Assembly: GCA_017444345.1 (NCBI GenBank)
Contig: JAFSWW010000080.1
Location: forward strand, 20,570-84,569
From: Synergistaceae bacterium
GTDB lineage: Bacteria > Synergistota > Synergistia > Synergistales > Aminobacteriaceae
Direction: 5' to 3'
Length of the DNA stretch: 64,000 nucleotides
Part shown: piece by piece, positions 1 through 64,000 of the stretch
Position numbering within the stretch: position 1 is the stretch's first letter
Layout of the letters: each line of letters starts with the position of its first letter
The notes under the pieces: model-generated
Told to the model about the DNA's origin: nothing
Database searches by the model: none
Seen by the model: the letters and a program-made list of their open reading frames with translations, nothing else
Made by a program: the position numbers and the translations under genes

Positions 1-123
1 AGCAAAAAATTTTTTATTTATTACACAGCGCATAATAAACTATTAATCTTTGCTATAATCTATCTGACTAACTTAATAACTAGAGAAATTATTTCACAAG
101 TTTATAATAAATATAATATAAAA

Positions 124-1059
124 TTGGGAGGCAAAAATTTTTACATCATGGAAGAAAAGAAGACCGTTGCAGCTGCCAGCCGTAAATGGGAAGTAGTTGT
201 ATTTACTCTCGGAAAAGATGCATTTGCTATAAACGTGAACAAGACCCGCGAAATTTTGAGATGGACAGGGTGCCGGCCCATACCGACAAAGACTCCGGCA
301 TTCATAGGAATTACTACGATAAGAGAAGCGACTCTCCCGTTAATTGACCTGCGTATATTTCTAGGAATAGACTCGCCCGTCCCTATTGAACAAACTAAAG
401 TAATGGTCGTTGAATTCAATGATATAAAATTAGGCTTTCTTGTTGACGGAGTAGAGAGAATTAGACAGGTGAACGCCGAAGATTTGGACTCGTCAAAGAT
501 GCGCGGAGTGTCTCTAAAATGGGTCTTGTATATAATTAAACGCGATGAGAGAAATATTTTATTGCTTGACTATGAAGCGATTATACAAGAGACTGCGCCG
601 GCCGTTGCTGAACACATGTTCGATCAAAATAAATTAAGCGTCTACCAGAAACAAATCGGCCACGTTGAAGATTTTCACATTCTTGTTGCTGATGACTCGC
701 CATTATTGAGGCAGCAGACGTGCGACGTGCTGAAACAATCAGGCTTTACGAGCATTTACCCAGTTAAAGACGGAGTCGAGGCTAGAAAATTATTACTTGA
801 TCAGGGCGAAAATTTTGACTTGTTAATTTCAGATATAGAGATGCCATTACTTGACGGATTGAGCTTAGTAGAGACTTTGAGGCAGGACGAGAGAGCGGCG
901 GATTTACCGGTTATATTATTCTCGTCAATCATGGTAAAAGATTTGCTTGACAGGGCCGAGTCGCTGAAGATTATTCACGTGTTAAAGCCGGACGTGTATA
1001 AACTCGTTGAAGAAGTCATGAAAATTTATCAGGATATAAAGCGGCACAGAAATTTTTAA
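124..1059 (+). CDS. cheV: CheV-type chemotaxis coupling protein (CheW-like domain fused to a response-regulator receiver)
   Basis: The N-terminal part looks CheW-like (WEVVVFTLGKDAFAINVNK...IGITTIREATLPLIDL). It is followed by a REC domain (HILVADDSPLL...LLISDIEMPLLDG...PVILFSS). The ATG at 148 is an alternative start. Confidence 0.8.
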   Translation: MGGKNFYIMEEKKTVAAASRKWEVVVFTLGKDAFAINVNKTREILRWTGCRPIPTKTPAFIGITTIREATLPLIDLRIFLGIDSPVPIEQTKVMVVEFNDIKLGFLVDGVERIRQVNAEDLDSSKMRGVSLKWVLYIIKRDERNILLLDYEAIIQETAPAVAEHMFDQNKLSVYQKQIGHVEDFHILVADDSPLLRQQTCDVLKQSGFTSIYPVKDGVEARKLLLDQGENFDLLISDIEMPLLDGLSLVETLRQDERAADLPVILFSSIMVKDLLDRAESLKIIHVLKPDVYKLVEEVMKIYQDIKRHRNF

Positions 1060-1064
1060 GGATT

Positions 1065-1091
1065 CCCCCTGAAATACAGGCACTCAGGGGG
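1065..1091. terminator. Hairpin between convergent genes (possible bidirectional terminator)
   Basis: ccccctga (1065-1072) pairs with tcaggggg (1084-1091), giving an 8-bp GC-rich stem in the 40-nt gap between cheV(+) and the 94-aa ORF(-). The U-tract is weak (gcgcgtttta). Confidence 0.5.
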
Positions 1092-1099
1092 AGCGCGTT

Positions 1100-1384
1100 T
1101 TATTGCAGGTCAAAATTTATTTGGAATGTCATAGAGTTCGAGCCGTCAGAAATGATTAAATTATCGCCCTGTCTTGAAAATGTGAGAGTCCCTCGTTCTG
1201 ATTGTGTTGACGTATCGCCGTTAAGATATTTTTGCGCATGAAACACGAAAAAATCCCGGTCTAGTAATCGCGCTGTGTTGCTTGTCTGATTGGCCATGAA
1301 ATTAAATACTCCCAGCATTAGAATCGAAAAAATTGCCATTGCCGTAATGAATTCTACTAGAGTTTCAGCTTTTAATTTACGCAA
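1100..1384 (-). CDS. Small pseudopilin-like protein with a degenerate class III (prepilin-type) signal
   Basis: The N-terminus is MRKLKAETLVEFITAMAIFSILMLGVF: a basic leader, Glu at the +5-like position (ETLVE), then about 20 hydrophobic residues. The canonical G|F is replaced by A|E. Confidence 0.4.
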   Translation of the reverse strand: MRKLKAETLVEFITAMAIFSILMLGVFNFMANQTSNTARLLDRDFFVFHAQKYLNGDTSTQSERGTLTFSRQGDNLIISDGSNSMTFQINFDLQ

Positions 1385-1390
1385 AATAAA

Positions 1391-2212
1391 TCACTCCCAT
1401 TTATATAATATATTCTCAAATAATAAGGCTCTTGGAAATTTGCCCGAGTCAAGAAATTCACGAGTAAATTTATATTCATGACTCAAATTTTTTAACGCGT
1501 TGACTTGAGAAATATTCCCAGCTTCTAAGATTATATAACGAGGCTTTAAATTATTTGCGAAAATTCTCCGGTAAAATTTCATTCCGTCAGTACCTCCGTC
1601 AAGTGCATTCAATGGCTCATAATCTTTCACACTTGAGTCAAGTTTTGCGATTTCTTGAGATTCTATATAGGGCGGGTTGCTGATTAATAGATTTATATTT
1701 TCATTAAAGCCGTCAAGAGAATTCACAAATTTTGCGCGGTGATTCAAATTATAACGCGAGATATTTTCACGGGCATAAAATAAAGCCTTCTCGCTAATAT
1801 CAATCATATAAGCAAACGAGTTAGCAAATTCAAGTAAAATAGTTAGGGCAATACACCCCGACCCGGTGCCGAAATCAAGAAATGAAAATTTTTCGTCAGG
1901 ATTAAAGCAAGATTTTGCGGCATTGATTAGTGATTCAGTGTCTTGACGGGGAATTAATACGCCGGGGCCGACTTTGAAATCACGCCCGTAAAAAGTTGAC
2001 TCGCCTAAAATATATTGCAACGGCTCACCGGACTCGCGTCGTGATATGAACGAGTCAATTTTTGAGAGTTCTTCACATGAAAAATTTTGACGGGTAAAAA
2101 TTTGCGAATGACTCATATTAAGAGCCGCCGACATAAGCCAAATAGACTCCTGATAAAAATTTGATATGCCAGCGGACTCTAATTTTTTCGCGAAATAATT
2201 AATAACTTGCAA
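1391..2212 (-). CDS. prmC: Release-factor glutamine N5-methyltransferase PrmC/HemK
   Basis: It has the SAM-binding motif FLDFGTGSGCIA and the NPPY catalytic motif (LISNPPYI). It lies immediately downstream of prfA. Confidence 0.85.
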   Translation of the reverse strand: MQVINYFAKKLESAGISNFYQESIWLMSAALNMSHSQIFTRQNFSCEELSKIDSFISRRESGEPLQYILGESTFYGRDFKVGPGVLIPRQDTESLINAAKSCFNPDEKFSFLDFGTGSGCIALTILLEFANSFAYMIDISEKALFYARENISRYNLNHRAKFVNSLDGFNENINLLISNPPYIESQEIAKLDSSVKDYEPLNALDGGTDGMKFYRRIFANNLKPRYIILEAGNISQVNALKNLSHEYKFTREFLDSGKFPRALLFENILYKWE

Positions 2213-2216
2213 GATT

Positions 2217-3296
2217 CTAGCCTTCTAAATCCTGCAATTTCTGAGTCTGTTCAGCGAGTAACATCGCGTCAATCATCTCGTATAAATCGCCGTCAAGATA
2301 TGACTCAAGTTTATAGAGAGTCAGATTTATTCTGTGATCCGTGATTCTATTTTGCGGAAAATTATAAGTCCTGACTCTTTCGCTCCTGTCGCCTGATCCT
2401 ATCATTCCGCGGCGTTCTGAGGCCATTTCTGAATTCTGTTTCTGCTGCTCCAAATCGTATAATTTAGTTTTCAAATATGACATTGCCCGTGCTCTGTTCT
2501 TAATTTGCGAGCGTTCATCCTGACAAGTTACGACAATACCCGTCGGAAGGTGCGTAATTCTCACTGCTGAGTCAGTCATATTAACATGCTGGCCGCCTGC
2601 ACCGCTGGATCTGTACGTGTCAATTTTCAAATCTTCCGGCCTGATTTCGACTTCTACGTCATCAGCTTCAGGCATAACAGCAACAGTTGCCGCGCTCGTG
2701 TGAATTCGTCCGCTTGCTTCAGTAACGGGGACTCGCTGGACTCTATGAACACCGGACTCGTATTTCATTTTGCTGTATGCGCCCTTGCTGTCGATTCTGA
2801 ATATAATTTCTTTATAGCCGCCGATTCCTGCTGTATTAGTCGAGCTGTCAATAATTTCAATTTTCCAGTGCTGACGTTCGCAAAATCTCACGTACATTCT
2901 GAATAAATCCGCAGCAAATAAAGTAGCTTCATCGCCGCCCGTTCCTGCTCTGATTTCGACAACTACGCTTTTTTCGTCATTAGGATCTTGAGGCAGTAAT
3001 AACAGAGTTAAATCTCGCGTAAAATTTTCGATTTTAGGTTCAAGATTTGCGAGTTCTTCACGCGCTAGAGTCTCAAGTTCTGAATCACCTGATTTGATTA
3101 ACTCTTTTGCTTCAGATATGGACTTCAAAGCGTCCTGATATTCACGATATTTATTTACAACCGGTTCGAGCTGGGCGCGTTTCTTGCCGAGTGTCTGCAA
3201 TTCTTTCGGGTTAGCTGCTATAGCCGGATCTGATAATTTATTGCCGACTTCTATATATTCCTGCTCGATAGCTTGTAATTTTGGCTCGATATTCAT
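2217..3296 (-). CDS. prfA: Peptide chain release factor 1
   Basis: It has the GGQ motif (RSSGAGGQHVNMTDSAVRITHLPTG) and RF1-type length and layout, and it sits next to prmC. Confidence 0.95.
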   Translation of the reverse strand: MNIEPKLQAIEQEYIEVGNKLSDPAIAANPKELQTLGKKRAQLEPVVNKYREYQDALKSISEAKELIKSGDSELETLAREELANLEPKIENFTRDLTLLLLPQDPNDEKSVVVEIRAGTGGDEATLFAADLFRMYVRFCERQHWKIEIIDSSTNTAGIGGYKEIIFRIDSKGAYSKMKYESGVHRVQRVPVTEASGRIHTSAATVAVMPEADDVEVEIRPEDLKIDTYRSSGAGGQHVNMTDSAVRITHLPTGIVVTCQDERSQIKNRARAMSYLKTKLYDLEQQKQNSEMASERRGMIGSGDRSERVRTYNFPQNRITDHRINLTLYKLESYLDGDLYEMIDAMLLAEQTQKLQDLEG

Positions 3297-3341
3297 TTAT
3301 TACACCACTTTTCTATTTATAGATTATAGATTTATTATATT

Positions 3342-3507
3342 TGCAAAAATTTTTTAATGCGTGAAATCCCTGACACGTTATTATCCGGCCAAGTGCAAAA
3401 ATTTTCATGATAACGGCTTTAATAACGTTCGCAAATTTCAGGGCTATATTTATTAAATATCTGCAAAAAGTTTTTACTGTGTGAAATCCCCCGCATGTAA
3501 ATATTAT
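3342..3507. repeat. Locally duplicated intergenic unit of about 45 nt
   Basis: tgcaaaaattttttaatgcgtgaaatccctgacacg (from 3342) recurs as tgcaaaaagtttttactgtgtgaaatcccccgcatg (from 3462). The internal peptide repeat of the 67-aa ORF 3313..3516 is a by-product of this duplication. Confidence 0.5.
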
Positions 3508-3512
3508 TAACT

Positions 3513-4532
3513 TCATGACAACAGCCCCCCGTCAAGTGCAGTATCAAGTGAAATTAACGCGACTTCAGCTTGATTTATATTAGGCTCTCTTGTCGTCAAA
3601 AATTGCAGAGTCAAAAACGGTGCTATAATGCATAATCCAAGTTTGCCCGAATTTGCCGCGAGTCTTATAATCTCGTATGAAATCCCTATTACAACAGGAA
3701 TTAATATAATACGCGCTAGAACTTGCAAAATAAAACTTTCTCCGGCTATAAAAGTTTTTACAGGCGAGAAAACTATAATGCTTACTATCACGGCAATCAA
3801 TAAAAACGAAGTCCCGCACCTCGGGTGAATTCGTGAACACTTCATAATATTTTCCGGAGTCATTTCTTGGCCGCTCTCGAATGCGTTAATAGTCTTATGT
3901 TCTGCACCGTGATATTTAAAGACTTCCCGAATATCTGACCAGAGTCCTATAATCGCTACATATGCAATAAATATTACTGCTCGCAAAACGCCTTCTATTA
4001 TGTTCACGTAAAGGGGAGTACTCGCAAGATAACCGGCCAGCCATAAAGGAAGCGCAATAAACAGCCCTCCGACTGCGAAAACAGCAAGCGCAATCGACAA
4101 TAAAATATCTTTGAAAGTCAATTTTTCCTGAGTCTCTTCAAGTGCAACTTCTGCCGAACGTGATAGAGCCTTAAATCCTGTCGCTAACATTTCGCACATT
4201 GTAACGACTCCGCGAATTAACGGCAATTTATACGGGTATCTTTGAGTGCGTGAACTATGCGGCCAATTTTCTTTGAATATATCGCCGCCCGGCTTTCTTA
4301 CTGCGAGTCCCCATAAATTTTGCCCCTTCATTAAGACTCCTTCAATAACTGCCTGACCTCCGACGGGGATTTTCTTAATATTTGACTCGGCCTCTAAAAT
4401 AAATAAATTAATCGCTATAACAAATAATAAATTGCTAAACAAGTAATAAATCCTCCATATTTTTATAGGGCTGATTGCATGAGCGTGTCTCTTCACATTT
4501 ACCGAATATACACGAGGGGCCGGCCTTCTCAA
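3513..4532 (-). CDS. DUF1385 family membrane protein (YqhQ-like)
   Basis: It contains GGQAVIEGVLMKG and KYHGAEHKTIN signatures with several TM segments, and this family is typically linked to prfA/prmC. The annotated ATG overlaps thyX by 98 nt, so the true start is uncertain. Confidence 0.75.
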   Translation of the reverse strand: MRRPAPRVYSVNVKRHAHAISPIKIWRIYYLFSNLLFVIAINLFILEAESNIKKIPVGGQAVIEGVLMKGQNLWGLAVRKPGGDIFKENWPHSSRTQRYPYKLPLIRGVVTMCEMLATGFKALSRSAEVALEETQEKLTFKDILLSIALAVFAVGGLFIALPLWLAGYLASTPLYVNIIEGVLRAVIFIAYVAIIGLWSDIREVFKYHGAEHKTINAFESGQEMTPENIMKCSRIHPRCGTSFLLIAVIVSIIVFSPVKTFIAGESFILQVLARIILIPVVIGISYEIIRLAANSGKLGLCIIAPFLTLQFLTTREPNINQAEVALISLDTALDGGLLS

Positions 4533-5124
4533 ATAAAACCGGTGCTTTCTCTCTCACAAGTATTAACATTTTCCGTGCGAGTTCGTGAATCTCCCATTGT
4601 GCGCGTCTGCAAAGTCTCAAGCTGAAAAAATGATGTAATTCGCGCGCGTTCATAGTCATTACTAGTCTCGTAGAATGTCCATGAGGCAAAATAAATCTTG
4701 CGTCTTCCTTTGAGATTCCCATTTCCGTCAAAATTTGATAAGTTTTCTGCGCTGACTCGGCCTGTTCCATGAAAATTTTTAATGCTTCCGGGTTCTCTTG
4801 AATTGAAGGCGGAATAATTATAGAGTCCTGTGATAAATTCATTTTTACGTAGCGTTGACTTTGCTGGCTGAAACTTGCGACTCTGTGTCTCACTAACTGA
4901 TGAGAAGCGACTCGGCTTAATCCGTCGATTCCAAACGTAAAATTAACGTGCTCAAATGTCGATAAATGCCCGCTCTTGAATAAATCAGCAATTAATTTGC
5001 GTGATAAATTTTCTTCCTGAGCCTGCAATAAATTACTTGCTGTTGTGTCGCTATAACAAATCTTAGCGGCTGCTGCAACAATTTGATCGGGTTCGGGAGT
5101 ATGAGCTAATAGAATTACATTCAT
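4435..5124 (-). CDS. thyX: FAD-dependent thymidylate synthase ThyX
   Basis: It has the ThyX motif RHRxxSxxxxSQRY (RHRVASFSQQSQRY). Confidence 0.9.
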   Translation of the reverse strand: MNVILLAHTPEPDQIVAAAAKICYSDTTASNLLQAQEENLSRKLIADLFKSGHLSTFEHVNFTFGIDGLSRVASHQLVRHRVASFSQQSQRYVKMNLSQDSIIIPPSIQENPEALKIFMEQAESAQKTYQILTEMGISKEDARFILPHGHSTRLVMTMNARELHHFFSLRLCRRAQWEIHELARKMLILVREKAPVLFEKAGPSCIFGKCEETRSCNQPYKNMEDLLLV

Positions 5125-5142
5125 GATTTATTAATCAAGATA

Positions 5143-5171
5143 ATAAAAAAAGGGGCTTGAATTTTGCCCCT
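5143..5171 (-). terminator. Rho-independent terminator downstream of rpmE
   Basis: On the minus strand, aggggc-aaaattcaa-gcccct is followed by ttttttt. On the plus strand this is aaaaaaa at 5144-5150, aggggc at 5151-5156 and gcccct at 5166-5171. Confidence 0.7.
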
Positions 5172-5185
5172 GGAACGACAAAATA

Positions 5186-5413
5186 TTATACGTCTGTTTT
5201 CTGGCCGTAATTGATTCCCTGATATTTTTTCTGGAATTTCTCAAGGCGGCCTGCTTCAGTCAAAACTCTGCCCTTCTTGCCTGAATAAAACGGGTGGCAA
5301 GCTGAACATACGCCGACTCTAATTTCCTTCATTGTTGAACGAGTCATGAAAGTATTTCCGCACGCACATGTAACTTTGCATTCCTGATAGTCAGGATGTA
5401 TTTTTTCCTTCAT
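5186..5413 (-). CDS. rpmE: 50S ribosomal protein L31
   Basis: It begins MKEKIHPDY and carries the Zn-ribbon Cys pairs (CACGNTF...CSACHPFY). Confidence 0.9.
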
Positions 5414-5445
5414 AGTAAATAATTCCTCCGGGTAAAGATAAAATA

Positions 5446-5712
5446 TTAATGTCTGAGTCCAAGACGCTCAATTAACGAACGGTAGCGGTTAAAATCTTTA
5501 TTCATGAGATAACGTAATAATCTCCTGCGGCTGCCGACCATCTTTAAGAGTCCCCGTCTTGAGTGAAAATCTTTCTTGTGAATCTTCAAATGCTCGGTGA
5601 GTTCGCGGATTCGTTCTGTCAAAATAGCGACCTGAACTTCGGGAGATCCCGTGTCTTTCTCGTGAGTCTTGTACTCTTCAATTACTGACTGTTTCTTTTC
5701 CTTCTGGATCAT
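5446..5712 (-). CDS. rpsO: 30S ribosomal protein S15
   Basis: It contains [50 protein letters not shown] prefer the internal Met (MIQKEKK) at 5712, which gives an 88-aa protein close to the typical ~89 aa. Confidence 0.9.
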
Positions 5713-5836
5713 GAAAATTTTTCCTCCTGATTTAATCTTCAAAGCTGGGAATAAAGCTCAATCCAGTAAGCAATATTCTAAGCAGTGAGTATAAGCAGAA
5801 AATATATTAACACTCTGATAAAAATTTTGCACCTGT

Positions 5837-5961
5837 TATGACAGCGAATTATAAAATTTTTCTTGATTTAGCAGCTTATAGAATCACTCACAATCTATGT
5901 ATTATAATTTCTCGTAACTTGCAAATATATTAACTATGACAGCGAATTATAAAATTTTTCT
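5837..5961. repeat. Exact 27-nt direct repeat (two copies) in the rpsO / rpiB-upp intergenic region
   Basis: tatgacagcgaattataaaatttttct occurs at 5837-5863 and again at 5935-5961. Confidence 0.8.
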
Positions 5962-6113
5962 CGTTTGCTATTGTATAGAAATCCACCGCGCAAAGTGAAT
6001 AAAGCTCATGAAAATTTTTTCTCACACAAAATAAATAAAATCTGGCAGATTAATATAAAAGTGTTGCTATAATATAGAAAATTTCTCAACTTACAAAAAA
6101 GGAGTTAAACAAC

Positions 6114-7208
6114 ATGAAAATTGCACTCGGTTGCGATCACGCAGGATATGTCTTAAAAGATGCAGTTGTGAAATTCTTAGAGTCCCATAATCTTGAATTT
6201 CTTGACATGGGAGCTTATGAATACAATAAAGATGACGACTACGCAGACCCGGCTTTTAAAGTTGCCGGCACAATTTTAGACGAGGAAGCTGACGAGGGGA
6301 TTTTAATGTGCGGAACAGGTTTCGGAATCTCAATCGCAGCAAATAAAGTTCCCGGAATTCGTGCCGTTGCCTGTCATACTGTGAACGACGCAAGAATGGC
6401 CAAAGCTCATAATAATATAAATATTATCGCACTGGGCGGAAGTGTCATAAAGCCTGAAGATGTCGACCCGATTCTGCAAATGTGGCTTGATACTCAATTC
6501 GAGGGCGGGCGGCATATACGCAGGATTAATAAAATCGCTAAGGCTGAGAAGGCGACTTTAACAATGATGCATCAGGGCGGCGGGAAAGTCGTTATATTCA
6601 ATCACCCGTTAGTACAGCATAAAGTCGGAATAATCAGGGACGTTAATACGAGCGTCAAGCAATTTAGAGAATTACTCAACGAAATAACCGGCTTGATGGT
6701 CTATGAAATCACACGAAATTTGCCGCTGACTGATAAAGAAGTTACTACACCTATAGCAAAAACTACAGTTCAGACTCTTGAAGGGAAAAAACTCGCGATT
6801 GTCCCAGTTTTGAGAGCAGGACTCGGAATGGTCGACGGAGTTTTACAGCTCGTGCCAAATGCTAAAGTCGGTCATATAGGATTATATAGAGATCCTCAAA
6901 CACTTGAGCCTGTAGAATATTACTGCAAACTGCCATTTGACATTGAAGAACGAGAAATATTTGTACTTGATCCCATGCTTGCAACTGGCGGGAGTTCAAG
7001 CGCGGCTATCTCGTTAATCAAGAAAAGGGGAGGCCGTAAAATTTCGCTCGTCTGCTTAATCGGTGCGCCTGAAGGAATTGACAGAATCAATAAAGATCAT
7101 CCGGACGTGTCAATTTTTATTGCTGCATTAGATACAAATTTGAACGATCACGGCTACATAGTGCCCGGACTCGGGGATGCCGGCGATAGATTATTCGGGA
7201 CAAAATAA
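6114..7208 (+). CDS. Fusion protein: ribose-5-phosphate isomerase B (N-terminal) plus uracil phosphoribosyltransferase (C-terminal)
   Basis: Residues 1 to about 150 look like RpiB/LacAB ([12 protein letters not shown]..., catalytic region [16 protein letters not shown]). From about residue 165 to 364 it looks like Upp ([14 protein letters not shown]..., PRPP loop [13 protein letters not shown]-terminal [16 protein letters not shown]). The frame is uninterrupted. Confidence 0.85.
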
Positions 7209-8100
7209 ATTGCCAGATATAGACGTTGAAGCATTAATTTTCCTGATAATCGGCTTTTTCTGGGGGGGCTTTACTGCTCCTATTTCGATAAAGCTGGCAG
7301 GAATCTTCGGAATTATTGACATTCCGGACGCTCGAAAGATTCATAAAGGCAAAATGCCTCGCGGTGCAGGTCTTGGCCTATGGGTCGGGTATTTGCTCAT
7401 GTCAGTTATTATGTCTGAGTCAATGCCCGAATTAAGATTTATTGCGACCGGAGCGACTATTATATTTTTCTGCGGTTATCTTGATGATATGTGTTCGCTA
7501 AGTCCATTTTTGAGACTCGGCCTGCATTTCATAGCTGCTTCAATTGTAGTTTTTCCGCTGGGACTGCCTATAACTCACACGATAATAGCTCTAATTTGGC
7601 TCGCTGGAGTAACAAGCGCATATAATTTAATTGACGGTATGAACGGATTATGTATCTCAATGTTTATAGCGTCTTCAGGAGCTTTATATATTCTCGGCAA
7701 ATCTTACGCGGGAATTTGTATGGGAGCTATGGCACTGGGAGTCTTATGCTGGAACTTCCCTGCGGCACAAACTTTTTTAGGCGATGGAGGCAGCACCCTT
7801 TTAGGATATTTATTTGCGTCTCATTTCCTGAAAAACGCGATGCCGAATTTAACTAATGCGAGATGCCTAGATATATTATTATTATTAATTTTATTCGGAG
7901 GGATTCCAGTAATTGACACGGTTATAGCATTCTCGCGGCGTATTCTTTCGGGCAAGTCGCCATTTTACCCGGACAAGAAACATTTACATCACATTTTGAT
8001 TTCGCTGACAGGTTCAAATGTCGTTACAGTCAGTATATTATTAATTCTTCAAGTTCTGACTTTGGCGGCGGGACTAAGCGTTTATTTTAGGCTGCTATGA
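7177..8100 (+). CDS. MraY/WecA-family (GT4) undecaprenyl-phosphate sugar-1-phosphate transferase (TagO/WecA-like)
   Basis: It is polytopic and carries the motifs [11 protein letters not shown] and NLIDGMNGL. It overlaps the upstream gene by 32 nt. Confidence 0.75.
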
Positions 8101-9233
8101 TGATAAAGAAAATTATTTGCGTAATAGGCACAAGACCAGAGGCTATAAAAATGGCTCCCGTTATTCAGGAATTGAAGGCGGATAAAAATTTTTGCGTGAA
8201 GACTCTTGCGACTGGTCAGCATACTGACATGTTAAGGCAGGCACTTGACGATTTTGATATTAAGTCAGACTACGATTTAAACATTATGAAGGCTCGTCAA
8301 TCACTTGATTATATTACTTCGAGCGTATTAACAGGTGTCGGCGAAATTCTTGACTCTGACTCTCAAGATATGATTTTAGTACACGGCGATACTTCAACAA
8401 CTTTTGCGGCGGCTTTGGCTGGCTTTAATCGTCATATATCAGTCGGACATGTTGAGGCGGGACTCAGAAGCCATGATTTAAATCTGCCATTTCCTGAAGA
8501 AGCAAACAGGGTATTAACTGACAGAATAGCGAGTTTATTTTTTGCACCTACACAGGGCGATTATGATAATTTAATAAATGAAGGAATCTCACGCGATAAA
8601 ATTTTTATAACCGGCAATACTGTAATTGACGCGCTTTATAAGATTCTAGCAAAACAAGTGAATCAGCCTTCATACTTGCAAAATATAAATAATCGTCCGT
8701 TAATCCTAATGACAGCACACAGGCGCGAATCATGGGGGGAGACTCTCAAGGGCATTTGCGCGGGAGTAATTGATATTATTCTTGCAAGACCTGATGTAAT
8801 TTTCTTGATTCCCTTGCATAAAAATCCGGTTGTGCGTGAAGTTATTAGAGATTGCTTGAAAGATTACCAGCAAAATATAATATTTACTGAGCCGCTAAAT
8901 TATCCCGAATTCGTTAATGCAATGAATAAAAGCACGTTCATTTTATCAGACAGCGGAGGAGTCCAAGAAGAAGCAAGCGCAATTAATAAACCTGTCTTAA
9001 TAATGCGTACTTTGTCAGAACGTCCGGAGGCAGTGAATCACGGAACTTGTATATTAGTCGGCACAAAAAGGGACTCTATACGCGATGAGTCATTAAAATT
9101 ATTGAATGATTCGGAGTATATGCGGCAAATTCTAGCAAAAAATATAATGCCGTTCGGAAATGGTACAGCCTCGCAAAAGATTCACGGGGCAATTAATAAA
9201 TATTTTGCTATGAAGGAGGCTGATTTGACATAG
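8097..9233 (+). CDS. wecB: UDP-N-acetylglucosamine 2-epimerase (non-hydrolysing)
   Basis: It contains VIGTRPEAIKMAPV, VHGDTSTTFAAALA, HVEAGLRS and SDSGGVQEEA. Confidence 0.9.
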   Translation: MMIKKIICVIGTRPEAIKMAPVIQELKADKNFCVKTLATGQHTDMLRQALDDFDIKSDYDLNIMKARQSLDYITSSVLTGVGEILDSDSQDMILVHGDTSTTFAAALAGFNRHISVGHVEAGLRSHDLNLPFPEEANRVLTDRIASLFFAPTQGDYDNLINEGISRDKIFITGNTVIDALYKILAKQVNQPSYLQNINNRPLILMTAHRRESWGETLKGICAGVIDIILARPDVIFLIPLHKNPVVREVIRDCLKDYQQNIIFTEPLNYPEFVNAMNKSTFILSDSGGVQEEASAINKPVLIMRTLSERPEAVNHGTCILVGTKRDSIRDESLKLLNDSEYMRQILAKNIMPFGNGTASQKIHGAINKYFAMKEADLT

Positions 9234-9247
9234 AAAATTTAAATGTT

Positions 9248-10504
9248 ATGAAGATTACGGGGGGAATTCCTCTCAAAGGCACAATTAAGACTCAAGGCGC
9301 GAAAAATGCTGCTTTGCCCGTTATGGCTGTTGCTTTGTTATTGAGGGGTGAGACTCTGACGCTTGATAATGTCCCGGATTTGTATGATATTCACTCAATG
9401 ATGGAAATTTTGAGGACTCTGGGCGTTAATGTCGAATATAAACACGACGGCAGGAATTCACAGGCGATTTTCAGAGTCCCCGACGAACTAAAATGGGAAG
9501 TCCCTGAGTCTCTCGCTCGTAAAATGCGCGCTTCTTCTCTCATGTTAGGGCCGTTGCTTGCAAATTGCGGGCGGGTTTCTCTGCCATTGCCGGGGGGCTG
9601 TTCTATAGGAGCTAGACCCATAGATTTGCACTTGAAAGGTTTAAAGCAAATGGGCGCGGAAATCGACATTAAAGACGGAGTCGTTCATGCACGAGTAAAA
9701 GGCAGATTGCGGGGCCGGAGAATTTATCTTGACTTCCCATCAGTCGGAGCTACTGAAAATTTAATGATGGCTGCTTCTCTCGCGTCAGGTGAGACAATCA
9801 TAGAAAATATTGCGCGTGAACCTGAAATTGATAATCTAGCTGAAACTCTTAGATGTATAGGCGTAACTGTTGAGCTTGAAGGAGTCGGCGGTGTCAGAAT
9901 CAAGGGGATCGAGAAAGCTCATTCGGGCCGTGATAAAGTCATTCCCGACAGAATAGAGGCGTGTACTTATATTCTTGCAGGAGTAATGACTAACGGGCAT
10001 ATTAAAGTCGAAGATGTTATACCGTCTCACATTGATGCAATTCTCGCAAAAATGGAAGAGGCCCGCGCAAAATTTACAGTCAAGAAAAATGTCGTTGAAG
10101 TCTTCCCCGCTAAACGTCTTCACCCTGTTACTATTAAGACAATGCCATATCCCGGATTCCCGACTGATTCACAGCCTCAAATGGCCGCAGCTCTTTCACT
10201 GGCCGCAGGAGTCAGCACTATTGAAGAAAGCGTATTTCAAGCAAGATTTCTTTATGCTCAGGAATTAAATCGAATGGGCGCAAATATTCAGATTTCGAGG
10301 GATGTTGCTATAATTCGCGGAGTCGAAAATTTACACGGTGCGGCAGTAAAAGCTACTGACTTGAGGGCCGGGGCTGCTTTGATAATTGCGGGACTGGCTG
10401 CGAAAGGCGAGACTCGAGTCGAAGATATGATACACGTTTGGCGCGGTTATGAGGCCATTGACAAGAAATTAACGGACTTAGGAGCAAAAGTTGAACTCAT
10501 GTGA
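9248..10504 (+). CDS. murA: UDP-N-acetylglucosamine 1-carboxyvinyltransferase
   Basis: It contains GAKNAALP and the active-site Cys loop PGGCSIGARPIDLHLKG, and its length is typical of MurA. Confidence 0.95.
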   Translation: MKITGGIPLKGTIKTQGAKNAALPVMAVALLLRGETLTLDNVPDLYDIHSMMEILRTLGVNVEYKHDGRNSQAIFRVPDELKWEVPESLARKMRASSLMLGPLLANCGRVSLPLPGGCSIGARPIDLHLKGLKQMGAEIDIKDGVVHARVKGRLRGRRIYLDFPSVGATENLMMAASLASGETIIENIAREPEIDNLAETLRCIGVTVELEGVGGVRIKGIEKAHSGRDKVIPDRIEACTYILAGVMTNGHIKVEDVIPSHIDAILAKMEEARAKFTVKKNVVEVFPAKRLHPVTIKTMPYPGFPTDSQPQMAAALSLAAGVSTIEESVFQARFLYAQELNRMGANIQISRDVAIIRGVENLHGAAVKATDLRAGAALIIAGLAAKGETRVEDMIHVWRGYEAIDKKLTDLGAKVELM

Positions 10505-11324
10505 CTCGCTTAAAAATATAGAAATCTTTGCATTTGTCGGACCTGCAGGAACAGGCAAGAGTCATCGTGCGACTCATGTTGCCAAACAAAACGGGATTGA
10601 TATTATAATCGATGACGGTTTATTAATTTCACGAGGGCGAATTTTAGCAGGACGCAGCGCAAAATCAGAAATTAACAGACTCCGGGCAATTAGGCGCGCA
10701 ATTTTTGAATATCAGGATCACCGCGATGAAGTTGTCAAGTATCTCACAAAGAATCCCCCTAAAAGATTAATGATTCTTGCTACTTCTGATGATATGATCG
10801 TGAAAATTATTTCAAGGCTGGGGCTTAATTATCCGGAAAAATTTATATATATTTCTGATATTTCTACACCTGAAGAGATTAACGCGGCTTTACGTGAGAG
10901 ACGGGAGAAAAAACAGCATGTTGTCCCGGTAGCTAAGGCACAAATACAGCAGAATTTTGCGGGCAAACTCGTGAGTCAAATTCGGGGATTCTTCAGAGGG
11001 CGCGACAAAGAAGAAAGCAGCAATACTATAGTGAAGCCTTTATTTAGCTTTAACGGCCGAGTCAGTATCGAGTCAAATGCTATTATCGAAATGTGCAGAA
11101 AACTTTTAGAATTCCGCGGGCATGTCAAGAAAATACGTGATATTGATCTTGATATTTATGACGACAAAATAGAAATCACTATAGAGCTTGATTTAATTCT
11201 TGCTAACATGAACGCTTTATCGATCGCGAAAACTCTTCAGCGCAGACTCCGGTCAAGTATAAGCTATTTCACCGGCATGGACGTTAGACGCGTAAATATT
11301 CGAGTGAACGAAATTTTTTTATGA
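10491..11324 (+). CDS. Hypothetical two-domain protein: P-loop NTPase-like N-terminus and Asp23/Gls24-like C-terminus
   Basis: It has a Walker A motif (GPAGTGKSH). The last ~90 aa (FNGRVSIESNAIIEMCRKLL...YFTGMDVRRVNIRVNEI) resemble alkaline-shock (Asp23) family proteins. It uses a TTG start that overlaps the end of murA. Confidence 0.4.
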   Translation: MNSCDSLKNIEIFAFVGPAGTGKSHRATHVAKQNGIDIIIDDGLLISRGRILAGRSAKSEINRLRAIRRAIFEYQDHRDEVVKYLTKNPPKRLMILATSDDMIVKIISRLGLNYPEKFIYISDISTPEEINAALRERREKKQHVVPVAKAQIQQNFAGKLVSQIRGFFRGRDKEESSNTIVKPLFSFNGRVSIESNAIIEMCRKLLEFRGHVKKIRDIDLDIYDDKIEITIELDLILANMNALSIAKTLQRRLRSSISYFTGMDVRRVNIRVNEIFL

Positions 11325-11327
11325 ATC

Positions 11328-11921
11328 ATGGCTGATATAAATATTAATTCAATCTGGGAAGATTTAAGCAATCAAATTAAAAATTGCAATAAGTGCGTTT
11401 TATGCAAGACCCGCAAAAATGTCGTAGTCGGTGAAGGCAGGCGCGAAAATTGCAAGCTCGTAATAGTCGGAGAAGGCCCCGGCGAAACTGAAGACGAACA
11501 AGGCCGCCCATTTGTAGGGAATGCAGGCATTTTATTGACTCGTTTTCTCAATGACGCAAAAATAGACCGCGCCTCAATTTACATAACAAATATAGTGAAA
11601 TGCAGACCGCCGGGCAATAGAGACCCGTCAAAAAATGAGTCTTTCTTATGCAGCGAATTTCTCGAGTCTCAATTATTATTATTGCACCCTTCACTTGTCG
11701 TAACACTAGGCAAGCCCGCAACACAAAGCCTGCTAAATACAAGTAAGGGCATAACTCAACTGCGGGGGAACTGGGTAGACTGGCGGGGGATTCAATTAAT
11801 GCCGACATTTCACCCAAGTTATTTATTACGGCAGCACGCAAGAGAAGACTACGACAAATTAGTAAGTGTAGTGCGTAAAGATTTCGCCTCAGTTAGAATG
11901 AAACTCGACGCGCTGAAATAA
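11328..11921 (+). CDS. Family 4 uracil-DNA glycosylase (Fe-S type)
   Basis: It contains CNKCVLCKTRKNVVVGEG, GEGPGETEDEQGRPFVGNAG and HPSYLLR. Confidence 0.85.
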   Translation: MADININSIWEDLSNQIKNCNKCVLCKTRKNVVVGEGRRENCKLVIVGEGPGETEDEQGRPFVGNAGILLTRFLNDAKIDRASIYITNIVKCRPPGNRDPSKNESFLCSEFLESQLLLLHPSLVVTLGKPATQSLLNTSKGITQLRGNWVDWRGIQLMPTFHPSYLLRQHAREDYDKLVSVVRKDFASVRMKLDALK

Positions 11922-11946
11922 TTTATAAATAAGGAGCTGAAATATT

Positions 11947-12669
11947 TTGACAGAAATAATCACAAATAATGATAACTCAATAAGAAAGCCTAAGCACCTC
12001 GCAATAATTCTTGACGGCAACGGACGCTGGGCAAAGAAACGGGGACTCCCTCGATTAATGGGACATAGAGCAGGCCTGCGAAAACTTGAAAATATGGTCA
12101 GACTCGTTAAACGTGAAGGAATCAGATATTTTTCTGTATATGCATTCTCGACTGAAAACTGGAATCGCCCAGTAATGGAAGTTACCGGCCTTATGAGCCT
12201 ATTTCGTTATTATATCCGCCGAAAAGTTGACGAGATTAAATCAGAAGGCGCGAGAATAAGATTTTGCGGACGTAAAGACAGACTCCCTGAAGATTTATTA
12301 ACTCAAATGAAATGGGCTGAAGACTACACGGCCGATCAGAAAATTTTAGATTTTATTCTGTGCATTAACTACGGCGGGCGGGCTGAAATTCTTGACGCTG
12401 TGAACTCTCTTATAAATTCAGGTCATACCGGCCAAGTTACAGAAGGGGATTTGCGAAAACATTTTTATTTGCCCGATGTTCCTGACCCTGATTTAATAAT
12501 TAGAACGAGCGGCGAGTTAAGACTAAGCAATTTCTGGCTATGGGAATCAGCATACAGCGAATATTATTTTACGGATATACACTGGCCTGATTTTGACGAG
12601 GCAGAATTAAAGAAGGCACTTGACGATTACGCAGGGAGGGAGCGTCGTTATGGCGGGCTTAAAAGTTGA
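11947..12669 (+). CDS. uppS: Undecaprenyl diphosphate synthase
   Basis: It contains HLAIILDGNGRWAKKRGLPR, FSTENWNRP and RTSGELRLSNFWLWESAYSE. Confidence 0.95.
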   Translation: MTEIITNNDNSIRKPKHLAIILDGNGRWAKKRGLPRLMGHRAGLRKLENMVRLVKREGIRYFSVYAFSTENWNRPVMEVTGLMSLFRYYIRRKVDEIKSEGARIRFCGRKDRLPEDLLTQMKWAEDYTADQKILDFILCINYGGRAEILDAVNSLINSGHTGQVTEGDLRKHFYLPDVPDPDLIIRTSGELRLSNFWLWESAYSEYYFTDIHWPDFDEAELKKALDDYAGRERRYGGLKS

Positions 12670-13480
12670 TCGCGAGCTGCGTTTGAGGACTCTTAGCAGT
12701 ATAGTTATAGCCGGAGTCATTATATTTGCGATTTACACGGGCGGATTATTCTGGAAAATTTTAGCGGGATTAATAGCTATTATTTCACTCAGTGAATACT
12801 ATAAACTTTTAGGAAGGCTTGAGGGCGTGAGACTTTCACCGGGAATCGGCTATATTTTCTCGTTGATATTCTTAATTGCGGCAATGAGAGAGAATCCGCA
12901 GCCCATAGTATTAGCTATGATTCTTTCTTTGTGTGTGTTTGCTGTATTCATGCTTGAAGTTTTCAGGCGGCAGACGACAAAGGGCACGAGTTACGCAATT
13001 TCTAATTCAGGCGGAATTATTTCCGGAGTGATTTATATTTCGATTCCTTGGACTTGTATGATAATGCTGCGTGAATATGCTTTCGGGCGCGAGATGTTAA
13101 TAACTTTATTTGTTTGCACTTGGGCTTGTGATGTAGGAGCTTATATCGGGGGCAAATCTTTCGGGACTATAAAATTATGTCCGTATGTGAGTCAGGGTAA
13201 GACGATTCAGGGATTTGTCGCCGGCATAATCGGGAGTCTTCTTGCAAATGCCGTATTAATTTATTCATATAGTCTGCCTACTTATCCGACTATATTAATC
13301 GGGTTTATATGCGGTATTGCCGGACAATTCGGGGACTTGGCCGAGTCATTAATAAAGCGTGAGGCCGGGCAGAAAGATTCAGGAAATATTATCCCCGGAC
13401 ATGGCGGAATGCTTGACAGATTCGACAGTATTTTATTTAACGGGCTGTTAACTTACTTAGCACTGAGGGTGATACTATGA
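12650..13480 (+). CDS. cdsA: Phosphatidate cytidylyltransferase
   Basis: It is polytopic and has the C-terminal signature SLIKREAGQKDSGNIIPGHGGMLDRFDS. I prefer the internal Met (MAGLKV) as the start. Confidence 0.85.
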   Translation: MAGLKVDRELRLRTLSSIVIAGVIIFAIYTGGLFWKILAGLIAIISLSEYYKLLGRLEGVRLSPGIGYIFSLIFLIAAMRENPQPIVLAMILSLCVFAVFMLEVFRRQTTKGTSYAISNSGGIISGVIYISIPWTCMIMLREYAFGREMLITLFVCTWACDVGAYIGGKSFGTIKLCPYVSQGKTIQGFVAGIIGSLLANAVLIYSYSLPTYPTILIGFICGIAGQFGDLAESLIKREAGQKDSGNIIPGHGGMLDRFDSILFNGLLTYLALRVIL

Positions 13481-14583
13481 TAAATCTTGCAGTAATAGGA
13501 GCGACGGGCAGTGTCGGGAGTTCTGTAATGTCAGTGTGTGAGGCTTGGCCCGATAAAATCTGCGTGAAGGCAATCGCGGCTAATTCAAGATCAGAGAAAT
13601 TATTAAATCTCGCTGGAAAATTTAATGTAAAAAAAGTATATATCTATCAGGAATCCGGCGAGTCAGGGCTTGAAGAGATAGCTAATGATCCTGAAATAAA
13701 TCATATAGTTTTCTCGTCTTCAGGAACTGACGCAATAAAAGCACTATGCACCGCGCTAAAATCAGGTAAAAATATTTCACTCGCAAATAAAGAAAGTATC
13801 GTAGTAGCCGGTAAATGGGTAATGCCCCTAATAAATCATCCTGAACAACTGCGCCCAGTTGACAGCGAACATAATGCGATTTGGCAATGTTTACACGGTG
13901 AAAATAAAAAATTTATCCGCAAAATTTTCTTAACAGCATCGGGAGGGCCGTTCAGAAATTATAATCATGAGCAGCTAAAAAATGTAACTCCGGAAATGGC
14001 CTTAAATCATCCGGTTTGGAACATGGGCGCAAAAATTACGATTGACAGTGCTACACTCATGAATAAGGGCATAGAATTAATAGAAGCAATGTTCTTATTT
14101 GGACTCGAGTCTTCACAAGTCGACGCGTTTATTTCGCCGGGGTCATTCGTTCATGGCTTGATAGAATTTGAAGACGGGAGCGTGAAATTATTAGCTGCTG
14201 AACCTGATATGAAATTGCCGGCTGCCTCTGCTATTTTCTGGCCTGAAAGATTCTTCCCGTGTGAAAGTTTCAAGCGGCCCGATTTTCTCTCACATGAGAT
14301 AAAATTTTTTGATATTGATATTACGAGATTCCCCGCAATGAGAATCGCCCGTGAAGTCATGCGCATAAAGGGAGCTGCTCCGGCTGTAATGGTAGGTGCT
14401 GACGAGATAGCGGTAAATTTATTTTTATCGGGACAAATAGGATTTAATGATATTGCGGCACTCGTTGAAGAGACTTTAAATAATTGCAGCTTGAGCGAGC
14501 CGGGTAGTCTTGATGACGCTATAGAATGTCTTAATAATGCGAGAATAAAAGCTCGTGAACTCTCTAAAAAATTTGCGGTGTAA
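13477..14583 (+). CDS. dxr: 1-deoxy-D-xylulose-5-phosphate reductoisomerase
   Basis: It contains IGATGSVGSS, LANKESIV, DSEHNAIWQC and NKGIELIEA. The uppS-cdsA-dxr order is conserved synteny. Confidence 0.95.
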   Translation: MINLAVIGATGSVGSSVMSVCEAWPDKICVKAIAANSRSEKLLNLAGKFNVKKVYIYQESGESGLEEIANDPEINHIVFSSSGTDAIKALCTALKSGKNISLANKESIVVAGKWVMPLINHPEQLRPVDSEHNAIWQCLHGENKKFIRKIFLTASGGPFRNYNHEQLKNVTPEMALNHPVWNMGAKITIDSATLMNKGIELIEAMFLFGLESSQVDAFISPGSFVHGLIEFEDGSVKLLAAEPDMKLPAASAIFWPERFFPCESFKRPDFLSHEIKFFDIDITRFPAMRIAREVMRIKGAAPAVMVGADEIAVNLFLSGQIGFNDIAALVEETLNNCSLSEPGSLDDAIECLNNARIKARELSKKFAV

Positions 14584-14585
14584 TT

Positions 14586-15386
14586 ATGCGCTTAACTATG
14601 TTAGGAACAGGAAACGCCCTCGTTACTGAATGTTATAATACCTGCTTTGTTATGAGATCTGACTCCGGCAATGTTTTAATTGACACAGGCGGCGGAAATT
14701 ATATTTTGCATCAGTTAAAGCGCGCTAATCTTGATTTACAGGATATTCACGACATTTTTATAACTCATTCGCATATAGATCACTTGTTAGGCCTAATTTG
14801 GATAATAAGAATCTCAGCCCAGCGCATGAATAAGAATAAATTTGACGGGAATATAAATATTTACTCTCATGATAAAGTGTTAAATCTTATAATTGAACTC
14901 GCTGATAAATTATTATTGCCGTATCAGGCCGGTTTTATCGGGAAGCGGATTCATTTAATAAATATCGACAATCACGAGTCAAGAAAGATAGCGGGGCTTG
15001 ACTTCACATTTTTTGATATAGGCTCAAATCGCACTAAACAATTCGGGTTCAGCGTGAAATATGACGGCTCGAAAAAATTAACCTGCTGCGGTGATGAGCC
15101 ATGCAAGAAAGAAAGCGAGATTTACGTAAATAATTCTGACTGGCTTTTACATGAGGCGTTTTGCTTATATTCTCAAGCTGATAGATTCAAGCCCTATGAA
15201 AAAAATCACTCGACAGTGAAGGACGCAAGCGAGCTAGCACAAAGATTACACGTTAAAAATTTGCTGTTATATCACACTGAAGACGAGAATTTATTAAACC
15301 GGCGCGAATTATACACTCAAGAAGCAAAAAATTATTTCACCGGCAATATTTTTATACCCGATGATTTAGAGACTCTTACGCTGTAA
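14586..15386 (+). CDS. MBL-fold metallo-hydrolase
   Basis: It has the HxHxDH motif (THSHIDHLLG) and a later HTE. Confidence 0.7.
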   Translation: MRLTMLGTGNALVTECYNTCFVMRSDSGNVLIDTGGGNYILHQLKRANLDLQDIHDIFITHSHIDHLLGLIWIIRISAQRMNKNKFDGNINIYSHDKVLNLIIELADKLLLPYQAGFIGKRIHLINIDNHESRKIAGLDFTFFDIGSNRTKQFGFSVKYDGSKKLTCCGDEPCKKESEIYVNNSDWLLHEAFCLYSQADRFKPYEKNHSTVKDASELAQRLHVKNLLLYHTEDENLLNRRELYTQEAKNYFTGNIFIPDDLETLTL

Positions 15387-15397
15387 AAATTTATATT

Positions 15398-15437
15398 TGT
15401 GTGAGGAATAAATTATTAAGCCCTGACTCCTCACACA
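15398..15437. terminator. Long hairpin between convergent genes
   Basis: tgtgtgagga (15398-15407) pairs with tcctcacaca (15428-15437). The loop is 20 nt, which is large for a canonical terminator. Confidence 0.4.
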
Positions 15438-15497
15438 TTAAGACTCACGAGTTCTTAAGCAGCTGGCATTATTTATTATGAGCCGACTCCCGTTAAA

Positions 15498-17162
15498 TCA
15501 CGAGTTAAAAATTTGTCTATCTATCATATTTTCATGAGAGGCCGCTATAAGTGTAGCCATTGTAGACCCGTAAGCATTTACTATCGAGCTTACCATATCG
15601 ATTCCCGGGGCAATTGACATTAAAAGCGCGATTGCTTCAATAGGGCAGCCTATCATTACTAGAATCGCAGAAATTGATATAAACGTCCCCCCCGGTATAA
15701 CTGGAGCAGCAAGACCGAGCATTAAAAACGTGAAAATCATTGACAGCGCTGTTAAAGGCTCTATATTTATCCCGTATATATAAGCAAGTGTCAGAGTTCC
15801 CAGTGATAATTGTATACAGCTTCCGAGCTTATTTATTGCAGTTCCCAGTGATATAGAAATCGTGTAGAGTTTAGGACTGACTCCCATTTTTTCGCAGGAT
15901 TTAAGATTTTCGGGAATTGCGGCACTGCTCGAACATGATACAAAAGATGTAACGATAACCGGCATTGTTTTAAGCAAAATTTTTACAGGGCTTAATCTTC
16001 CTATGAAGGCAGCCAGCAGAATAGTTATTATAATTACCGCAATAAAAGCTGTCTCGAACGCTATTAATATCCCGATTAGTGATGTCATAGTTTTGCCGCC
16101 TATTGTAATAATCAGCGACGTTACAGAACAGAATACTACAAAGGGAATAAATTTCATTATTAAAGTAGTAATCTGCATAAAAATTGTATTGCACTCGTCG
16201 AGAAATTTTTTAAATGTGCTAGTTCCTGTTTTAATCACAGCCCAGCCCAAGAAAACAGCAAGGACTATTAATTGCAGCATATCACCGTTCAAGAAAGGTT
16301 TAACAAGATTGTCAGGGAATATATTTATAATTGTGTCGCGGACTGAGACCGAGCCGGAAATAATATTACTTGTATTTATTGAATTTGTTACTATATTTGC
16401 GCCCGGCTTTAAAGTGTAAAATGTTATCATGCCTGTAATAAGCGCGAGAATTTGCAGCAAAATAAAACATATTGACAGAGTCCAGCCGATTTTCTTCAAG
16501 TCTGAAAGATTCCCGATATTGGCAATACATGACGCGACGGAGAAAAATACAAGTGCTACAGCGCATAATTTAAGGCAATTCATAAAAATTTTATTCACGC
16601 TCGATAAAAACATGTCATTAAAATAAACGCAGGCAGCCTCAGACGCAAAATTTTTCATGAGAAAGCCGGTTATTAACGCAAGAATTAAAGCCGCTCCGGT
16701 ATAATAAAGTGAAGTATAGGGGGATTTTGACGCGGTTATAATTATAGAGTTCGTGCCCCTGTGATGTTTATAATGCAATTTTCCGGCAAATGATTTAATA
16801 AGTAAATTCGAGATTGCGTCGGCCGTTTCGTCTGAAATATTCTCTTGATTGAAGTCTATACCAAGATTTAGGCTGTCTTCAAAGTCAAATTTTTGTCCCT
16901 TAACTGATATATTTATTTTGACGCTGCCAAAAAATTTTTTGATATTTATGAGAATCTTATTATTTGCTGTATTATCCGAGTGTTCAAGCAATTTATTAAT
17001 ACACTCTTCAGACATTAATTGAGCGCGGGTTAATTCTCTGTTATTCGTGATATATTTTCCTGTCTCGTTATAAATAAATTCCATAGCTCCCGACAAATTT
17101 TTAGAGTCCGCATTAAATTCTTGATATGACAAAATTCTCCGCCCCCTGAGTCTTGAAATCAT
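15498..17162 (-). CDS. Dicarboxylate/amino acid:cation symporter (DAACS/GltP-like) with an extra N-terminal cytoplasmic domain of about 150 aa
   Basis: The C-terminal ~400 aa is polytopic with SLC1-like segments (SSSAAIP..., GTLTLAYIYG, PGGTFISI). The first ~150 aa are soluble and not typical of this family. Confidence 0.7.
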   Translation of the reverse strand: MISRLRGRRILSYQEFNADSKNLSGAMEFIYNETGKYITNNRELTRAQLMSEECINKLLEHSDNTANNKILINIKKFFGSVKINISVKGQKFDFEDSLNLGIDFNQENISDETADAISNLLIKSFAGKLHYKHHRGTNSIIITASKSPYTSLYYTGAALILALITGFLMKNFASEAACVYFNDMFLSSVNKIFMNCLKLCAVALVFFSVASCIANIGNLSDLKKIGWTLSICFILLQILALITGMITFYTLKPGANIVTNSINTSNIISGSVSVRDTIINIFPDNLVKPFLNGDMLQLIVLAVFLGWAVIKTGTSTFKKFLDECNTIFMQITTLIMKFIPFVVFCSVTSLIITIGGKTMTSLIGILIAFETAFIAVIIITILLAAFIGRLSPVKILLKTMPVIVTSFVSCSSSAAIPENLKSCEKMGVSPKLYTISISLGTAINKLGSCIQLSLGTLTLAYIYGINIEPLTALSMIFTFLMLGLAAPVIPGGTFISISAILVMIGCPIEAIALLMSIAPGIDMVSSIVNAYGSTMATLIAASHENMIDRQIFNS

Positions 17163-17196
17163 GAAATTATAAATTATTCTATCACAATCACATTTT

Positions 17197-18072
17197 TTAT
17201 ATTATCGAGAAATATTCAAGAAATTTTCTAGCTGCCTTAGTGAAATATGCGTCCTTTTTCCATGCTAGAACGAGTCCGGCCTTAATTTCAGGTCTAAACG
17301 GTATAAATTTTAACTTGTTTTCAGTGAGAGTGCTTATTATTCCCTCGATTGTAACGAGCAGACCAAGCCCCTCACGCACCATTATTGACGCATTAAATGC
17401 AAGATTATGAGTCCCGATAATATTTAAATTTTCAAGTGGATAGCCCAGCCAGTTAGAGAATTCGCCCTGTGATTTTGCCTGATGAGAGAATAATAATTCA
17501 CGCCCGCGCAAGTCTTCAGGGGTAATAAAACTTTTTATTGATAATTTATCGCTGAGTCTCACAATTACGCCCCATCTGTCTGAATCAGGAAGAGAGACGC
17601 AATTATATTTATCGAGATTGACTTTACCGACAAATAAGCCGAAATCAATTAATCCCTTGTCAAGTTTTTCCGTTATGTCTTCAGAGTCGCCGCTAATCAT
17701 GCGATATTTTATGCCGGGGTGATCTTCACGCAAAGATTTTATTATTTTCGCTAAATGCCTGACTCCTGATGTTTCTCCTGCGCCTATATAAACAGTTCCG
17801 GTAATATTTGCATTATCTGAATTAACAAGTTCCGCTAAAGTTTTTGCCTCAAGTTCTATAATTTCTCGCGCCCGTTCCTTGAGTAATATGCCGTCTTCTG
17901 TGAGCTTGATATTATAATTTGTGCGTATATATAATTTTTTGCCGGTTTCTTGTTCTAACATTGCGATTTGACGTGAAAGAGTCGGCTGTGTTAAGTGCAA
18001 TTTTAAGGCAGCTTTTGTTACGCTCTCCTGCTCGGCTACTTCAAGAAAATATTTTAGCGTTCTTAATTCCAT
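17197..18072 (-). CDS. LysR-family transcriptional regulator
   Basis: It has an N-terminal wHTH (MELRTLKYFLEVAEQESVTKAALKLHLTQPTLSRQI) and a LysR substrate-binding fold of the expected length. Confidence 0.85.
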   Translation of the reverse strand: MELRTLKYFLEVAEQESVTKAALKLHLTQPTLSRQIAMLEQETGKKLYIRTNYNIKLTEDGILLKERAREIIELEAKTLAELVNSDNANITGTVYIGAGETSGVRHLAKIIKSLREDHPGIKYRMISGDSEDITEKLDKGLIDFGLFVGKVNLDKYNCVSLPDSDRWGVIVRLSDKLSIKSFITPEDLRGRELLFSHQAKSQGEFSNWLGYPLENLNIIGTHNLAFNASIMVREGLGLLVTIEGIISTLTENKLKFIPFRPEIKAGLVLAWKKDAYFTKAARKFLEYFSII

Positions 18073-18142
18073 TTATAAATAATACACTCCTGACTGCGAT
18101 AAAATTATTTATTATTTTATATAATGACTCGTGAATATAAAA

Positions 18143-18405
18143 ATTTTTTGCGTGATTTATATATTTTAGCGTAAATAGTGCCGCCTGCTGGAAAATATTT
18201 TATTGCAAGTATTAAATTTGCCGGGATTTATTGCTAGATTATATAGTCATGAAAATTTTTCACGTAAATAGTGCATCATGTAAGAGAAATATTATAAATT
18301 TTTTTGCCGGGATTCATATATTTTAGTGTAAATAGTGCTGACTGCTGGAAAATATTTTATTGTGAGTATAAATTTTTGCCGGGATTTACTGCCAAATTAT
18401 ATTAT
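18143..18405. repeat. Two copies of an AT-rich direct repeat of about 105 nt, plus a partial third copy
   Basis: The unit ...atatattttagYgtaaatagtgcYgMctgctggaaaatattttattgYRagtat(t)aaattt(tt)gccgggattta... occurs at about 18143-18247 and about 18298-18405. The core gtaaatagtgc recurs three times. The sub-repeat tttgccgggatt occurs three times, with a degenerate fourth copy (ttttgcgtgattt) at the start of unit 1. Confidence 0.6.
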
Positions 18406-18595
18406 GCGTTATGCGTTGAAATATTTTAGTGCCTGCCTTATTCTCATAATAAATTTTATAGTAAAAATAGTTAAGTCCTGAGTGGTTACGTCCGATAACG
18501 ACCTACACCCGAAATGCAGTCCGCCAATGCCCCTAACTATTTTGTAAATACTATCACATTATATATAATTTATCAGGGAGGTCATAATAAACAAA

Positions 18596-19183
18596 ATGAG
18601 ACATTGCGAAATTTTACGCGAAACACGCGAGACAAATATAAAACTTTGCTTAAATCTTGACGGCACAGGCAAGAATAATATAAAAACTGGCTGCGGATTT
18701 CTTGATCACATGTTGAATTTATTTGCTTCACATGGAAAATTTGATTTAGATATTCACTGCGATGGAGATACTTTTGTTGACTATCATCACACAGTCGAAG
18801 ATATAGGAATCGCGCTCGGTCAGGCATTTAATAAAACACTCGGCGAAAAACGCGGCATAACTCGTTACGGACATATAATTTTGCCGATGGATGAGGCATT
18901 AATTCTCACTGCTATAGATTTTTCAGGGCGGGCTTATTTGGGCTGGGACATGAATATAAACGCTCAAAAGGTGGGAGATTTTGACACTGAACTTGCGCAG
19001 GAGTTCTGGCTCGGCTTTGTGAGAAATTCTCTTAGCACTCTACATTTTAAGCAGTTATCAGGAACTAACGCACATCATATAATAGAATGCGCCTTTAAAT
19101 CAGCTGCCCGGAGTATAGCTCAGGCCGTGAAAATTAATCTTGATTATATAACTGAAATCCCCTCGACAAAGGGCGTGCTATAA
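18596..19183 (+). CDS. hisB: Imidazoleglycerol-phosphate dehydratase
   Basis: It contains RETRETNI, TGCGFLDHML, DYHHTVEDIGIALG and NAHHIIE. Confidence 0.95.
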   Translation: MRHCEILRETRETNIKLCLNLDGTGKNNIKTGCGFLDHMLNLFASHGKFDLDIHCDGDTFVDYHHTVEDIGIALGQAFNKTLGEKRGITRYGHIILPMDEALILTAIDFSGRAYLGWDMNINAQKVGDFDTELAQEFWLGFVRNSLSTLHFKQLSGTNAHHIIECAFKSAARSIAQAVKINLDYITEIPSTKGVL

Positions 19184-19186
19184 AAA

Positions 19187-19543
19187 ATGTACGGCGAAAA
19201 AATTAGCATTGACGATAAAGAAATTTTTAAAGAAGTAATTGACGCTATATTATCAGTCTTAGGAGATGACGCTCTGAAAATTATTCTTTATGGATCAGTA
19301 GCAAGAGGAGATAACACGCCGGAGTCAGATGTCGATATTGCAGTGATTACAGCAACACAGCATGATTGGCGCGATAGAGAGAAAGTAATTGATGCAGTTG
19401 ATTCGCTTAATTTGAAATATGATACTCTATTTTCTGTATTATTGATTGATTCATATAAATTTTTTGTACGTAAGTACGAAATACCTTTTTATAGAAATGT
19501 AAACAAGGAGGGAATAATACTTTGGAAGAATCACCGCGCCTAG
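19187..19543 (+). CDS. Minimal nucleotidyltransferase (MNT-type antitoxin-like)
   Basis: It has the GS-x10-DxD motif (YGSVARGDNTPESDVDIAV). It overlaps the downstream HEPN ORF by 22 nt. Confidence 0.75.
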   Translation: MYGEKISIDDKEIFKEVIDAILSVLGDDALKIILYGSVARGDNTPESDVDIAVITATQHDWRDREKVIDAVDSLNLKYDTLFSVLLIDSYKFFVRKYEIPFYRNVNKEGIILWKNHRA

Positions 19544-20442
19544 ATTATTCAAAATATCGTTTAGATCTCGCTAATGAATGTCTATCTGATTCAAAAAAAG
19601 ATTTCGAGGAAGAACGGCTTAAATCTTCATTAAATCGGTCTTATTATGCAATCTTTGACGCATTGAGAGCTGTAACTATTCTTGATAATTTTGATTCAAA
19701 AAAGCATTCGGAAATAATTTCTTATTTCAATCGCGAATATATTAGAACTGAAATATTTGATAAAGATACATATAAATTAATAGACTCTGCATTTAGATTA
19801 AGAAATTATGCAGATTATGATGATTTCTATCTTGTCAGCAAAAAAGAAGTTCAAACGCAGATAAATAGCGCGGAAAAAATTATTAACATGATTCGCCCGT
19901 ATTTAGAATCACGCTGGGCAGAAATTACAAAGGAGGAAGAAAATTTTATGAACGCAATTTTTACACGAGTCAGCACGAGACAATTTGAGTCCCGTGAAGT
20001 AGAAAGCAAGTACATCATCAAAATTTTACGTGCAGCAATGGCCGCTCCCAGTGCAATGAATCAACAGCCGTGGGAATTCTGGGTAATTACTGACAAAGAT
20101 TTAATCATGCGGCTTTCACAAGCTACACCGTATGCAAAGCCCGCAGCAAATGCCCCTGTTTTAATAGTGCCTTGCTATAATATCGCGAATTTACGAGTTC
20201 CCGAAATGGTAAATATTGACATGGCTATATCTGTTGAAAATATTTTACTTGAGGCTGAAGAACTCGGACTCGGTGCTGTAATGCTGGGTATAGCTCCGGA
20301 TGAAGAAAGAATGAAAGCTGTAGAAAAAATTTTACAGTTACCCGAAAATTTTAGAGCGTTTACTATTATTCCCGTTGGCTGGCCGGTTAATAAGCACCCT
20401 CAAGAAGATAGATATGAGCCCTCAAGAATCCACGTTATATAA
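19522..20442 (+). CDS. HEPN domain (~140 aa) fused in frame to a nitroreductase-family domain (~164 aa)
   Basis: The N-terminus is HEPN-like (SLNRSYYAIFDALRA...KKHSEIISYF...FRLRNYADYD). From the ATG at 19948 onwards it is nitroreductase-like (TRQFESREV...AAPSAMNQQPWEFWVI). There is no stop between them, but AAGGAGG sits 10 nt before the 19948 ATG. The overall start is a TTG with an upstream AAGGAGG. Confidence 0.7.
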   Translation: MEESPRLDYSKYRLDLANECLSDSKKDFEEERLKSSLNRSYYAIFDALRAVTILDNFDSKKHSEIISYFNREYIRTEIFDKDTYKLIDSAFRLRNYADYDDFYLVSKKEVQTQINSAEKIINMIRPYLESRWAEITKEEENFMNAIFTRVSTRQFESREVESKYIIKILRAAMAAPSAMNQQPWEFWVITDKDLIMRLSQATPYAKPAANAPVLIVPCYNIANLRVPEMVNIDMAISVENILLEAEELGLGAVMLGIAPDEERMKAVEKILQLPENFRAFTIIPVGWPVNKHPQEDRYEPSRIHVI

Positions 20443-21061
20443 ATTTGCTGATTTACTGAATTCATGCAAGCGGGCGAGACTCACAGGGACTCGTGGCAGT
20501 GAAGAAATTTATAACCTGCAAATTATTGACTGCTTAGAGTCTCTAAAATTTTTGCCTGAAGTAAGAAATATTATAGATGTCGGCAGCGGGGGCGGTCTTC
20601 CCGGTGTAGTCTGGGCAATAATGAGGCCTGAATCGCAAATTACTTTAATCGACAGCATAAATAAAAAATGTGAGGCCATGCAGGAAATAATTAACTCTCT
20701 TGAAATAAATAATATAAATATAATTTGTGCGAGAAGTGAAGATTTTGCAGTTAATCACCGTGAAAAATTTGATATAGCCTGCGCCCGGGCTGTTGCAAGT
20801 GCTGGAGTAACTGCGGAATTATTAGCTCCACTTGTGAAAATTTCAGGACAAATAATAACTTTCAAAGGCGAAAAAGTTCACGACGAGATCAGCGAGGTTA
20901 ATAATAAATGGCATAAACTGGGACTCTCTGAACCTGAAATAAAATTTTACGGGAATAATGACTCTAATAAATGCCTAGTTATATGGGAGAAAATTTCAAA
21001 GTGTCCTGGCATTTATCCGAGAAAAGCAGGCCAAGCAAGCATAAAAAAATTTTGGGAGTGA
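20414..21061 (+). CDS. rsmG: 16S rRNA (guanine527-N7)-methyltransferase RsmG
   Basis: It has the SAM motif IIDVGSGGGLPGV and GidB-like length. I prefer the internal Met (MSPQES) as the start. Confidence 0.85.
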   Translation: MSPQESTLYKFADLLNSCKRARLTGTRGSEEIYNLQIIDCLESLKFLPEVRNIIDVGSGGGLPGVVWAIMRPESQITLIDSINKKCEAMQEIINSLEINNINIICARSEDFAVNHREKFDIACARAVASAGVTAELLAPLVKISGQIITFKGEKVHDEISEVNNKWHKLGLSEPEIKFYGNNDSNKCLVIWEKISKCPGIYPRKAGQASIKKFWE

Positions 21062-21071
21062 GTGATTTATT

Positions 21072-21293
21072 ATGAAGCTAAAAAATTTGCGTGAGGTTAT
21101 ATTATTCGGCAAAGTCTTATCAGCGGGATTATTAATTGCGTGTTATGCATTTCTGAGTATATGGGCTTGCAACTGGCTTATAAATAATAATTATAATTTA
21201 TTGATTTCGTTATGCGTTATTCCTGTTATAACTGGATTCGGGGTCTGGCAGGCGTGGCTGTTCGTAAAAAATAGCAGGAAGAATCAAGAATAA
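21072..21293 (+). CDS. Small two-TM membrane protein, unknown function
   Basis: It has two hydrophobic spans, no family signature I recognise, and is tightly spaced after rsmG. Confidence 0.4.
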   Translation: MKLKNLREVILFGKVLSAGLLIACYAFLSIWACNWLINNNYNLLISLCVIPVITGFGVWQAWLFVKNSRKNQE

Positions 21294-21318
21294 ATAATGA
21301 CTCTCCCTGCTAAAAAAT

Positions 21319-22485
21319 TTAATATGCTAACTTGAAAATTTCTAGTACGTCTTCAGGTTCTAATTTGCTTAATACTCCGAATGACTCGCCCCGTGAAGCA
21401 TTATCGGCTAATTTCTGCACGTCATCTTCTTTTATGCCTAACTCTCTTAATGTCGTAGGAGCGTTAATATCTTTGAAGAAATCTTCTAGTGCCTCAATAG
21501 CGTCAAGTGCCTTCTCTTCGTCTGAGCCGTCATAAATATCAAATACTGCCTCGCCGAGCCTCGCAAATGGTACGGGGTTATCTTCGTATAAATATCTAGC
21601 CCACGCAGGCATAATAATTGACAGTGACGCACCGTGAGCAGCCCCGAATAATAAGCTGATAGAGTGTCCCATACGATGTGAGGAAAAATCCCCGCGCGCA
21701 GTCCTTCCCATTGAGAGAAATCCGCAATGCGCCATAGCACCCGCCAAAGCATATTCACAGCGTAAATCATAATTTTTCGGATCTTCTATTAAATCAGGAA
21801 TGACTCGTATCATCGTACGAATCAAAGAATAGCCGAGTTCGTCAATTAATTCGCTGTTCTCGTCGCCGTCTAAGACTCTTTCAAGAATATGAGCTATAAT
21901 ATCAACTCCGCCGTAAACTGTCTGTTTTTCCGGTAAAGTAACTTGAAACGAGGGATCAATCACTGAAATTTTAGGATAAATTACAGGGCTGTTAATTGAA
22001 ATCTTCAGACCTTTTTCAGGATTGCTGACGACTGCGATATTATTTACTTCACTCGATGATGCCGACGCGGTTAATACGCCGTAAATAGGGAGTGCCTTAG
22101 AAATTTTTGATTTATCCTCGAATAAGTCCCATACGTCGCCGTCATAGCATGACCCCGCAGCAATTGACTTTGAAGTGTCGAAAACTGAACCGCCGCCCAC
22201 TGGGAGAATCGCGTCAATTCCCCCTGCTTTTACGCGTGAAATTCCCTCGCGGACTTTGTCGATTCTGGGATTAGACTTAACATCGTTGACTTCAGAAAAA
22301 TTTATTCCGGCCTTGTTTAACATTTCAGTAACTTGTGAATAAGCACCGCTCTTAAATGTACCCTTACCGCCGAACACAAGCAAAACGCCTTTAATATTAT
22401 CAGCTTTGAGTCTGGGTGCTAAATCTTTGACTGTATCTTTACCGAATATTAATTCAGTCGGATTGTGCCACGTAAAATTCTGCAT
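21319..22485 (-). CDS. Iron-containing (group III) alcohol dehydrogenase
   Basis: It has the GGGSVFDTSK glycine motif and His-rich metal site regions (GVDIIAHILE, HRMGHSISLL). Confidence 0.85.
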   Translation of the reverse strand: MQNFTWHNPTELIFGKDTVKDLAPRLKADNIKGVLLVFGGKGTFKSGAYSQVTEMLNKAGINFSEVNDVKSNPRIDKVREGISRVKAGGIDAILPVGGGSVFDTSKSIAAGSCYDGDVWDLFEDKSKISKALPIYGVLTASASSSEVNNIAVVSNPEKGLKISINSPVIYPKISVIDPSFQVTLPEKQTVYGGVDIIAHILERVLDGDENSELIDELGYSLIRTMIRVIPDLIEDPKNYDLRCEYALAGAMAHCGFLSMGRTARGDFSSHRMGHSISLLFGAAHGASLSIIMPAWARYLYEDNPVPFARLGEAVFDIYDGSDEEKALDAIEALEDFFKDINAPTTLRELGIKEDDVQKLADNASRGESFGVLSKLEPEDVLEIFKLAY

Positions 22486-22497
22486 TAATTCTCACAC

Positions 22498-23901
22498 CTA
22501 AAAATTAAAATATTTCTTCGCGTTCTCGTAGCTTATATTGTGTACGATCTCGTGTAAAGTCTCTCTATCATCAGGGAAGAAGCCGGACTCAACCCATTCG
22601 CCGATAATCCTGCATAAAATTCTCCTGAAATATTCATGTCGCGGATAACTCAAGAAACTGCGCGAGTCCGTCAACATTCCGATAAAGCCGGGCAAATATC
22701 CCAGACTTGCAAGAGTCCTTAAATGCCGAGTCATTCCCATGTAGTGATCTTCAAACCACCATGCTGAACCGTGCTGAATCTTTGAGACACCTTCAATTAA
22801 TGCGCCCTGAAAACATCCCGCAATTGTATCAATCGAAGCGTTATCATTACCGTCCAAGCTGTAAAGAATAGTCTTCGGGAGCTCGTCATTTTTCTCAAGT
22901 TCGCCGAGAAATGCCGCAGTCGTCATACTTGAAGCAGTGTTATTTACGCAGTCGAATCCGGTATCAGGTCCGAGCTTATCGAACATAGGGGCGTGATTGT
23001 CGCGTCTGCAACCGTAATGAAGCTGCATAACCCAGCCGCGTTTGTGATATTCACGGGCAACGAAAAGCAAAAATGCCGTCTTGAATTTATCTATTGCTAA
23101 ATGATCAATATTTTCACCGTTGAGACGAGCAGCAAAAATAGACTCGATTTCTTTATCGCTGGCCATTGCATATGGTATATAGTCGGGGCCGTGATCGCTA
23201 AGTTTACAGCCTTGAGTCGCGAAAAAGTCCATGCGTTTAGTGAGTGCCGCTTTCAAATCAGCAAATGATTTGATTTCCATCTCGGCAGCCTCACCGAGTT
23301 TCTCAAGATATTTCTGCCATGCTTTGCGCTCTATGTTCATAGCTTTATCGGGTCTCCATGCAGGAAGGACTCGGGTCTTGAAAGTTTTATCAGCTGCGAT
23401 TTTTGCGTGCCAGTTCAGCGAGTCAACAGGGTCATCAGTCGTGCAAATGATTTCTACGTTGCTCTTATTGATTAAATCACGAACGCCGAAATCTTCCTGA
23501 TGTAATTTTTCGTTGCAGAGATTCCAAACTTCTTCGGCCGTCTTTTCGTTCAAAGTCCCGCGATAACCGAAATATTTGCGTAATTCCAAGTGACTCCAGT
23601 GATATAACGGGTTGCCGATTCCTTTGCCGATAACGCCCGCCCATTTCATGAATTTTGCGTGTGCATCAGCTCCGCCGGTTATGAACTCTTCAGGGACTCC
23701 AGCACAGCGCATTAAACGCCATTTGTAGTGATCCCCGCCGAGCCATACTTGAGTGATACTCTCATAGTGCAAATTCTCGTAAATTTCTTTCGGGCTGATG
23801 TGGCAGTGATAATCAATGATCGGGCATTTTGCTGCCGTCTCGTGATAGAGTGCCTTTGCTGTTTCCGGGTTGAGCAAAAAATCTTTGTCCATGAATGACA
23901 T
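22498..23901 (-). CDS. uxaC: Glucuronate isomerase
   Basis: It contains FLLNPETAKALYHE, PIIDYHCHISP and WRLMR, at the typical length of about 467 aa. Confidence 0.9.
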   Translation of the reverse strand: MSFMDKDFLLNPETAKALYHETAAKCPIIDYHCHISPKEIYENLHYESITQVWLGGDHYKWRLMRCAGVPEEFITGGADAHAKFMKWAGVIGKGIGNPLYHWSHLELRKYFGYRGTLNEKTAEEVWNLCNEKLHQEDFGVRDLINKSNVEIICTTDDPVDSLNWHAKIAADKTFKTRVLPAWRPDKAMNIERKAWQKYLEKLGEAAEMEIKSFADLKAALTKRMDFFATQGCKLSDHGPDYIPYAMASDKEIESIFAARLNGENIDHLAIDKFKTAFLLFVAREYHKRGWVMQLHYGCRRDNHAPMFDKLGPDTGFDCVNNTASSMTTAAFLGELEKNDELPKTILYSLDGNDNASIDTIAGCFQGALIEGVSKIQHGSAWWFEDHYMGMTRHLRTLASLGYLPGFIGMLTDSRSFLSYPRHEYFRRILCRIIGEWVESGFFPDDRETLHEIVHNISYENAKKYFNF

Positions 23902-23925
23902 TTATATATTCCTCCTTAAAAATTT

Positions 23926-24189
23926 TTATTTATCCCTATAATGAGTACCGCATTGAAATATTTCTAGTATCTCATTAACTATCCTGAAAACAAGACGATT
24001 TTCTTTGTCTATATGCACGCTGTAAAAACTAGATAAATCGTTCGTTAATTGCTCAAGATGTCCCTCACATTCATAACCGTTTCTGTCTATACTTTTCAGG
24101 AGATTATTTATTTTCCTGAGAGTTTTCTTGTCTTGTCCCTGCCAGTAAATATAATCTTCCCATGCTTCATCAGACCATAATTTGCGCAT
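23926..24189 (-). CDS. YoeB/Txe-family toxin
   Basis: It contains LWSDEAWEDYIYWQGQDKK...NRLVFRI...CGTHY. This aligns by eye with E. coli YoeB, but the SRRI segment reads SVHI here. Confidence 0.75.
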   Translation of the reverse strand: MRKLWSDEAWEDYIYWQGQDKKTLRKINNLLKSIDRNGYECEGHLEQLTNDLSSFYSVHIDKENRLVFRIVNEILEIFQCGTHYRDK

Positions 24190-24452
24190 TAGTCAACCTC
24201 AATTAATTCGTGTTCTTGACCTCTGCCCGATTCTATTTGTGCTATGGACTTTCTCAAGCGTTCCATGTTTTCTTTGCTGTAAAATGGATCGTCTTCTTCG
24301 GGTGCTTCTATATAAAACGGTATGCACCTATCCCGCAATACTTTTACAGCATAGACGTTAAAGAACATAGATAGATTTAATCCCATTGACGAGACAATTT
24401 CTTCTAGTTCGTCTATGATATTATCATCAATATTAATTGTTATTTCTGCCAC
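24189..24452 (-). CDS. Antitoxin with a RelB/DinJ-like N-terminus and a YefM-like C-terminal tail
   Basis: It has an RHH-like N-terminus (ITINIDDNIIDELEEIVSSMGLNLSMFFNVYAVKVL...IPF) and an acidic C-terminal tail. Its stop overlaps the toxin start (ATGA-type junction at 24189). Confidence 0.65.
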   Translation of the reverse strand: MAEITINIDDNIIDELEEIVSSMGLNLSMFFNVYAVKVLRDRCIPFYIEAPEEDDPFYSKENMERLRKSIAQIESGRGQEHELIEVD

Positions 24453-24482
24453 GTAAATAATACTCCTTATATATTTATAGCT

Positions 24483-25970
24483 TTATAAAGTCGCGCCAGT
24501 CTTGAATATAGCCATGCCCTGAAAATTATTTAATTCATTGCGAGTCTTCTTTCCGCTTGCTACACTCTTGACGTAATCAAATAATTCTCTAGCTTTTTCC
24601 GGCAACGTCCCGCCCTGAACTAGAGTCCCCGCGTTAAAGTCTATCCAGCTGCTTTTACGTTCGGCCAAGTCTGAATTACTAGAAATTTTCACAGTCGGCA
24701 CAGGACAGCCAAACGGAGTCCCCCTCCCAGTCGAGAATAATACAATTTGAGCACCTGACGAGGCCAAAGCAGTCGACGCAACTAAATCATTTCCGGGAGC
24801 TGATAACAAATTCAAGCCCTGAGTTATGACTTTCTCCGAATACTTTAATACATCATTGACAGGAGCAGAGCCGCTTTTTTGTGTGCAGCCCAGTGCTTTA
24901 TCTTCAAGAGTCGTGATTCCTCCTGCTTTGTTGCCGGGTGAAGGATTCTCATATACTGGCATCCCGCACGACGCATAATAATTTTTGAAGTCGTTTATCA
25001 AGCTGACAGTTTTCTTGTAAATTTCTTCATCTTTGCAGCGATTCATTAATATAGTCTCTGCTCCGAACATTTCGGGAACTTCTGTTAAAATCGTCGCGCC
25101 GCCCTGAGCAACTAACATATCAGAAAAATAACCGATTGTAGGATTTGCCGTAATTCCTGAAAGCCCATCACTGCCGCCGCATTTGAGTCCGACTATTAAT
25201 TTAGACACTGGACAAGGGACTCGCGAGTCACTCTTCATTTTCTCGATAAGTCCGCGAATTATATTCATGCCTGATTCTATTTCGTCGTGAACGTCCTGAG
25301 AGATTAAGAATTTCACGCGCTCTGTGTCAAATTTGCCCATGTAAGGCTTTATCGTGTCGATTCCGGAATTCTCGCAGCCTAGACCGAGCATTAAGACTCC
25401 GCCTGCATTCGGATGAGTCGCCAAATCAGCTAAAATCTTTCTTGTATTCTCCTGATCGTCGGCCATTTGTGAACAGCCGTAGGGATGTGTAAAAGCTCTA
25501 ACATTTTCTACACTATCACCGATAAATTTTTTTGCTTCATGCTCAAGAGTCAAAGCTATATCATTTACGCAGCCGACTGTCGGAATAATCCATAATTCAT
25601 TACGAACTCCGACCCGGCCGTCAAATCTTATATAACCGTCAAAAGTTTCGGGATTTACGCTTTCTAAATTCGGGTGAGTCGGGTGATATTCATAGTCATG
25701 AGCTCCGCTTAAAAGAGTGTGCACGTTCTCCGTATGAACATGATGACCCTTTTTTATTTCGCACTTGGCCGCCCCTATAGGGAATCCATATTTAATAATG
25801 CTTTCTCCCTCGTGAATGTCTCTAAGCGCGATTTTATGTCCCATAGGTATATCTTCGAGAACTTCAGCGTCAAAATCTGCACCTGCAACTGAAATTTTTT
25901 CACCAGTTTTTAACGCTCTTAATGCAACAGCTACTGAGTCATTTGCGTTAATTCTTATTAATTCGTTCAT
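24483..25970 (-). CDS. uxaA: Altronate dehydratase
   Basis: It has an N-terminal SAF domain (IRINANDSVAVALRAL) and a UxaA C-terminal domain (GLKCGGSDGLSGITANP), 495 aa in total. Confidence 0.9.
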   Translation of the reverse strand: MNELIRINANDSVAVALRALKTGEKISVAGADFDAEVLEDIPMGHKIALRDIHEGESIIKYGFPIGAAKCEIKKGHHVHTENVHTLLSGAHDYEYHPTHPNLESVNPETFDGYIRFDGRVGVRNELWIIPTVGCVNDIALTLEHEAKKFIGDSVENVRAFTHPYGCSQMADDQENTRKILADLATHPNAGGVLMLGLGCENSGIDTIKPYMGKFDTERVKFLISQDVHDEIESGMNIIRGLIEKMKSDSRVPCPVSKLIVGLKCGGSDGLSGITANPTIGYFSDMLVAQGGATILTEVPEMFGAETILMNRCKDEEIYKKTVSLINDFKNYYASCGMPVYENPSPGNKAGGITTLEDKALGCTQKSGSAPVNDVLKYSEKVITQGLNLLSAPGNDLVASTALASSGAQIVLFSTGRGTPFGCPVPTVKISSNSDLAERKSSWIDFNAGTLVQGGTLPEKARELFDYVKSVASGKKTRNELNNFQGMAIFKTGATL

Positions 25971-25973
25971 AGT

Positions 25974-27485
25974 TTAAGCCCTCCCGTAAAGAATGCAGGC
26001 CGCTCTGATTCTGTCAGCAAGTCCGTCCGGTATAGCGTCCTTCAACATTCGCCACGCCCAATTTCCTGAAGGAGTAGAAGGTACGTTAATTCTTGCTTCA
26101 GAGCCGAGCCTCAAATAATCCTGCATAGGTATAATTGCAATGTCTGCTACTGAACTTAATGCGATTCTTGTTACTTCAGAAGTAAAAATATAGCCGTCTA
26201 ACACATCACGGCCGATATATGACGAGAAATTTTTTATCTCGTTCTCCGTCGCGTCATTCTCGAACCATCCGCGAGAAGTGTTATTATCATGAGTCCCCGT
26301 ATATACAACGTTCATTCTTGTATGATTATGTGGCGCATATGGATTATCAGAAGGATTCCCGAACGCAAAATGTAATACAAGCATCCCCGGCACATTCATA
26401 TCCTGCCGCAGTTCTTCAACATCAGGAGTAATTATTCCCAGATTCTCCGCCCAGAACGGCATTTCAGGAAAATTAGATTTCAACACGCTAAAAAATTTCT
26501 TATATGGAACGTCTACCCACTTCCCATTTTTTGCCGTAGCTTCTCCGTATGGCACTGACCAGTAAGCAGCAAGCCCCCTAAAATGATCTATTCTGATACA
26601 GTCAAAAATTTCAAATAAATTCTTAAGCCTCCTGACCCACCAGTCAAAATTATGATTCTCTAAAGCGTCCCACTTATATGTAGGATTGCCCCATAATTGC
26701 CCGGTCTCACTGAAATAATCAGGTGGGACTCCTGCGACTGTTACAGGATTCAAATCATCGTCTAAATCAAAATATTCCGGATATAGCCAAACGTCCGCGC
26801 AATCTCGTGTTACATACAATGGAATGTCGCCGATTAATTCAATTTTTAAGTCATTAAGAGTCTTGCGTAAATTCTTGGCCTGCTCGAAAAAAATAAACTG
26901 GTAGAATTCCTGCAAAATTATCTCGTTCTCATGTGAAGATTTAAATTTTTTGAGTGCGTTCGAGTCCCTATGTCTCAAATCTTCCGGCCATTCGTACCAA
27001 GCCAGCCCGTTATTTGCTGCTTTAATTACGCTGAACATCGCAAAACCTTCGAGCCAGTCCGTTTTTTGCCTGAAATCTTCAAATTTGCTGGTGTCGCCCT
27101 TAACATATTCAGAGTATGCAGCATTAAGGACTTCAATTTTGAACGCACGCGCCTGTTCATAGTCTACGTGTTCGGGAGTCTTTGTGAAATCATATTTTGC
27201 TGATAATTTGCGTAAATTTTCACGAGTGATTAAATTCTGCTCGACTAATAAATCAGGACTCACAAGTAAATAATTTCCTGCAAATGCACTTGTCGGACTA
27301 TAAGGCGAATTCCCGCAGCCCGGATCTATTGTAGTGAGCGGCAAAACCTGCCACTTTGATTGACCCGCCGAATGAAGGAATTTAGCAAATTTCACAGCTT
27401 CAGGGCCGAAATCTCCTATACCATATTGCGAGGGCAGTGCAGTTATAGGGAGTAAAATTCCCGCTGAACGTTTTTTATTGCTCAT
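25974..27485 (-). CDS. malQ: 4-alpha-glucanotransferase (amylomaltase, GH77)
   Basis: It contains GILLPITALPS..GIGDFG, IRIDHFRG, GDIPLYV, AENLG and YTGTHDN. Confidence 0.9.
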   Translation of the reverse strand: MSNKKRSAGILLPITALPSQYGIGDFGPEAVKFAKFLHSAGQSKWQVLPLTTIDPGCGNSPYSPTSAFAGNYLLVSPDLLVEQNLITRENLRKLSAKYDFTKTPEHVDYEQARAFKIEVLNAAYSEYVKGDTSKFEDFRQKTDWLEGFAMFSVIKAANNGLAWYEWPEDLRHRDSNALKKFKSSHENEIILQEFYQFIFFEQAKNLRKTLNDLKIELIGDIPLYVTRDCADVWLYPEYFDLDDDLNPVTVAGVPPDYFSETGQLWGNPTYKWDALENHNFDWWVRRLKNLFEIFDCIRIDHFRGLAAYWSVPYGEATAKNGKWVDVPYKKFFSVLKSNFPEMPFWAENLGIITPDVEELRQDMNVPGMLVLHFAFGNPSDNPYAPHNHTRMNVVYTGTHDNNTSRGWFENDATENEIKNFSSYIGRDVLDGYIFTSEVTRIALSSVADIAIIPMQDYLRLGSEARINVPSTPSGNWAWRMLKDAIPDGLADRIRAACILYGRA

Positions 27486-27520
27486 AAATAATTAACACCT
27501 TTCATTATATAAATACTCGT

Positions 27521-36300: not shown

Positions 36301-36509
36301 CCGGCAGAGGCTCGGAAATGAAACGCCCGATCGCAGTTGTTGCTATAGGAGGACTTATCGCCGGAGGTATGCTCGCGATGTTGTCAATTCCTGCTGCTTA
36401 TAAATGTGTCTGGCAAGTCCGGCACTTATGGGCAAGGATAAGGGGCAAAAATATTAATGATGCTGAATCAGACTCAGACGATGACGACGACGACGATGAG
36501 GACGAGTAA
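33387..36509 (+). CDS. RND-family efflux permease (AcrB-like) with an acidic C-terminal tail
   Basis: It is 1040 aa with 12-TM/2-loop architecture and AcrB-type segments. The C-terminus is AESDSDDDDDDDEDE. Confidence 0.95.
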   Translation: MRGFIRFCITHPVFTGCSVVIWILLGISSYFTLGVTLYPNVELPFVLVRTTYTGAGPNEIEQLISKPLEDALADLENLHSINTYSIEGISMVAVEMESGTNPDLALVDVNNKVKAKIPDLPDDADEPVASKFDINAQPFLIVSFTSEMPEKTAKKMIEDRIQPVVARVEGVGRVDVTGGRDREIHINLDPAALSDYGINYMQVCNVVAANNQTTPSGYITQTKDEVSLRLMGEFNQVEQLEDILIPTPNGQPVRLSMLGTVTDGEKDQRSMARADGQPVVQLRISPRSNADVVEAGRQIKRLMARTMRDYPDFKYEYTYDDTGFVESAVKNIIRDTAIGIALTALVIYLFLGRFSATFIVAFSMPVAFAATFVPLQVHGYTLNLMSTLGLALSMGTLVMNAILIIQNIYRFRDMGYEPFEAAEEGTVEISMSVLAGVLTNLGVFMPVALMSTIAGQFLKPYAITIVYATAFSLWVTMAVTPCLAARIKKQKGDSAELPLIGKILTGWWNWIFDGFRDLFFIILHLAMRFPFTTVLLTILATYGSLKLGGFLGTQFTPSTDDGTVRITLTLDNNSSIYRTADLVYKVEDYINTLSDRKYIKNVVSTVASSMRSQSISEAQIALYLNNDPDRPSTEDLADKIRPWLERLPGVDISIAATRSGFGNPIEIQIKGQDLNQLYTIAEEVRARGRKVPGVRDLKIEMEMGKPELQVAPIRWRLSPLGLNISDLASIVRGYLIGREAGKFRQGGYEYDIMARIEREKASDIFNAHELPIMTSYGLVPLDEMSDISWSDSPTEIRRVERQRAVVVTGRVRYITAGEGNALMRQVVDSMTLPEGVSVNFGGEQEDMAENFTELLRTLIIAIVVTYLVVAAILESWTYSIIILATVPMAAIGVVPAMLISGVNISIFALIGMIMLVGMVVNNAIVVIDYAEVLRLKGTNPYQAVEEACHVRFKSLLMAVVTSVVSLVPLLSTGRGSEMKRPIAVVAIGGLIAGGMLAMLSIPAAYKCVWQVRHLWARIRGKNINDAESDSDDDDDDDEDE

Positions 36510-37362
36510 AGCAAGCAAAAATTTAGGGAGTCTGGCACTTGAGTCAATGTTAATAGAAGTGTCAGTAACTCCCAAGCCGGGATTAATTGACCGTAATAAT
36601 TCAGGAGCTCATAGAGATATGGGCTTCTTTACTTTTATGAAGAGTGCGGCGAGTCTTAATTCATGCTTTGAAGATTTTGCACAGGCTGGAGTCATTGCAG
36701 GTCAAGAAAAATTATTACCCGTTTTGCTATTTCCGGAACTGCGTAGAATCGGCATAATTGCAGAAAATGACATGTTTAGAGCGACTCAAGGCGTGAACAC
36801 TCACAAGGGAGAAATTTTTTCACTGGGAGTCTTAAGCGCGGCGGCCGGTTATTTATCGGGAATGAATGAAAATATAGACTCTGACTCGGTCATGAGCTTG
36901 GCCGGGAAGATTTGCGAGGGATTATGCGCGAGAGATTTTGCGGAATCAAGAAAGAAATCACGAAATGAACTCACTAAAGGGGAGAAAATTTTTATTGACT
37001 ATAATATAACAGGAATCAGGGGCGAGGCTGAGTCGGGCTATAAATCCGTGAAAGATATTTCATTGCCTGCACTAAGAAAATATTTATCAGAAAATTTCAC
37101 GCTTAATGACTCGTTAGCTAAGACACTAATACACTTAATAGCATTTGCACAAGACACTAATATAATTTCTCGTCATGATTTAGAGACAGCTAAAAACGTA
37201 ATGGATTCAGCACGGAAAATTTTAGAGAACGGCGCAGATTTAGACGATATATTTATGCTCGATCAGGAATTTATACAGCGCAATATAAGTCCGGGCGGTT
37301 CAGGTGATTTATTAGCAGTAACATATTTTATCTATGAACTTGATAAAAATTTATTGCTGTGA
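36496..37362 (+). CDS. citG: Triphosphoribosyl-dephospho-CoA synthase (CitG/MdcB family)
   Basis: It contains EVSVTPKPGLIDRNNSGAHRDM, NTHKG and GGSGDLLA. I prefer the Met at 36496, which overlaps the RND stop. Confidence 0.75.
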   Translation: MRTSKASKNLGSLALESMLIEVSVTPKPGLIDRNNSGAHRDMGFFTFMKSAASLNSCFEDFAQAGVIAGQEKLLPVLLFPELRRIGIIAENDMFRATQGVNTHKGEIFSLGVLSAAAGYLSGMNENIDSDSVMSLAGKICEGLCARDFAESRKKSRNELTKGEKIFIDYNITGIRGEAESGYKSVKDISLPALRKYLSENFTLNDSLAKTLIHLIAFAQDTNIISRHDLETAKNVMDSARKILENGADLDDIFMLDQEFIQRNISPGGSGDLLAVTYFIYELDKNLLL

Positions 37363-37860
37363 TTTAACTTGTGTGCAATATCCAGTAACAGTTAATACGT
37401 ATTGATCTGCGTTATATTCTGAAATATTTCTCTCTGCGTATGAAATTTTTGCGGGCGTGCATGATCCATCAGTGTAGAAATAAATAATTTCAGGTGAAAA
37501 TTGCCAGCCTTCACCGGTCGGAGAATTCCTTAAATTAACCTTGCGCCACTCTAAAACTTGCTTGTCATTATTATTAGCACTTCCGAGAAATGAGCTTATA
37601 CTGTCTTCGGGGATTTCTTTTTTCATGAGTGCTTCTACTTCAATCGCGCCGCGTTCTAAACCTTGTGATTTCTTGATAGAAAATTTTACAGGTGTCCCCG
37701 ATAATGACATGTCGCTGGCTTCCTCAAATGCACGTTGCAATACAGCTGAAGGGGGCTCGAAATAAAACGAGATTCGCGGGATGACCATTCCCGCGAGTGA
37801 GCCTGTAATCAGCAATACTATCATTATTTCAATGAGTGTAAATGCTTTCTTACTGCGCAA
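37351..37860 (-). CDS. Pseudopilin (GspH-like position) with a prepilin-type N-terminus
   Basis: The TTG at 37860 is preceded by GAGGA. The N-terminus is (M)RSKKAFTLIEIMIVLLITGSLAG, with Ala at -1. The longer 239-aa ORF overlaps gspG and is rejected. Confidence 0.65.
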   Translation of the reverse strand: MRSKKAFTLIEIMIVLLITGSLAGMVIPRISFYFEPPSAVLQRAFEEASDMSLSGTPVKFSIKKSQGLERGAIEVEALMKKEIPEDSISSFLGSANNNDKQVLEWRKVNLRNSPTGEGWQFSPEIIYFYTDGSCTPAKISYAERNISEYNADQYVLTVTGYCTQVKSQQ

Positions 37861-37864
37861 AATT

Positions 37865-38302
37865 TTAGTCCTCGTTCGAAATATCTGCGTTTGTGCCTTC
37901 TCCGCCCTCTTCACCGTCCGGGCCGTAGCTGACAATTGAGATTCTGCCGTTCTGATTGCGATAAACGTAGGGATTCCCCCATGGATCTTCAGGGACTTTT
38001 TTGAGATAGCCGCCCTCTTGATAGTGTTTAGGAACTGGCGATGTTGTAGGAGCTGTAACAAGTGCCTCAAGTCCCTGCTGTGTTGAAGGGTAAAATCCGT
38101 TGTGCATTCTGTACATTTCTAGAGCGTCTTCTATACTCTTTATTTGAGTTCGTGCTGTTGTGCGCTGTGCTTCTGCGACTTGAGGGCCGATTCTGGGAAC
38201 TACTAGGGCAGCCAGCAAACCTAGAATAACGACAACTACCATAATTTCAATCAGGGTAAAACCTGAACGGCGGCGCAATAAATATTTTTTCTTTTCTTGC
38301 AT
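37865..38302 (-). CDS. gspG: Major pseudopilin GspG
   Basis: It contains RRRSGFTLIEIMVVVVILGLLAALVVPRI, a GspG core (IKSIEDALEMYRMHNGFYPSTQQGLEALV, DPWGNPYVY) and a Ca-loop-like GPDGEEGG. AGGAGG precedes the ATG at 38302. Confidence 0.85.
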   Translation of the reverse strand: MQEKKKYLLRRRSGFTLIEIMVVVVILGLLAALVVPRIGPQVAEAQRTTARTQIKSIEDALEMYRMHNGFYPSTQQGLEALVTAPTTSPVPKHYQEGGYLKKVPEDPWGNPYVYRNQNGRISIVSYGPDGEEGGEGTNADISNED

Positions 38303-38327
38303 GATTATAATAACCTCCTGAAAAATT

Positions 38328-39482
38328 TTATTTAACAATTCCGGCTAAGTCAAACACCGGCGTTAATATTGCCAAAACTATAAATCCGACTGAGACTCCA
38401 AGCGTTAAGACCATTATGGGCTCCATCAAAGTCGAAAGTTTTTCCATTCGGGACTGGGCAATTTCCCGGCACTGTTCAGAGACATTTGTTAATGAACCTG
38501 CTAAATCTCCGCCCATTTCGCCGACTCTTACTACTGCGACTGTTTCTTCCTGCATTCCTATTTTTTCGAGTGCCTTGTCAAATCTATGTCCGGCCTTGAC
38601 CATTTCGGCAGCATCGAGCCACCTTTGAGAGCTTGAGTCCATTGATGAGGCCATTCTCAAAGCCTGAACGAGCGGAATTCCCGATCTTAACAGCGTGCTT
38701 ATATGCGACATAACAAGAGCCAGCGTTAATTGTCCCCTGATTCCCTTCATGAAAGGCATATTAAATTTTCGCCCTGTCTTGCGCATCCATAATAATAATA
38801 TCCCGAATGCTAATAAAAGCCATAGCCCATAATTTGAGAGAAATTCAGACATTCCGATTAATATACGAGTAGGAAGGGGCAAAGTCTGATTCATGTCCTC
38901 AAAAAGTTCTGAAATCTTAGGCACAACATCTGTAAGCATGAAAGCAACGACTCCGACACCTACAACGGCCATAACTATTGGATATGTCATTGCACCGCGA
39001 ATCTTGCGCCGTAAATCGTCCTCTAATTTGAACTCGTCAGCAGCTTCATTTAATACTGAAATAAGAGTCCCGCTCTGTTCACCTGACTCAGCGACCCGCC
39101 AAAGACTTTCACGAAATGCCCCGCACTCTGATAAAGCCGTGTGAAATTTCCTGCCGCCTTCAACTTCTGCTAAAATTTTTTCCATTACGGGCTTCATTAC
39201 TTTATCGCGGGCTTGTTTTGACATGATTCTTAACGAGTCAGCAAGCGGCAAACCTGATTTTAAATACGAGGCTAGACTCCTGCAAAAGAATATATGCTGT
39301 TCGAGCGGCAATAATTTAATCTTGACTTTTCCGCCCTTTTTCTCTTCAGTCAATTTTACGTCAACAACAACAATTCCCCGTTCTGTGAGCCTGTCAACTG
39401 CCTGAATAGATGAGCCTGCTTCAATAGTACCCTTTGTGCTCTTGCCTTTAGAGTCATATCCTGAATAACTGAAATAAGGCAT
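38328..39482 (-). CDS. gspF: Inner-membrane platform protein GspF/PilC family
   Basis: It has two T2SSF repeats (FCRSLASYLKSGLPLADSL / HISTLLRSGIPLVQAL) and 3 TM segments. Confidence 0.85.
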   Translation of the reverse strand: MPYFSYSGYDSKGKSTKGTIEAGSSIQAVDRLTERGIVVVDVKLTEEKKGGKVKIKLLPLEQHIFFCRSLASYLKSGLPLADSLRIMSKQARDKVMKPVMEKILAEVEGGRKFHTALSECGAFRESLWRVAESGEQSGTLISVLNEAADEFKLEDDLRRKIRGAMTYPIVMAVVGVGVVAFMLTDVVPKISELFEDMNQTLPLPTRILIGMSEFLSNYGLWLLLAFGILLLWMRKTGRKFNMPFMKGIRGQLTLALVMSHISTLLRSGIPLVQALRMASSMDSSSQRWLDAAEMVKAGHRFDKALEKIGMQEETVAVVRVGEMGGDLAGSLTNVSEQCREIAQSRMEKLSTLMEPIMVLTLGVSVGFIVLAILTPVFDLAGIVK

Positions 39483-39485
39483 AAT

Positions 39486-40988
39486 TTAATCTTCTCCTGC
39501 GACTCTTGCTAATTCGTCCGGTGAAGTCAGCCCCGATTGAACAGCAGAGAGTCCAATTTCCCATAAAGTTTTGAATCCGCTTTTACGTGCAATCTCGCGC
39601 AATTTTGAGGCCGGAGCACCTCCGACAAATGCCTCTTGAATCTCTTCATTAATTACAAATTGTTCATAGAGTCCGACTCGTCCCCTGTAGCCTGTATTAT
39701 GACACTCTGAACAGCCGACCGGTTCAAATGCCCGTGTGAGTCCCTGTTTTGCCATCATGGCGGGGGGTGTTATTTCTCGTCTGCAATGAGGGCATAATCT
39801 GCGCGCGAGTCTTTGTGCTACAGTTCCTATCATACAGCTTGCTGCCAAATAAGGCTCTATACCCATATCCACGAGTCTTATAATTGCGCTGATTGAGTCA
39901 TTCGTGTGCAGAGTCGATAACACTAAATGCCCGGTTAATGAAGCCTGTACGCCTATATGAGCCGTCTCAAAGTCTCTCATTTCTCCGATCATTACTATAT
40001 CAGGATCTTGACGCAAAATTGAACGCAAAGCAGCAGCAAAAGTAACTCCGGCTTTCTCGTTTACTTGAATTTGAGCGACTCCGGGTAAAGCATACTCTAC
40101 GGGATCTTCAACTGTAATAATATTTACTTCAGGACGCGCCAAAGCCTGCAAGATAGCATATAAACTCGTTGACTTTCCTGAACCTGTAGGGCCTGTAAAT
40201 AAAATCATTCCGTGAGGTCTGTGTATAAGTTCGTCCATAATTGTGCGCTCGCGTTCTTCCATGCCTAAATCTTCAAGAGTCATGAGTCCATGTCCCTTAT
40301 CAAGTAAACGCATTGCGATTCTTTCTCCGTATTGAGTCGGCACAAGTCCAACACGAACATCAACAGCTCTATCTCCTACAGTGATTCCTATTCTGCCGTC
40401 CTGAGGTGCCATGTGTTCGGCTATATCCATTCTTGACATGACTTTAATACGGCTTATTAGGGGAGCTTGATTTGAACGCGGTAATCTCAATCTATCCTGC
40501 AAAACTCCGTCAATCCTGAAACGCACTAATACTTCATCTTCGTAGGGCTCAACGTGAATATCAGTCGCGCGCTGTCTCAATGCATCAACGAACAGGCCAT
40601 TAACAAGCCTTATAACGGGAACATCAACCGAGTCGCTTAATACGTCCTCGCGTGATAAATCATCTAAATCGTCAATTCCTTCGATATTTTTTGCGGCCTC
40701 GTCAGCTGCTACACTTCTTAAATCATATAAAGTGTGTAATAAATCGCCGATTTCCTTCTCGTCGCGAATCTCTAAATCAATCGGGAATCCCAAGGCAGTC
40801 CCTAAAATTTGAGCTTTAGGCCAAGCGTCAAAATCTACAGCACCGACAATTAATACACCGTCCTGAATTCTTAACGGGACAATTTTTGCCTGCCTTAGAA
40901 CATCGAGTCCCATTCCGTCGGGTAAGAGACTCGATACTTCTTTTGCGTCAGGAAGAGGGGGGAGCGCATTAACTTCACTATCAGGCAT
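39486..40988 (-). CDS. gspE: Secretion ATPase GspE/PilB family
   Basis: It has an N-terminal T2SSE_N-like domain, Walker A GPTGSGKST, Asp/His boxes and a tetracysteine motif (CPHC...CSEC). Confidence 0.9.
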   Translation of the reverse strand: MPDSEVNALPPLPDAKEVSSLLPDGMGLDVLRQAKIVPLRIQDGVLIVGAVDFDAWPKAQILGTALGFPIDLEIRDEKEIGDLLHTLYDLRSVAADEAAKNIEGIDDLDDLSREDVLSDSVDVPVIRLVNGLFVDALRQRATDIHVEPYEDEVLVRFRIDGVLQDRLRLPRSNQAPLISRIKVMSRMDIAEHMAPQDGRIGITVGDRAVDVRVGLVPTQYGERIAMRLLDKGHGLMTLEDLGMEERERTIMDELIHRPHGMILFTGPTGSGKSTSLYAILQALARPEVNIITVEDPVEYALPGVAQIQVNEKAGVTFAAALRSILRQDPDIVMIGEMRDFETAHIGVQASLTGHLVLSTLHTNDSISAIIRLVDMGIEPYLAASCMIGTVAQRLARRLCPHCRREITPPAMMAKQGLTRAFEPVGCSECHNTGYRGRVGLYEQFVINEEIQEAFVGGAPASKLREIARKSGFKTLWEIGLSAVQSGLTSPDELARVAGED

Positions 40989-40991
40989 TAA

Positions 40992-43136
40992 TTACTTCCT
41001 CCTGAGACTGCGCTGATACATATCTCTAAATCTTGCGTCAATATCAGCTTCTACGGGACTGGCTCCGATATTCGTTAAATCCGGTCTTGCGTTGTCAGGC
41101 ATTAATTTATTCACGTCGAAATTCATATCAGGCGACACAAAGCCCCTCGCAAATCCGGCAGCTCTCATTGTTGCGTGTCTCATTTCTTCAGGCGATTCGA
41201 TAATTTGAGGCGTTAAGAAAATTACAAAGTCAACTTTTTCCTTTTCCTTTGACAATTTCTGAAAGAGTCCGCCTATTAACGGAATATAAGACAAGCCGGG
41301 GACTTTACGCTTCATTGATTTTTCCGTTTCCTTGATCATGCCGCCTAAAATTATAGTCTCACCGTCTGCAACTACAACAGAAGTAATAACTTCACGCTTT
41401 GAAGTAGTCGGAGTAGTAACTCCTGAAGCAGTCATAACATCTTCAGTAGTCTGCTTTATATCCATTGCGACAAGATTCCCGCTCCTGATATGAGGTGTAA
41501 CTGTGAGAGTCAAGCCCGTATCTTTATAGTCATAATTATTCTGAATAGAATTCGGATTCGTTAAATCAGAAGTAGACCCCTTCATAACGGGAATAACATT
41601 ACCGACTTTGAACGTGCTTTCTTTGTTATCAGTACACATTAAGCGAGGCACTGACAATACATTAACTGCGTCATAACGCTTTAATAATTCAATCGTGGCA
41701 TACATTAATCCCATAGGCTGATAATTTGTAACTGTATAAGTAGATCCATTGCGCTCAAGTAATTCCTCACGCTTTGACAAATCATTGAACCATGTCATGA
41801 ACTGTGAAGGCACTGACCCCTCGCCGAGCGACATATTACCGCCCAGCAATAAATTATCCCACATTTGACCGCCTAAGATTGACCAGTCTATACCGTTGCG
41901 ATCTAAATTTGTTACGTTGATTTCAGCAATAAAGCCTCGTAATAAAATCTGTCTAGGCTGTATATCAATAGCGTCAAGAATCGGGACAAGTGCGTCATAT
42001 TGTCTCTGAGTCGCAGCAAAAATTAAACTGTTAGTAGCAACATCAGGAACTACAGCAGCTGTGAATTTTGCCGAGTCAGCTCCCAGCATTGTATTTGTTG
42101 AAGCTAAAACTTTCCCGACTTGTTCGGCGGCGGCGGTTGCGTCAATATTCTTTAACTTGTAAATGTGAAAATCGCCTATTTTCGGGTCAACGTCTAAATC
42201 ACTAATTATGCGGGCGGCCTTATCGATTGCGCTTGAACTCCCGACAACTACAACTTTTTTGCTTGGAACGTCGGCAATGGCATTTAATCCCTGAAGAGGG
42301 CCATTTGATTGAGCGATTGCGTTTAATTGTGCTGCTATAGTACCCGGATCTCCGTTATTGATTTCAAATGTCTTGCTTAATCTTGCACTTTGAGGCGTGT
42401 CCATTTTGCGGATTAACTCAACGCCTTTATTAACATCAATAGCCCGGCCCTGTAATAAAATATCGCGCCCGTTACCAACTGCCAAAGCTACGAGACTCGA
42501 TCCAAATGCTTGTTGAATAGCCGGTAATAAACTTTCAATTGTTACATAATCAATCGGGACTATATATGTTACAGTTTCTTCACCGGGTCCGGGGCCTGTT
42601 TTGCTCCTGAAGACATTAGGCGACGGACTATTACCGCCCTGACGAACTATTGAATAACTGCCCATGTTTTGCAGCGAAAAATTATACATCTGCAAAGTTG
42701 ATAACATGACTTCGCGGGCTTCTTTTATAGTAACAGGATGAGGCGAAATTATAGTTATTTTAGAATTTATATTTGGAGGCACAATTATATTTTCTTGCAA
42801 GACTTCAGACATAAAGCGCATAAATCTGACTAAATCGAAATCCTTAAAATTAAATTGTACGAGTCCCGCTCGTCTCATAGCTGCGGCAGAATCCATTAAT
42901 GCTTGTTCCTGCTCTGGAGTCATTGCGTCGCCTTGTCCTGATTGCGGTTGAGCTGCCGGCTGATTTTGTGCAGGTCTCGGCGGTGCAGGTTGTGCAGGCG
43001 GTGCAGGCGTATTATTATTTCTAGGTGTTGTTCTGCTAATTCTCCGTGTAGCTGACTCCACGCTAGAACTTGATAAATCACTTAATAAAGCTATACTCAA
43101 TAATATAATCAAAATTTTTATAAATCTTACTCTCAA
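40992..43136 (-). CDS. gspD: Secretin GspD family
   Basis: It has a signal peptide, a Pro/Gln/Ala-rich linker, N0/N1-like repeats and a C-terminal secretin domain (VPGLSYIPLIGGLFQ). Confidence 0.9.
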   Translation of the reverse strand: MRVRFIKILIILLSIALLSDLSSSSVESATRRISRTTPRNNNTPAPPAQPAPPRPAQNQPAAQPQSGQGDAMTPEQEQALMDSAAAMRRAGLVQFNFKDFDLVRFMRFMSEVLQENIIVPPNINSKITIISPHPVTIKEAREVMLSTLQMYNFSLQNMGSYSIVRQGGNSPSPNVFRSKTGPGPGEETVTYIVPIDYVTIESLLPAIQQAFGSSLVALAVGNGRDILLQGRAIDVNKGVELIRKMDTPQSARLSKTFEINNGDPGTIAAQLNAIAQSNGPLQGLNAIADVPSKKVVVVGSSSAIDKAARIISDLDVDPKIGDFHIYKLKNIDATAAAEQVGKVLASTNTMLGADSAKFTAAVVPDVATNSLIFAATQRQYDALVPILDAIDIQPRQILLRGFIAEINVTNLDRNGIDWSILGGQMWDNLLLGGNMSLGEGSVPSQFMTWFNDLSKREELLERNGSTYTVTNYQPMGLMYATIELLKRYDAVNVLSVPRLMCTDNKESTFKVGNVIPVMKGSTSDLTNPNSIQNNYDYKDTGLTLTVTPHIRSGNLVAMDIKQTTEDVMTASGVTTPTTSKREVITSVVVADGETIILGGMIKETEKSMKRKVPGLSYIPLIGGLFQKLSKEKEKVDFVIFLTPQIIESPEEMRHATMRAAGFARGFVSPDMNFDVNKLMPDNARPDLTNIGASPVEADIDARFRDMYQRSLRRK

Positions 43137-43189
43137 ATTTACAACATCCCCCGTCCCTTATTAAGATATGATAATACTACAAAATTTAT

Positions 43190-43522
43190 TTATTCGGCAA
43201 CATATATAACAGTTGACCGCCCCGACTCAAGAGTTATAGTAACGCGCTTATATTTCAGTTCATAGTCGTCAACAGGTATAGAAATATTATCACTGCGCCA
43301 TGAAATTTTTGTGTCGTCTTCAGTTCCATTATCCGGCATATCTTTATCGACTTTGAATCTTAGCCAGATTTTTTCTGCTGCTGAAATTAATTCGCGCTCG
43401 ATTCGTAATTCTCCCAATAATTTATAAGACATCGCTATTAATCTAAACCCGCCGGAAATTACGAGTCCAGCAATCGCAACAGAAACAAGCACCTCCATTA
43501 AAGTAAATCCGCGTCTTCTCAT
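43190..43522 (-). CDS. Small pseudopilin (GspI/H-like size)
   Basis: It begins MRRRGFTLMEVLVSVAIAGLVISGGF and is 110 aa long. Confidence 0.7.
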   Translation of the reverse strand: MRRRGFTLMEVLVSVAIAGLVISGGFRLIAMSYKLLGELRIERELISAAEKIWLRFKVDKDMPDNGTEDDTKISWRSDNISIPVDDYELKYKRVTITLESGRSTVIYVAE

Positions 43523-43523
43523 T

Positions 43524-44504
43524 TTATTTCACGACATAACGCAAGGCCGTTGACTGCCCTTTACGAGTAACTTCAACGTCAAATCTCTCACTGTTCATGA
43601 GTGAATTAATAGAATTTGCTATATCGCCCATATTTGTGAACGGGATTCCATTAACGGACTTGATAATATCACCCTTTTGAACTCCTAAACGCTTTAATAT
43701 GCTTTCATTCTGGATCCATTGAACTTCGAGTCCTCCCGCGCTTTCATTAGGTCTGATTCTGATTCGCTTTAACTCGTCAAAAGGATTTTGCACGAGCTGA
43801 CTCACTAATTCGCTTGAGACTTCGCCGTCCTGTTTACCCGGTTCAGCAGCTACGATATTTCCGAGCTTGGCAGGTTCGGGCGTGTTTCTCTTAGGAGCGG
43901 GTGCAGGTTTAGGAGCTTCTGTTTTGACCGGGCCGAATACCATTTTTTTAGTAACTCGTTTCTTGCCCTGTGTGAAAGTTGCTTCACGATAACTGACACT
44001 CGATAATTTCCAGCGTTCTATTTCCTTCCCGATAAGAATTAAATTTAGATTTCCATTTTTCTCGACCCATGCGCTGATTCCCGGAAAAGTCCCCCGCAAA
44101 ATTACATCGTCTAAAGTAGTTGGAGGCTCTGGCGGTGTTACTTCTTTAGAGACCGGGGCGGGCTCATTTGATACGACTTTGAGCGGCGAAATCTGAAAAG
44201 GGTTTGACGAAATAAAAGCAGTGAATCCCCTGTCTTGATTCGATAAATTGCTGTCTTGAGCTTGACTCCCGGTAACTGCGCTGTCAACGACTCCGGAATT
44301 CCCGGCGAGAAAATCAAGCCCATAACCGAGTCCGACTCCAGCTAAACGGCCGGCAGCGAGTCCCACTAAAAGCGGCAATACTAACAGCCAAGTTTGATAA
44401 ATCTTCCCGCCCGACTCTTTCTGCGATGACTCCTTCTCCTGTTTATTTGCTTTAATACGCCTTACACGTGAAGACTGCAAAGCGTCTCTTAACCTGTCTA
44501 ACAT
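43524..44504 (-). CDS. gspC: GspC-like protein: TM anchor, Pro-rich linker and C-terminal PDZ domain
   Basis: It has a single TM (WLLVLPLLVGLAAG), a PAPAPKRNTPEP linker and a PDZ-like segment (LGVQKGDIIKSVNGIPFTNMGDI). Confidence 0.55.
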   Translation of the reverse strand: MLDRLRDALQSSRVRRIKANKQEKESSQKESGGKIYQTWLLVLPLLVGLAAGRLAGVGLGYGLDFLAGNSGVVDSAVTGSQAQDSNLSNQDRGFTAFISSNPFQISPLKVVSNEPAPVSKEVTPPEPPTTLDDVILRGTFPGISAWVEKNGNLNLILIGKEIERWKLSSVSYREATFTQGKKRVTKKMVFGPVKTEAPKPAPAPKRNTPEPAKLGNIVAAEPGKQDGEVSSELVSQLVQNPFDELKRIRIRPNESAGGLEVQWIQNESILKRLGVQKGDIIKSVNGIPFTNMGDIANSINSLMNSERFDVEVTRKGQSTALRYVVK

Positions 44505-44511
44505 TTATAAA

Positions 44512-45090
44512 TTATTTCCTCCTTAAGTACCAGCGATCGCCCTCTTGAACTAAAGGCAAGAAATTACGCAGCATATTCAAATTATTTGCAAATTCTTCGG
44601 GAACATTTAATTGCGCGTCAGATCGTCCAATTCTCATATTTGCGGGTGAAAAAGTTATATAGCCGTTGACTGCAAAATCTCCGTTAGTTCGTAATTGTTC
44701 CAGCAAGATTTCATTTCGCCCGGCTGTCAGCAAAAAACGTCCATCCCCAAAATTATAATTTGTCCCGAGTCTCAAATTTCCGCCTTTAAACGAAATATCA
44801 CAAACCGGAGCAAGGCTTAATATACTCGCTAAAATTCTCGGCCGTATAGTAATCGAACTCAAAGAAAAATTTACAGTCCCATTCAGGGCCAAATTACTAA
44901 CTGTGAAACCGTCCGACTCGCCTGATACATCAGAAAAATTTAAACGCATTCCACGAGCATTTAACTGAGAATGAGCTATTGACATTGCAAACTTGCCCAC
45001 TTCTCTATATGGCAGGAAAATCCATAATGCATAAACGAATCCCGCCAGCAATAATAAAATTTTTATGATAGTTAATAAAGATTTCTTCAT
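44512..45090 (-). CDS. Bitopic protein in the GspN-like position
   Basis: It has an N-terminal TM (IIKILLLLAGFVYALWIF) and a periplasmic domain of about 160 aa. The assignment rests on size, topology and context only. Confidence 0.35.
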   Translation of the reverse strand: MKKSLLTIIKILLLLAGFVYALWIFLPYREVGKFAMSIAHSQLNARGMRLNFSDVSGESDGFTVSNLALNGTVNFSLSSITIRPRILASILSLAPVCDISFKGGNLRLGTNYNFGDGRFLLTAGRNEILLEQLRTNGDFAVNGYITFSPANMRIGRSDAQLNVPEEFANNLNMLRNFLPLVQEGDRWYLRRK

Positions 45091-45093
45091 GAT

Positions 45094-45603
45094 TTAATTC
45101 ATCGGCCCTATTATAGCTGAAATAGTAAACAATCTCTCTTGACCTGCAGGAAGTGCCCTAAGTTCAAGCGCAATAAATCTGACTCCGCGAGCTGCTAAAA
45201 GCTGTTGAAGTTCGGCAAATTCTTCGGCATAAAGTCTATTAATTTCGACTGATTGATTACGGCCGTCTGGAGTGATTCTATTTACACGGCTGCCGAGTTC
45301 CATTCTTTCAGAGACTTGCGCGAAAATTGTCGGGACATCAACATTTGAAGGAGTATTATTTTTCTTGTTATCTTTAGGAGCGATTGATTTATACTCGTCT
45401 GAAAGAGTCAAAAGAGTCCTTAATCGTGATTGCTGAGCTCGTAAATTTGTCTGACTCTGTGCTGCCCAGCCGTTAATAACAAGAACTCCGACCCATATAG
45501 CAAGAGTCAAGACGAGAATAACAATAAATTTTATGCTTCCTGCTGCCTCACCGCGTGCGATATTTTTTGCGTTATTAAAAACTTGTTCGAGATTCAATGC
45601 CAT
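45094..45603 (-). CDS. Bitopic protein in the GspM/PilO-like position
   Basis: It has a short cytoplasmic N-terminus, one TM (FIVILVLTLAIWVGVLVI) and a periplasmic domain of about 120 aa. The assignment rests on context only. Confidence 0.4.
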   Translation of the reverse strand: MALNLEQVFNNAKNIARGEAAGSIKFIVILVLTLAIWVGVLVINGWAAQSQTNLRAQQSRLRTLLTLSDEYKSIAPKDNKKNNTPSNVDVPTIFAQVSERMELGSRVNRITPDGRNQSVEINRLYAEEFAELQQLLAARGVRFIALELRALPAGQERLFTISAIIGPMN

Positions 45604-45612
45604 TTTTTATAT

Positions 45613-46908
45613 TTACCACCTTACGCGCATATCAAATCTAAATCCTATACCTGATACAAATTGAGTGTTATCGACTTGTGCGAGCCTTGCCCGGCCTTCC
45701 CATGCCTTCCTGAAATTCAAAACTGTAGTCATATCCGGTGCTGTTCCTGTGCAGTCGATTCCCTCGGAATTATAGCGAATTATATCAAGCCTTATATCCA
45801 TGCTTTGAGTCTGCGTAAAAATTTCGCCTATATCAGCAAGCACTTCTTCCAAAGGGTGAGCGGCTTGGCCTGTGTTAGTCAACGAGTCAATCTTATCGCG
45901 CGCAAGTGTTACAGGATTTGAGATTCGCCCGGTATGTGAAGGATCAAAATTTTGACGATAAATTTTTTCGCTGCGTGTTCTTAATTCTTGAACTTGTCCC
46001 TGAAGTTGATTCCAGCGTAAATAACTCGCTGATATGGCCGCGACTCCAAGCACTAAAAGCCAAATTGCCGCACGAGTCATAAATTTTATATTGCGCTCTA
46101 GGTCAATAGCTCCCTCAAGTGCCGAACGGGATAAATTTATATTATTCAGCCACGGACAAATTTTTAAACTCTCGCTAATCATGCCGCGAAATTCTTTATT
46201 AGACTCCTCGTCGTCCTCGTCATTGTTGCCTGATACGTTAATAATAAAATTCCCGCCGCGTTCTAATTCACGAGTTTTGCAGTAATTATCATACCAAGCT
46301 ATTTCTTTATTTTCCGAGTCCTCGCCTGTAACTTTCCGCCAGCGGTATAAAACGGGTTTATTATTCTGCCATAAAATCGAGCAAATATTTTCTTCGTCTA
46401 TATATGCAGTTATCCCCGTGCCGTTGTATTCTTTCAAGCGAGAAATAAAAGGCAATGGAGCGGGCCAAATTTTATTACTTGCGCCGGACTCATATGAGAA
46501 ACTAGGCAAATTTAACTCTTCGGGCGAAACATACCAAACAATTCCATTAACTGAACGCCCGGACTTTGCGATAACGACGGGGAATAATTCGAGCTTCCCG
46601 GCCGCTGAATATGGCATAACTTGAAGTCTTAAGGCCTCGCGAATCTTAGTATTACCGGAAAAAGGGAACGCAAAATCTTCAAGTGAAAGCGACCTCATAG
46701 GGACAAGAGTAATAAAATTTTTCGCTGATTCTTGACTTGATGCGATAATCTTTATAACTTTGCGGCTCTCTTGATACTCTTCGCCGTTCTCGTCATTTGT
46801 ACCCTTCTCGTGAATCTCTAGAATCCTGCGAAATTCTGTATCAGTGAAATCTTCTCCCGTTTTCTTCCTGAATAAATTTTCTATGTTCATATTTAAATCT
46901 AGCTTCAT
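45613..46908 (-). CDS. GspL-like (or fused PilM/PilN-like) assembly protein
   Basis: It has a cytoplasmic domain of about 285 aa, one TM (AAIWLLVLGVAAISASYL) and a periplasmic domain of about 130 aa. The ATG at 46908 follows GGGAGGA and overlaps the gspK stop (ATGA). Confidence 0.45.
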   Translation of the reverse strand: MKLDLNMNIENLFRKKTGEDFTDTEFRRILEIHEKGTNDENGEEYQESRKVIKIIASSQESAKNFITLVPMRSLSLEDFAFPFSGNTKIREALRLQVMPYSAAGKLELFPVVIAKSGRSVNGIVWYVSPEELNLPSFSYESGASNKIWPAPLPFISRLKEYNGTGITAYIDEENICSILWQNNKPVLYRWRKVTGEDSENKEIAWYDNYCKTRELERGGNFIINVSGNNDEDDEESNKEFRGMISESLKICPWLNNINLSRSALEGAIDLERNIKFMTRAAIWLLVLGVAAISASYLRWNQLQGQVQELRTRSEKIYRQNFDPSHTGRISNPVTLARDKIDSLTNTGQAAHPLEEVLADIGEIFTQTQSMDIRLDIIRYNSEGIDCTGTAPDMTTVLNFRKAWEGRARLAQVDNTQFVSGIGFRFDMRVRW

Positions 46909-47873
46909 GATTCCTCCCATTTGATTATCTGCTTAGAGTCTCTATCTAATATTATATTAAATGATTTGCCCCCGTTGCCTGTATCGTCAAGACATTCAAT
47001 TTTCAGCAAAAAATAACGGCTCTTGAATCCGATTAAATTTGTTAATTTGTTGCTGCTTTTAGCTGAAAATCCGGGAAGTTTCCGCAAATCCGCCATATCT
47101 TTAATAGGTGTCTCTGCTCTAGTGCGTTCGATTCTTTCTGCGACTCCTCCTGTATCAAGACCGGGCATTAACTCCATGACATAAACGGGAGCGACATTTA
47201 TATTAATTTTGCCGTCGCTGTAAACTGTGCAGTAATCAACAAATCCCTTTTTGCCTTCTGAACCGTATAATAATTCTTGGGGAATATCGCGGCTCAACAT
47301 CATTAATTCTGACGGGTCATAGGGTGCTCTATTAATGAATTCTTCACGTTCAGAACTTCCGACTCTGGGTTTGTCGTTCCTGTCAATAAAGTCAAGCACT
47401 ACATTTGAATTATTTACATTGCCGATTTTGCGCCATAATTCTTCCCATAATTCCGAGATTTCGCGCCTCAAAGTATTACCATCGGGCAAGAATAAATTTC
47501 TAAGGGGGATTTTATCATCTAAGGGGACAATTTGAGCGACCCAGATTCCTAAATCATTTCCGAGCGGCAAAATAAAAGGCTGGTACCATCTTTGATCGGC
47601 GGGGCTGTCATATTTAAATTGTGCGGCGACTTGAGTCAATGCTTTCATTACTACAATTGCGAGAACATCGGCCATGCTTCTGCGTTCAATTGCGCGTAAT
47701 TCTTGGCCTGTAGTCCTGACTTGAGCACGAACGAACCAGCTAAAAGCCGTAGCACATGAAATTAATAACACTCCCAGCATTAAGACACTCACGAGGACAA
47801 AGCCGGATTTTCTTGATTTATTTTTACGGGAACACGATAACGCTTTCGAGTTCGTCAAGATTTTCGCTTTCAT
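46905..47873 (-). CDS. gspK: Minor pseudopilin GspK
   Basis: It has a prepilin-like N-terminus without Glu5 (RKSGFVLVSVLMLGVLL) and a T2SSK-like HhH region (ININVAPVYVMELMPGLD...IKDMADLRKLPGF). Confidence 0.65.
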   Translation of the reverse strand: MKAKILTNSKALSCSRKNKSRKSGFVLVSVLMLGVLLISCATAFSWFVRAQVRTTGQELRAIERRSMADVLAIVVMKALTQVAAQFKYDSPADQRWYQPFILPLGNDLGIWVAQIVPLDDKIPLRNLFLPDGNTLRREISELWEELWRKIGNVNNSNVVLDFIDRNDKPRVGSSEREEFINRAPYDPSELMMLSRDIPQELLYGSEGKKGFVDYCTVYSDGKININVAPVYVMELMPGLDTGGVAERIERTRAETPIKDMADLRKLPGFSAKSSNKLTNLIGFKSRYFLLKIECLDDTGNGGKSFNIILDRDSKQIIKWEES

Positions 47874-48474
47874 TATTATTTACTCCGTTATTAATTATTT
47901 GCGTATTATCTAAATTTTTGCGTGAAATTTTTATATATATTCCATGAGGAAGAGGCCCCGCAAAATCTTTCTTGTTATCATCGGCGCGTGAATTTGTAGG
48001 TACTTCGACTTTAAATGCGCTTACATAGGGCAGAACGAGCTGACCGTCTTCACCTCTTAATTTTTCGTGATTTATAGAATTCGGAGCCTTCCCGGGAATG
48101 ATCCATCTATATAGACCGGGGATTATATTATTATTATTAATTCCGCCCTCGTTGAGCTTATAAACGAGAGTCCCGGCCGGCAGCCCCTGAACAGACGGAG
48201 CAGAACTCATAATCATTAAAATATCGTCATCTCTATTTCCCATTGATTCATGATCTATAATAGTTATCACATTTGCGGCCAGTCTCATGGCAGAATTTAG
48301 ATCACGCGTTATAAAATTCATTGTGCGCTGTAATGCCGAAACATCCGAGTATCTTTCTTGAGTCTCTACTACTCTTCTTACTGTAAAGACTACGGGAGCA
48401 AGCGCAAGAGTGGCCAGCATTCCCGTAAGCATAACAGCAATTAATATTTCTAAGAGTGTAAAACCTTTTCTCAT
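47824..48474 (-). CDS. Pseudopilin (GspJ-like size)
   Basis: It begins MRKGFTLLEILIAVMLTGMLATLALAP and is 216 aa long. Its start overlaps the stop of the upstream Wzy_C gene. Confidence 0.7.
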   Translation of the reverse strand: MRKGFTLLEILIAVMLTGMLATLALAPVVFTVRRVVETQERYSDVSALQRTMNFITRDLNSAMRLAANVITIIDHESMGNRDDDILMIMSSAPSVQGLPAGTLVYKLNEGGINNNNIIPGLYRWIIPGKAPNSINHEKLRGEDGQLVLPYVSAFKVEVPTNSRADDNKKDFAGPLPHGIYIKISRKNLDNTQIINNGVNNNESENLDELESVIVFP

Positions 48475-50555
48475 TTGCTAGTATTATTATTTCGCGCTTC
48501 AGGTGCCGGACCGTTCGCAATAACAAGAGCGTCAAATATATTTCCTTTTTCGTCTCTGTGACGCTGCCTCACTAAATGATAAGTACCGGGCTTGAAATAG
48601 CTTACCAGCTCGATTAATGCATTCTGAATCTGATATTTTTGCGCATAAGTCAATAACCTGTTAATATCTTCTGAGTGAGGCTCCCTGTGAAAATGCTGCC
48701 ATAAAGTATTAAAGCCTCGTGCAATTAATTCGCGGTCGTTAGTCTGTTCACCTAACTGTAAATAATGATACCCGATATTTCTCTGTGCTTCCTCGTATAC
48801 AATCGGATGTTTTGCGGCCTCATTGAGTAAATTAATTTGCAAATTTGGATTCTGAGTCGATAAGGCCTGACGTAATACATAATTCCCGTAAATCCCATCT
48901 GAAATATATAACACTCCGGCAATTGATGAGGCTATACAAATCAGCCCGATTATATTCATGAATGCTTTTGACTTGAAAGCAGGAAATTTCAATTTATCAC
49001 CGAAAAATTCACGATTAGACAAGGCAAATGCTAAAGTTATCCATACCATATTCTCTATCCTGTGAAATGGACGGGTGAAAATCGCACAAAAAGTTATCAA
49101 TGACGTTAAACCGAGTGCCCAGACAGCATTAATATTTATTTCCTTGCGCTTGATTAAGCCCCTGACAGCCGGAACGAACCACGCAAGATACATAATAATT
49201 AATATTATCCCCCCGATATAGCCGCCTTCACAGAACCATTGCAAAAACTCATTATGCGCCCAGTGGGTATATTGCCATACGTACCAGTCATTATTAAATA
49301 TTTTGAAGCCCTCGCGCTGTGCCTCCATATAGTGCCATTTATATTGACCAGTGCCGACTCCTAATGGGTGCTCTCTGAACATTGCGTAAGAAGTTGACCA
49401 GATCCCCCGCCTGTTGCCTATATTTTCCGCGTGTTCAATTATATCCGCAGTCTTCTCAATAAGACCGCCTGCACGGCTTGAACTCGTAGAGACCCAGAAG
49501 ACAGCGAGCAAGACAATCATAACCGCCCCGAATCTGATTACATAATTACGGTTAAATTTCCATGCCGCTATAATTAACATGACAAGAAAGCCGCTCACAA
49601 GTGCAAGAAATCCCGATCTGCTCGTCGAATTCAGCAAGCCCCAGAAATTTATACCTGCTAAGAATAATAAAATCACGCTGTAATAAACTCTCTTGTCATT
49701 GCCGAGATAAAACGCGAGCGCAAAAGTTCCCAGCATGAATAATCCGGCCAAGATCGCAAGTAAAATATTTCCATGTTCAACCGCAAATTTTAAGCATATA
49801 ACGCCCAGTGCAAGACTTACAGCAGGGGAATAAATTTTTTTGCCGTGTTCGTCCGAGTCATTTTTCCATGCGTCATAGACAAATAAATATATAGCTCCTA
49901 AAGCTGCTACGGCTGTCCATAATCCGAACATGTTTTGCTGTGCAGTGTTGCCGATATAATTTCCGGGAGTCGGCAAGATTATGCTGCTAAATTGCTTGAG
50001 TGATTCAAAAATTGTCCCGTCAAGAAATGAGAAATTATTTAGATCCCTAATCTGAAGCTCTGCATATAACACGTTCAAAGCCGCGTTTAAATTCCCTAAT
50101 AATAATACATAACGCAAGCCGTTATCAGGAAATGACGAGACGCTTATAACATAGAATGCCCAGACAGCAAGAAAGCATACCATCTCAAGCGCGAATCCAG
50201 TCGGAGAAAATATTTTTACCCATAAAGGCTGTAATGCAGAATAAGCAAGCAAAACCGCCCATATAATCGCAAATATATCAATCTTGAATCTAATTTTATC
50301 CTTGCCATAAATCAATAATCTCAAGCCGGCAACAAATACAGCTATTGCAATGGGAACTCCTGTAACTGTCCATTTTATAACGTGCAGAGTGTCAGCAAAT
50401 TTTATACCGGAATATACTAGATTAGGCAGTGCCAGCGATATAAACCATAGGGGCAGCAATATCCAAACAGGCACTAGGGGAACTTGAATATATTTATCGG
50501 GTATCTTATTAATTTTTGCCCTATCAAGTGAAAGCAGCTTTTCTTTTTTCTTCAT
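48471..50555 (-). CDS. Wzy_C (O-antigen ligase / PglL-TfpO-like) polytopic protein with a TPR-like C-terminal domain
   Basis: It has at least 10 TM segments and the Wzy_C signature region (SRSGFLALVSGF...YTHWAHNEFLQWFCEGGYIGG). A soluble helical C-terminus of about 150 aa follows. Confidence 0.7.
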   Translation of the reverse strand: MKKKEKLLSLDRAKINKIPDKYIQVPLVPVWILLPLWFISLALPNLVYSGIKFADTLHVIKWTVTGVPIAIAVFVAGLRLLIYGKDKIRFKIDIFAIIWAVLLAYSALQPLWVKIFSPTGFALEMVCFLAVWAFYVISVSSFPDNGLRYVLLLGNLNAALNVLYAELQIRDLNNFSFLDGTIFESLKQFSSIILPTPGNYIGNTAQQNMFGLWTAVAALGAIYLFVYDAWKNDSDEHGKKIYSPAVSLALGVICLKFAVEHGNILLAILAGLFMLGTFALAFYLGNDKRVYYSVILLFLAGINFWGLLNSTSRSGFLALVSGFLVMLIIAAWKFNRNYVIRFGAVMIVLLAVFWVSTSSSRAGGLIEKTADIIEHAENIGNRRGIWSTSYAMFREHPLGVGTGQYKWHYMEAQREGFKIFNNDWYVWQYTHWAHNEFLQWFCEGGYIGGIILIIMYLAWFVPAVRGLIKRKEININAVWALGLTSLITFCAIFTRPFHRIENMVWITLAFALSNREFFGDKLKFPAFKSKAFMNIIGLICIASSIAGVLYISDGIYGNYVLRQALSTQNPNLQINLLNEAAKHPIVYEEAQRNIGYHYLQLGEQTNDRELIARGFNTLWQHFHREPHSEDINRLLTYAQKYQIQNALIELVSYFKPGTYHLVRQRHRDEKGNIFDALVIANGPAPEARNNNTSK

Positions 50556-50583
50556 GTATTAATTAACTCCTTAAAAAATTTAT

Positions 50584-52143
50584 TTATTGCACAAGTGTAT
50601 ATCTCTCAACAGGAGCAAATGAATCGCTGAATGCCGGTATTGCTGGATTTGGCACAAAGGGTTCAAGCCACTGATGAGAAAGTAAGGCCGAAATTTTTGC
50701 GTCAGGAGTAGGCGACACTGTAGAAGCTGTATCTCCCATTCCTACGAGTATAATATTTTGCAAAATTTGCGCGTATTTAGGCTCATCGAATAAAACCGGA
50801 AATATCATCATAGTACTAAATGACGTATTAAACGCTTTATATATCCCATGAAAGACTCCGGATTTAGTGCCGTAAAGAGACGCTATAATATTTACAATTA
50901 ATGTGCCGTCGGGATTCAATAATTCGCGCAGTCTCTCAGCAGTCTCTATCGTGGTCATCTGAAACGGTATCGAAGTCCATGAGCTGAAAGTGTCCATTAA
51001 AATCGCGTCATATTTCTCGAAACCGGCTTTTATTGCACGATTTAAGAAAGTTCTTGCGTCCTCGTGAAAGATTCTCAAATTCGGGTGATCCTTCAAATCA
51101 AAATATACCCGCGCCGTGTCAGTTATTCCCGGGTCAAGCTCTACTACATCAATCGAGACATCAGGACGTTCTGACAATAAATAACGAGGGAAGCAATAAC
51201 CGCCCCCGCCAAGCATTAAAACTTTTTTTGTGTCAGGCTTATAGTGAAATGCTAAATCATAAAATTTTGTGTAACTGCTTACTAATTCCGAGGGATTATC
51301 AAGATACATTAATGATTGAGCCGCGTCGGGATTTGTGATTAATACTCTTAAAGGCCGGCCCGTTCGAGTATTCCTTGCGTCATGGTCAATTATTGAAAGG
51401 TGATTATACGCTGTATCAATTTGGACTCCGCGAGGTGTAAAGGGTAAGCCTAAATTTTCAGCCGCATATGTAGCTCCGGCAAGTATAAATAATAATAAAA
51501 TATTTCTCCATGCTCCTGTGTATACGAGAACTGACAATAAAGCAATCAAGCTCGATAAAAGCATTAAGATAATCCCCGACGGAAATAGAGAAATCAGCAC
51601 AAAGCCGCCTAAAAATGTTCCCAGAATGCTCCCGGCTGAATTCAAAGCCGATAAACGCCCGACGACTGCACCCGACGAGTCAACATTCTGCATAGCAAGA
51701 CGAGCTACAAAGGGCGATACCATACCGAGTAATATGCTGGCTGGAGCAAATATAATTACTGCTGCAAAGACTGAAGCGAGATATAAATTTAATACAAGAG
51801 ACTGCAGCCACGTTAAAATCATGTTGCTTGAATATGCAGTGATTGCTATTATTATCGCAGTAAAAATTAATATCCGTCCGAGTAATTTTGCGTCTGGATT
51901 CTTGTCAACAACTGCACCGCCCAGCCAGTTCCCTATACATAGACTCGTCATAATTATGCCGATTAATGCAGTCCATACTATTAATGATGTCCCGAAAAAA
52001 GGAGCTACCATCCGCGAGCCTGTTAACTCAAGTATCATAGTAGCTGCTCCGCTGAAAAATGAAACTAGCTGTAAACGTAATTGAATCTTGACTCGTAATC
52101 TATTATTATTTCTGTAATCGTAATCATTCAAAATTTTTGTCAA
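50584..52143 (-). CDS. Fused membrane domain plus spermidine-synthase-like (class I SAM-fold) protein
   Basis: The N-terminal ~220 aa is polytopic. The C-terminus contains KVLMLGGGGYCFPRYLL, VDVVELDPGI and DAILMD, which are SpeE-like motifs. Confidence 0.65.
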   Translation of the reverse strand: MTKILNDYDYRNNNRLRVKIQLRLQLVSFFSGAATMILELTGSRMVAPFFGTSLIVWTALIGIIMTSLCIGNWLGGAVVDKNPDAKLLGRILIFTAIIIAITAYSSNMILTWLQSLVLNLYLASVFAAVIIFAPASILLGMVSPFVARLAMQNVDSSGAVVGRLSALNSAGSILGTFLGGFVLISLFPSGIILMLLSSLIALLSVLVYTGAWRNILLLFILAGATYAAENLGLPFTPRGVQIDTAYNHLSIIDHDARNTRTGRPLRVLITNPDAAQSLMYLDNPSELVSSYTKFYDLAFHYKPDTKKVLMLGGGGYCFPRYLLSERPDVSIDVVELDPGITDTARVYFDLKDHPNLRIFHEDARTFLNRAIKAGFEKYDAILMDTFSSWTSIPFQMTTIETAERLRELLNPDGTLIVNIIASLYGTKSGVFHGIYKAFNTSFSTMMIFPVLFDEPKYAQILQNIILVGMGDTASTVSPTPDAKISALLSHQWLEPFVPNPAIPAFSDSFAPVERYTLVQ

Positions 52144-52342
52144 CTCCCTATGTGAAATTATAAAATATTTTAAAGCCTAAATTTTGATTTAATGCAAAAA
52201 ATTTCATAAATAATATTACTCAATCATGCAAATATCATGGAAAATTTTTTATGTGAATTCTATACACACGCAAGCCGAGTCTTTTATTCCCTCCCTTCTT
52301 TTCTCTAGTCTACGTAAATAAAACGCGCTGATAATCAAAATT

Positions 52343-53788
52343 TTATTTCTTGTAAGTACCCGGCATAAACAATAACAAGACCGCAAATAATTCAAGCCTT
52401 CCTGCTAACATACAAAACGAGAACAGCCATTTTACAAAACTGGGCAGCCACGCAAAATTTTCTACTGGCCCTAAAGCATTCAAACCCGGCCCGACATTGC
52501 TTAAACATGTTACAACGCCGGTAAAAGCCGTCAATAATTCAATACCAAATGCCGTAGTTATGAGAGTCGCTCCTGATAAAATCGCCATGTATAACACGAA
52601 AAATGCAGCTGATGAGTCCATTGTGCCTTTAGGAATCGGACGACCGTTTAATCTTGCTGTAATTACTGCGCGGGGGTGTAATAACCTCCAAATTTCTGAC
52701 TTTAACTGCCGGCCTATTATGATAAAACGCGAGACTTTACAGCCGCCTCCCGTTGAACCTCCTGACGCTCCTATGAACATTAACAGGACAAATATAAATT
52801 TTGTGAGTTCAGGCCATAAATTATAATCTTCAACGATAAATCCCGTCGTTGTCATGACGCTTACAACATGGAAAAATGTACGTCTCAAAGTATGCTCGAT
52901 TCCCTGAAAAGCTCCGGCAAAATATAAAGCTATTGACATTACAAGAGCCGCTATCACAGTAATTAATAAATATGATTTAAACTCTTCATCGGCAAGAAAT
53001 TCGCGGAATCTTTTATTTAATATCAGGAAATATAACGAGAAATTAACCCCGCTTGCGAACATAAATATTATTATGACCCACTGAATAAACGGACTCGTGA
53101 AATATGCTATAGAATTATTTTTTGTAGAAAATCCGCCCGTCGCTATAGTTGAACATGAATGTGCAAACGCGTCAAATAAAGTCATCCCCCCGAAAAATAA
53201 TAATACCGTCTCAATCAAAGTAAAAGCTACATAGACACCCCATAAATATATAGCCGTCTGATGTAAACGGGGAGTCAATTTTTCAGCAGTTACTCCGGGG
53301 ACTTCAGCTTTGTACATTTCCATGCCTGAGACTCCTAAGAAGGGCAGGACTGCGAGACTTAATACTATTATTCCCATTCCGCCCATCCAGTGAGTAAGAG
53401 AACGCCATAATAAAATCCCGCGCGGCAATGATTCTATATCAGTCATTATAGTAGCTCCCGTAGTTGTGAATCCTGACATAGTCTCAAAAAATGCGTCCGT
53501 GTAACTCACATAACCGGCAAAATAATAAGGCAATGCACCCAGTAATGACGCAGCAATCCACGAGAATCCAGTAATGCCGACCCCCTCGCGAATCCCTATT
53601 GAAGACTGCGAGCCTTTGGAGTAAATCCGCAAAATAATACACGTTATAATTCCCGTAAACATTGACAAGGCAAATGCGCCCGAGTCCTTGCTGTCATCAT
53701 ATAGGGCAATCAACAAAGACGGAATCATTGCGAACGATACTACTAGACAAATTAAGGCAATTACGCCAGCTACTGTTTTAGTCTTCAT
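52343..53788 (-). CDS. trkH: Trk-type K+ uptake membrane subunit
   Basis: It is polytopic with repeated selectivity-filter-like segments (MSGFTTTGAT, IATGGFS, TTTGF, NVGPGL). Confidence 0.9.
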   Translation of the reverse strand: MKTKTVAGVIALICLVVSFAMIPSLLIALYDDSKDSGAFALSMFTGIITCIILRIYSKGSQSSIGIREGVGITGFSWIAASLLGALPYYFAGYVSYTDAFFETMSGFTTTGATIMTDIESLPRGILLWRSLTHWMGGMGIIVLSLAVLPFLGVSGMEMYKAEVPGVTAEKLTPRLHQTAIYLWGVYVAFTLIETVLLFFGGMTLFDAFAHSCSTIATGGFSTKNNSIAYFTSPFIQWVIIIFMFASGVNFSLYFLILNKRFREFLADEEFKSYLLITVIAALVMSIALYFAGAFQGIEHTLRRTFFHVVSVMTTTGFIVEDYNLWPELTKFIFVLLMFIGASGGSTGGGCKVSRFIIIGRQLKSEIWRLLHPRAVITARLNGRPIPKGTMDSSAAFFVLYMAILSGATLITTAFGIELLTAFTGVVTCLSNVGPGLNALGPVENFAWLPSFVKWLFSFCMLAGRLELFAVLLLFMPGTYKK

Positions 53789-55172
53789 GGGTCAAATCTG
53801 CTCCGAATAATTTTGCGGCATCAGGCATCATTGAAGTCAACGCAAATAAAATTACATGATCCCCCGCTAAAATCTTTGTCGCTCCGGTCGGGACTAATAC
53901 ATCATCACCGCGTCCGAGTAAGGCAACTATAACGCCCTTCTGTAAACGCAGCTCCATTAAACTTTTGCCGATTAAATCATTATCTTCTTTCATTACGACT
54001 TCTAACATTTCAGCGTTAATTTTTTCTATCATTGAATATGCTAGAGTATGACGCGGATAACGTACGACTCTTAATAACAAATTTGCAAGTGCTTCGTTAG
54101 GGTCAACAATAGCGTCAACTTTCATAGATTGAGTTAAATCCTGATAATCTTTGCGCTTTACTATCGCAATAGTTTTTTTCGCGCCCATGTTCTTAGCTAT
54201 GACTGAATAAATTAAATTAAGTTCGTCCGAGTCAGTCGCACAAACATAACCGTCAGCCGATTCGATTCCTTCTTCAGTGAGACTCTTTTTATCTGCACCG
54301 TCGCAATTTATTACAAGAGCCTCCCCGAATTCTTCAGAAAGTTTTTCACATCTCGCAGGATCTCTATCAACTAAACGCAGACTCACATTTCCGAAATCTC
54401 GTCTAACTCGCTGGGCGATTTGAGTTCCCAGTTTGCCGCCTCCAACGATAAATAATTTTTTTAACGGCCGGGATTTTTCCGGATCTGGCTGGAATAACCC
54501 CTGCAAAGTATCAGCACTCTTCTTATAAGTAACTACATAACATGTATCGCCTGCATTCAAAATAGTAAAGCCGTTGGGAACTCCTGCTTCTCCATTTTCA
54601 CGAGTAATATATACGAATACCGCTATTAATTCCGGAAATTTTGGGCGAATATCCTTCAGTGCCATATTTACGAGCGGGGAATTTTCCGAAATTTTTAGAG
54701 TGTATAGAGCTGCCCTGCCGTCTAATAATTCAGCAGTATGAGTCGCCGAACTCACGGCCAAGAGTCCTATTACCTCGCGAGCTATTGACCTTTCTGGAGA
54801 AATCATCATGTCGATTCCTAATTTTTTGCCCCAGTCAGGCGAGTCTGTGAACTCTAAATTTCTTGCGCGTGAAATGACTTTGGGAACTCCGGCACTTTTT
54901 GCGATCCAGCAAGCTAACATATTTACTTCGTCGCGGTTAGTGCAAGCGATTAACATATCGACATCTCCACCGGGAATTACTCCTGCCTGTGCTAAAACTT
55001 GAGGGCGGGCACCGTTCCCCCTTATGACTTGTACGTCAAGTTCTTCGGCATTTTTCGCGTTAGTCTCGTTATTGTCGACTAAATAAATATCATGCTCTTC
55101 GTTCTCATCGCTTGAAAGATTTCTAGCAACATTGCGGCCTATTTCTCCGGCTCCTACAATAACAATTTTCAT
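53778..55172 (-). CDS. trkA: Trk system NAD-binding subunit (two RCK_N/RCK_C repeats)
   Basis: It contains MKIVIVGAGEIGRNVA and a second GGGKLGTQIA motif, about 460 aa in total. Confidence 0.9.
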   Translation of the reverse strand: MKIVIVGAGEIGRNVARNLSSDENEEHDIYLVDNNETNAKNAEELDVQVIRGNGARPQVLAQAGVIPGGDVDMLIACTNRDEVNMLACWIAKSAGVPKVISRARNLEFTDSPDWGKKLGIDMMISPERSIAREVIGLLAVSSATHTAELLDGRAALYTLKISENSPLVNMALKDIRPKFPELIAVFVYITRENGEAGVPNGFTILNAGDTCYVVTYKKSADTLQGLFQPDPEKSRPLKKLFIVGGGKLGTQIAQRVRRDFGNVSLRLVDRDPARCEKLSEEFGEALVINCDGADKKSLTEEGIESADGYVCATDSDELNLIYSVIAKNMGAKKTIAIVKRKDYQDLTQSMKVDAIVDPNEALANLLLRVVRYPRHTLAYSMIEKINAEMLEVVMKEDNDLIGKSLMELRLQKGVIVALLGRGDDVLVPTGATKILAGDHVILFALTSMMPDAAKLFGADLTHED

Positions 55173-55912
55173 GATTTACGCTCCCACTTACACAAAAAAT
55201 TTGCGCTAGGTTTCTTTACGCCCTCACGTAAAATTTTATAGGCGAATAAATTTTTTTGTGAATCTAATTTTGCGATTTGAATCGTAATATTTTCGCCGAG
55301 TTTTGCCCCGCTCCTGAATGATGCCGATAAATTTTTAAGCTCATAATTCATTAAGTCAATCGGGGTCGAGTCAAATATCCATCCGAAATAAACGGCGTTA
55401 TTAACATGTGAGTTATAATCTAAATCGTGAAAAGTTACCTGCTTTGTGAATGTCTTAATAATTTGCGAGTCGTCAAAGTCCGGAATCTCTCGAAAATTTG
55501 AATCTATTTCCGGCGTATCATTCGTAATTATTTCAGGAAGATGTGCGGCTGCTTTTACTGCCCGGCCTGCTGCTAAGTCTAATAAAATCCAGCTGGTTTT
55601 TGCATAAATTATTAATTTGCCATTATCTGACTCGACCTGAAAGACTCTCAGAGTATTATAACCGTGCGAGGGGTCATGATAAGTCTTGATATAAAATTTT
55701 TCGTCTAAAACTGGGAGTCTCTCTATAAAATCAATCTCATAACGAGTCAAGACCCATGAATATCCCCGCGCGTTAAGTTCTGTTGCTGTTCCCTCTATGT
55801 CATCAACAGCGAGCCCGGCCGTGTCCTGAAAGTGATCAAGCAAATTTTTCAGCTTTATCGAGCCTATACAGGACGAGTCAGAAGGCATTACCTTAATTTC
55901 TCGTGAATACAT
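55169..55912 (-). CDS. Acyl-ACP thioesterase family protein
   Basis: Its double hot-dog size (247 aa) and segments (LLDHFQDTAG, YNSHVNNAVYFGW) resemble FatA/B-like bacterial thioesterases. Confidence 0.6.
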   Translation of the reverse strand: MYSREIKVMPSDSSCIGSIKLKNLLDHFQDTAGLAVDDIEGTATELNARGYSWVLTRYEIDFIERLPVLDEKFYIKTYHDPSHGYNTLRVFQVESDNGKLIIYAKTSWILLDLAAGRAVKAAAHLPEIITNDTPEIDSNFREIPDFDDSQIIKTFTKQVTFHDLDYNSHVNNAVYFGWIFDSTPIDLMNYELKNLSASFRSGAKLGENITIQIAKLDSQKNLFAYKILREGVKKPSANFLCKWERKS

Positions 55913-55995
55913 GAAAATATATTAATCCTTTCAAATTAAATTAAACATGTAAATTTTTCATGTATTGTAACAGGCAATCAAGGAAAATAAAAAAT

Positions 55996-57216
55996 TTATT
56001 CTGCTCTAAGTGCTACAATGGGATCTAAATTTGAAGCCTTCCATGCCGACCAGAATCCGAATAAGACTCCGACAAATGCAGAGAACCCCGCAGCAACTAT
56101 TATTGCATTGATTGATATAATAATCGGCCAGTTTAAAAAATGTCCTATAGCGTTAGATACTCCAACACCGCCCGCGATTCCTATTGCACCGCCTAAGAGT
56201 GAAAGCACTACAGCCTCCGTTAAAAATTGCGCTCTAACATTTGAAGGCCTTGCACCTACTGCCATTCTTATGCCGATCTCGCGAGTCCTCTCAGTTACTG
56301 ACACAAGCATTATATTCATTATTCCGATTCCGCCGACTAATAACGAAATTGAAGCCACCGAGCCTAAAAGAGTACTCATTATATTAGCCGTATTCGTTGC
56401 ATTTTCCTGTACTTCCGTTAAATCTCTAATTTGGAAATCGTCGGGCATTCCTTCTGATAATCTGTGCCGCTGCCTTAAAATCGAAATTATTTCGTTCTGA
56501 GCTGCTTCAAGTGAGTCTTTGTCCCTTGCCTGTACGTTAACGCGCCTTACATTGTCGACTCTAGGGCCTGAACGTGATAATCTTCTTTGTACAGTTGTAA
56601 CAGGAGCTAAAATAAAATCGTCTTGATCCTGCCCCCATGCATTTGCGCCCTTCTTTGTAGTCAAGCCCACGACTTTAAATGGGATACTGCGAATTCTTAC
56701 TGTTTCACCGACCGGGCTTGAATATCCAAATAATTCTTTTGCTACAGTCGGACCGATTACACATACTTTTGCCGCGCTTTTTACGTCTTGATCCGTGAAG
56801 ATTTCTCCCTCTGCAATTGACCAGTTTCTAACCTCTAAAATATCCTGTGTACTGCCCATTATACTAGTGTTCCAGTTTGAATTACCGTAAATAATTTGTC
56901 CGCTTGAATTAACTTCGGGAGCTGTCCGAGAAATCGCAAAACCTTCATTAGCAAGTGCATAAGAATCCGCGAGCGTTAAAGAATTCCCCGAACCTGCCGC
57001 ACCCCTTGCGCCCGTCGTATTAGGCGGAGCAGGAAATACCATTATTAAATTTTGTCCGAAACCTGCTACAAACTGTTCAACTTGCTGTGCCGAGCCTTGT
57101 CCTATAGCTACCATTGTGATAACTGCTCCGACACCGATAATAATTCCCAGCATTGTAAGAAGTGAGCGAGTCCTATTTCCTAATAATGACAATAAAGCAG
57201 TCTTCAAGATTTCCAT
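55996..57216 (-). CDS. MacB/FtsX-family ABC transporter permease
   Basis: It has the N-terminal MacB_PCD layout (RTRSLLTMLGIIIGVGAVI) and a C-terminal FtsX domain (GGIGIMNIMLVSVTERTREIGIRMAVGA). Confidence 0.8.
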   Translation of the reverse strand: MEILKTALLSLLGNRTRSLLTMLGIIIGVGAVITMVAIGQGSAQQVEQFVAGFGQNLIMVFPAPPNTTGARGAAGSGNSLTLADSYALANEGFAISRTAPEVNSSGQIIYGNSNWNTSIMGSTQDILEVRNWSIAEGEIFTDQDVKSAAKVCVIGPTVAKELFGYSSPVGETVRIRSIPFKVVGLTTKKGANAWGQDQDDFILAPVTTVQRRLSRSGPRVDNVRRVNVQARDKDSLEAAQNEIISILRQRHRLSEGMPDDFQIRDLTEVQENATNTANIMSTLLGSVASISLLVGGIGIMNIMLVSVTERTREIGIRMAVGARPSNVRAQFLTEAVVLSLLGGAIGIAGGVGVSNAIGHFLNWPIIISINAIIVAAGFSAFVGVLFGFWSAWKASNLDPIVALRAE

Positions 57217-57376
57217 GATTAAATAATTTCACTTCCTGATAAATAATAAATAAATAAAAATTTTCTAGCTATTATAAATCACTGTTCATGTAAATTTTAC
57301 GGAAAAATTTTTTTATTTGCTATAATAATCGCGATTTCAGACAAGAAATTTATTTTATGAAGGAGGAAATTTTTTA

Positions 57377-57910
57377 ATGGAACCTGTTTATAAGTATTAC
57401 AAATCGGCGTGGAAGAGCTTTTATAAAACGTGGCTGCTCATGTTATTAATTCTTGTTGCTGCGTGTGCACTGTCATTGTATACCCCGTTGAAAGAACACT
57501 CAAAATGGTTGTGGATAATCGTAGCAGTTATTGAAGTCTGCTTATTCTTATGTATGGCAGTTAAGCGCAAGACAATGCAGTTAATTTTACGCGATAATCC
57601 CGACAAGCCCGAAGATCAAGAAGTCGCATTTATCATGTATAACCCGTTCAAGCCGTTCAGCTCGGATTTTAACAAGTCTGTAGAAATAGGCCTGTCAGAA
57701 ATTAAGCATATTGAAGTCGGTCAAACAATGATGCAGACGATTTTAGGAGTCGGCGATTTGATTGTTACTTCAGCAGGAACGGGCGGAGAAGAAATTATCG
57801 CGAAAAATATTCCTCATCCTAAGACAGTACGCGATGAGATTCAAGTTCACGCACGCAAATATAAGAAGCCTAACCCTACGCAAATTATCGTGGAACAACC
57901 GCAGCAATAA
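57377..57910 (+). CDS. Membrane-anchored bacterial PH-domain (bPH_2/YdbS-like) protein
   Basis: It has two N-terminal TM helices followed by IEVGQTMMQTILGVGDLIVTSAG. Confidence 0.55.
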   Translation: MEPVYKYYKSAWKSFYKTWLLMLLILVAACALSLYTPLKEHSKWLWIIVAVIEVCLFLCMAVKRKTMQLILRDNPDKPEDQEVAFIMYNPFKPFSSDFNKSVEIGLSEIKHIEVGQTMMQTILGVGDLIVTSAGTGGEEIIAKNIPHPKTVRDEIQVHARKYKKPNPTQIIVEQPQQ

Positions 57911-57944
57911 TAAAATTTTCAGGGAGTCAAAGCGGCTCCCATTT

Positions 57945-59783
57945 TTATTTATTCAAGCATGATTTAAGAATTCTCATCATTTCGAGGCTCTTAAACGGTT
58001 TCGGCAAGTAATCATCAAATCCGTATGAAATATATTCAGCCCGTGCATTTGTCCCTGAGTTAGCAGTTAAAGCTATAAATTTTGTCGTCTTATCAGTATA
58101 ATTTTTTGCGTGCTTTAGAGTCTCTATTCCGTCCATGCCTGGCATTTTGTGATCAAGAAATACTACATCATAGTGTTTAGCTTTTATCATGTCGAGTGCA
58201 TTTTCTCCGCTCTCTGAAGTGTCAATATTTGCCTTAGAATCTTTTAACATTCCTTTAGCGACTACTAAATTTACGGGGGTATCATCGACAACTAAAATAT
58301 TTGCGTTCGGCCAGACTTCAGGGCTGGAGTCCTCGTTTTCCTGTTTCTGTTTATTAGCGTTCAAATATGCCTCGTATTTATTAATCGTGAACTCTTCACC
58401 GGACGAAATTTTTTGCGGAATTGTCATAATAAATTCTGTTCCCTCACCGTAAACGCTTTTGAGTTCGATAATGCCGCTCATAATTTCTACAATGTTGCGA
58501 ACGAGATTCAGGCCAAGCCCAGCCCCGGGAATATGCCGAGTCTCGATTATATTAGCGCGCTCAAAGGGTTCGAAAATATTTTGTGATTCCTCGTCTCTCA
58601 TGCCGATTCCAGTATCTTTTATTGAGAATACAAGTTTTATATTATTTGCGATTCTCTCACCTGATACAGTTAAAATTATTTGTCCTTTCTCCGTGTACTT
58701 GGCCGAGTTGTCAAGTAAATTTATTAGTGCCTGCTTAAGCCTTAATGAATCCCCGTATAAATGCTCGCTTAAATCTTTATCGACATTCAATATAAATTTT
58801 AGCGCGGGTTTATTCTTGATTCGTTCAGTTGTATAAATTTCGCACTCCTTTAATAAATCCCATAAATGATAATCATTATCAAATAGTTCCATCTTCCCGG
58901 CCTCTATCTTGGAAATGTCTAAAATATTATTCACGAGATTTAATAAATATTCCCCTGATCTCTTAACGTCAAGAGCTGCATTTCTTGTCTCTGAGTCCGT
59001 TGTCTCGTTAAGAATCATTTCATTAATTCCTAAAATTGCATTCATGGGCGTTCTAATTTCGTGTGAAGTGCTTGCGAGAAAATTACTTTTTGCCCTGTTC
59101 GCAATAGTCGCTTTCTTGATTGAGTATTCTGTCCTGATTCTAGCGTCTTCAGTCTCTTGTTTAGCGATAATTAACTGTTTATAAGTCGGTGCCTCAAGAT
59201 AAAAAAATGTAAAGAATAACATAAACGCCGCAATTGAATACACTAATGGGAAGTCTTGATTAAATAAATATTGAATCAAAAACGCGTCAATTAATAACAA
59301 GAATAATAAATTCATGACGAGAAACTGCCCATTGCCGTAATATTTCTGATAGATGAGCTGCAAAATAAAGCCCTCAAGTGCGAACACTACAGCAAAGCCC
59401 GGACAAAAGAAAGTATAAAGTTTCTCATCAGGCGATAAAGCAAATAACATGAAGACACTTACACATAGCATGAAAAAATTTGTGTGAGTAAAATTTTGCT
59501 TTAGAGTTCTAGTATAAGCCGCGATATAACACATTAAGCAATAAGCATTAATATTTACAAGTGAGTAAAAAAATTTGTGCGCTAAAGGACTTGCATCAAA
59601 AGCCGGGAAGAGTTCAAGAGAAGTCTCAAACACTGCCGATATAAAAGTTGACAACACAAGCAGCATAAAACGCCGGTTTATTTCATTAGTAGTAGAGAGC
59701 CGGCCAGCAAGAAAAGCCGTCAAGACAGCAAGAAATGGCAGCATTGTAATTTCTATGAACGTGTAATTAATTTCTGCAATCAT
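57945..59783 (-). CDS. Hybrid sensor histidine kinase / response regulator
   Basis: It has an N-terminal sensor of about 6 TM, HisKA (STSHEIRTPMNAILG), HATPase_c (DTGIGM, GAGLGL) and a C-terminal REC domain (VVDDTP...DHKMPGMDG). Confidence 0.9.
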   Translation of the reverse strand: MIAEINYTFIEITMLPFLAVLTAFLAGRLSTTNEINRRFMLLVLSTFISAVFETSLELFPAFDASPLAHKFFYSLVNINAYCLMCYIAAYTRTLKQNFTHTNFFMLCVSVFMLFALSPDEKLYTFFCPGFAVVFALEGFILQLIYQKYYGNGQFLVMNLLFLLLIDAFLIQYLFNQDFPLVYSIAAFMLFFTFFYLEAPTYKQLIIAKQETEDARIRTEYSIKKATIANRAKSNFLASTSHEIRTPMNAILGINEMILNETTDSETRNAALDVKRSGEYLLNLVNNILDISKIEAGKMELFDNDYHLWDLLKECEIYTTERIKNKPALKFILNVDKDLSEHLYGDSLRLKQALINLLDNSAKYTEKGQIILTVSGERIANNIKLVFSIKDTGIGMRDEESQNIFEPFERANIIETRHIPGAGLGLNLVRNIVEIMSGIIELKSVYGEGTEFIMTIPQKISSGEEFTINKYEAYLNANKQKQENEDSSPEVWPNANILVVDDTPVNLVVAKGMLKDSKANIDTSESGENALDMIKAKHYDVVFLDHKMPGMDGIETLKHAKNYTDKTTKFIALTANSGTNARAEYISYGFDDYLPKPFKSLEMMRILKSCLNK

Positions 59784-59901
59784 AATTTCATGAAGGACTC
59801 CTTATATAATTTGCGCTGTTCATAGTATAGCATTATAAAATTTTTCAGCATGATATAATTTCAGCAGCTATTAACATTACACAAAGGGAAGGCCTGACAA
59901 A

Positions 59902-61323
59902 ATGCTATTCTTTAACTTTGACATAGAGAGACACCTAGACAGAAAATTAACCCCTCTTAATGTGTGGTCGCTTGCATTCGGCTGTGTTATAGGTTGGAGC
60001 GCGTATGTTATGCCCGGAACAATTTTTTTAAAGAATGCCGGCCCGATTGGCACATTAATAGCTATGGAGCTTGCGACATTCACAATGCTTGTTATCTCAT
60101 ATAATTACAGCTACATGATAAAAAAATTTCCTATGACTGGCGGAGAATTCATTTACGCAAAAATGGCATTCGGCGAGAAACACGGATTTATTTGCGCGTG
60201 GTTCCTGAGTCTGTCATATTTAGCTGTTATTCCGTTAAATGCTACGGCTTTGAATTTGATAACTCGTGCAGTATTCGGCGATTTATTTCAATTTGGATTT
60301 CACTATACAATAGCGGGCTATGATATTTATTTCGGTGAAATGTTAATGGCTGTATCTGCATTAATAATATTTGGAGTAATTGACTCTTTCGGAGTAAATT
60401 TCACCGGGAGACTGCAAACAATTCTAGTATTTATCTTGCTGGGCGGGATTTTATTTGTCTTAGGCGGAACAATTTTCAGTCCTAAAGTAGAATCCGCAAA
60501 TATTCAGCCTATGTTCCACCCGATTGACGCAAATTTTTCCAAGGGGATAATCTCGCAAATTATAGCAGTCGCAGTAACAGCCCCGATGTCGTTTATAGGA
60601 TTTGACACAGTGCCTCAAATGATGGAAGAGTCAAATTTTTCACCTGACAGCACAAAAATTGTCATGGATACTAGTATTATTTGCGGAGGATTCGTATATA
60701 TCGCGTTGACTTTCTTAGCATGTTCGATATTTCCGGCTGTCTATAATTCTTGGCCTGAATACGTGAATAATATCGGAAATCTCAGCGGCGTTCAAGCATT
60801 CCCGACTTTAAATGCAGCGTCTATGATAATGGGCAGGACGGGATTATTTTTCATAGTTGCGTCAGTATTTGCGGCGATGTTCACGGGGATAATAGGCTTT
60901 TATATAGCAACGAGCAGATTATTATACTCAATGGCACGCGATAAAATGATTCCTAAATGGTTCGGCCATCTCAATAGAAATAACGTCCCGACTAATGCGG
61001 CGATATTTTGCATGACAGCGGCGGGGACTGCTTCACTTTTAGGGCGGGCGATTCTCGGCTGGATTTTCGACATGGCATCAATCGGGGGCGCGATAGGTTT
61101 TGCGTATACTTCAATATCTGCGTGTAAATATGCCTTTCACGAACATAGAATCGACATAATAATATTTGGCTCGCTGGGATTCTTTTTCTCGGTATGCTTT
61201 GCGTTATTATTATTGCTGCCTATTCCGGGTCTTAATGTCTCGATCGGCAAAGAGTCTTACACGCTATTAATTTTATGGACGATTCTGGGAATAACTTTTT
61301 ACACTCGGAGCAAGAAAAAATAA
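59902..61323 (+). CDS. APC-superfamily amino acid permease
   Basis: It has about 12 TM segments and an APC-like N-terminal motif (LAFGCVIGWSAYVMPG). Confidence 0.8.
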   Translation: MLFFNFDIERHLDRKLTPLNVWSLAFGCVIGWSAYVMPGTIFLKNAGPIGTLIAMELATFTMLVISYNYSYMIKKFPMTGGEFIYAKMAFGEKHGFICAWFLSLSYLAVIPLNATALNLITRAVFGDLFQFGFHYTIAGYDIYFGEMLMAVSALIIFGVIDSFGVNFTGRLQTILVFILLGGILFVLGGTIFSPKVESANIQPMFHPIDANFSKGIISQIIAVAVTAPMSFIGFDTVPQMMEESNFSPDSTKIVMDTSIICGGFVYIALTFLACSIFPAVYNSWPEYVNNIGNLSGVQAFPTLNAASMIMGRTGLFFIVASVFAAMFTGIIGFYIATSRLLYSMARDKMIPKWFGHLNRNNVPTNAAIFCMTAAGTASLLGRAILGWIFDMASIGGAIGFAYTSISACKYAFHEHRIDIIIFGSLGFFFSVCFALLLLLPIPGLNVSIGKESYTLLILWTILGITFYTRSKKK

Positions 61324-61331
61324 AGCGCAAA

Positions 61332-61739
61332 TTATTTCACATAATCGGCATTTACAAGATTGCAGAACATATCTTCACCGTCTTTGTAACGCTCAAATCG
61401 TCCTGTTACTGTAATTTTGTCGCCCTTTTTCGGGTAATCCTGAGGATATTTGTATGAGTCCTTAAGCACAAAGTCAAAGCCTATACTGCAACATGCAGCC
61501 GCGTCAGTTATGATAACAGCAAAAAAATATCTGCCTGTATCCTGCTCGTGAACATAATCAAATGAGCCGCTGACTTTGATAATTTTCCCTGTATAAGCCT
61601 CAGGATTTGACAAAATATTAAAGACTCCCGAATAAAGCATTACATCACTAAATTTCGTTAAGTCAATATCAATTTTTCCTGCCGCAAATGAACTAGACGC
61701 AAATAATAATATAATAATCATACATAAAAATTTTTTCAT
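61332..61739 (-). CDS. Exported small protein, unknown function, with a CC motif
   Basis: It has a signal peptide (MKKFLCMIIILLFASSSFAAG) and a beta-rich ~115-aa domain containing AAACCSIGFDF. Confidence 0.4.
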   Translation of the reverse strand: MKKFLCMIIILLFASSSFAAGKIDIDLTKFSDVMLYSGVFNILSNPEAYTGKIIKVSGSFDYVHEQDTGRYFFAVIITDAAACCSIGFDFVLKDSYKYPQDYPKKGDKITVTGRFERYKDGEDMFCNLVNADYVK

Positions 61740-61847
61740 GAATTAAGCACCTCCGATAAATTTTTTATAAATAAAGCACGAGTCGGCAATAAATAATTTT
61801 TTCTGTAATAATCACATGTGTTGACAAGTTTTATATTTTGCCAGCAA

Positions 61848-61964
61848 GTATAAATTTTTCATGACATAACCCGCGCAATAATAACCGCGTTCAATCTCTA
61901 TATATTTCACAAAATTTTTTGTCAGTAAATATAAATTTTTCATGACATTACCCCGCGCAATTAA
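61848..61964. repeat. Direct repeat of about 35 nt (two copies) upstream of the metal ABC operon
   Basis: gtataaatttttcatgacataacccgcgcaataa (from about 61848) recurs as atataaatttttcatgacattaccccgcgcaattaa (from about 61928). Confidence 0.6.
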
Positions 61965-61993
61965 ATAAATATTTCGCAAAATTTCTCATGTAA

Positions 61994-62860
61994 TTAACGC
62001 CCGCTATATAAAATTTTTCCGGCAATATAGCATATCCCAAACGCTAAAATATCAGCAATTACTATTGTCGAGCCCACAGGAGTCCCCGCTAAAACAGAAA
62101 TTATTATCCCTATGGCCGCACATATAACTGAAATAATCACCGAGAATATAATAACCGCGCGAAAACTTTTAAATATTCTCATGGCAGATAACGCAGGAAA
62201 TACTATCAAAGCTGAAACGAGCAGAGAGCCCGCCAATTTCATAGCAAGGACTATGACAGCAGCCGACATCACAATCGTTAATAAATTGCATAATTGAGTG
62301 TTCACGCCTGAAGATGCCGCAAAATCTTCGTCAAAAGTTACCGCAAAAATTTTGTTATAAAATAATATAAAAGCTAAGACTACAGAAATTGACAATACAG
62401 CACACAGCCAAACTTCTTTAACAGTGAGAGTCAAAATCGACACAGAACCGAATAAAGTCGTGCAGACATCGCCCGAAAGATTTGACGACGACGAAAATAT
62501 ATTCATGAGCATATAACCCCCTGCGAGTGAACCAGCAGAGAGCATAGCAACAGCCGCATCGCCTTTGATAGAAGCATTTGCCCCCGTCCTCAAAAGCATG
62601 ACAGCACATAAAATCGTTACTACAAGAACTACAGGCATATTAAAGCCTATATTCATAGCAGCAGCCGCAGCCAGTGCACCAAAAGCCGCATGTGAAAGTC
62701 CATCGCCTATAAATGAAAATCGCTTTAACACGAGAGTAACTCCCAATAATGACGCACAAATTGAAATCATTATCCCCATGATAAAAGCATATCTCACAAA
62801 TGGGAACTGCCAATAAAGTATAAATTTCTCTATCAAGTTTTCTATTAAATTTTCTAGCAT
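61994..62860 (-). CDS. Metal (Zn/Mn-type) ABC transporter permease, ABC-3 family
   Basis: It is polytopic and ZnuB/TroCD-like (FVRYAFIMGIMISICASLLG, DGLSHAAFG). Confidence 0.85.
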   Translation of the reverse strand: MLENLIENLIEKFILYWQFPFVRYAFIMGIMISICASLLGVTLVLKRFSFIGDGLSHAAFGALAAAAAMNIGFNMPVVLVVTILCAVMLLRTGANASIKGDAAVAMLSAGSLAGGYMLMNIFSSSSNLSGDVCTTLFGSVSILTLTVKEVWLCAVLSISVVLAFILFYNKIFAVTFDEDFAASSGVNTQLCNLLTIVMSAAVIVLAMKLAGSLLVSALIVFPALSAMRIFKSFRAVIIFSVIISVICAAIGIIISVLAGTPVGSTIVIADILAFGICYIAGKILYSGR

Positions 62861-63483
62861 GATTTATCGAGCCTCAATAAATTTTTTGCATATTTCGCGG
62901 CCTTGTCTATATCATGAGAGATCATAATAATAGCAATTTTCTTATCGCGATTTAATTCATTCAGCAATAAATACATTTCTGAAGCTGACTCAGGGTCAAG
63001 ACCTGTTATAGGCTCATCGAGTATTAAAACTTTTTGAGCTGCACACAAAGCACGCGCTAATAGGACTCTTTGCTGCTGACCTCCTGATAATTCGCGGTAA
63101 CATTTGAACTCTAAATCTGAAATCTTCATTTTTTGCATGATCTCAAATGCCGCTATTTTCTCGCGTTTATTATAGAATGGCCGGAGCCCGCACCTTCCTT
63201 GAAAGCCTGATAATACAATTTCACGAACTGAAGCAGGGAAGTCCTTTTGTGATTCTTTTTGCTGGGGAAGATAGCCGATCTCGTTTTTCTTGAGTCCATC
63301 AGTAAAAATTATTCTGCCGCTTAAGGGTTTATTGAGTCCGAGAATAGTTTTTATAAGAGTGCTTTTGCCTGAACCGTTCTCGCCCATAATACATAAATAA
63401 TCGCCTGATTTAACACAAAAATTTAGATTCTTTATGATTACTCGATTGTCCCAGCCTATTGACAAATTTTCACAAGTTATCAT
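62854..63483 (-). CDS. Metal ABC transporter ATP-binding protein
   Basis: It has Walker A GENGSGKST, the signature LSGGQQQR and Walker B LILDEP. Confidence 0.85.
   Translation of the reverse strand: MITCENLSIGWDNRVIIKNLNFCVKSGDYLCIMGENGSGKSTLIKTILGLNKPLSGRIIFTDGLKKNEIGYLPQQKESQKDFPASVREIVLSGFQGRCGLRPFYNKREKIAAFEIMQKMKISDLEFKCYRELSGGQQQRVLLARALCAAQKVLILDEPITGLDPESASEMYLLLNELNRDKKIAIIMISHDIDKAAKYAKNLLRLDKSC

Positions 63484-64000: not shown

What the first reader, a model, noticed from the sequence alone, without database searches (positions are those of the whole stretch)
37351..50555. Complete T2SS-like secretion/pseudopilus locus with a scrambled gene order and no prepilin peptidase in view
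Thirteen co-directional minus-strand genes are packed with gaps of 0-50 nt or ATGA-type overlaps. In transcription order they are:
- a Wzy_C/PglL-like protein
- a pseudopilin
- GspK
- an L-like protein
- an M-like protein
- an N-like protein
- a GspC-like protein with a PDZ domain
- a small pseudopilin
- secretin GspD
- ATPase GspE
- platform GspF
- GspG
- a last pseudopilin

Several signatures point to a T2SS rather than a type IV pilus. These are the GspG core (DPWGNPYVY, GPDGEEGG), a GspK-type minor pilin lacking Glu5, and a PDZ-bearing GspC-like protein.

The order is inverted relative to the canonical gspC-D-E-F-G-H-I-J-K-L-M-N. The minor pilins and the L/M/N/C module come before the secretin, a pseudopilin sits between C and D, and only five pilin-like genes are present. 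No GspO/PilD peptidase and no PilT-like retraction ATPase lie in the 64 kb. One pseudopilin has Ala rather than Gly at -1. The secretin carries a Pro/Gln/Ala-rich spacer of about 60 aa after its signal peptide.

The rest of the window looks non-proteobacterial (AT-rich, anaerobe-type genes). A divergent T2SS in such a lineage and its cargo would be worth characterising.
Basis: partly seen in the sequence, partly recalled or inferred. Interest (0 to 1): 0.75.

Follow-up and report, generated by a model that had tools for sequence, protein, structure and literature searches.

The report
Synergistaceae type II secretion gene cluster
This is a complete, intact type II protein-secretion gene cluster from a rumen Synergistaceae bacterium. 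Its unusual gene order is the standard layout for this bacterial group and was described in 2023, so it is a real but largely ordinary find.

Summary
Thirteen tightly packed minus-strand genes (37351-50555) encode a Wzy_C-family membrane protein followed by pseudopilin(J-like)-GspK-L-M-N-C-pseudopilin(I-like)-GspD-E-F-G-pseudopilin(H-like). No prepilin peptidase, PilT or PilMNOP lies in the 64 kb.

Family models place it as a type II secretion system (T2SS), not a type IV pilus. GspD, GspG, GspL and GspC pass curated NCBIfam cut-offs. GspL and GspC pass models built specifically for Synergistales (NF041617, NF041616).

The "scrambled" order is not peculiar to this window. Dethiosulfovibrio peptidovorans DSM 11002 has the same 13 genes in the same order (25-67% identity). 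So do every other Synergistota locus I fetched and 31 metagenome contigs, with minor variations.

Haft (bioRxiv 2023) already described this "divergent subclass of T2SS" in Synergistales and linked it by phylogenetic profiling to Synerg-CTERM surface proteins and the MrtS protease. NCBIfam and Pfam carry dedicated models. Five pseudopilins is the canonical number, not a deficit.

The leading Wzy_C gene is a frequent neighbour but not an obligate part. In 29 of 60 metagenome loci its homologue has no T2SS cassette downstream, and Aminivibrio-type cassettes lack it.

Verdict: a new member of a known, computationally described but experimentally untouched kind. Interest is low to moderate.

The parts
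48471..50555 (-). Wzy_C-family (O-antigen-ligase-like) polytopic membrane protein, 694 aa. It has a helical C-terminal extension after the last TM segment. It is the first gene of the block and overlaps the next gene by 4 nt. It is a frequent neighbour of the cassette but not an obligate part.
   Evidence: Pfam PF04932 at 61 bits (cut-off 31.7) and no other Pfam or NCBIfam family in any of 7 orthologues. It is 37% identical to the D. peptidovorans orthologue, with conserved motifs in alignment A2. Of 60 metagenome loci, 31 have the T2SS downstream and 29 do not.
47824..48474 (-). Minor pseudopilin, 216 aa, GspJ-like by size and position (MRKG|FTLLEIL).
   Evidence: N_methyl / TIGR02532 motif. 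Its positional orthologue in D. peptidovorans is 33% identical. The globular part has no detectable sequence match in the PDB. The J assignment is inferred.
46905..47873 (-). GspK minor pseudopilin, 322 aa, lacking Glu5.
   Evidence: The only NCBIfam hit is NF037980 T2SS_GspK, E=6.6e-17, 62 bits (below the cut-off of 130), covering 23-294 of the protein. An HHH_3 hit falls in the inserted domain. Leader is G|FVLVS.
45613..46920 (-). GspL, inner-membrane platform protein, 435 aa.
   Evidence: NF041617 T2SS_L_SYNERG at 224 bits, above the cut-off of 150. GspL_C Pfam hit.
45094..45603 (-). GspM, 169 aa.
   Evidence: The only NCBIfam hit is NF041618 T2SS_M_SYNERG at 62 bits, below the cut-off of 120. 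Weak Pfam T2SSM hit. Orthologues hit PF28037 T2SS_GspM_synerg.
44512..45090 (-). GspN, 192 aa.
   Evidence: The best NCBIfam hit is NF041619 T2SS_N_SYNERG at 121 bits, below the cut-off of 140. Orthologues hit PF28042.
43524..44504 (-). GspC with a C-terminal PDZ domain, 326 aa.
   Evidence: NF041616 T2SS_C_SYNERG at 210.7 bits, above the cut-off of 200. The next hit is GspC_delta at 80.8 bits. PDZ_6 at residues 263-300.
43190..43522 (-). Small minor pseudopilin, 110 aa, GspI-like by size (MRRRG|FTLMEV).
   Evidence: N_methyl / TIGR02532. Its positional orthologue in D. peptidovorans is 33% identical. The I assignment is inferred (one search was uninformative).
40992..43136 (-). Secretin GspD, 714 aa: signal peptide, lineage-specific P/Q/A-rich spacer, N0, N1-N3 and secretin domain.
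   Evidence: TIGR02517 at 360.6 bits (cut-off 351.35), against PilQ at 153 bits. Pfam N0, Secretin_N and Secretin domains. The best PDB matches are T2SS GspD chains at E=1e-54 over residues 96-653, with PilQ at 1e-21.
39486..40988 (-). GspE assembly ATPase, 500 aa, with a CxxC...CxxC zinc motif.
   Evidence: TIGR02533 GspE at 566.9 bits (below the cut-off of 630) against PilB at 518 bits. T2SSE Pfam hit at 438 bits. It is 67% identical to D. peptidovorans GspE.
38328..39482 (-). GspF inner-membrane platform protein, 384 aa.
   Evidence: The best NCBIfam hit is TIGR02120 GspF at 260.7 bits (below the cut-off of 424), ahead of PilC at 188.7 bits. T2SSF matched in two stretches.
37865..38302 (-). 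GspG major pseudopilin, 145 aa from ATG 38302.
   Evidence: TIGR01710 at 177.9 bits (cut-off 88.85). PF08334 T2SSG at 126.6 bits.
37351..37860 (-). Last minor pseudopilin, 169 aa from TTG 37860, GspH-like by position. Ala at -1 (MRSKKA|FTLIEIM).
   Evidence: N_methyl motif. Start codon reasoned from the sequence and from orthologues. Its positional orthologue in D. peptidovorans is 25% identical. The H assignment is inferred (one search was uninformative).

Best explanation
The locus is a complete, intact type II secretion system of the Synergistales subclass, in a rumen Synergistaceae genome.

**How it most likely works** (inferred from established T2SS biology, not shown here)
- Substrates cross the inner membrane by Sec or Tat and fold in the periplasm.
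- The GspE hexamer docks on the GspL-GspM(-GspN)-GspF platform.
- GspE powers assembly of a short GspG pseudopilus.
- The pseudopilus is capped by the GspK, I-like and J-like tip. The H-like subunit acts as adaptor.
- GspC (PDZ domain) bridges the platform to the N0 domain of the GspD secretin.
- The pseudopilus pushes cargo through the secretin.
- All five pseudopilins carry class-III leaders (G or A | F-T/V-L-x-E/S). They need a prepilin peptidase that is encoded elsewhere in the genome.

**Most likely cargo, by analogy**
- Surface proteins carrying the Synerg-CTERM sorting signal, processed by the CPBP protease MrtS. Soluble hydrolases may also be cargo.
- This step rests on Haft's phylogenetic profiling in other Synergistales and was not verifiable for this genome.

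**The leading Wzy_C gene**
- It is probably co-transcribed with the cassette.
- It is best read as an envelope-glycan ligase or polymerase with its own function, one that often sits next to the cassette.
For: **Family models**
- GspD, GspG, GspL (Synergistales-specific NF041617) and GspC (NF041616) pass curated cut-offs.
- GspM, N, K, E and F all have T2SS models as best hits.
- The secretin aligns end to end with solved T2SS GspD structures at E=1e-54, against 1e-21 for PilQ.

**Organism**
- Nearest relatives of GspL are Synergistaceae/Synergistales MAGs from goat and deer rumen.
- The GspL family comprises only 84 clusters at 50% identity among 1.84 billion proteins. Every named member in the sample is Synergistaceae or Synergistales.

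**Conserved order**
- All 13 genes have their positional orthologue as best hit in the D. peptidovorans DSM 11002 cassette. That cassette is in the same order with different flanks.
- The same order is seen in L001, L003, L006-L008 and L011-L015 and in 31 metagenome loci, with minor variations.

**Prior description**
- Haft 2023 describes this 'divergent subclass of T2SS operon', built NF041616-NF041619, and links it to Synerg-CTERM and MrtS.
- T2SS dependence of the analogous MYXO-CTERM sorting, and the role of myxosortase, are supported experimentally in M. xanthus (PMC11980579).

**Integrity**
- All ORFs are intact and tightly coupled, with gaps of -50 to +53 nt.
Against: - GspE, F, K, M and N fall below the curated NCBIfam cut-offs, so the rumen clade is a divergent member.
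- On PDB sequence scores GspE is as close to PilB as to EpsE.
- No prepilin peptidase, MrtS-like CPBP protease or Synerg-CTERM-like protein is in the 64 kb or in any fetched locus. The cargo link is therefore untested for this lineage.
- No experimental work exists on any Synergistota T2SS.
- The H/I/J assignments rest on size and position only.
Confidence: 0.85

Rival explanations
1. The Wzy_C-family protein is a dedicated accessory of this T2SS. It would be a periplasm-facing ligase that glycosylates, or otherwise attaches an undecaprenyl-linked moiety to, the pseudopilins or the secreted or surface-anchored cargo. This would resemble the way TfpO/PglL enzymes modify type IV pilins.
For: - It is the first gene of the block in the window, D. 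peptidovorans, Synergistes sp., L008, L013, L014, the rumen relatives and 31 metagenome loci, with short junctions where I checked them.
- The Wzy_C+T2SS block stays together in at least three different upstream contexts: DnaB/ParB, TrkH-SpdSyn, and others.
- L014 carries a second Wzy_C gene inside a glycosyltransferase cluster. The T2SS-linked gene may therefore be a distinct paralogue.
- It is as conserved as GspC and GspK: 37% identity to D. peptidovorans.
- It carries an extra C-terminal TM segment plus a helical domain.
Against: - In 29 of 60 metagenome loci with enough downstream sequence, the same Wzy_C subfamily gene has no T2SS cassette after it.
- In at least 13 of those 29 loci it is followed directly by GSIII on the opposite strand. 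Where upstream sequence is present, DnaB (in one locus ParB) precedes it. These are the same flanks that bracket Wzy_C+T2SS in L008 and L013.
- Aminivibrio-type cassettes (L012, L015) have an LPG_synthase_C-domain gene in its place.
- No PglL-specific Pfam family was hit, only the generic Wzy_C domain.
- No acceptor motif was identified.
Confidence: 0.1
2. The machine is really a type IV pilus or competence-type filament system that has been mislabelled as a T2SS.
For: - The GspE PDB scores are marginally higher for Geobacter PilB (392.7 bits) than for EpsE (385 bits).
- GspE and GspF are below the T2SS equivalog cut-offs.
Against: - The PilB match covers more residues (28-497) than the truncated EpsE structures (113-499).
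- On NCBIfam, GspE scores 567 bits against 518 for PilB, and GspF scores 261 against 189 for PilC.
- GspG, GspD, GspC and GspL pass T2SS cut-offs.
- The PDZ-bearing GspC, GspK, and GspM and GspN are T2SS-specific.
- There are no PilM/N/O/P, PilT or major type IV pilin genes.
Confidence: 0.03
3. The system secretes ordinary soluble exoenzymes only, such as peptidases suited to the amino-acid-fermenting lifestyle of Synergistota. On this reading the Synerg-CTERM connection does not apply to this rumen clade.
For: - GspM and GspN of the window fall below the Synergistales-specific cut-offs, so the clade is divergent from Haft's seed genomes.
- No Synerg-CTERM-like tail or CPBP protease was seen in 64 kb.
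- Haft's profile was based on only seven genomes.
Against: - A 64-kb window is a small sample of a genome.
- The cassette is orthologous gene for gene to the D. peptidovorans cassette from which the Synerg-CTERM link was derived.
Confidence: 0.3

Closest known systems
Synergistales subclass of T2SS (Haft 2023, bioRxiv 10.1101/2023.06.07.544157; NCBIfam NF041616-NF041619; Pfam PF28037 and PF28042). The reference cassette is in Dethiosulfovibrio peptidovorans DSM 11002, where GspL is Dpep_0155.
   Same: It has the same 13 genes in the same order, and every protein is the best hit of its positional counterpart at 25-67% identity. GspL and GspC pass the subclass-specific HMMs. The taxon, Synergistales, is also the same.
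   Different: - The host is a rumen Synergistaceae clade in which GspM and GspN score below the curated cut-offs.
- The flanks differ: TrkA-TrkH-MFS/spermidine synthase lies upstream, rather than DnaB-ParB.
- Wzy_C has an insertion of about 50 aa, probably two extra TM segments.
- The secretin has a long P/Q/A spacer.
- Co-occurrence with Synerg-CTERM and MrtS was not verified.
Canonical proteobacterial T2SS (Gsp/Eps/Xcp/Pul; gspC-D-E-F-G-H-I-J-K-L-M-N(-O))
   Same: The component set is the same: C, D, E, F, G, four minor pseudopilins including a Glu5-less GspK, and L, M and N. The secretin has the N0-N3 plus secretin architecture. GspC carries a PDZ domain. GspE has the tetracysteine motif.
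   Different: - The order is J-K-L-M-N-C-I-D-E-F-G-H.
- C, L, M, N and the minor pseudopilins are so divergent that the generic models score weakly or not at all.
- No gspO is in the cluster.
- A Wzy_C gene leads the block.
Myxococcota T2SS with MYXO-CTERM/myxosortase sorting (PMC11980579)
   Same: GspC's second-best model is the delta-proteobacterial GspC (NF041515, 80.8 bits). The proposed functional logic is also shared: a Cys-containing C-terminal sorting signal, a CPBP protease, and then T2SS-dependent surface display.
   Different: The phylum and the sorting signal (Synerg-CTERM) are different. There is no experimental evidence in Synergistota.
Type IVa pilus systems (PilB/C/M/N/O/P/Q/T)
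   Same: The homologous core is shared: ATPase, platform protein, secretin and class-III signal peptides.
   Different: There are no PilM/N/O/P, PilT or long major pilin genes. All shared components score higher on T2SS models.

Membership tests
Type II secretion system (generic) | Secretin of the GspD type (N0, N1-N3 and secretin domain) | tested here: met
   TIGR02517 at 360.6 bits, at or above the cut-off of 351.35. Pfam N0, Secretin_N and Secretin domains. Full-length match to solved GspD chains.
Type II secretion system (generic) | Major pseudopilin GspG | tested here: met
   TIGR01710 at 177.9 bits, at or above the cut-off of 88.85. PF08334 at 126.6 bits.
Type II secretion system (generic) | GspE ATPase and GspF platform of the T2SS clade | tested here: inconclusive
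   The best models are GspE (567 bits against PilB at 518) and GspF (261 bits against PilC at 189). Both are below the equivalog cut-offs of 630 and 424. No phylogeny was run.
Type II secretion system (generic) | T2SS-specific assembly platform GspC (PDZ/HR), GspL and GspM | tested here: met
   GspC NF041616 at 210.7 bits (cut-off 200) and GspL NF041617 at 224 bits (cut-off 150) both pass. For GspM the T2SS model is the only hit but scores 62 bits, below the cut-off of 120.
Type II secretion system (generic) | Minor pseudopilin set including a Glu5-less GspK | tested here: met
   GspK NF037980 at E=6.6e-17 (below its cut-off), with leader G|FVLVS. Three further class-III pseudopilins are present. 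The H/I/J identities are inferred from size and position only.
Type II secretion system (generic) | Prepilin peptidase (GspO/PilD) available | tested here: not met
   It is absent from the 64-kb window and from the +/-10 kb around the cassette in relatives. The rest of the genome could not be searched. In many T2SSs the peptidase is encoded elsewhere, so this does not exclude membership.
Type II secretion system (generic) | Absence of T4P-specific genes (PilM/N/O/P, PilT) in the cluster | tested here: met
   Pfam scans of 54 of the 57 listed window ORFs of 120 aa or more found none.
Synergistales-subclass T2SS (Haft 2023) | Hits to the subclass-specific HMMs NF041616-NF041619 (GspC, L, M, N) | tested here: inconclusive
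   C and L pass. M (62 bits against 120) and N (121 bits against 140) are best hits below their cut-offs.
Synergistales-subclass T2SS (Haft 2023) | Cassette collinear with the D. peptidovorans reference | tested here: met
   The order is identical across all 13 genes, and every protein is the best hit of its positional counterpart.
Synergistales-subclass T2SS (Haft 2023) | Host belongs to Synergistales/Synergistota | tested here: met
   The closest loci are Synergistaceae/Synergistales MAGs. Every named member in the sampled GspL clusters is Synergistaceae or Synergistales.
Synergistales-subclass T2SS (Haft 2023) | Co-occurrence with Synerg-CTERM (TIGR04564) proteins and the MrtS protease (NF040589) | not testable with these tools
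   Only 64 kb of the genome is available, and none is in the window. This rests on a regex for the C-terminal signal and on the absence of any CPBP hit in the Pfam scans.
PglL/TfpO-type protein O-oligosaccharyltransferase (for the Wzy_C gene) | Wzy_C catalytic domain | tested here: met
   PF04932 was hit in all 7 orthologues, with a best E-value of 4e-19.
PglL/TfpO-type protein O-oligosaccharyltransferase (for the Wzy_C gene) | PglL-specific domains or models, or a demonstrated protein acceptor | tested here: not met
   No Pfam family other than Wzy_C and no NCBIfam family was hit at E<=0.1. There was no PDB sequence match. The single-sequence AF2 model was too poor to compare. Acceptor specificity cannot be tested in silico here.

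The most novel reading that the evidence does not exclude
The conserved Wzy_C-family gene at the head of the cassette is a T2SS-coupled modifying enzyme. In Aminivibrio-type cassettes the LPG_synthase_C-domain gene that replaces it would play the same role. The enzyme would decorate pseudopilins or Synerg-CTERM cargo with an undecaprenyl-linked glycan, or with another envelope moiety, before export. This would add a previously unrecognised 'modification slot' to a T2SS operon.
Probability: 0.1. Interest if true: 0.6.

Novelty: new member of a known kind. Interest (0 to 1): 0.25.

Why it matters
**Why the locus matters little on its own**
- It adds one more rumen Synergistaceae example to a T2SS subclass that is already catalogued.

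**Its modest value**
- It shows that the J-K-L-M-N-C-I-D-E-F-G-H order is fixed across Synergistota. GspL identity across these loci falls to about 31% against D. peptidovorans, and flanks differ.
- The cassette behaves as a present-or-absent block between Wzy_C and GSIII in many lineages.
- The rumen clade is divergent enough that GspM and GspN fall below the curated annotation cut-offs. Many MAG records still label GspL 'hypothetical protein'.

**The open gap**
- No Synergistota T2SS has been studied experimentally.
- Its cargo is predicted to be Synerg-CTERM surface proteins. That cargo, and the role of the neighbouring Wzy_C gene, remain open but low-surprise questions.

Tried and rejected
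**1. AlphaFold2 on the Wzy_C protein**
- Only a single sequence could be used, because homologues taken from loci are not accepted by the tool.
- The model had mean pLDDT 47 and pTM 0.31. It was unusable for fold search, apart from a helical segment at about residues 555-650. No fold search was run.

**2. PDB sequence and profile searches**
- Wzy_C gave no hits.
- The J-, I- and H-like pseudopilins matched only the N-terminal helix. H/I/J could not be assigned by homology.

**3. Consensus promoter and terminator scan of 36.8-56.2 kb**
- Counts were at or near shuffle expectation (promoter-like 62 found against 50.3 ± 6.1; terminator-like 18 against 16.1 ± 3.6) and gave no clear operon boundaries.

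**4. Exact look-up of the window's GspL in the assembly index**
- It is not on record, so the source contig and sample were not identified.

**5. Rfam and tRNA scans of the window**
- Nothing was found.

**6. Regex for Synerg-CTERM-like C-termini in the window and loci L001-L012**
- None was found. This is a crude test, and the TIGR04564 HMM was not run on all ORFs.

**7. Supplementary tables of Haft 2023**
- They are not held, so I could not see which nine cassette genes scored in the profiling.

**8. Hypothesis that the extra ORF between gspE and gspF in L001 is the missing prepilin peptidase**
- Rejected. It is a polysaccharide deacetylase (PF01522).

**9. Hypothesis that Wzy_C is an obligate T2SS component**
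- Weakened by the metagenome test.

**10. Literature searches for a Synergistetes T2SS**
- Searches of the TXSScan and type IV filament literature returned nothing.

Full report
**1. Observation**

The region 37351-50555 carries 13 co-directional minus-strand ORFs. Junctions run from -50 to +53 nt and include 4-nt ATGA overlaps.

Two start codons need correcting:
- GspG most plausibly starts at ATG 38302.
- The last pseudopilin starts at TTG 37860 (MRSKKA|FTLIEIM). This is 4 nt after the gspG stop and downstream of a GAGGA. The L001 orthologue starts at the equivalent position with the leader MRKVSA|F.

Pfam scans covered 54 of the 57 listed ORFs of 120 aa or more in the 64 kb. The three not scanned are short antisense ORFs nested inside larger genes. 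The scans show no Peptidase_A24, no second T2SSE/PilT ATPase, no PilM/N/O/P and no CPBP protease.

**2. Identity of the parts**

| Protein | Best model and score | Curated cut-off |
|---|---|---|
| GspD | TIGR02517, 360.6 bits (PilQ 153) | 351.35, passed |
| GspG | TIGR01710, 177.9 bits | 88.85, passed |
| GspL | NF041617 T2SS_L_SYNERG, 224 bits | 150, passed |
| GspC | NF041616 T2SS_C_SYNERG, 210.7 bits | 200, passed |
| GspM | NF041618, 62 bits | 120, not reached |
| GspN | NF041619, 121 bits | 140, not reached |
| GspK | NF037980, 62 bits | 130, not reached |
| GspE | TIGR02533, 567 bits (PilB 518) | 630, not reached |
| GspF | TIGR02120, 261 bits (PilC 189) | 424, not reached |

- The proteins that miss their cut-offs all still have the T2SS model as best hit.
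- The secretin aligns over N0 to the secretin domain with solved T2SS GspD chains at E=1e-54, against 1e-21 for PilQ.
- The three remaining pilin-like proteins have class-III leaders, but their globular parts match nothing in the PDB by sequence.
- Their sizes (216, 110 and 169 aa) and positions suggest J, I and H.
- Together with G and K that makes five pseudopilins. This is the canonical number, so 'only five' is not a deficit.

**3. Organism**

- The closest GspL relatives in genomes are Synergistaceae/Synergistales MAGs from goat rumen and red deer, at 59-91% identity.
- The best 120 database hits are 53-93% identical. Where named, they are Synergistaceae 'hypothetical protein'.
- An exhaustive search of 1.84 billion cluster representatives finds only 84 clusters. 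Every named member in the sample is Synergistaceae or Synergistales.
- GC content is 34-44%.

**4. Already described**

- It was found by partial phylogenetic profiling of the Synerg-CTERM sorting signal (TIGR04564) in Dethiosulfovibrio peptidovorans DSM 11002.
- He built NF041616-NF041619 for its GspC, L, M and N, and proposed the CPBP protease MrtS as the sorting enzyme.
- Newer Pfam releases carry PF28037 (T2SS_GspM_synerg) and PF28042 (T2SS_GspN_synerg).
- Recent NCBI records name the protein 'type II secretion system protein GspL'.
- The analogous MYXO-CTERM/myxosortase route has experimental support in M. xanthus (PMC11980579).
- I found no experimental paper on a Synergistota T2SS.

**5. 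Gene order**

D. peptidovorans DSM 11002 (L010; GspL is Dpep_0155) has these genes in this order: Wzy_C(585 aa)-pilin(201)-K(308)-L(387)-M(159)-N(200)-C(314)-pilin(111)-D(659)-E(500)-F(383)-G(139)-pilin(133).

Each window protein's best hit in that cassette is its positional counterpart:

| Protein | Identity to D. peptidovorans |
|---|---|
| GspE | 67% |
| GspG | 59% |
| GspF | 46% |
| GspD | 44% |
| Wzy_C | 37% |
| GspC | 37% |
| GspK | 35% |
| J-like | 33% |
| I-like | 33% |
| GspL | 31% |
| GspN | 29% |
| GspM | 26% |
| H-like | 25% |

The same order recurs in these loci:
- L001 and L003, rumen relatives
- L006/L007
- L008
- L011, Synergistes sp.
- L012
- L013-L015
- 31 metagenome loci from rumen, termite gut, digesters and sediment

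Variations on the shared order:
- An extra gene may sit between D and E or between E and F. It is ParA-like in L008, a polysaccharide deacetylase in L001, and SnoaL-like in L006/L007.
- L006/L007 have two GspC paralogues.
- L006/L007, L011 and L014 have no gspG or H-like gene after gspF.

The 'scrambled' order is therefore the fixed order of the subclass.

**6. The Wzy_C gene**

Neither the preprint text nor the family libraries treat it as part of the system. The terms O-antigen, ligase and Wzy do not occur in the preprint. Only the generic PF04932 domain hits in all 7 orthologues, with no NCBIfam family.

Evidence for a functional link:
- It heads the block in the window and in L001, L003, L006/L007, L008, L010, L011, L013 and L014. 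Junctions are short in the loci I checked, and upstream flanks differ.
- L014 carries a second Wzy_C gene in a glycosyltransferase cluster.

Evidence against a functional link comes from a scan of metagenome contigs with the Wzy_C alignment, which returned 80 loci:
- Of 60 loci with at least 2.5 kb downstream, 31 carry the cassette and 29 carry no T2SS gene there.
- In at least 13 of the 29, GSIII on the opposite strand follows Wzy_C directly (L056, L057, L069, L071, L075, L077, L079-L083, L085, L089, L090). Where upstream sequence is present, DnaB precedes it (in L083, ParB).
- These are the flanks that bracket Wzy_C plus the T2SS in L008 and L013.
- Aminivibrio-type cassettes (L012, L015) have an LPG_synthase_C-domain gene in its place.

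The simplest reading is that Wzy_C is an envelope-glycan enzyme with its own function. The T2SS cassette is present or absent as a block next to it. A dedicated role remains possible, at about 10%.

**7. Mechanism**

This section is inferred from established T2SS biology.
- GspE, docked on GspL, GspM, GspN and GspF, polymerises GspG.
- The pseudopilus is capped by K with the I-like and J-like proteins, with the H-like protein as adaptor.
- GspC (PDZ domain) links the platform to GspD N0, and folded periplasmic cargo is expelled through the secretin.
- The leaders (G or A at -1, F at +1, E at +5 except in GspK) require a prepilin peptidase encoded elsewhere.
- Ala at -1 recurs in several orthologous pseudopilins, so it is a tolerated variant in this subclass.
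- Cargo is probably Synerg-CTERM proteins after MrtS cleavage, on Haft's inference. Soluble hydrolases may also be cargo.
- Neither could be checked. The window and the loci checked (L001-L012) contain no Synerg-CTERM-like tail, and no CPBP protease was found in the window.

**8. Minor features**

- The P/Q/A-rich spacer of the secretin is lineage-specific. It is longest in the window, shorter and rich in N, T and Q in other rumen relatives, and absent elsewhere.
- A short helix (EQNLIEAAxxMRxSGxVQFNF) preceding N0 is conserved across the subclass.
- The fused MFS/spermidine-synthase gene lies 28 nt upstream. With TrkH and TrkA beyond it, this is conserved synteny in the rumen clade only.

**9. 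Verdict**

This is a real, intact T2SS and the T2SS call is correct. It is a new member of a computationally known, curated subclass whose gene order is standard for the phylum. Interest is 0.25. The novelty class is new member of a known kind.

Noticed in passing
L056, L057, L069, L071, L075, L077, L079-L083, L085, L089, L090 (metagenome loci), compared with L008 and L013: In many Synergistota-like contigs the arrangement is DUF2232-L9-DnaB-Wzy_C followed directly by GSIII on the opposite strand. In L008 and L013 the 12-gene T2SS cassette sits exactly between Wzy_C and GSIII. The cassette therefore behaves as a clean presence/absence block at a fixed chromosomal site.
   Followed up: partly
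L012 7598-8473; L015 7606-8481: In Aminivibrio-type cassettes the gene ahead of the J-like pseudopilin is a 291-aa protein with an LPG_synthase_C (PF09924) domain, not Wzy_C. A different envelope-modifying enzyme family occupies the same slot.
   Followed up: no
L001 17487-18311; L008 15686-16468; L006/L007 18409-18852: There is a variable 'guest gene' slot around gspE. It holds a secreted polysaccharide deacetylase (PF01522) between E and F in L001. In L008 it holds a ParA/MinD-like ATPase between D and E. In L006/L007 it holds a SnoaL_4-like protein between E and F. The window has no such insert.
   Followed up: partly
L006/L007 12308-14377; L006/L007, L011 and L014 downstream of gspF: Some relatives carry two tandem PDZ-bearing GspC paralogues. 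Several cassettes end at gspF with no gspG or H-like pseudopilin following, so the major pseudopilin must be encoded elsewhere in those genomes.
   Followed up: no
window 50584-55172: A fused MFS/spermidine-synthase gene (NF037959, 239 bits) ends 28 nt upstream of the Wzy_C gene and is preceded by trkH and trkA. This upstream synteny is conserved in rumen-clade relatives but not in other Synergistota.
   Followed up: partly
window 19187-20442: A small nucleotidyltransferase (Polbeta/NTP_transf_2) ORF is followed by an ORF whose N-terminus is a HEPN domain and whose C-terminal part is a nitroreductase. This looks like an MNT-HEPN toxin-antitoxin pair. Either it is fused to a nitroreductase, or the long TTG-started ORF has merged two genes.
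   Followed up: no
window 33387-36509: An AcrB-type RND transporter ends in an acidic tail (SDSDDDDDDDEDE). It is preceded by a HlyD-family membrane-fusion gene (32259-33380), and no outer-membrane factor gene is adjacent.
   Followed up: no
window 31282-32022: A glycosyltransferase family 6 (PF03414, the blood-group-transferase-like family) homologue of 246 aa stands alone between a radical-SAM gene and the RND pump genes.
   Followed up: no
L013 13609-15505: In this NCBI MAG the secretin is called only as a 181-aa C-terminal fragment, with about 1.3 kb uncalled before it. This could be a frameshift, an assembly problem or a pseudogene. I did not inspect it.
   Followed up: no
window 10491-11324: A 277-aa ORF has an N-terminal P-loop (GPAGTGKSH) and a weak Asp23-like C-terminus, below the Pfam cut-offs. 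It lies in a cell-envelope and isoprenoid gene run (murA, uppS, cdsA, dxr). Its function is unclear.
   Followed up: no

What the first reader, a model, noticed from the sequence alone, without database searches (positions are those of the whole stretch)
48471..50555. Wzy_C / PglL-TfpO-like protein as the first gene of the pseudopilin operon: possible pseudopilin O-glycosylation
This 694-aa polytopic protein has the O-antigen-ligase (Wzy_C) signature region (SRSGFLAL...WAHNEFLQWFCEGGYIGG) and a helical, TPR-like soluble C-terminus. Its stop overlaps the start of the next pseudopilin gene (48471-48474), which argues for translational coupling.

In type IV pilus systems, Wzy_C-family enzymes (TfpO/PilO, PglL) act as O-oligosaccharyltransferases that glycosylate pilins, and they are often encoded next to the pilin gene. 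I am not aware of an equivalent enzyme hard-wired into a T2SS pseudopilin operon. If it acts on pseudopilins or on secreted cargo, that would be a new accessory function.
Basis: partly seen in the sequence, partly recalled or inferred. Interest (0 to 1): 0.6.

Follow-up and report, generated by a model that had tools for sequence, protein, structure and literature searches.

The report
Sugar-ligase gene heading Synergistota secretion operon
A rumen Synergistota bacterium encodes a membrane sugar-transferring enzyme with a protein-binding arm directly in front of its type II secretion genes; this layout is old and widespread in the phylum, so the enzyme probably puts sugars on a protein of that secretion pathway, though nobody has tested it.

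Summary
ORF 48471-50555 (-) encodes a 694-aa polytopic Wzy_C protein. Its stop overlaps the start of the first minor pseudopilin gene (ATGA).

It belongs to a discrete Synergistota family that scores far above all other Wzy_C proteins. The WaaL/PglL-type residues R313, R382, H434 and E501 are invariant. Beyond the WaaL-like core it has one extra TM helix and a predicted periplasmic domain with a TPR fold.

In 70 of 84 informative loci the gene sits immediately upstream of the Synergistota-type T2SS operon (ppJ-K-L-M-N-C-pilin-D-E-F-G). These include Dethiosulfovibrio, Cloacibacillus, Acetomicrobium and Fretibacterium, with three different upstream contexts.

The link is not absolute. In Aminivibrio the T2SS lies elsewhere, and the gene has no T2SS beside it in Thermovirgaceae and Pyramidobacter. 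In one unlinked clade it sits beside a Synerg-CTERM cargo gene.

The nearest outside relatives are Wzy_C-TPR and Wzy_C-Wzy_C_2 proteins, one of them next to a pilin gene. Compact WaaLs are not among the closest.

Best reading (about 0.5): a PglL/TfpO-like protein O-oligosaccharyltransferase serving the T2SS pathway, with the acceptor unresolved (minor pseudopilin or Synerg-CTERM cargo). The main rival is a WaaL-type ligase with inherited synteny. No glycan evidence exists.

The parts
48471..50555 (-). Wzy_C-TPR gene: 694 aa, about 15 TM helices, N-terminus inside, predicted Und-PP-glycan transferase
   Evidence: ORF; Pfam Wzy_C; AF2 pLDDT 85.6, pTM 0.87; invariant R313, R382, H434, E501; positive-inside count
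49197..49655 (-). Wzy_C catalytic region (residues 301-453): SRS Arg, NRRG Arg, GVGxGQYKWHY loop, WAHNEF His
   Evidence: Pfam; profile alignment to CmWaaL 7TPG with Arg/Arg/His aligned
48474..48974 (-). Extra TM helix plus C-terminal TPR-like domain and beta-hairpin (residues 528-694), predicted periplasmic
   Evidence: AF2 pLDDT 95.3; Foldseek top hits are TPR proteins; collinear with the Wzy_C_2 region of P0350; topology
47824..48474 (-). First minor pseudopilin (GspJ-like, 216 aa); start overlaps the Wzy_C stop; conserved S/T-rich loop at residues 87-97
   Evidence: N_methyl / TIGR02532; ATGA overlap; loop conservation
46905..47873 (-). GspK-like minor pseudopilin
   Evidence: NF037980, E=6.6e-17 (below its curated cut-off)
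45613..46920 (-). GspL, Synergistota type
   Evidence: NF041617, 224 bits
45094..45603 (-). GspM, Synergistota type
   Evidence: NF041618, E=5.6e-17 (below its curated cut-off)
44512..45090 (-). GspN, Synergistota type
   Evidence: NF041619, E=5.7e-35 (below its curated cut-off)
43524..44504 (-). GspC with PDZ domain, Synergistota type
   Evidence: NF041616, 211 bits
43190..43522 (-). Small pseudopilin (110 aa, GspI/H-like)
   Evidence: N_methyl
40992..43136 (-). GspD secretin
   Evidence: TIGR02517, 361 bits
39486..40988 (-). GspE ATPase
   Evidence: PF00437, 438 bits
38328..39482 (-). GspF platform protein
   Evidence: PF00482
37865..38338 (-). GspG major pseudopilin
   Evidence: PF08334 and N_methyl
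37351..38070 (-). Last pseudopilin (GspH-like). The prepilin motif is at residues 72-96 of the listed ORF, so the true start is probably internal.
   Evidence: N_methyl at 72-96
50584..52143 (-). Fused MFS/spermidine-synthase gene 28 nt upstream, probably co-transcribed; linked only in the closest clade
   Evidence: NF037959, 239 bits; upstream of Wzy_C in 45 of the loci read here, plus this window; RNA-run contig 50478-50628

Best explanation
The gene encodes a protein O-oligosaccharyltransferase of the Wzy_C (WaaL/PglL/TfpO) superfamily.

**Proposed mechanism**
- The polytopic core binds an undecaprenyl-pyrophosphate-linked glycan at the periplasmic face. Binding would use the invariant R313, R382 and R495.
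- It transfers the glycan en bloc to a Ser/Thr hydroxyl, with the invariant H434 as base and E501 assisting.
- An extra TM helix places a three-repeat TPR-like arm in the periplasm, next to the active site, where it would hold the protein acceptor.

**Genomic setting**
- The gene is ancestrally the leader gene of the Synergistota-type T2SS operon. It is usually translationally coupled to the first minor pseudopilin gene.
- The acceptor is therefore most likely a protein of that pathway.

**Candidate acceptors**
- (a) The GspJ-like minor pseudopilin, at its exposed S/T-rich loop (MSSAPSVQG, residues 87-97).
- (b) The Ser/Gly-rich membrane-proximal stub of Synerg-CTERM surface proteins, which this T2SS type is thought to export.

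**Status of each step**
- Shown: fold class, residue conservation, gene linkage and its phylogenetic breadth.
- Inferred: topology, donor, protein (rather than lipid A) acceptor, and the identity of the acceptor.
For: **Catalytic equipment**
- Wzy_C domain.
- The family profile hits CmWaaL 7TPG at E=6e-10, with SRS-Arg, NRRG-Arg and AHNE-His aligned to its TRG, VRLKIW and AHND motifs.
- R313, R382, H434, R495 and E501 are invariant in 36 sequences that go down to 33% identity.
- PglS and PglL use the same Arg/His/Glu set (PMC12800693).

**Architecture like O-OTases, not WaaL**
- Fifteen TM helices. The positive-inside count fits an N-in topology with the C-terminal domain outside.
- The C-terminal domain model has pLDDT 95, and all top Foldseek hits are TPR proteins.
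- PglS has 13 TM helices plus a large C-terminal periplasmic domain.
- PglL and the S-layer O-OTase WsfB carry a C-terminal TPR motif (PMC2943079).

**Neighbours in sequence space**
- The family is discrete: members score at least 210 bits, and the next proteins score 94 bits or less.
- Of the 67 next-best full-length proteins, 33 have TPR repeats and 6 have Wzy_C_2.
- The best near-full-length outside match, P0350, aligns over 466 columns through the C-terminal domain (hhalign probability 99.4%). It carries Wzy_C_2 and sits directly after a pilin gene.

**Linkage**
- Wzy_C is followed by ppJ-K-L-M-N-C-pilin-D-E-F in 70 of 84 informative loci. The gap ranges from an overlap to about 80 nt.
- This holds behind three different upstream contexts: dnaB/parB-like, MFS-SpdSyn and others.
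- Linked examples include D. peptidovorans DSM 11002, Cloacibacillus, Acetomicrobium and F. fastidiosum.
- In L053 the operon is split, and Wzy_C stays with the pseudopilin genes.

**Link to cargo**
- This T2SS type co-occurs with the Synerg-CTERM signal (Haft preprint).
- In the unlinked clade L067/L069/L078, the divergent neighbour of Wzy_C is a TIGR04564 Synerg-CTERM protein.

**Other support**
- Contigs from RNA runs span the Wzy_C/ppJ junction.
- O-OTase genes are commonly adjacent to their targets (PMC3643930 abstract).
Against: - No direct evidence of a glycoprotein exists.
- PF11846 (Wzy_C_2), PF15864 (PglL_A) and the TPR HMMs do not hit any of 36 members. No NCBIfam subfamily claims the protein.
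- The only solved relative by sequence is a WaaL.
- The gene also lies in an old housekeeping block (rpsF-ssb-rpsR-DUF2232-rplI-dnaB-parB-like). Part of the conserved adjacency may therefore be inherited synteny.
- Linkage was lost at least three times. Aminivibrio keeps both the gene and the T2SS, but apart.
- Pyramidobacter and Thermovirgaceae keep the gene with no T2SS beside it.
- The major pseudopilin GspG is encoded about 10 kb away.
- The ppJ C-terminus is a conserved Pro, so the TfpO/TfpM mode of C-terminal Ser/Thr glycosylation does not fit.
- The cargo adjacency is a single evolutionary event.
Confidence: 0.5

Rival explanations
1. It is the phylum's housekeeping WaaL-type ligase. 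It joins an Und-PP-linked O-antigen or LOS oligosaccharide to lipid A-core. Its place before the T2SS operon is inherited gene order with no shared function.
For: - The only PDB relative by sequence is CmWaaL, with the same Arg/Arg/His residues.
- Public annotation calls it 'O-antigen ligase family protein'.
- It looks vertically inherited across Synergistota lineages and sits in an ori-type housekeeping block after dnaB.
- It is kept where no T2SS is adjacent.
- The window carries a WecA-like GT4 gene and wecB, so Und-PP-sugar donors exist.
Against: - WaaL has 12 TM helices and no C-terminal periplasmic domain. This protein has an extra TM helix plus a TPR-like arm.
- Among its nearest neighbours, 33 of 67 carry TPR repeats and 6 carry Wzy_C_2.
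- Identity between families is 42-50%. From general knowledge, that is high for WaaL.
- The gene travelled with the pseudopilin genes through at least two changes of upstream context.
Confidence: 0.2
2. It is a general (PglL-like) O-oligosaccharyltransferase that glycosylates many periplasmic and surface proteins. It has no special tie to the T2SS, and the adjacency is historical.
For: - It has O-OTase-like architecture.
- It is present in every Synergistota lineage sampled, with or without an adjacent T2SS.
- From general knowledge, general O-OTases such as Neisseria PglL are not encoded beside their targets.
- In V. cholerae a general PglL still affects T2SS output indirectly (PMC6901666).
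Against: - A tight, often overlapping junction with the first pseudopilin gene is seen in 70 loci.
- The gene stays with the pseudopilin genes when the operon is split (L053) or moved.
- In one unlinked clade it is adjacent to a Synerg-CTERM gene.
Confidence: 0.17
3. It is a Wzy-type polymerase or another glycolipid-modifying enzyme of the Wzy_C superfamily, or a catalytically silent scaffold of the T2SS inner-membrane platform.
For: - Wzy_C covers polymerases as well as ligases (Pfam family definition).
- A TPR arm could dock onto GspL, GspM or GspC.
Against: - Arg/Arg/His/Glu are invariant across the family, which argues for catalysis.
- No Wzx, Wzz or glycosyltransferase genes lie in the operon.
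- The best matches are ligase/O-OTase-like proteins.
Confidence: 0.08

Closest known systems
Pilin-dedicated O-oligosaccharyltransferases encoded next to their pilin: TfpO/PilO (P. aeruginosa, Acinetobacter), PglS (A. baylyi, with ComP), TfpM (Moraxellaceae)
   Same: - Wzy_C core with Arg/His/Glu active-site residues.
- One more TM helix than WaaL and a C-terminal periplasmic domain.
- The gene abuts a prepilin-type gene.
   Different: - Here the neighbour is a T2SS minor pseudopilin, not a type IV pilin, and the enzyme gene comes first.
- The C-terminal domain is TPR-like and is not recognised by the Wzy_C_2 HMM.
- The pseudopilin ends in Pro, so C-terminal Ser/Thr glycosylation is excluded.
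- The family is separated from all others by a gap of more than 100 bits.
General O-OTase PglL (Neisseria, Burkholderia, V. cholerae) and the S-layer O-OTase WsfB (Paenibacillus alvei)
   Same: - Wzy_C domain plus a C-terminal TPR motif (PMC2943079).
- PglL of V. cholerae influences T2SS-dependent secretion (PMC6901666).
   Different: - No PglL_A domain.
- The gene is hard-wired into the secretion operon rather than standing alone.
O-antigen ligase WaaL (Cupriavidus metallidurans, PDB 7TPG/7TPJ)
   Same: - It is the only solved structure found by sequence (E=6e-10).
- The Arg/Arg/His residues align.
   Different: - WaaL has about 410 aa and 12 TM helices with a cytoplasmic C-terminus.
- This protein has 694 aa, about 15 TM helices and a periplasmic TPR-like arm.
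Synerg-CTERM / MrtS / divergent T2SS sorting system of Synergistota (Haft, bioRxiv 10.1101/2023.06.07.544157)
   Same: The downstream genes are that T2SS type: GspC (NF041616) and GspL (NF041617) score above their curated cut-offs, and GspM (NF041618) and GspN (NF041619) are best hits below theirs. In one clade the gene neighbours a TIGR04564 protein.
   Different: The word 'ligase' does not occur in the main text of that paper, so no such enzyme is listed among its components. A role in the pathway is my inference.

Membership tests
Wzy_C superfamily (PF04932; WaaL / Wzy / PglL / TfpO) | Match to PF04932 above the gathering score | tested here: met
   61.1 bits against a cut-off of 31.7, residues 301-453. 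All 36 family members match.
Wzy_C superfamily (PF04932; WaaL / Wzy / PglL / TfpO) | Conserved periplasmic Arg, Arg and His (the H[NSQ]x9Gxx[GTY]-type motif) | tested here: met
   R313, R382 and H434 are invariant and align to the CmWaaL motifs. The sequence reads H434-N-EFLQWFCEG-G-YI-G.
WaaL O-antigen ligase | Compact 12-TM protein with a cytoplasmic C-terminus and no extra soluble domain | tested here: not met
   694 aa, about 15 TM helices, an extra TM helix and a 140-aa TPR-like domain.
WaaL O-antigen ligase | Ligates Und-PP-glycan to lipid A-core | not testable with these tools
   Needs complementation of a waaL mutant, or LPS analysis of a knockout.
PglL/TfpO-type protein O-oligosaccharyltransferase | Wzy_C_2 (PF11846) C-terminal domain | tested here: inconclusive
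   No direct HMM hit at E<=10. However, the family profile aligns collinearly through this region with P0350, which is PF11846-positive (residues 388-555).
PglL/TfpO-type protein O-oligosaccharyltransferase | PglL_A (PF15864) N-terminal domain | tested here: not met
   No hit in any of 36 members.
PglL/TfpO-type protein O-oligosaccharyltransferase | C-terminal periplasmic domain or TPR motif beside the active site | tested here: met
   TPR fold. Predicted outside by TM count and the positive-inside rule. Compare PglS, PglL and WsfB. The topology is predicted, not measured.
PglL/TfpO-type protein O-oligosaccharyltransferase | Gene adjacent to a pilin-type acceptor gene (pilin-specific classes) | tested here: met
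   ATGA overlap with a prepilin-type gene. The adjacency holds in 70 of 84 loci.
PglL/TfpO-type protein O-oligosaccharyltransferase | Transfers glycan to Ser/Thr of a protein | not testable with these tools
   Needs glycoproteomics, or reconstitution in a glyco-competent E. coli.
Synergistota-type T2SS operon (NF041616-NF041619) | GspC/L/M/N of the SYNERG subclass downstream | tested here: met
   NF041617 at 224 bits and NF041616 at 211 bits are above their cut-offs. NF041618 and NF041619 are the best hits but below theirs.

The most novel reading that the evidence does not exclude
The Wzy_C-TPR enzyme is the missing attachment step of the Synerg-CTERM sorting pathway.

- The Cys-containing C-terminal signal is processed at the inner membrane by the CPBP protease MrtS.
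- The enzyme then glycosylates the Ser/Gly-rich stub, or couples it to an Und-PP-derived glycan or glycolipid.
- That stub lies exactly at the periplasmic membrane surface, where the enzyme's active site sits.
- The T2SS, whose operon the enzyme leads, would then carry the modified protein to the cell surface.

This would be a glycan-based anchoring route, analogous to A-LPS attachment in the T9SS, and a new accessory function for a T2SS.
Probability: 0.13. Interest if true: 0.8.

Novelty: new variant of a known kind. Interest (0 to 1): 0.56.

Why it matters
- **For T2SS biology.** From general knowledge, T2SS operons are not known to carry a glycan-transferring enzyme, and searches of the held paper library found no report of a glycosylated pseudopilin. 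A phylum-wide leader gene of this kind would add a post-translational step to a secretion machine that is otherwise well understood.
- **For the Synerg-CTERM pathway.** That surface-protein pathway has been described only in silico. This gene gives it a concrete, testable extra component.
- **For Wzy_C-TPR proteins in general.** These are common in uncultured phyla and uncharacterised. Here cultured hosts exist (Dethiosulfovibrio, Cloacibacillus, Fretibacterium).
- **For glycoengineering.** A new O-OTase class with its own sequon could be useful for bioconjugates.

Tried and rejected
- **The genome search and the fetch from genomes were shut**. I could not make a genome-wide count of Wzy_C paralogues, a separate WaaL, MrtS, or Synerg-CTERM proteins. 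I also could not do strict co-occurrence profiling.
- **Foldseek on the full-length model** gave only meaningless helical-bundle hits (TM-scores below 0.2). I used the sequence profile and a separate model of the C-terminal domain instead.
- **Promoter and terminator scans** around the gene were no better than shuffled sequence.
- **Pro/Ala/Ser-rich linkers in GspC and GspD** looked like possible PglL sequons. They are not conserved across orthologues, so I dropped them.
- **TfpO/TfpM-style C-terminal Ser/Thr glycosylation:** ppJ ends in a conserved Pro.
- **The 141-aa proteins downstream of Wzy_C in L067/L069** have a Cys+TM+Arg/Lys tail, but TIGR04564 does not recognise them. I report them only as look-alikes.
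- **The supplement of the Haft preprint**, which lists the nine cassette genes found by phylogenetic profiling, is not held. I cannot say whether this gene was among them.
- **No Synerg-CTERM-like tail** was found in the window's ORFs by pattern search.
- **RNA evidence** comes from assembled contigs of metatranscriptome runs. These have no strand information and may include DNA carry-over.
Full report
**1. The observation**

The minus-strand ORF 48471-50555 encodes 694 aa. AAGGAG lies 8 nt before its ATG. TGA and the ATG of the next gene share the bases ATGA at 48471-48474. Pfam finds one domain, Wzy_C (61 bits, cut-off 31.7, residues 301-453). Wzy_C_2, PglL_A and TPR models give nothing even at E<=10, and NCBIfam has no family for the protein.

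The 13 co-directional genes downstream form a complete type II secretion operon of the divergent Synergistota subclass. GspL (NF041617) and GspC (NF041616) score above their curated cut-offs. GspM, GspN and GspK are best hits. The operon also has GspD/E/F/G and five prepilin-type genes.

One detail of the finding needs correcting. A fused MFS/spermidine-synthase gene ends only 28 nt upstream on the same strand, with no terminator-like site between. Contigs from metatranscriptome runs span both this junction (50478-50628) and the Wzy_C/pseudopilin junction (48300-48505 and 48330-48522). The gene is expressed in gut samples and is probably co-transcribed with both neighbours. These contigs have no strand and may contain DNA.

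**2. The protein**

Two searches returned 419 and 637 full-length homologues. Every one that carries a source name is labelled Synergistota and annotated 'O-antigen ligase family protein'.

In a search of 1.84 billion cluster representatives the family is discrete. Members score at least 210 bits, and the next proteins score 94 bits or less.

Across 36 sequences that go down to 33% identity, about 60 positions are invariant. They include R313 (SRS), R382 (NRRG), the GVGxGQYKWHY loop, H434 (WAHNEF), and R495 and E501 (TRPFHRIEN).

A profile of the family hits one solved structure, the WaaL of Cupriavidus metallidurans (7TPG, E=6e-10). The two Arg and the His align to its TRG, VRLKIW and AHND motifs. 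The same Arg/His/Glu set is proposed for the O-OTases PglS and PglL (PMC12800693). The enzyme therefore looks catalytically competent.

AlphaFold2 gives a confident model (pLDDT 85.6, pTM 0.87) with about 15 TM helices. Counting Lys and Arg in the loops fits an N-in topology. In it the last three core helices correspond to the last three of WaaL. A Lys-rich cytoplasmic loop (518-529) and one extra TM helix (530-553) then place residues 554-694 in the periplasm. This topology is a prediction.

That C-terminal part, modelled alone (pLDDT 95.3), is a stack of about six helices followed by a beta-hairpin. Its best Foldseek matches in the PDB are uniformly TPR proteins: SPY and OGT TPR arms, consensus CTPR3, HOP and MamA. 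The probability is about 1, over about 101-104 aligned columns at rmsd 3.5-4.6, but with modest E-values near 1e-2. 'TPR-like' is therefore right by fold but not by sequence HMM. The helical part is present in all orthologues. The hairpin is found only in the Fretibacterium-like and termite-gut clades.

**3. Conservation of the link to the T2SS**

I fetched 80 loci from species-representative genomes and 12 more through GspL and Wzy_C homologues. I mapped the window's proteins onto them with tblastn and iterated profile HMMs.

*Linked loci.* Of 84 loci with readable DNA downstream of Wzy_C, 70 have the GspJ-like pseudopilin gene directly after it and, where the DNA reaches, the further T2SS genes K-L-M-N-C-pilin-D-E-F. 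The gap ranges from an overlap to about 80 nt. Named examples are:
- Fretibacterium fastidiosum SGP1
- an Acetomicrobium MAG
- Dethiosulfovibrio peptidovorans DSM 11002
- Cloacibacillus

*Upstream context.* In the deep-branching linked loci the upstream genes are rpsF-ssb-rpsR-DUF2232-rplI-dnaB, often followed by a ParB/Noc-like gene. That looks like the ancestral arrangement. Part of the conservation could therefore be plain inherited synteny, so rearrangements are the more telling evidence.

*Rearrangements that kept the link.*
- In the rumen/Fretibacterium clade the upstream block was replaced by trkA-trkH-MFS/SpdSyn.
- In the termite-gut and oral clades it was replaced by other genes.
- In both cases Wzy_C stayed with the pseudopilin genes.
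- In L053 the operon is split, and Wzy_C remains with ppJ-K-L and a divergent GspG/H pair.

*Rearrangements that broke the link.*
- On a tree of the protein, unlinked loci need at least three changes.
- In Aminivibrio and Thermovirgaceae, Wzy_C stays behind dnaB-parB and faces glutamine synthetase III.
- In Pyramidobacter it stands alone.
- Aminivibrio still has the T2SS, moved next to feoAB and headed by a 291-aa PF09924 (LPG_synthase_C-like) gene.

The link is therefore ancient and usually tight, but it is not obligatory.

**4. A second link, to the presumed cargo**

The Haft preprint (10.1101/2023.06.07.544157) reports that this T2SS subclass co-occurs with the Synerg-CTERM sorting signal and a CPBP protease, MrtS. 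The signal is a Ser/Gly cluster, an invariant Cys, a TM segment and basic residues. The word 'ligase' does not occur in its main text, and its supplement is not held.

In the unlinked clade L067/L069/L078, the gene divergently upstream of Wzy_C encodes a 620-720-aa protein with a TIGR04564 Synerg-CTERM tail, above the curated cut-off. In L067 and L069 a 141-aa Ig-like lipoprotein with a similar Cys-TM-Arg/Lys tail follows Wzy_C, but the curated model does not recognise it. This is one evolutionary event, so it is a lead rather than proof.

**5. Ligase of lipid A, or of protein?**

Four observations favour a protein acceptor:
- PglS has 13 TM helices and a large C-terminal periplasmic domain that forms a cleft with the core.
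- PglL and the S-layer O-OTase WsfB carry a C-terminal TPR motif.
- All 67 nearest full-length proteins outside the family have Wzy_C. Of these, 33 have canonical TPR repeats and 6 have Wzy_C_2.
- P0350, the best near-full-length outside match, aligns over 466 columns right through the extra TM helix and C-terminal domain (hhalign probability 99.4%). It has Wzy_C_2 over that same region and lies directly downstream of a 152-aa pilin gene.

Three observations argue against:
- The curated O-OTase HMMs miss the protein.
- The only solved relative is a WaaL.
- The gene is retained where no T2SS is adjacent.

**6. Candidate acceptor sites (inference only)**

The GspJ-like pseudopilin has a loop at residues 87-97 (MSSAPSVQG in the window). 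Position 90 is Ser or Thr in 94% of 72 orthologues, and 54 of the 68 orthologues next to Wzy_C have [ST]..P there. The four orthologues aligned from the Aminivibrio-type operon, which has no Wzy_C leader, lack four residues of exactly this loop. That is a single lineage. The protein ends in a conserved Pro, so the TfpO/TfpM C-terminal mode is excluded.

The alternative acceptor is the Ser/Gly stub of Synerg-CTERM proteins, which would sit at the membrane surface beside the active site.

A WecA-like GT4 gene and wecB in the window show that Und-PP-sugar donors can be made.

**7. Verdict**

My odds are:
- about 0.5: a PglL/TfpO-like protein O-OTase serving the T2SS pathway. Within this, roughly 0.3 for a pseudopilin acceptor and 0.15-0.2 for cargo.
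- about 0.2: a WaaL-type ligase with inherited synteny.
- about 0.17: a general O-OTase.
- the remainder: other roles.

Searches of the held literature found no description of such a gene in a T2SS operon. The closest functional precedent is that V. cholerae PglL alters T2SS output.

Earlier notes of this scan mention Wzy_C-TPR genes beside pilin-like operons in other phyla. I treat these as untested leads. It is a new variant of the pilin-linked O-OTase theme and is worth an experiment in a cultured Synergistota.

Noticed in passing
L083:7598-8473, L085:5681-6556, L087:7364-8239, L089:7607-8482: In Aminivibrio-type genomes the T2SS operon has moved next to feoAB. It is headed by a 291-aa PF09924 (LPG_synthase_C / MprF C-terminal-like) gene, which overlaps the first pseudopilin gene in L083 and L089. 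A different lipid- or aminoacyl-transferase-like enzyme thus occupies the slot that Wzy_C holds elsewhere. NCBIfam has no name for it.
   Followed up: partly
L067:7860-9782(-), L069:2006-4177(-), L078:7735-9603(-): Proteins of 620-720 aa with a TIGR04564 Synerg-CTERM tail are encoded divergently from Wzy_C in a clade where the T2SS is not adjacent. No Pfam domain was found in the L078 protein.
   Followed up: partly
L067:11871-12296(+), L069:6117-6542(+): A 141-aa lipoprotein-like Ig-fold protein lies directly after Wzy_C. Its tail (SPSLGCSVGGG + TM with Pro + RK) resembles a Cys-type sorting signal but is missed by TIGR04564.
   Followed up: partly
window 47824-48474 (ppJ residues 87-97): A conserved S/T-rich loop (MSSAPSVQG) in the first minor pseudopilin has a 4-aa deletion only in the lineage whose T2SS operon lacks the Wzy_C leader.
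   Followed up: partly
window 7177-10504: The window carries a WecA/MraY-family GT4 gene (7177-8100), a UDP-GlcNAc 2-epimerase gene (8097-9233) and murA (9248-10504). This is an initiating route to Und-PP-linked sugars about 40 kb from the ligase gene.
   Followed up: no
L072, L073: Short contigs filed under Candidatus Saccharibacteria and Mariniphaga (Bacteroidota) MAGs carry a Wzy_C gene that branches next to the Synergistaceae L076 gene at very short distance in the tree. They are probably mis-binned Synergistota contigs.
   Followed up: no
window 37351-38070: The listed 239-aa ORF of the last pseudopilin has its prepilin motif at residues 72-96 and overlaps the GspG gene by about 200 nt. 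The real start is probably an internal codon.
   Followed up: no
L081:5801-6745 and equivalents in L084, L086, L092: A ParB/Noc-like gene (TIGR04285, 229 bits, below its cut-off) sits between dnaB and Wzy_C in several Synergistota. In D. peptidovorans it overlaps Wzy_C by 4 nt.
   Followed up: no
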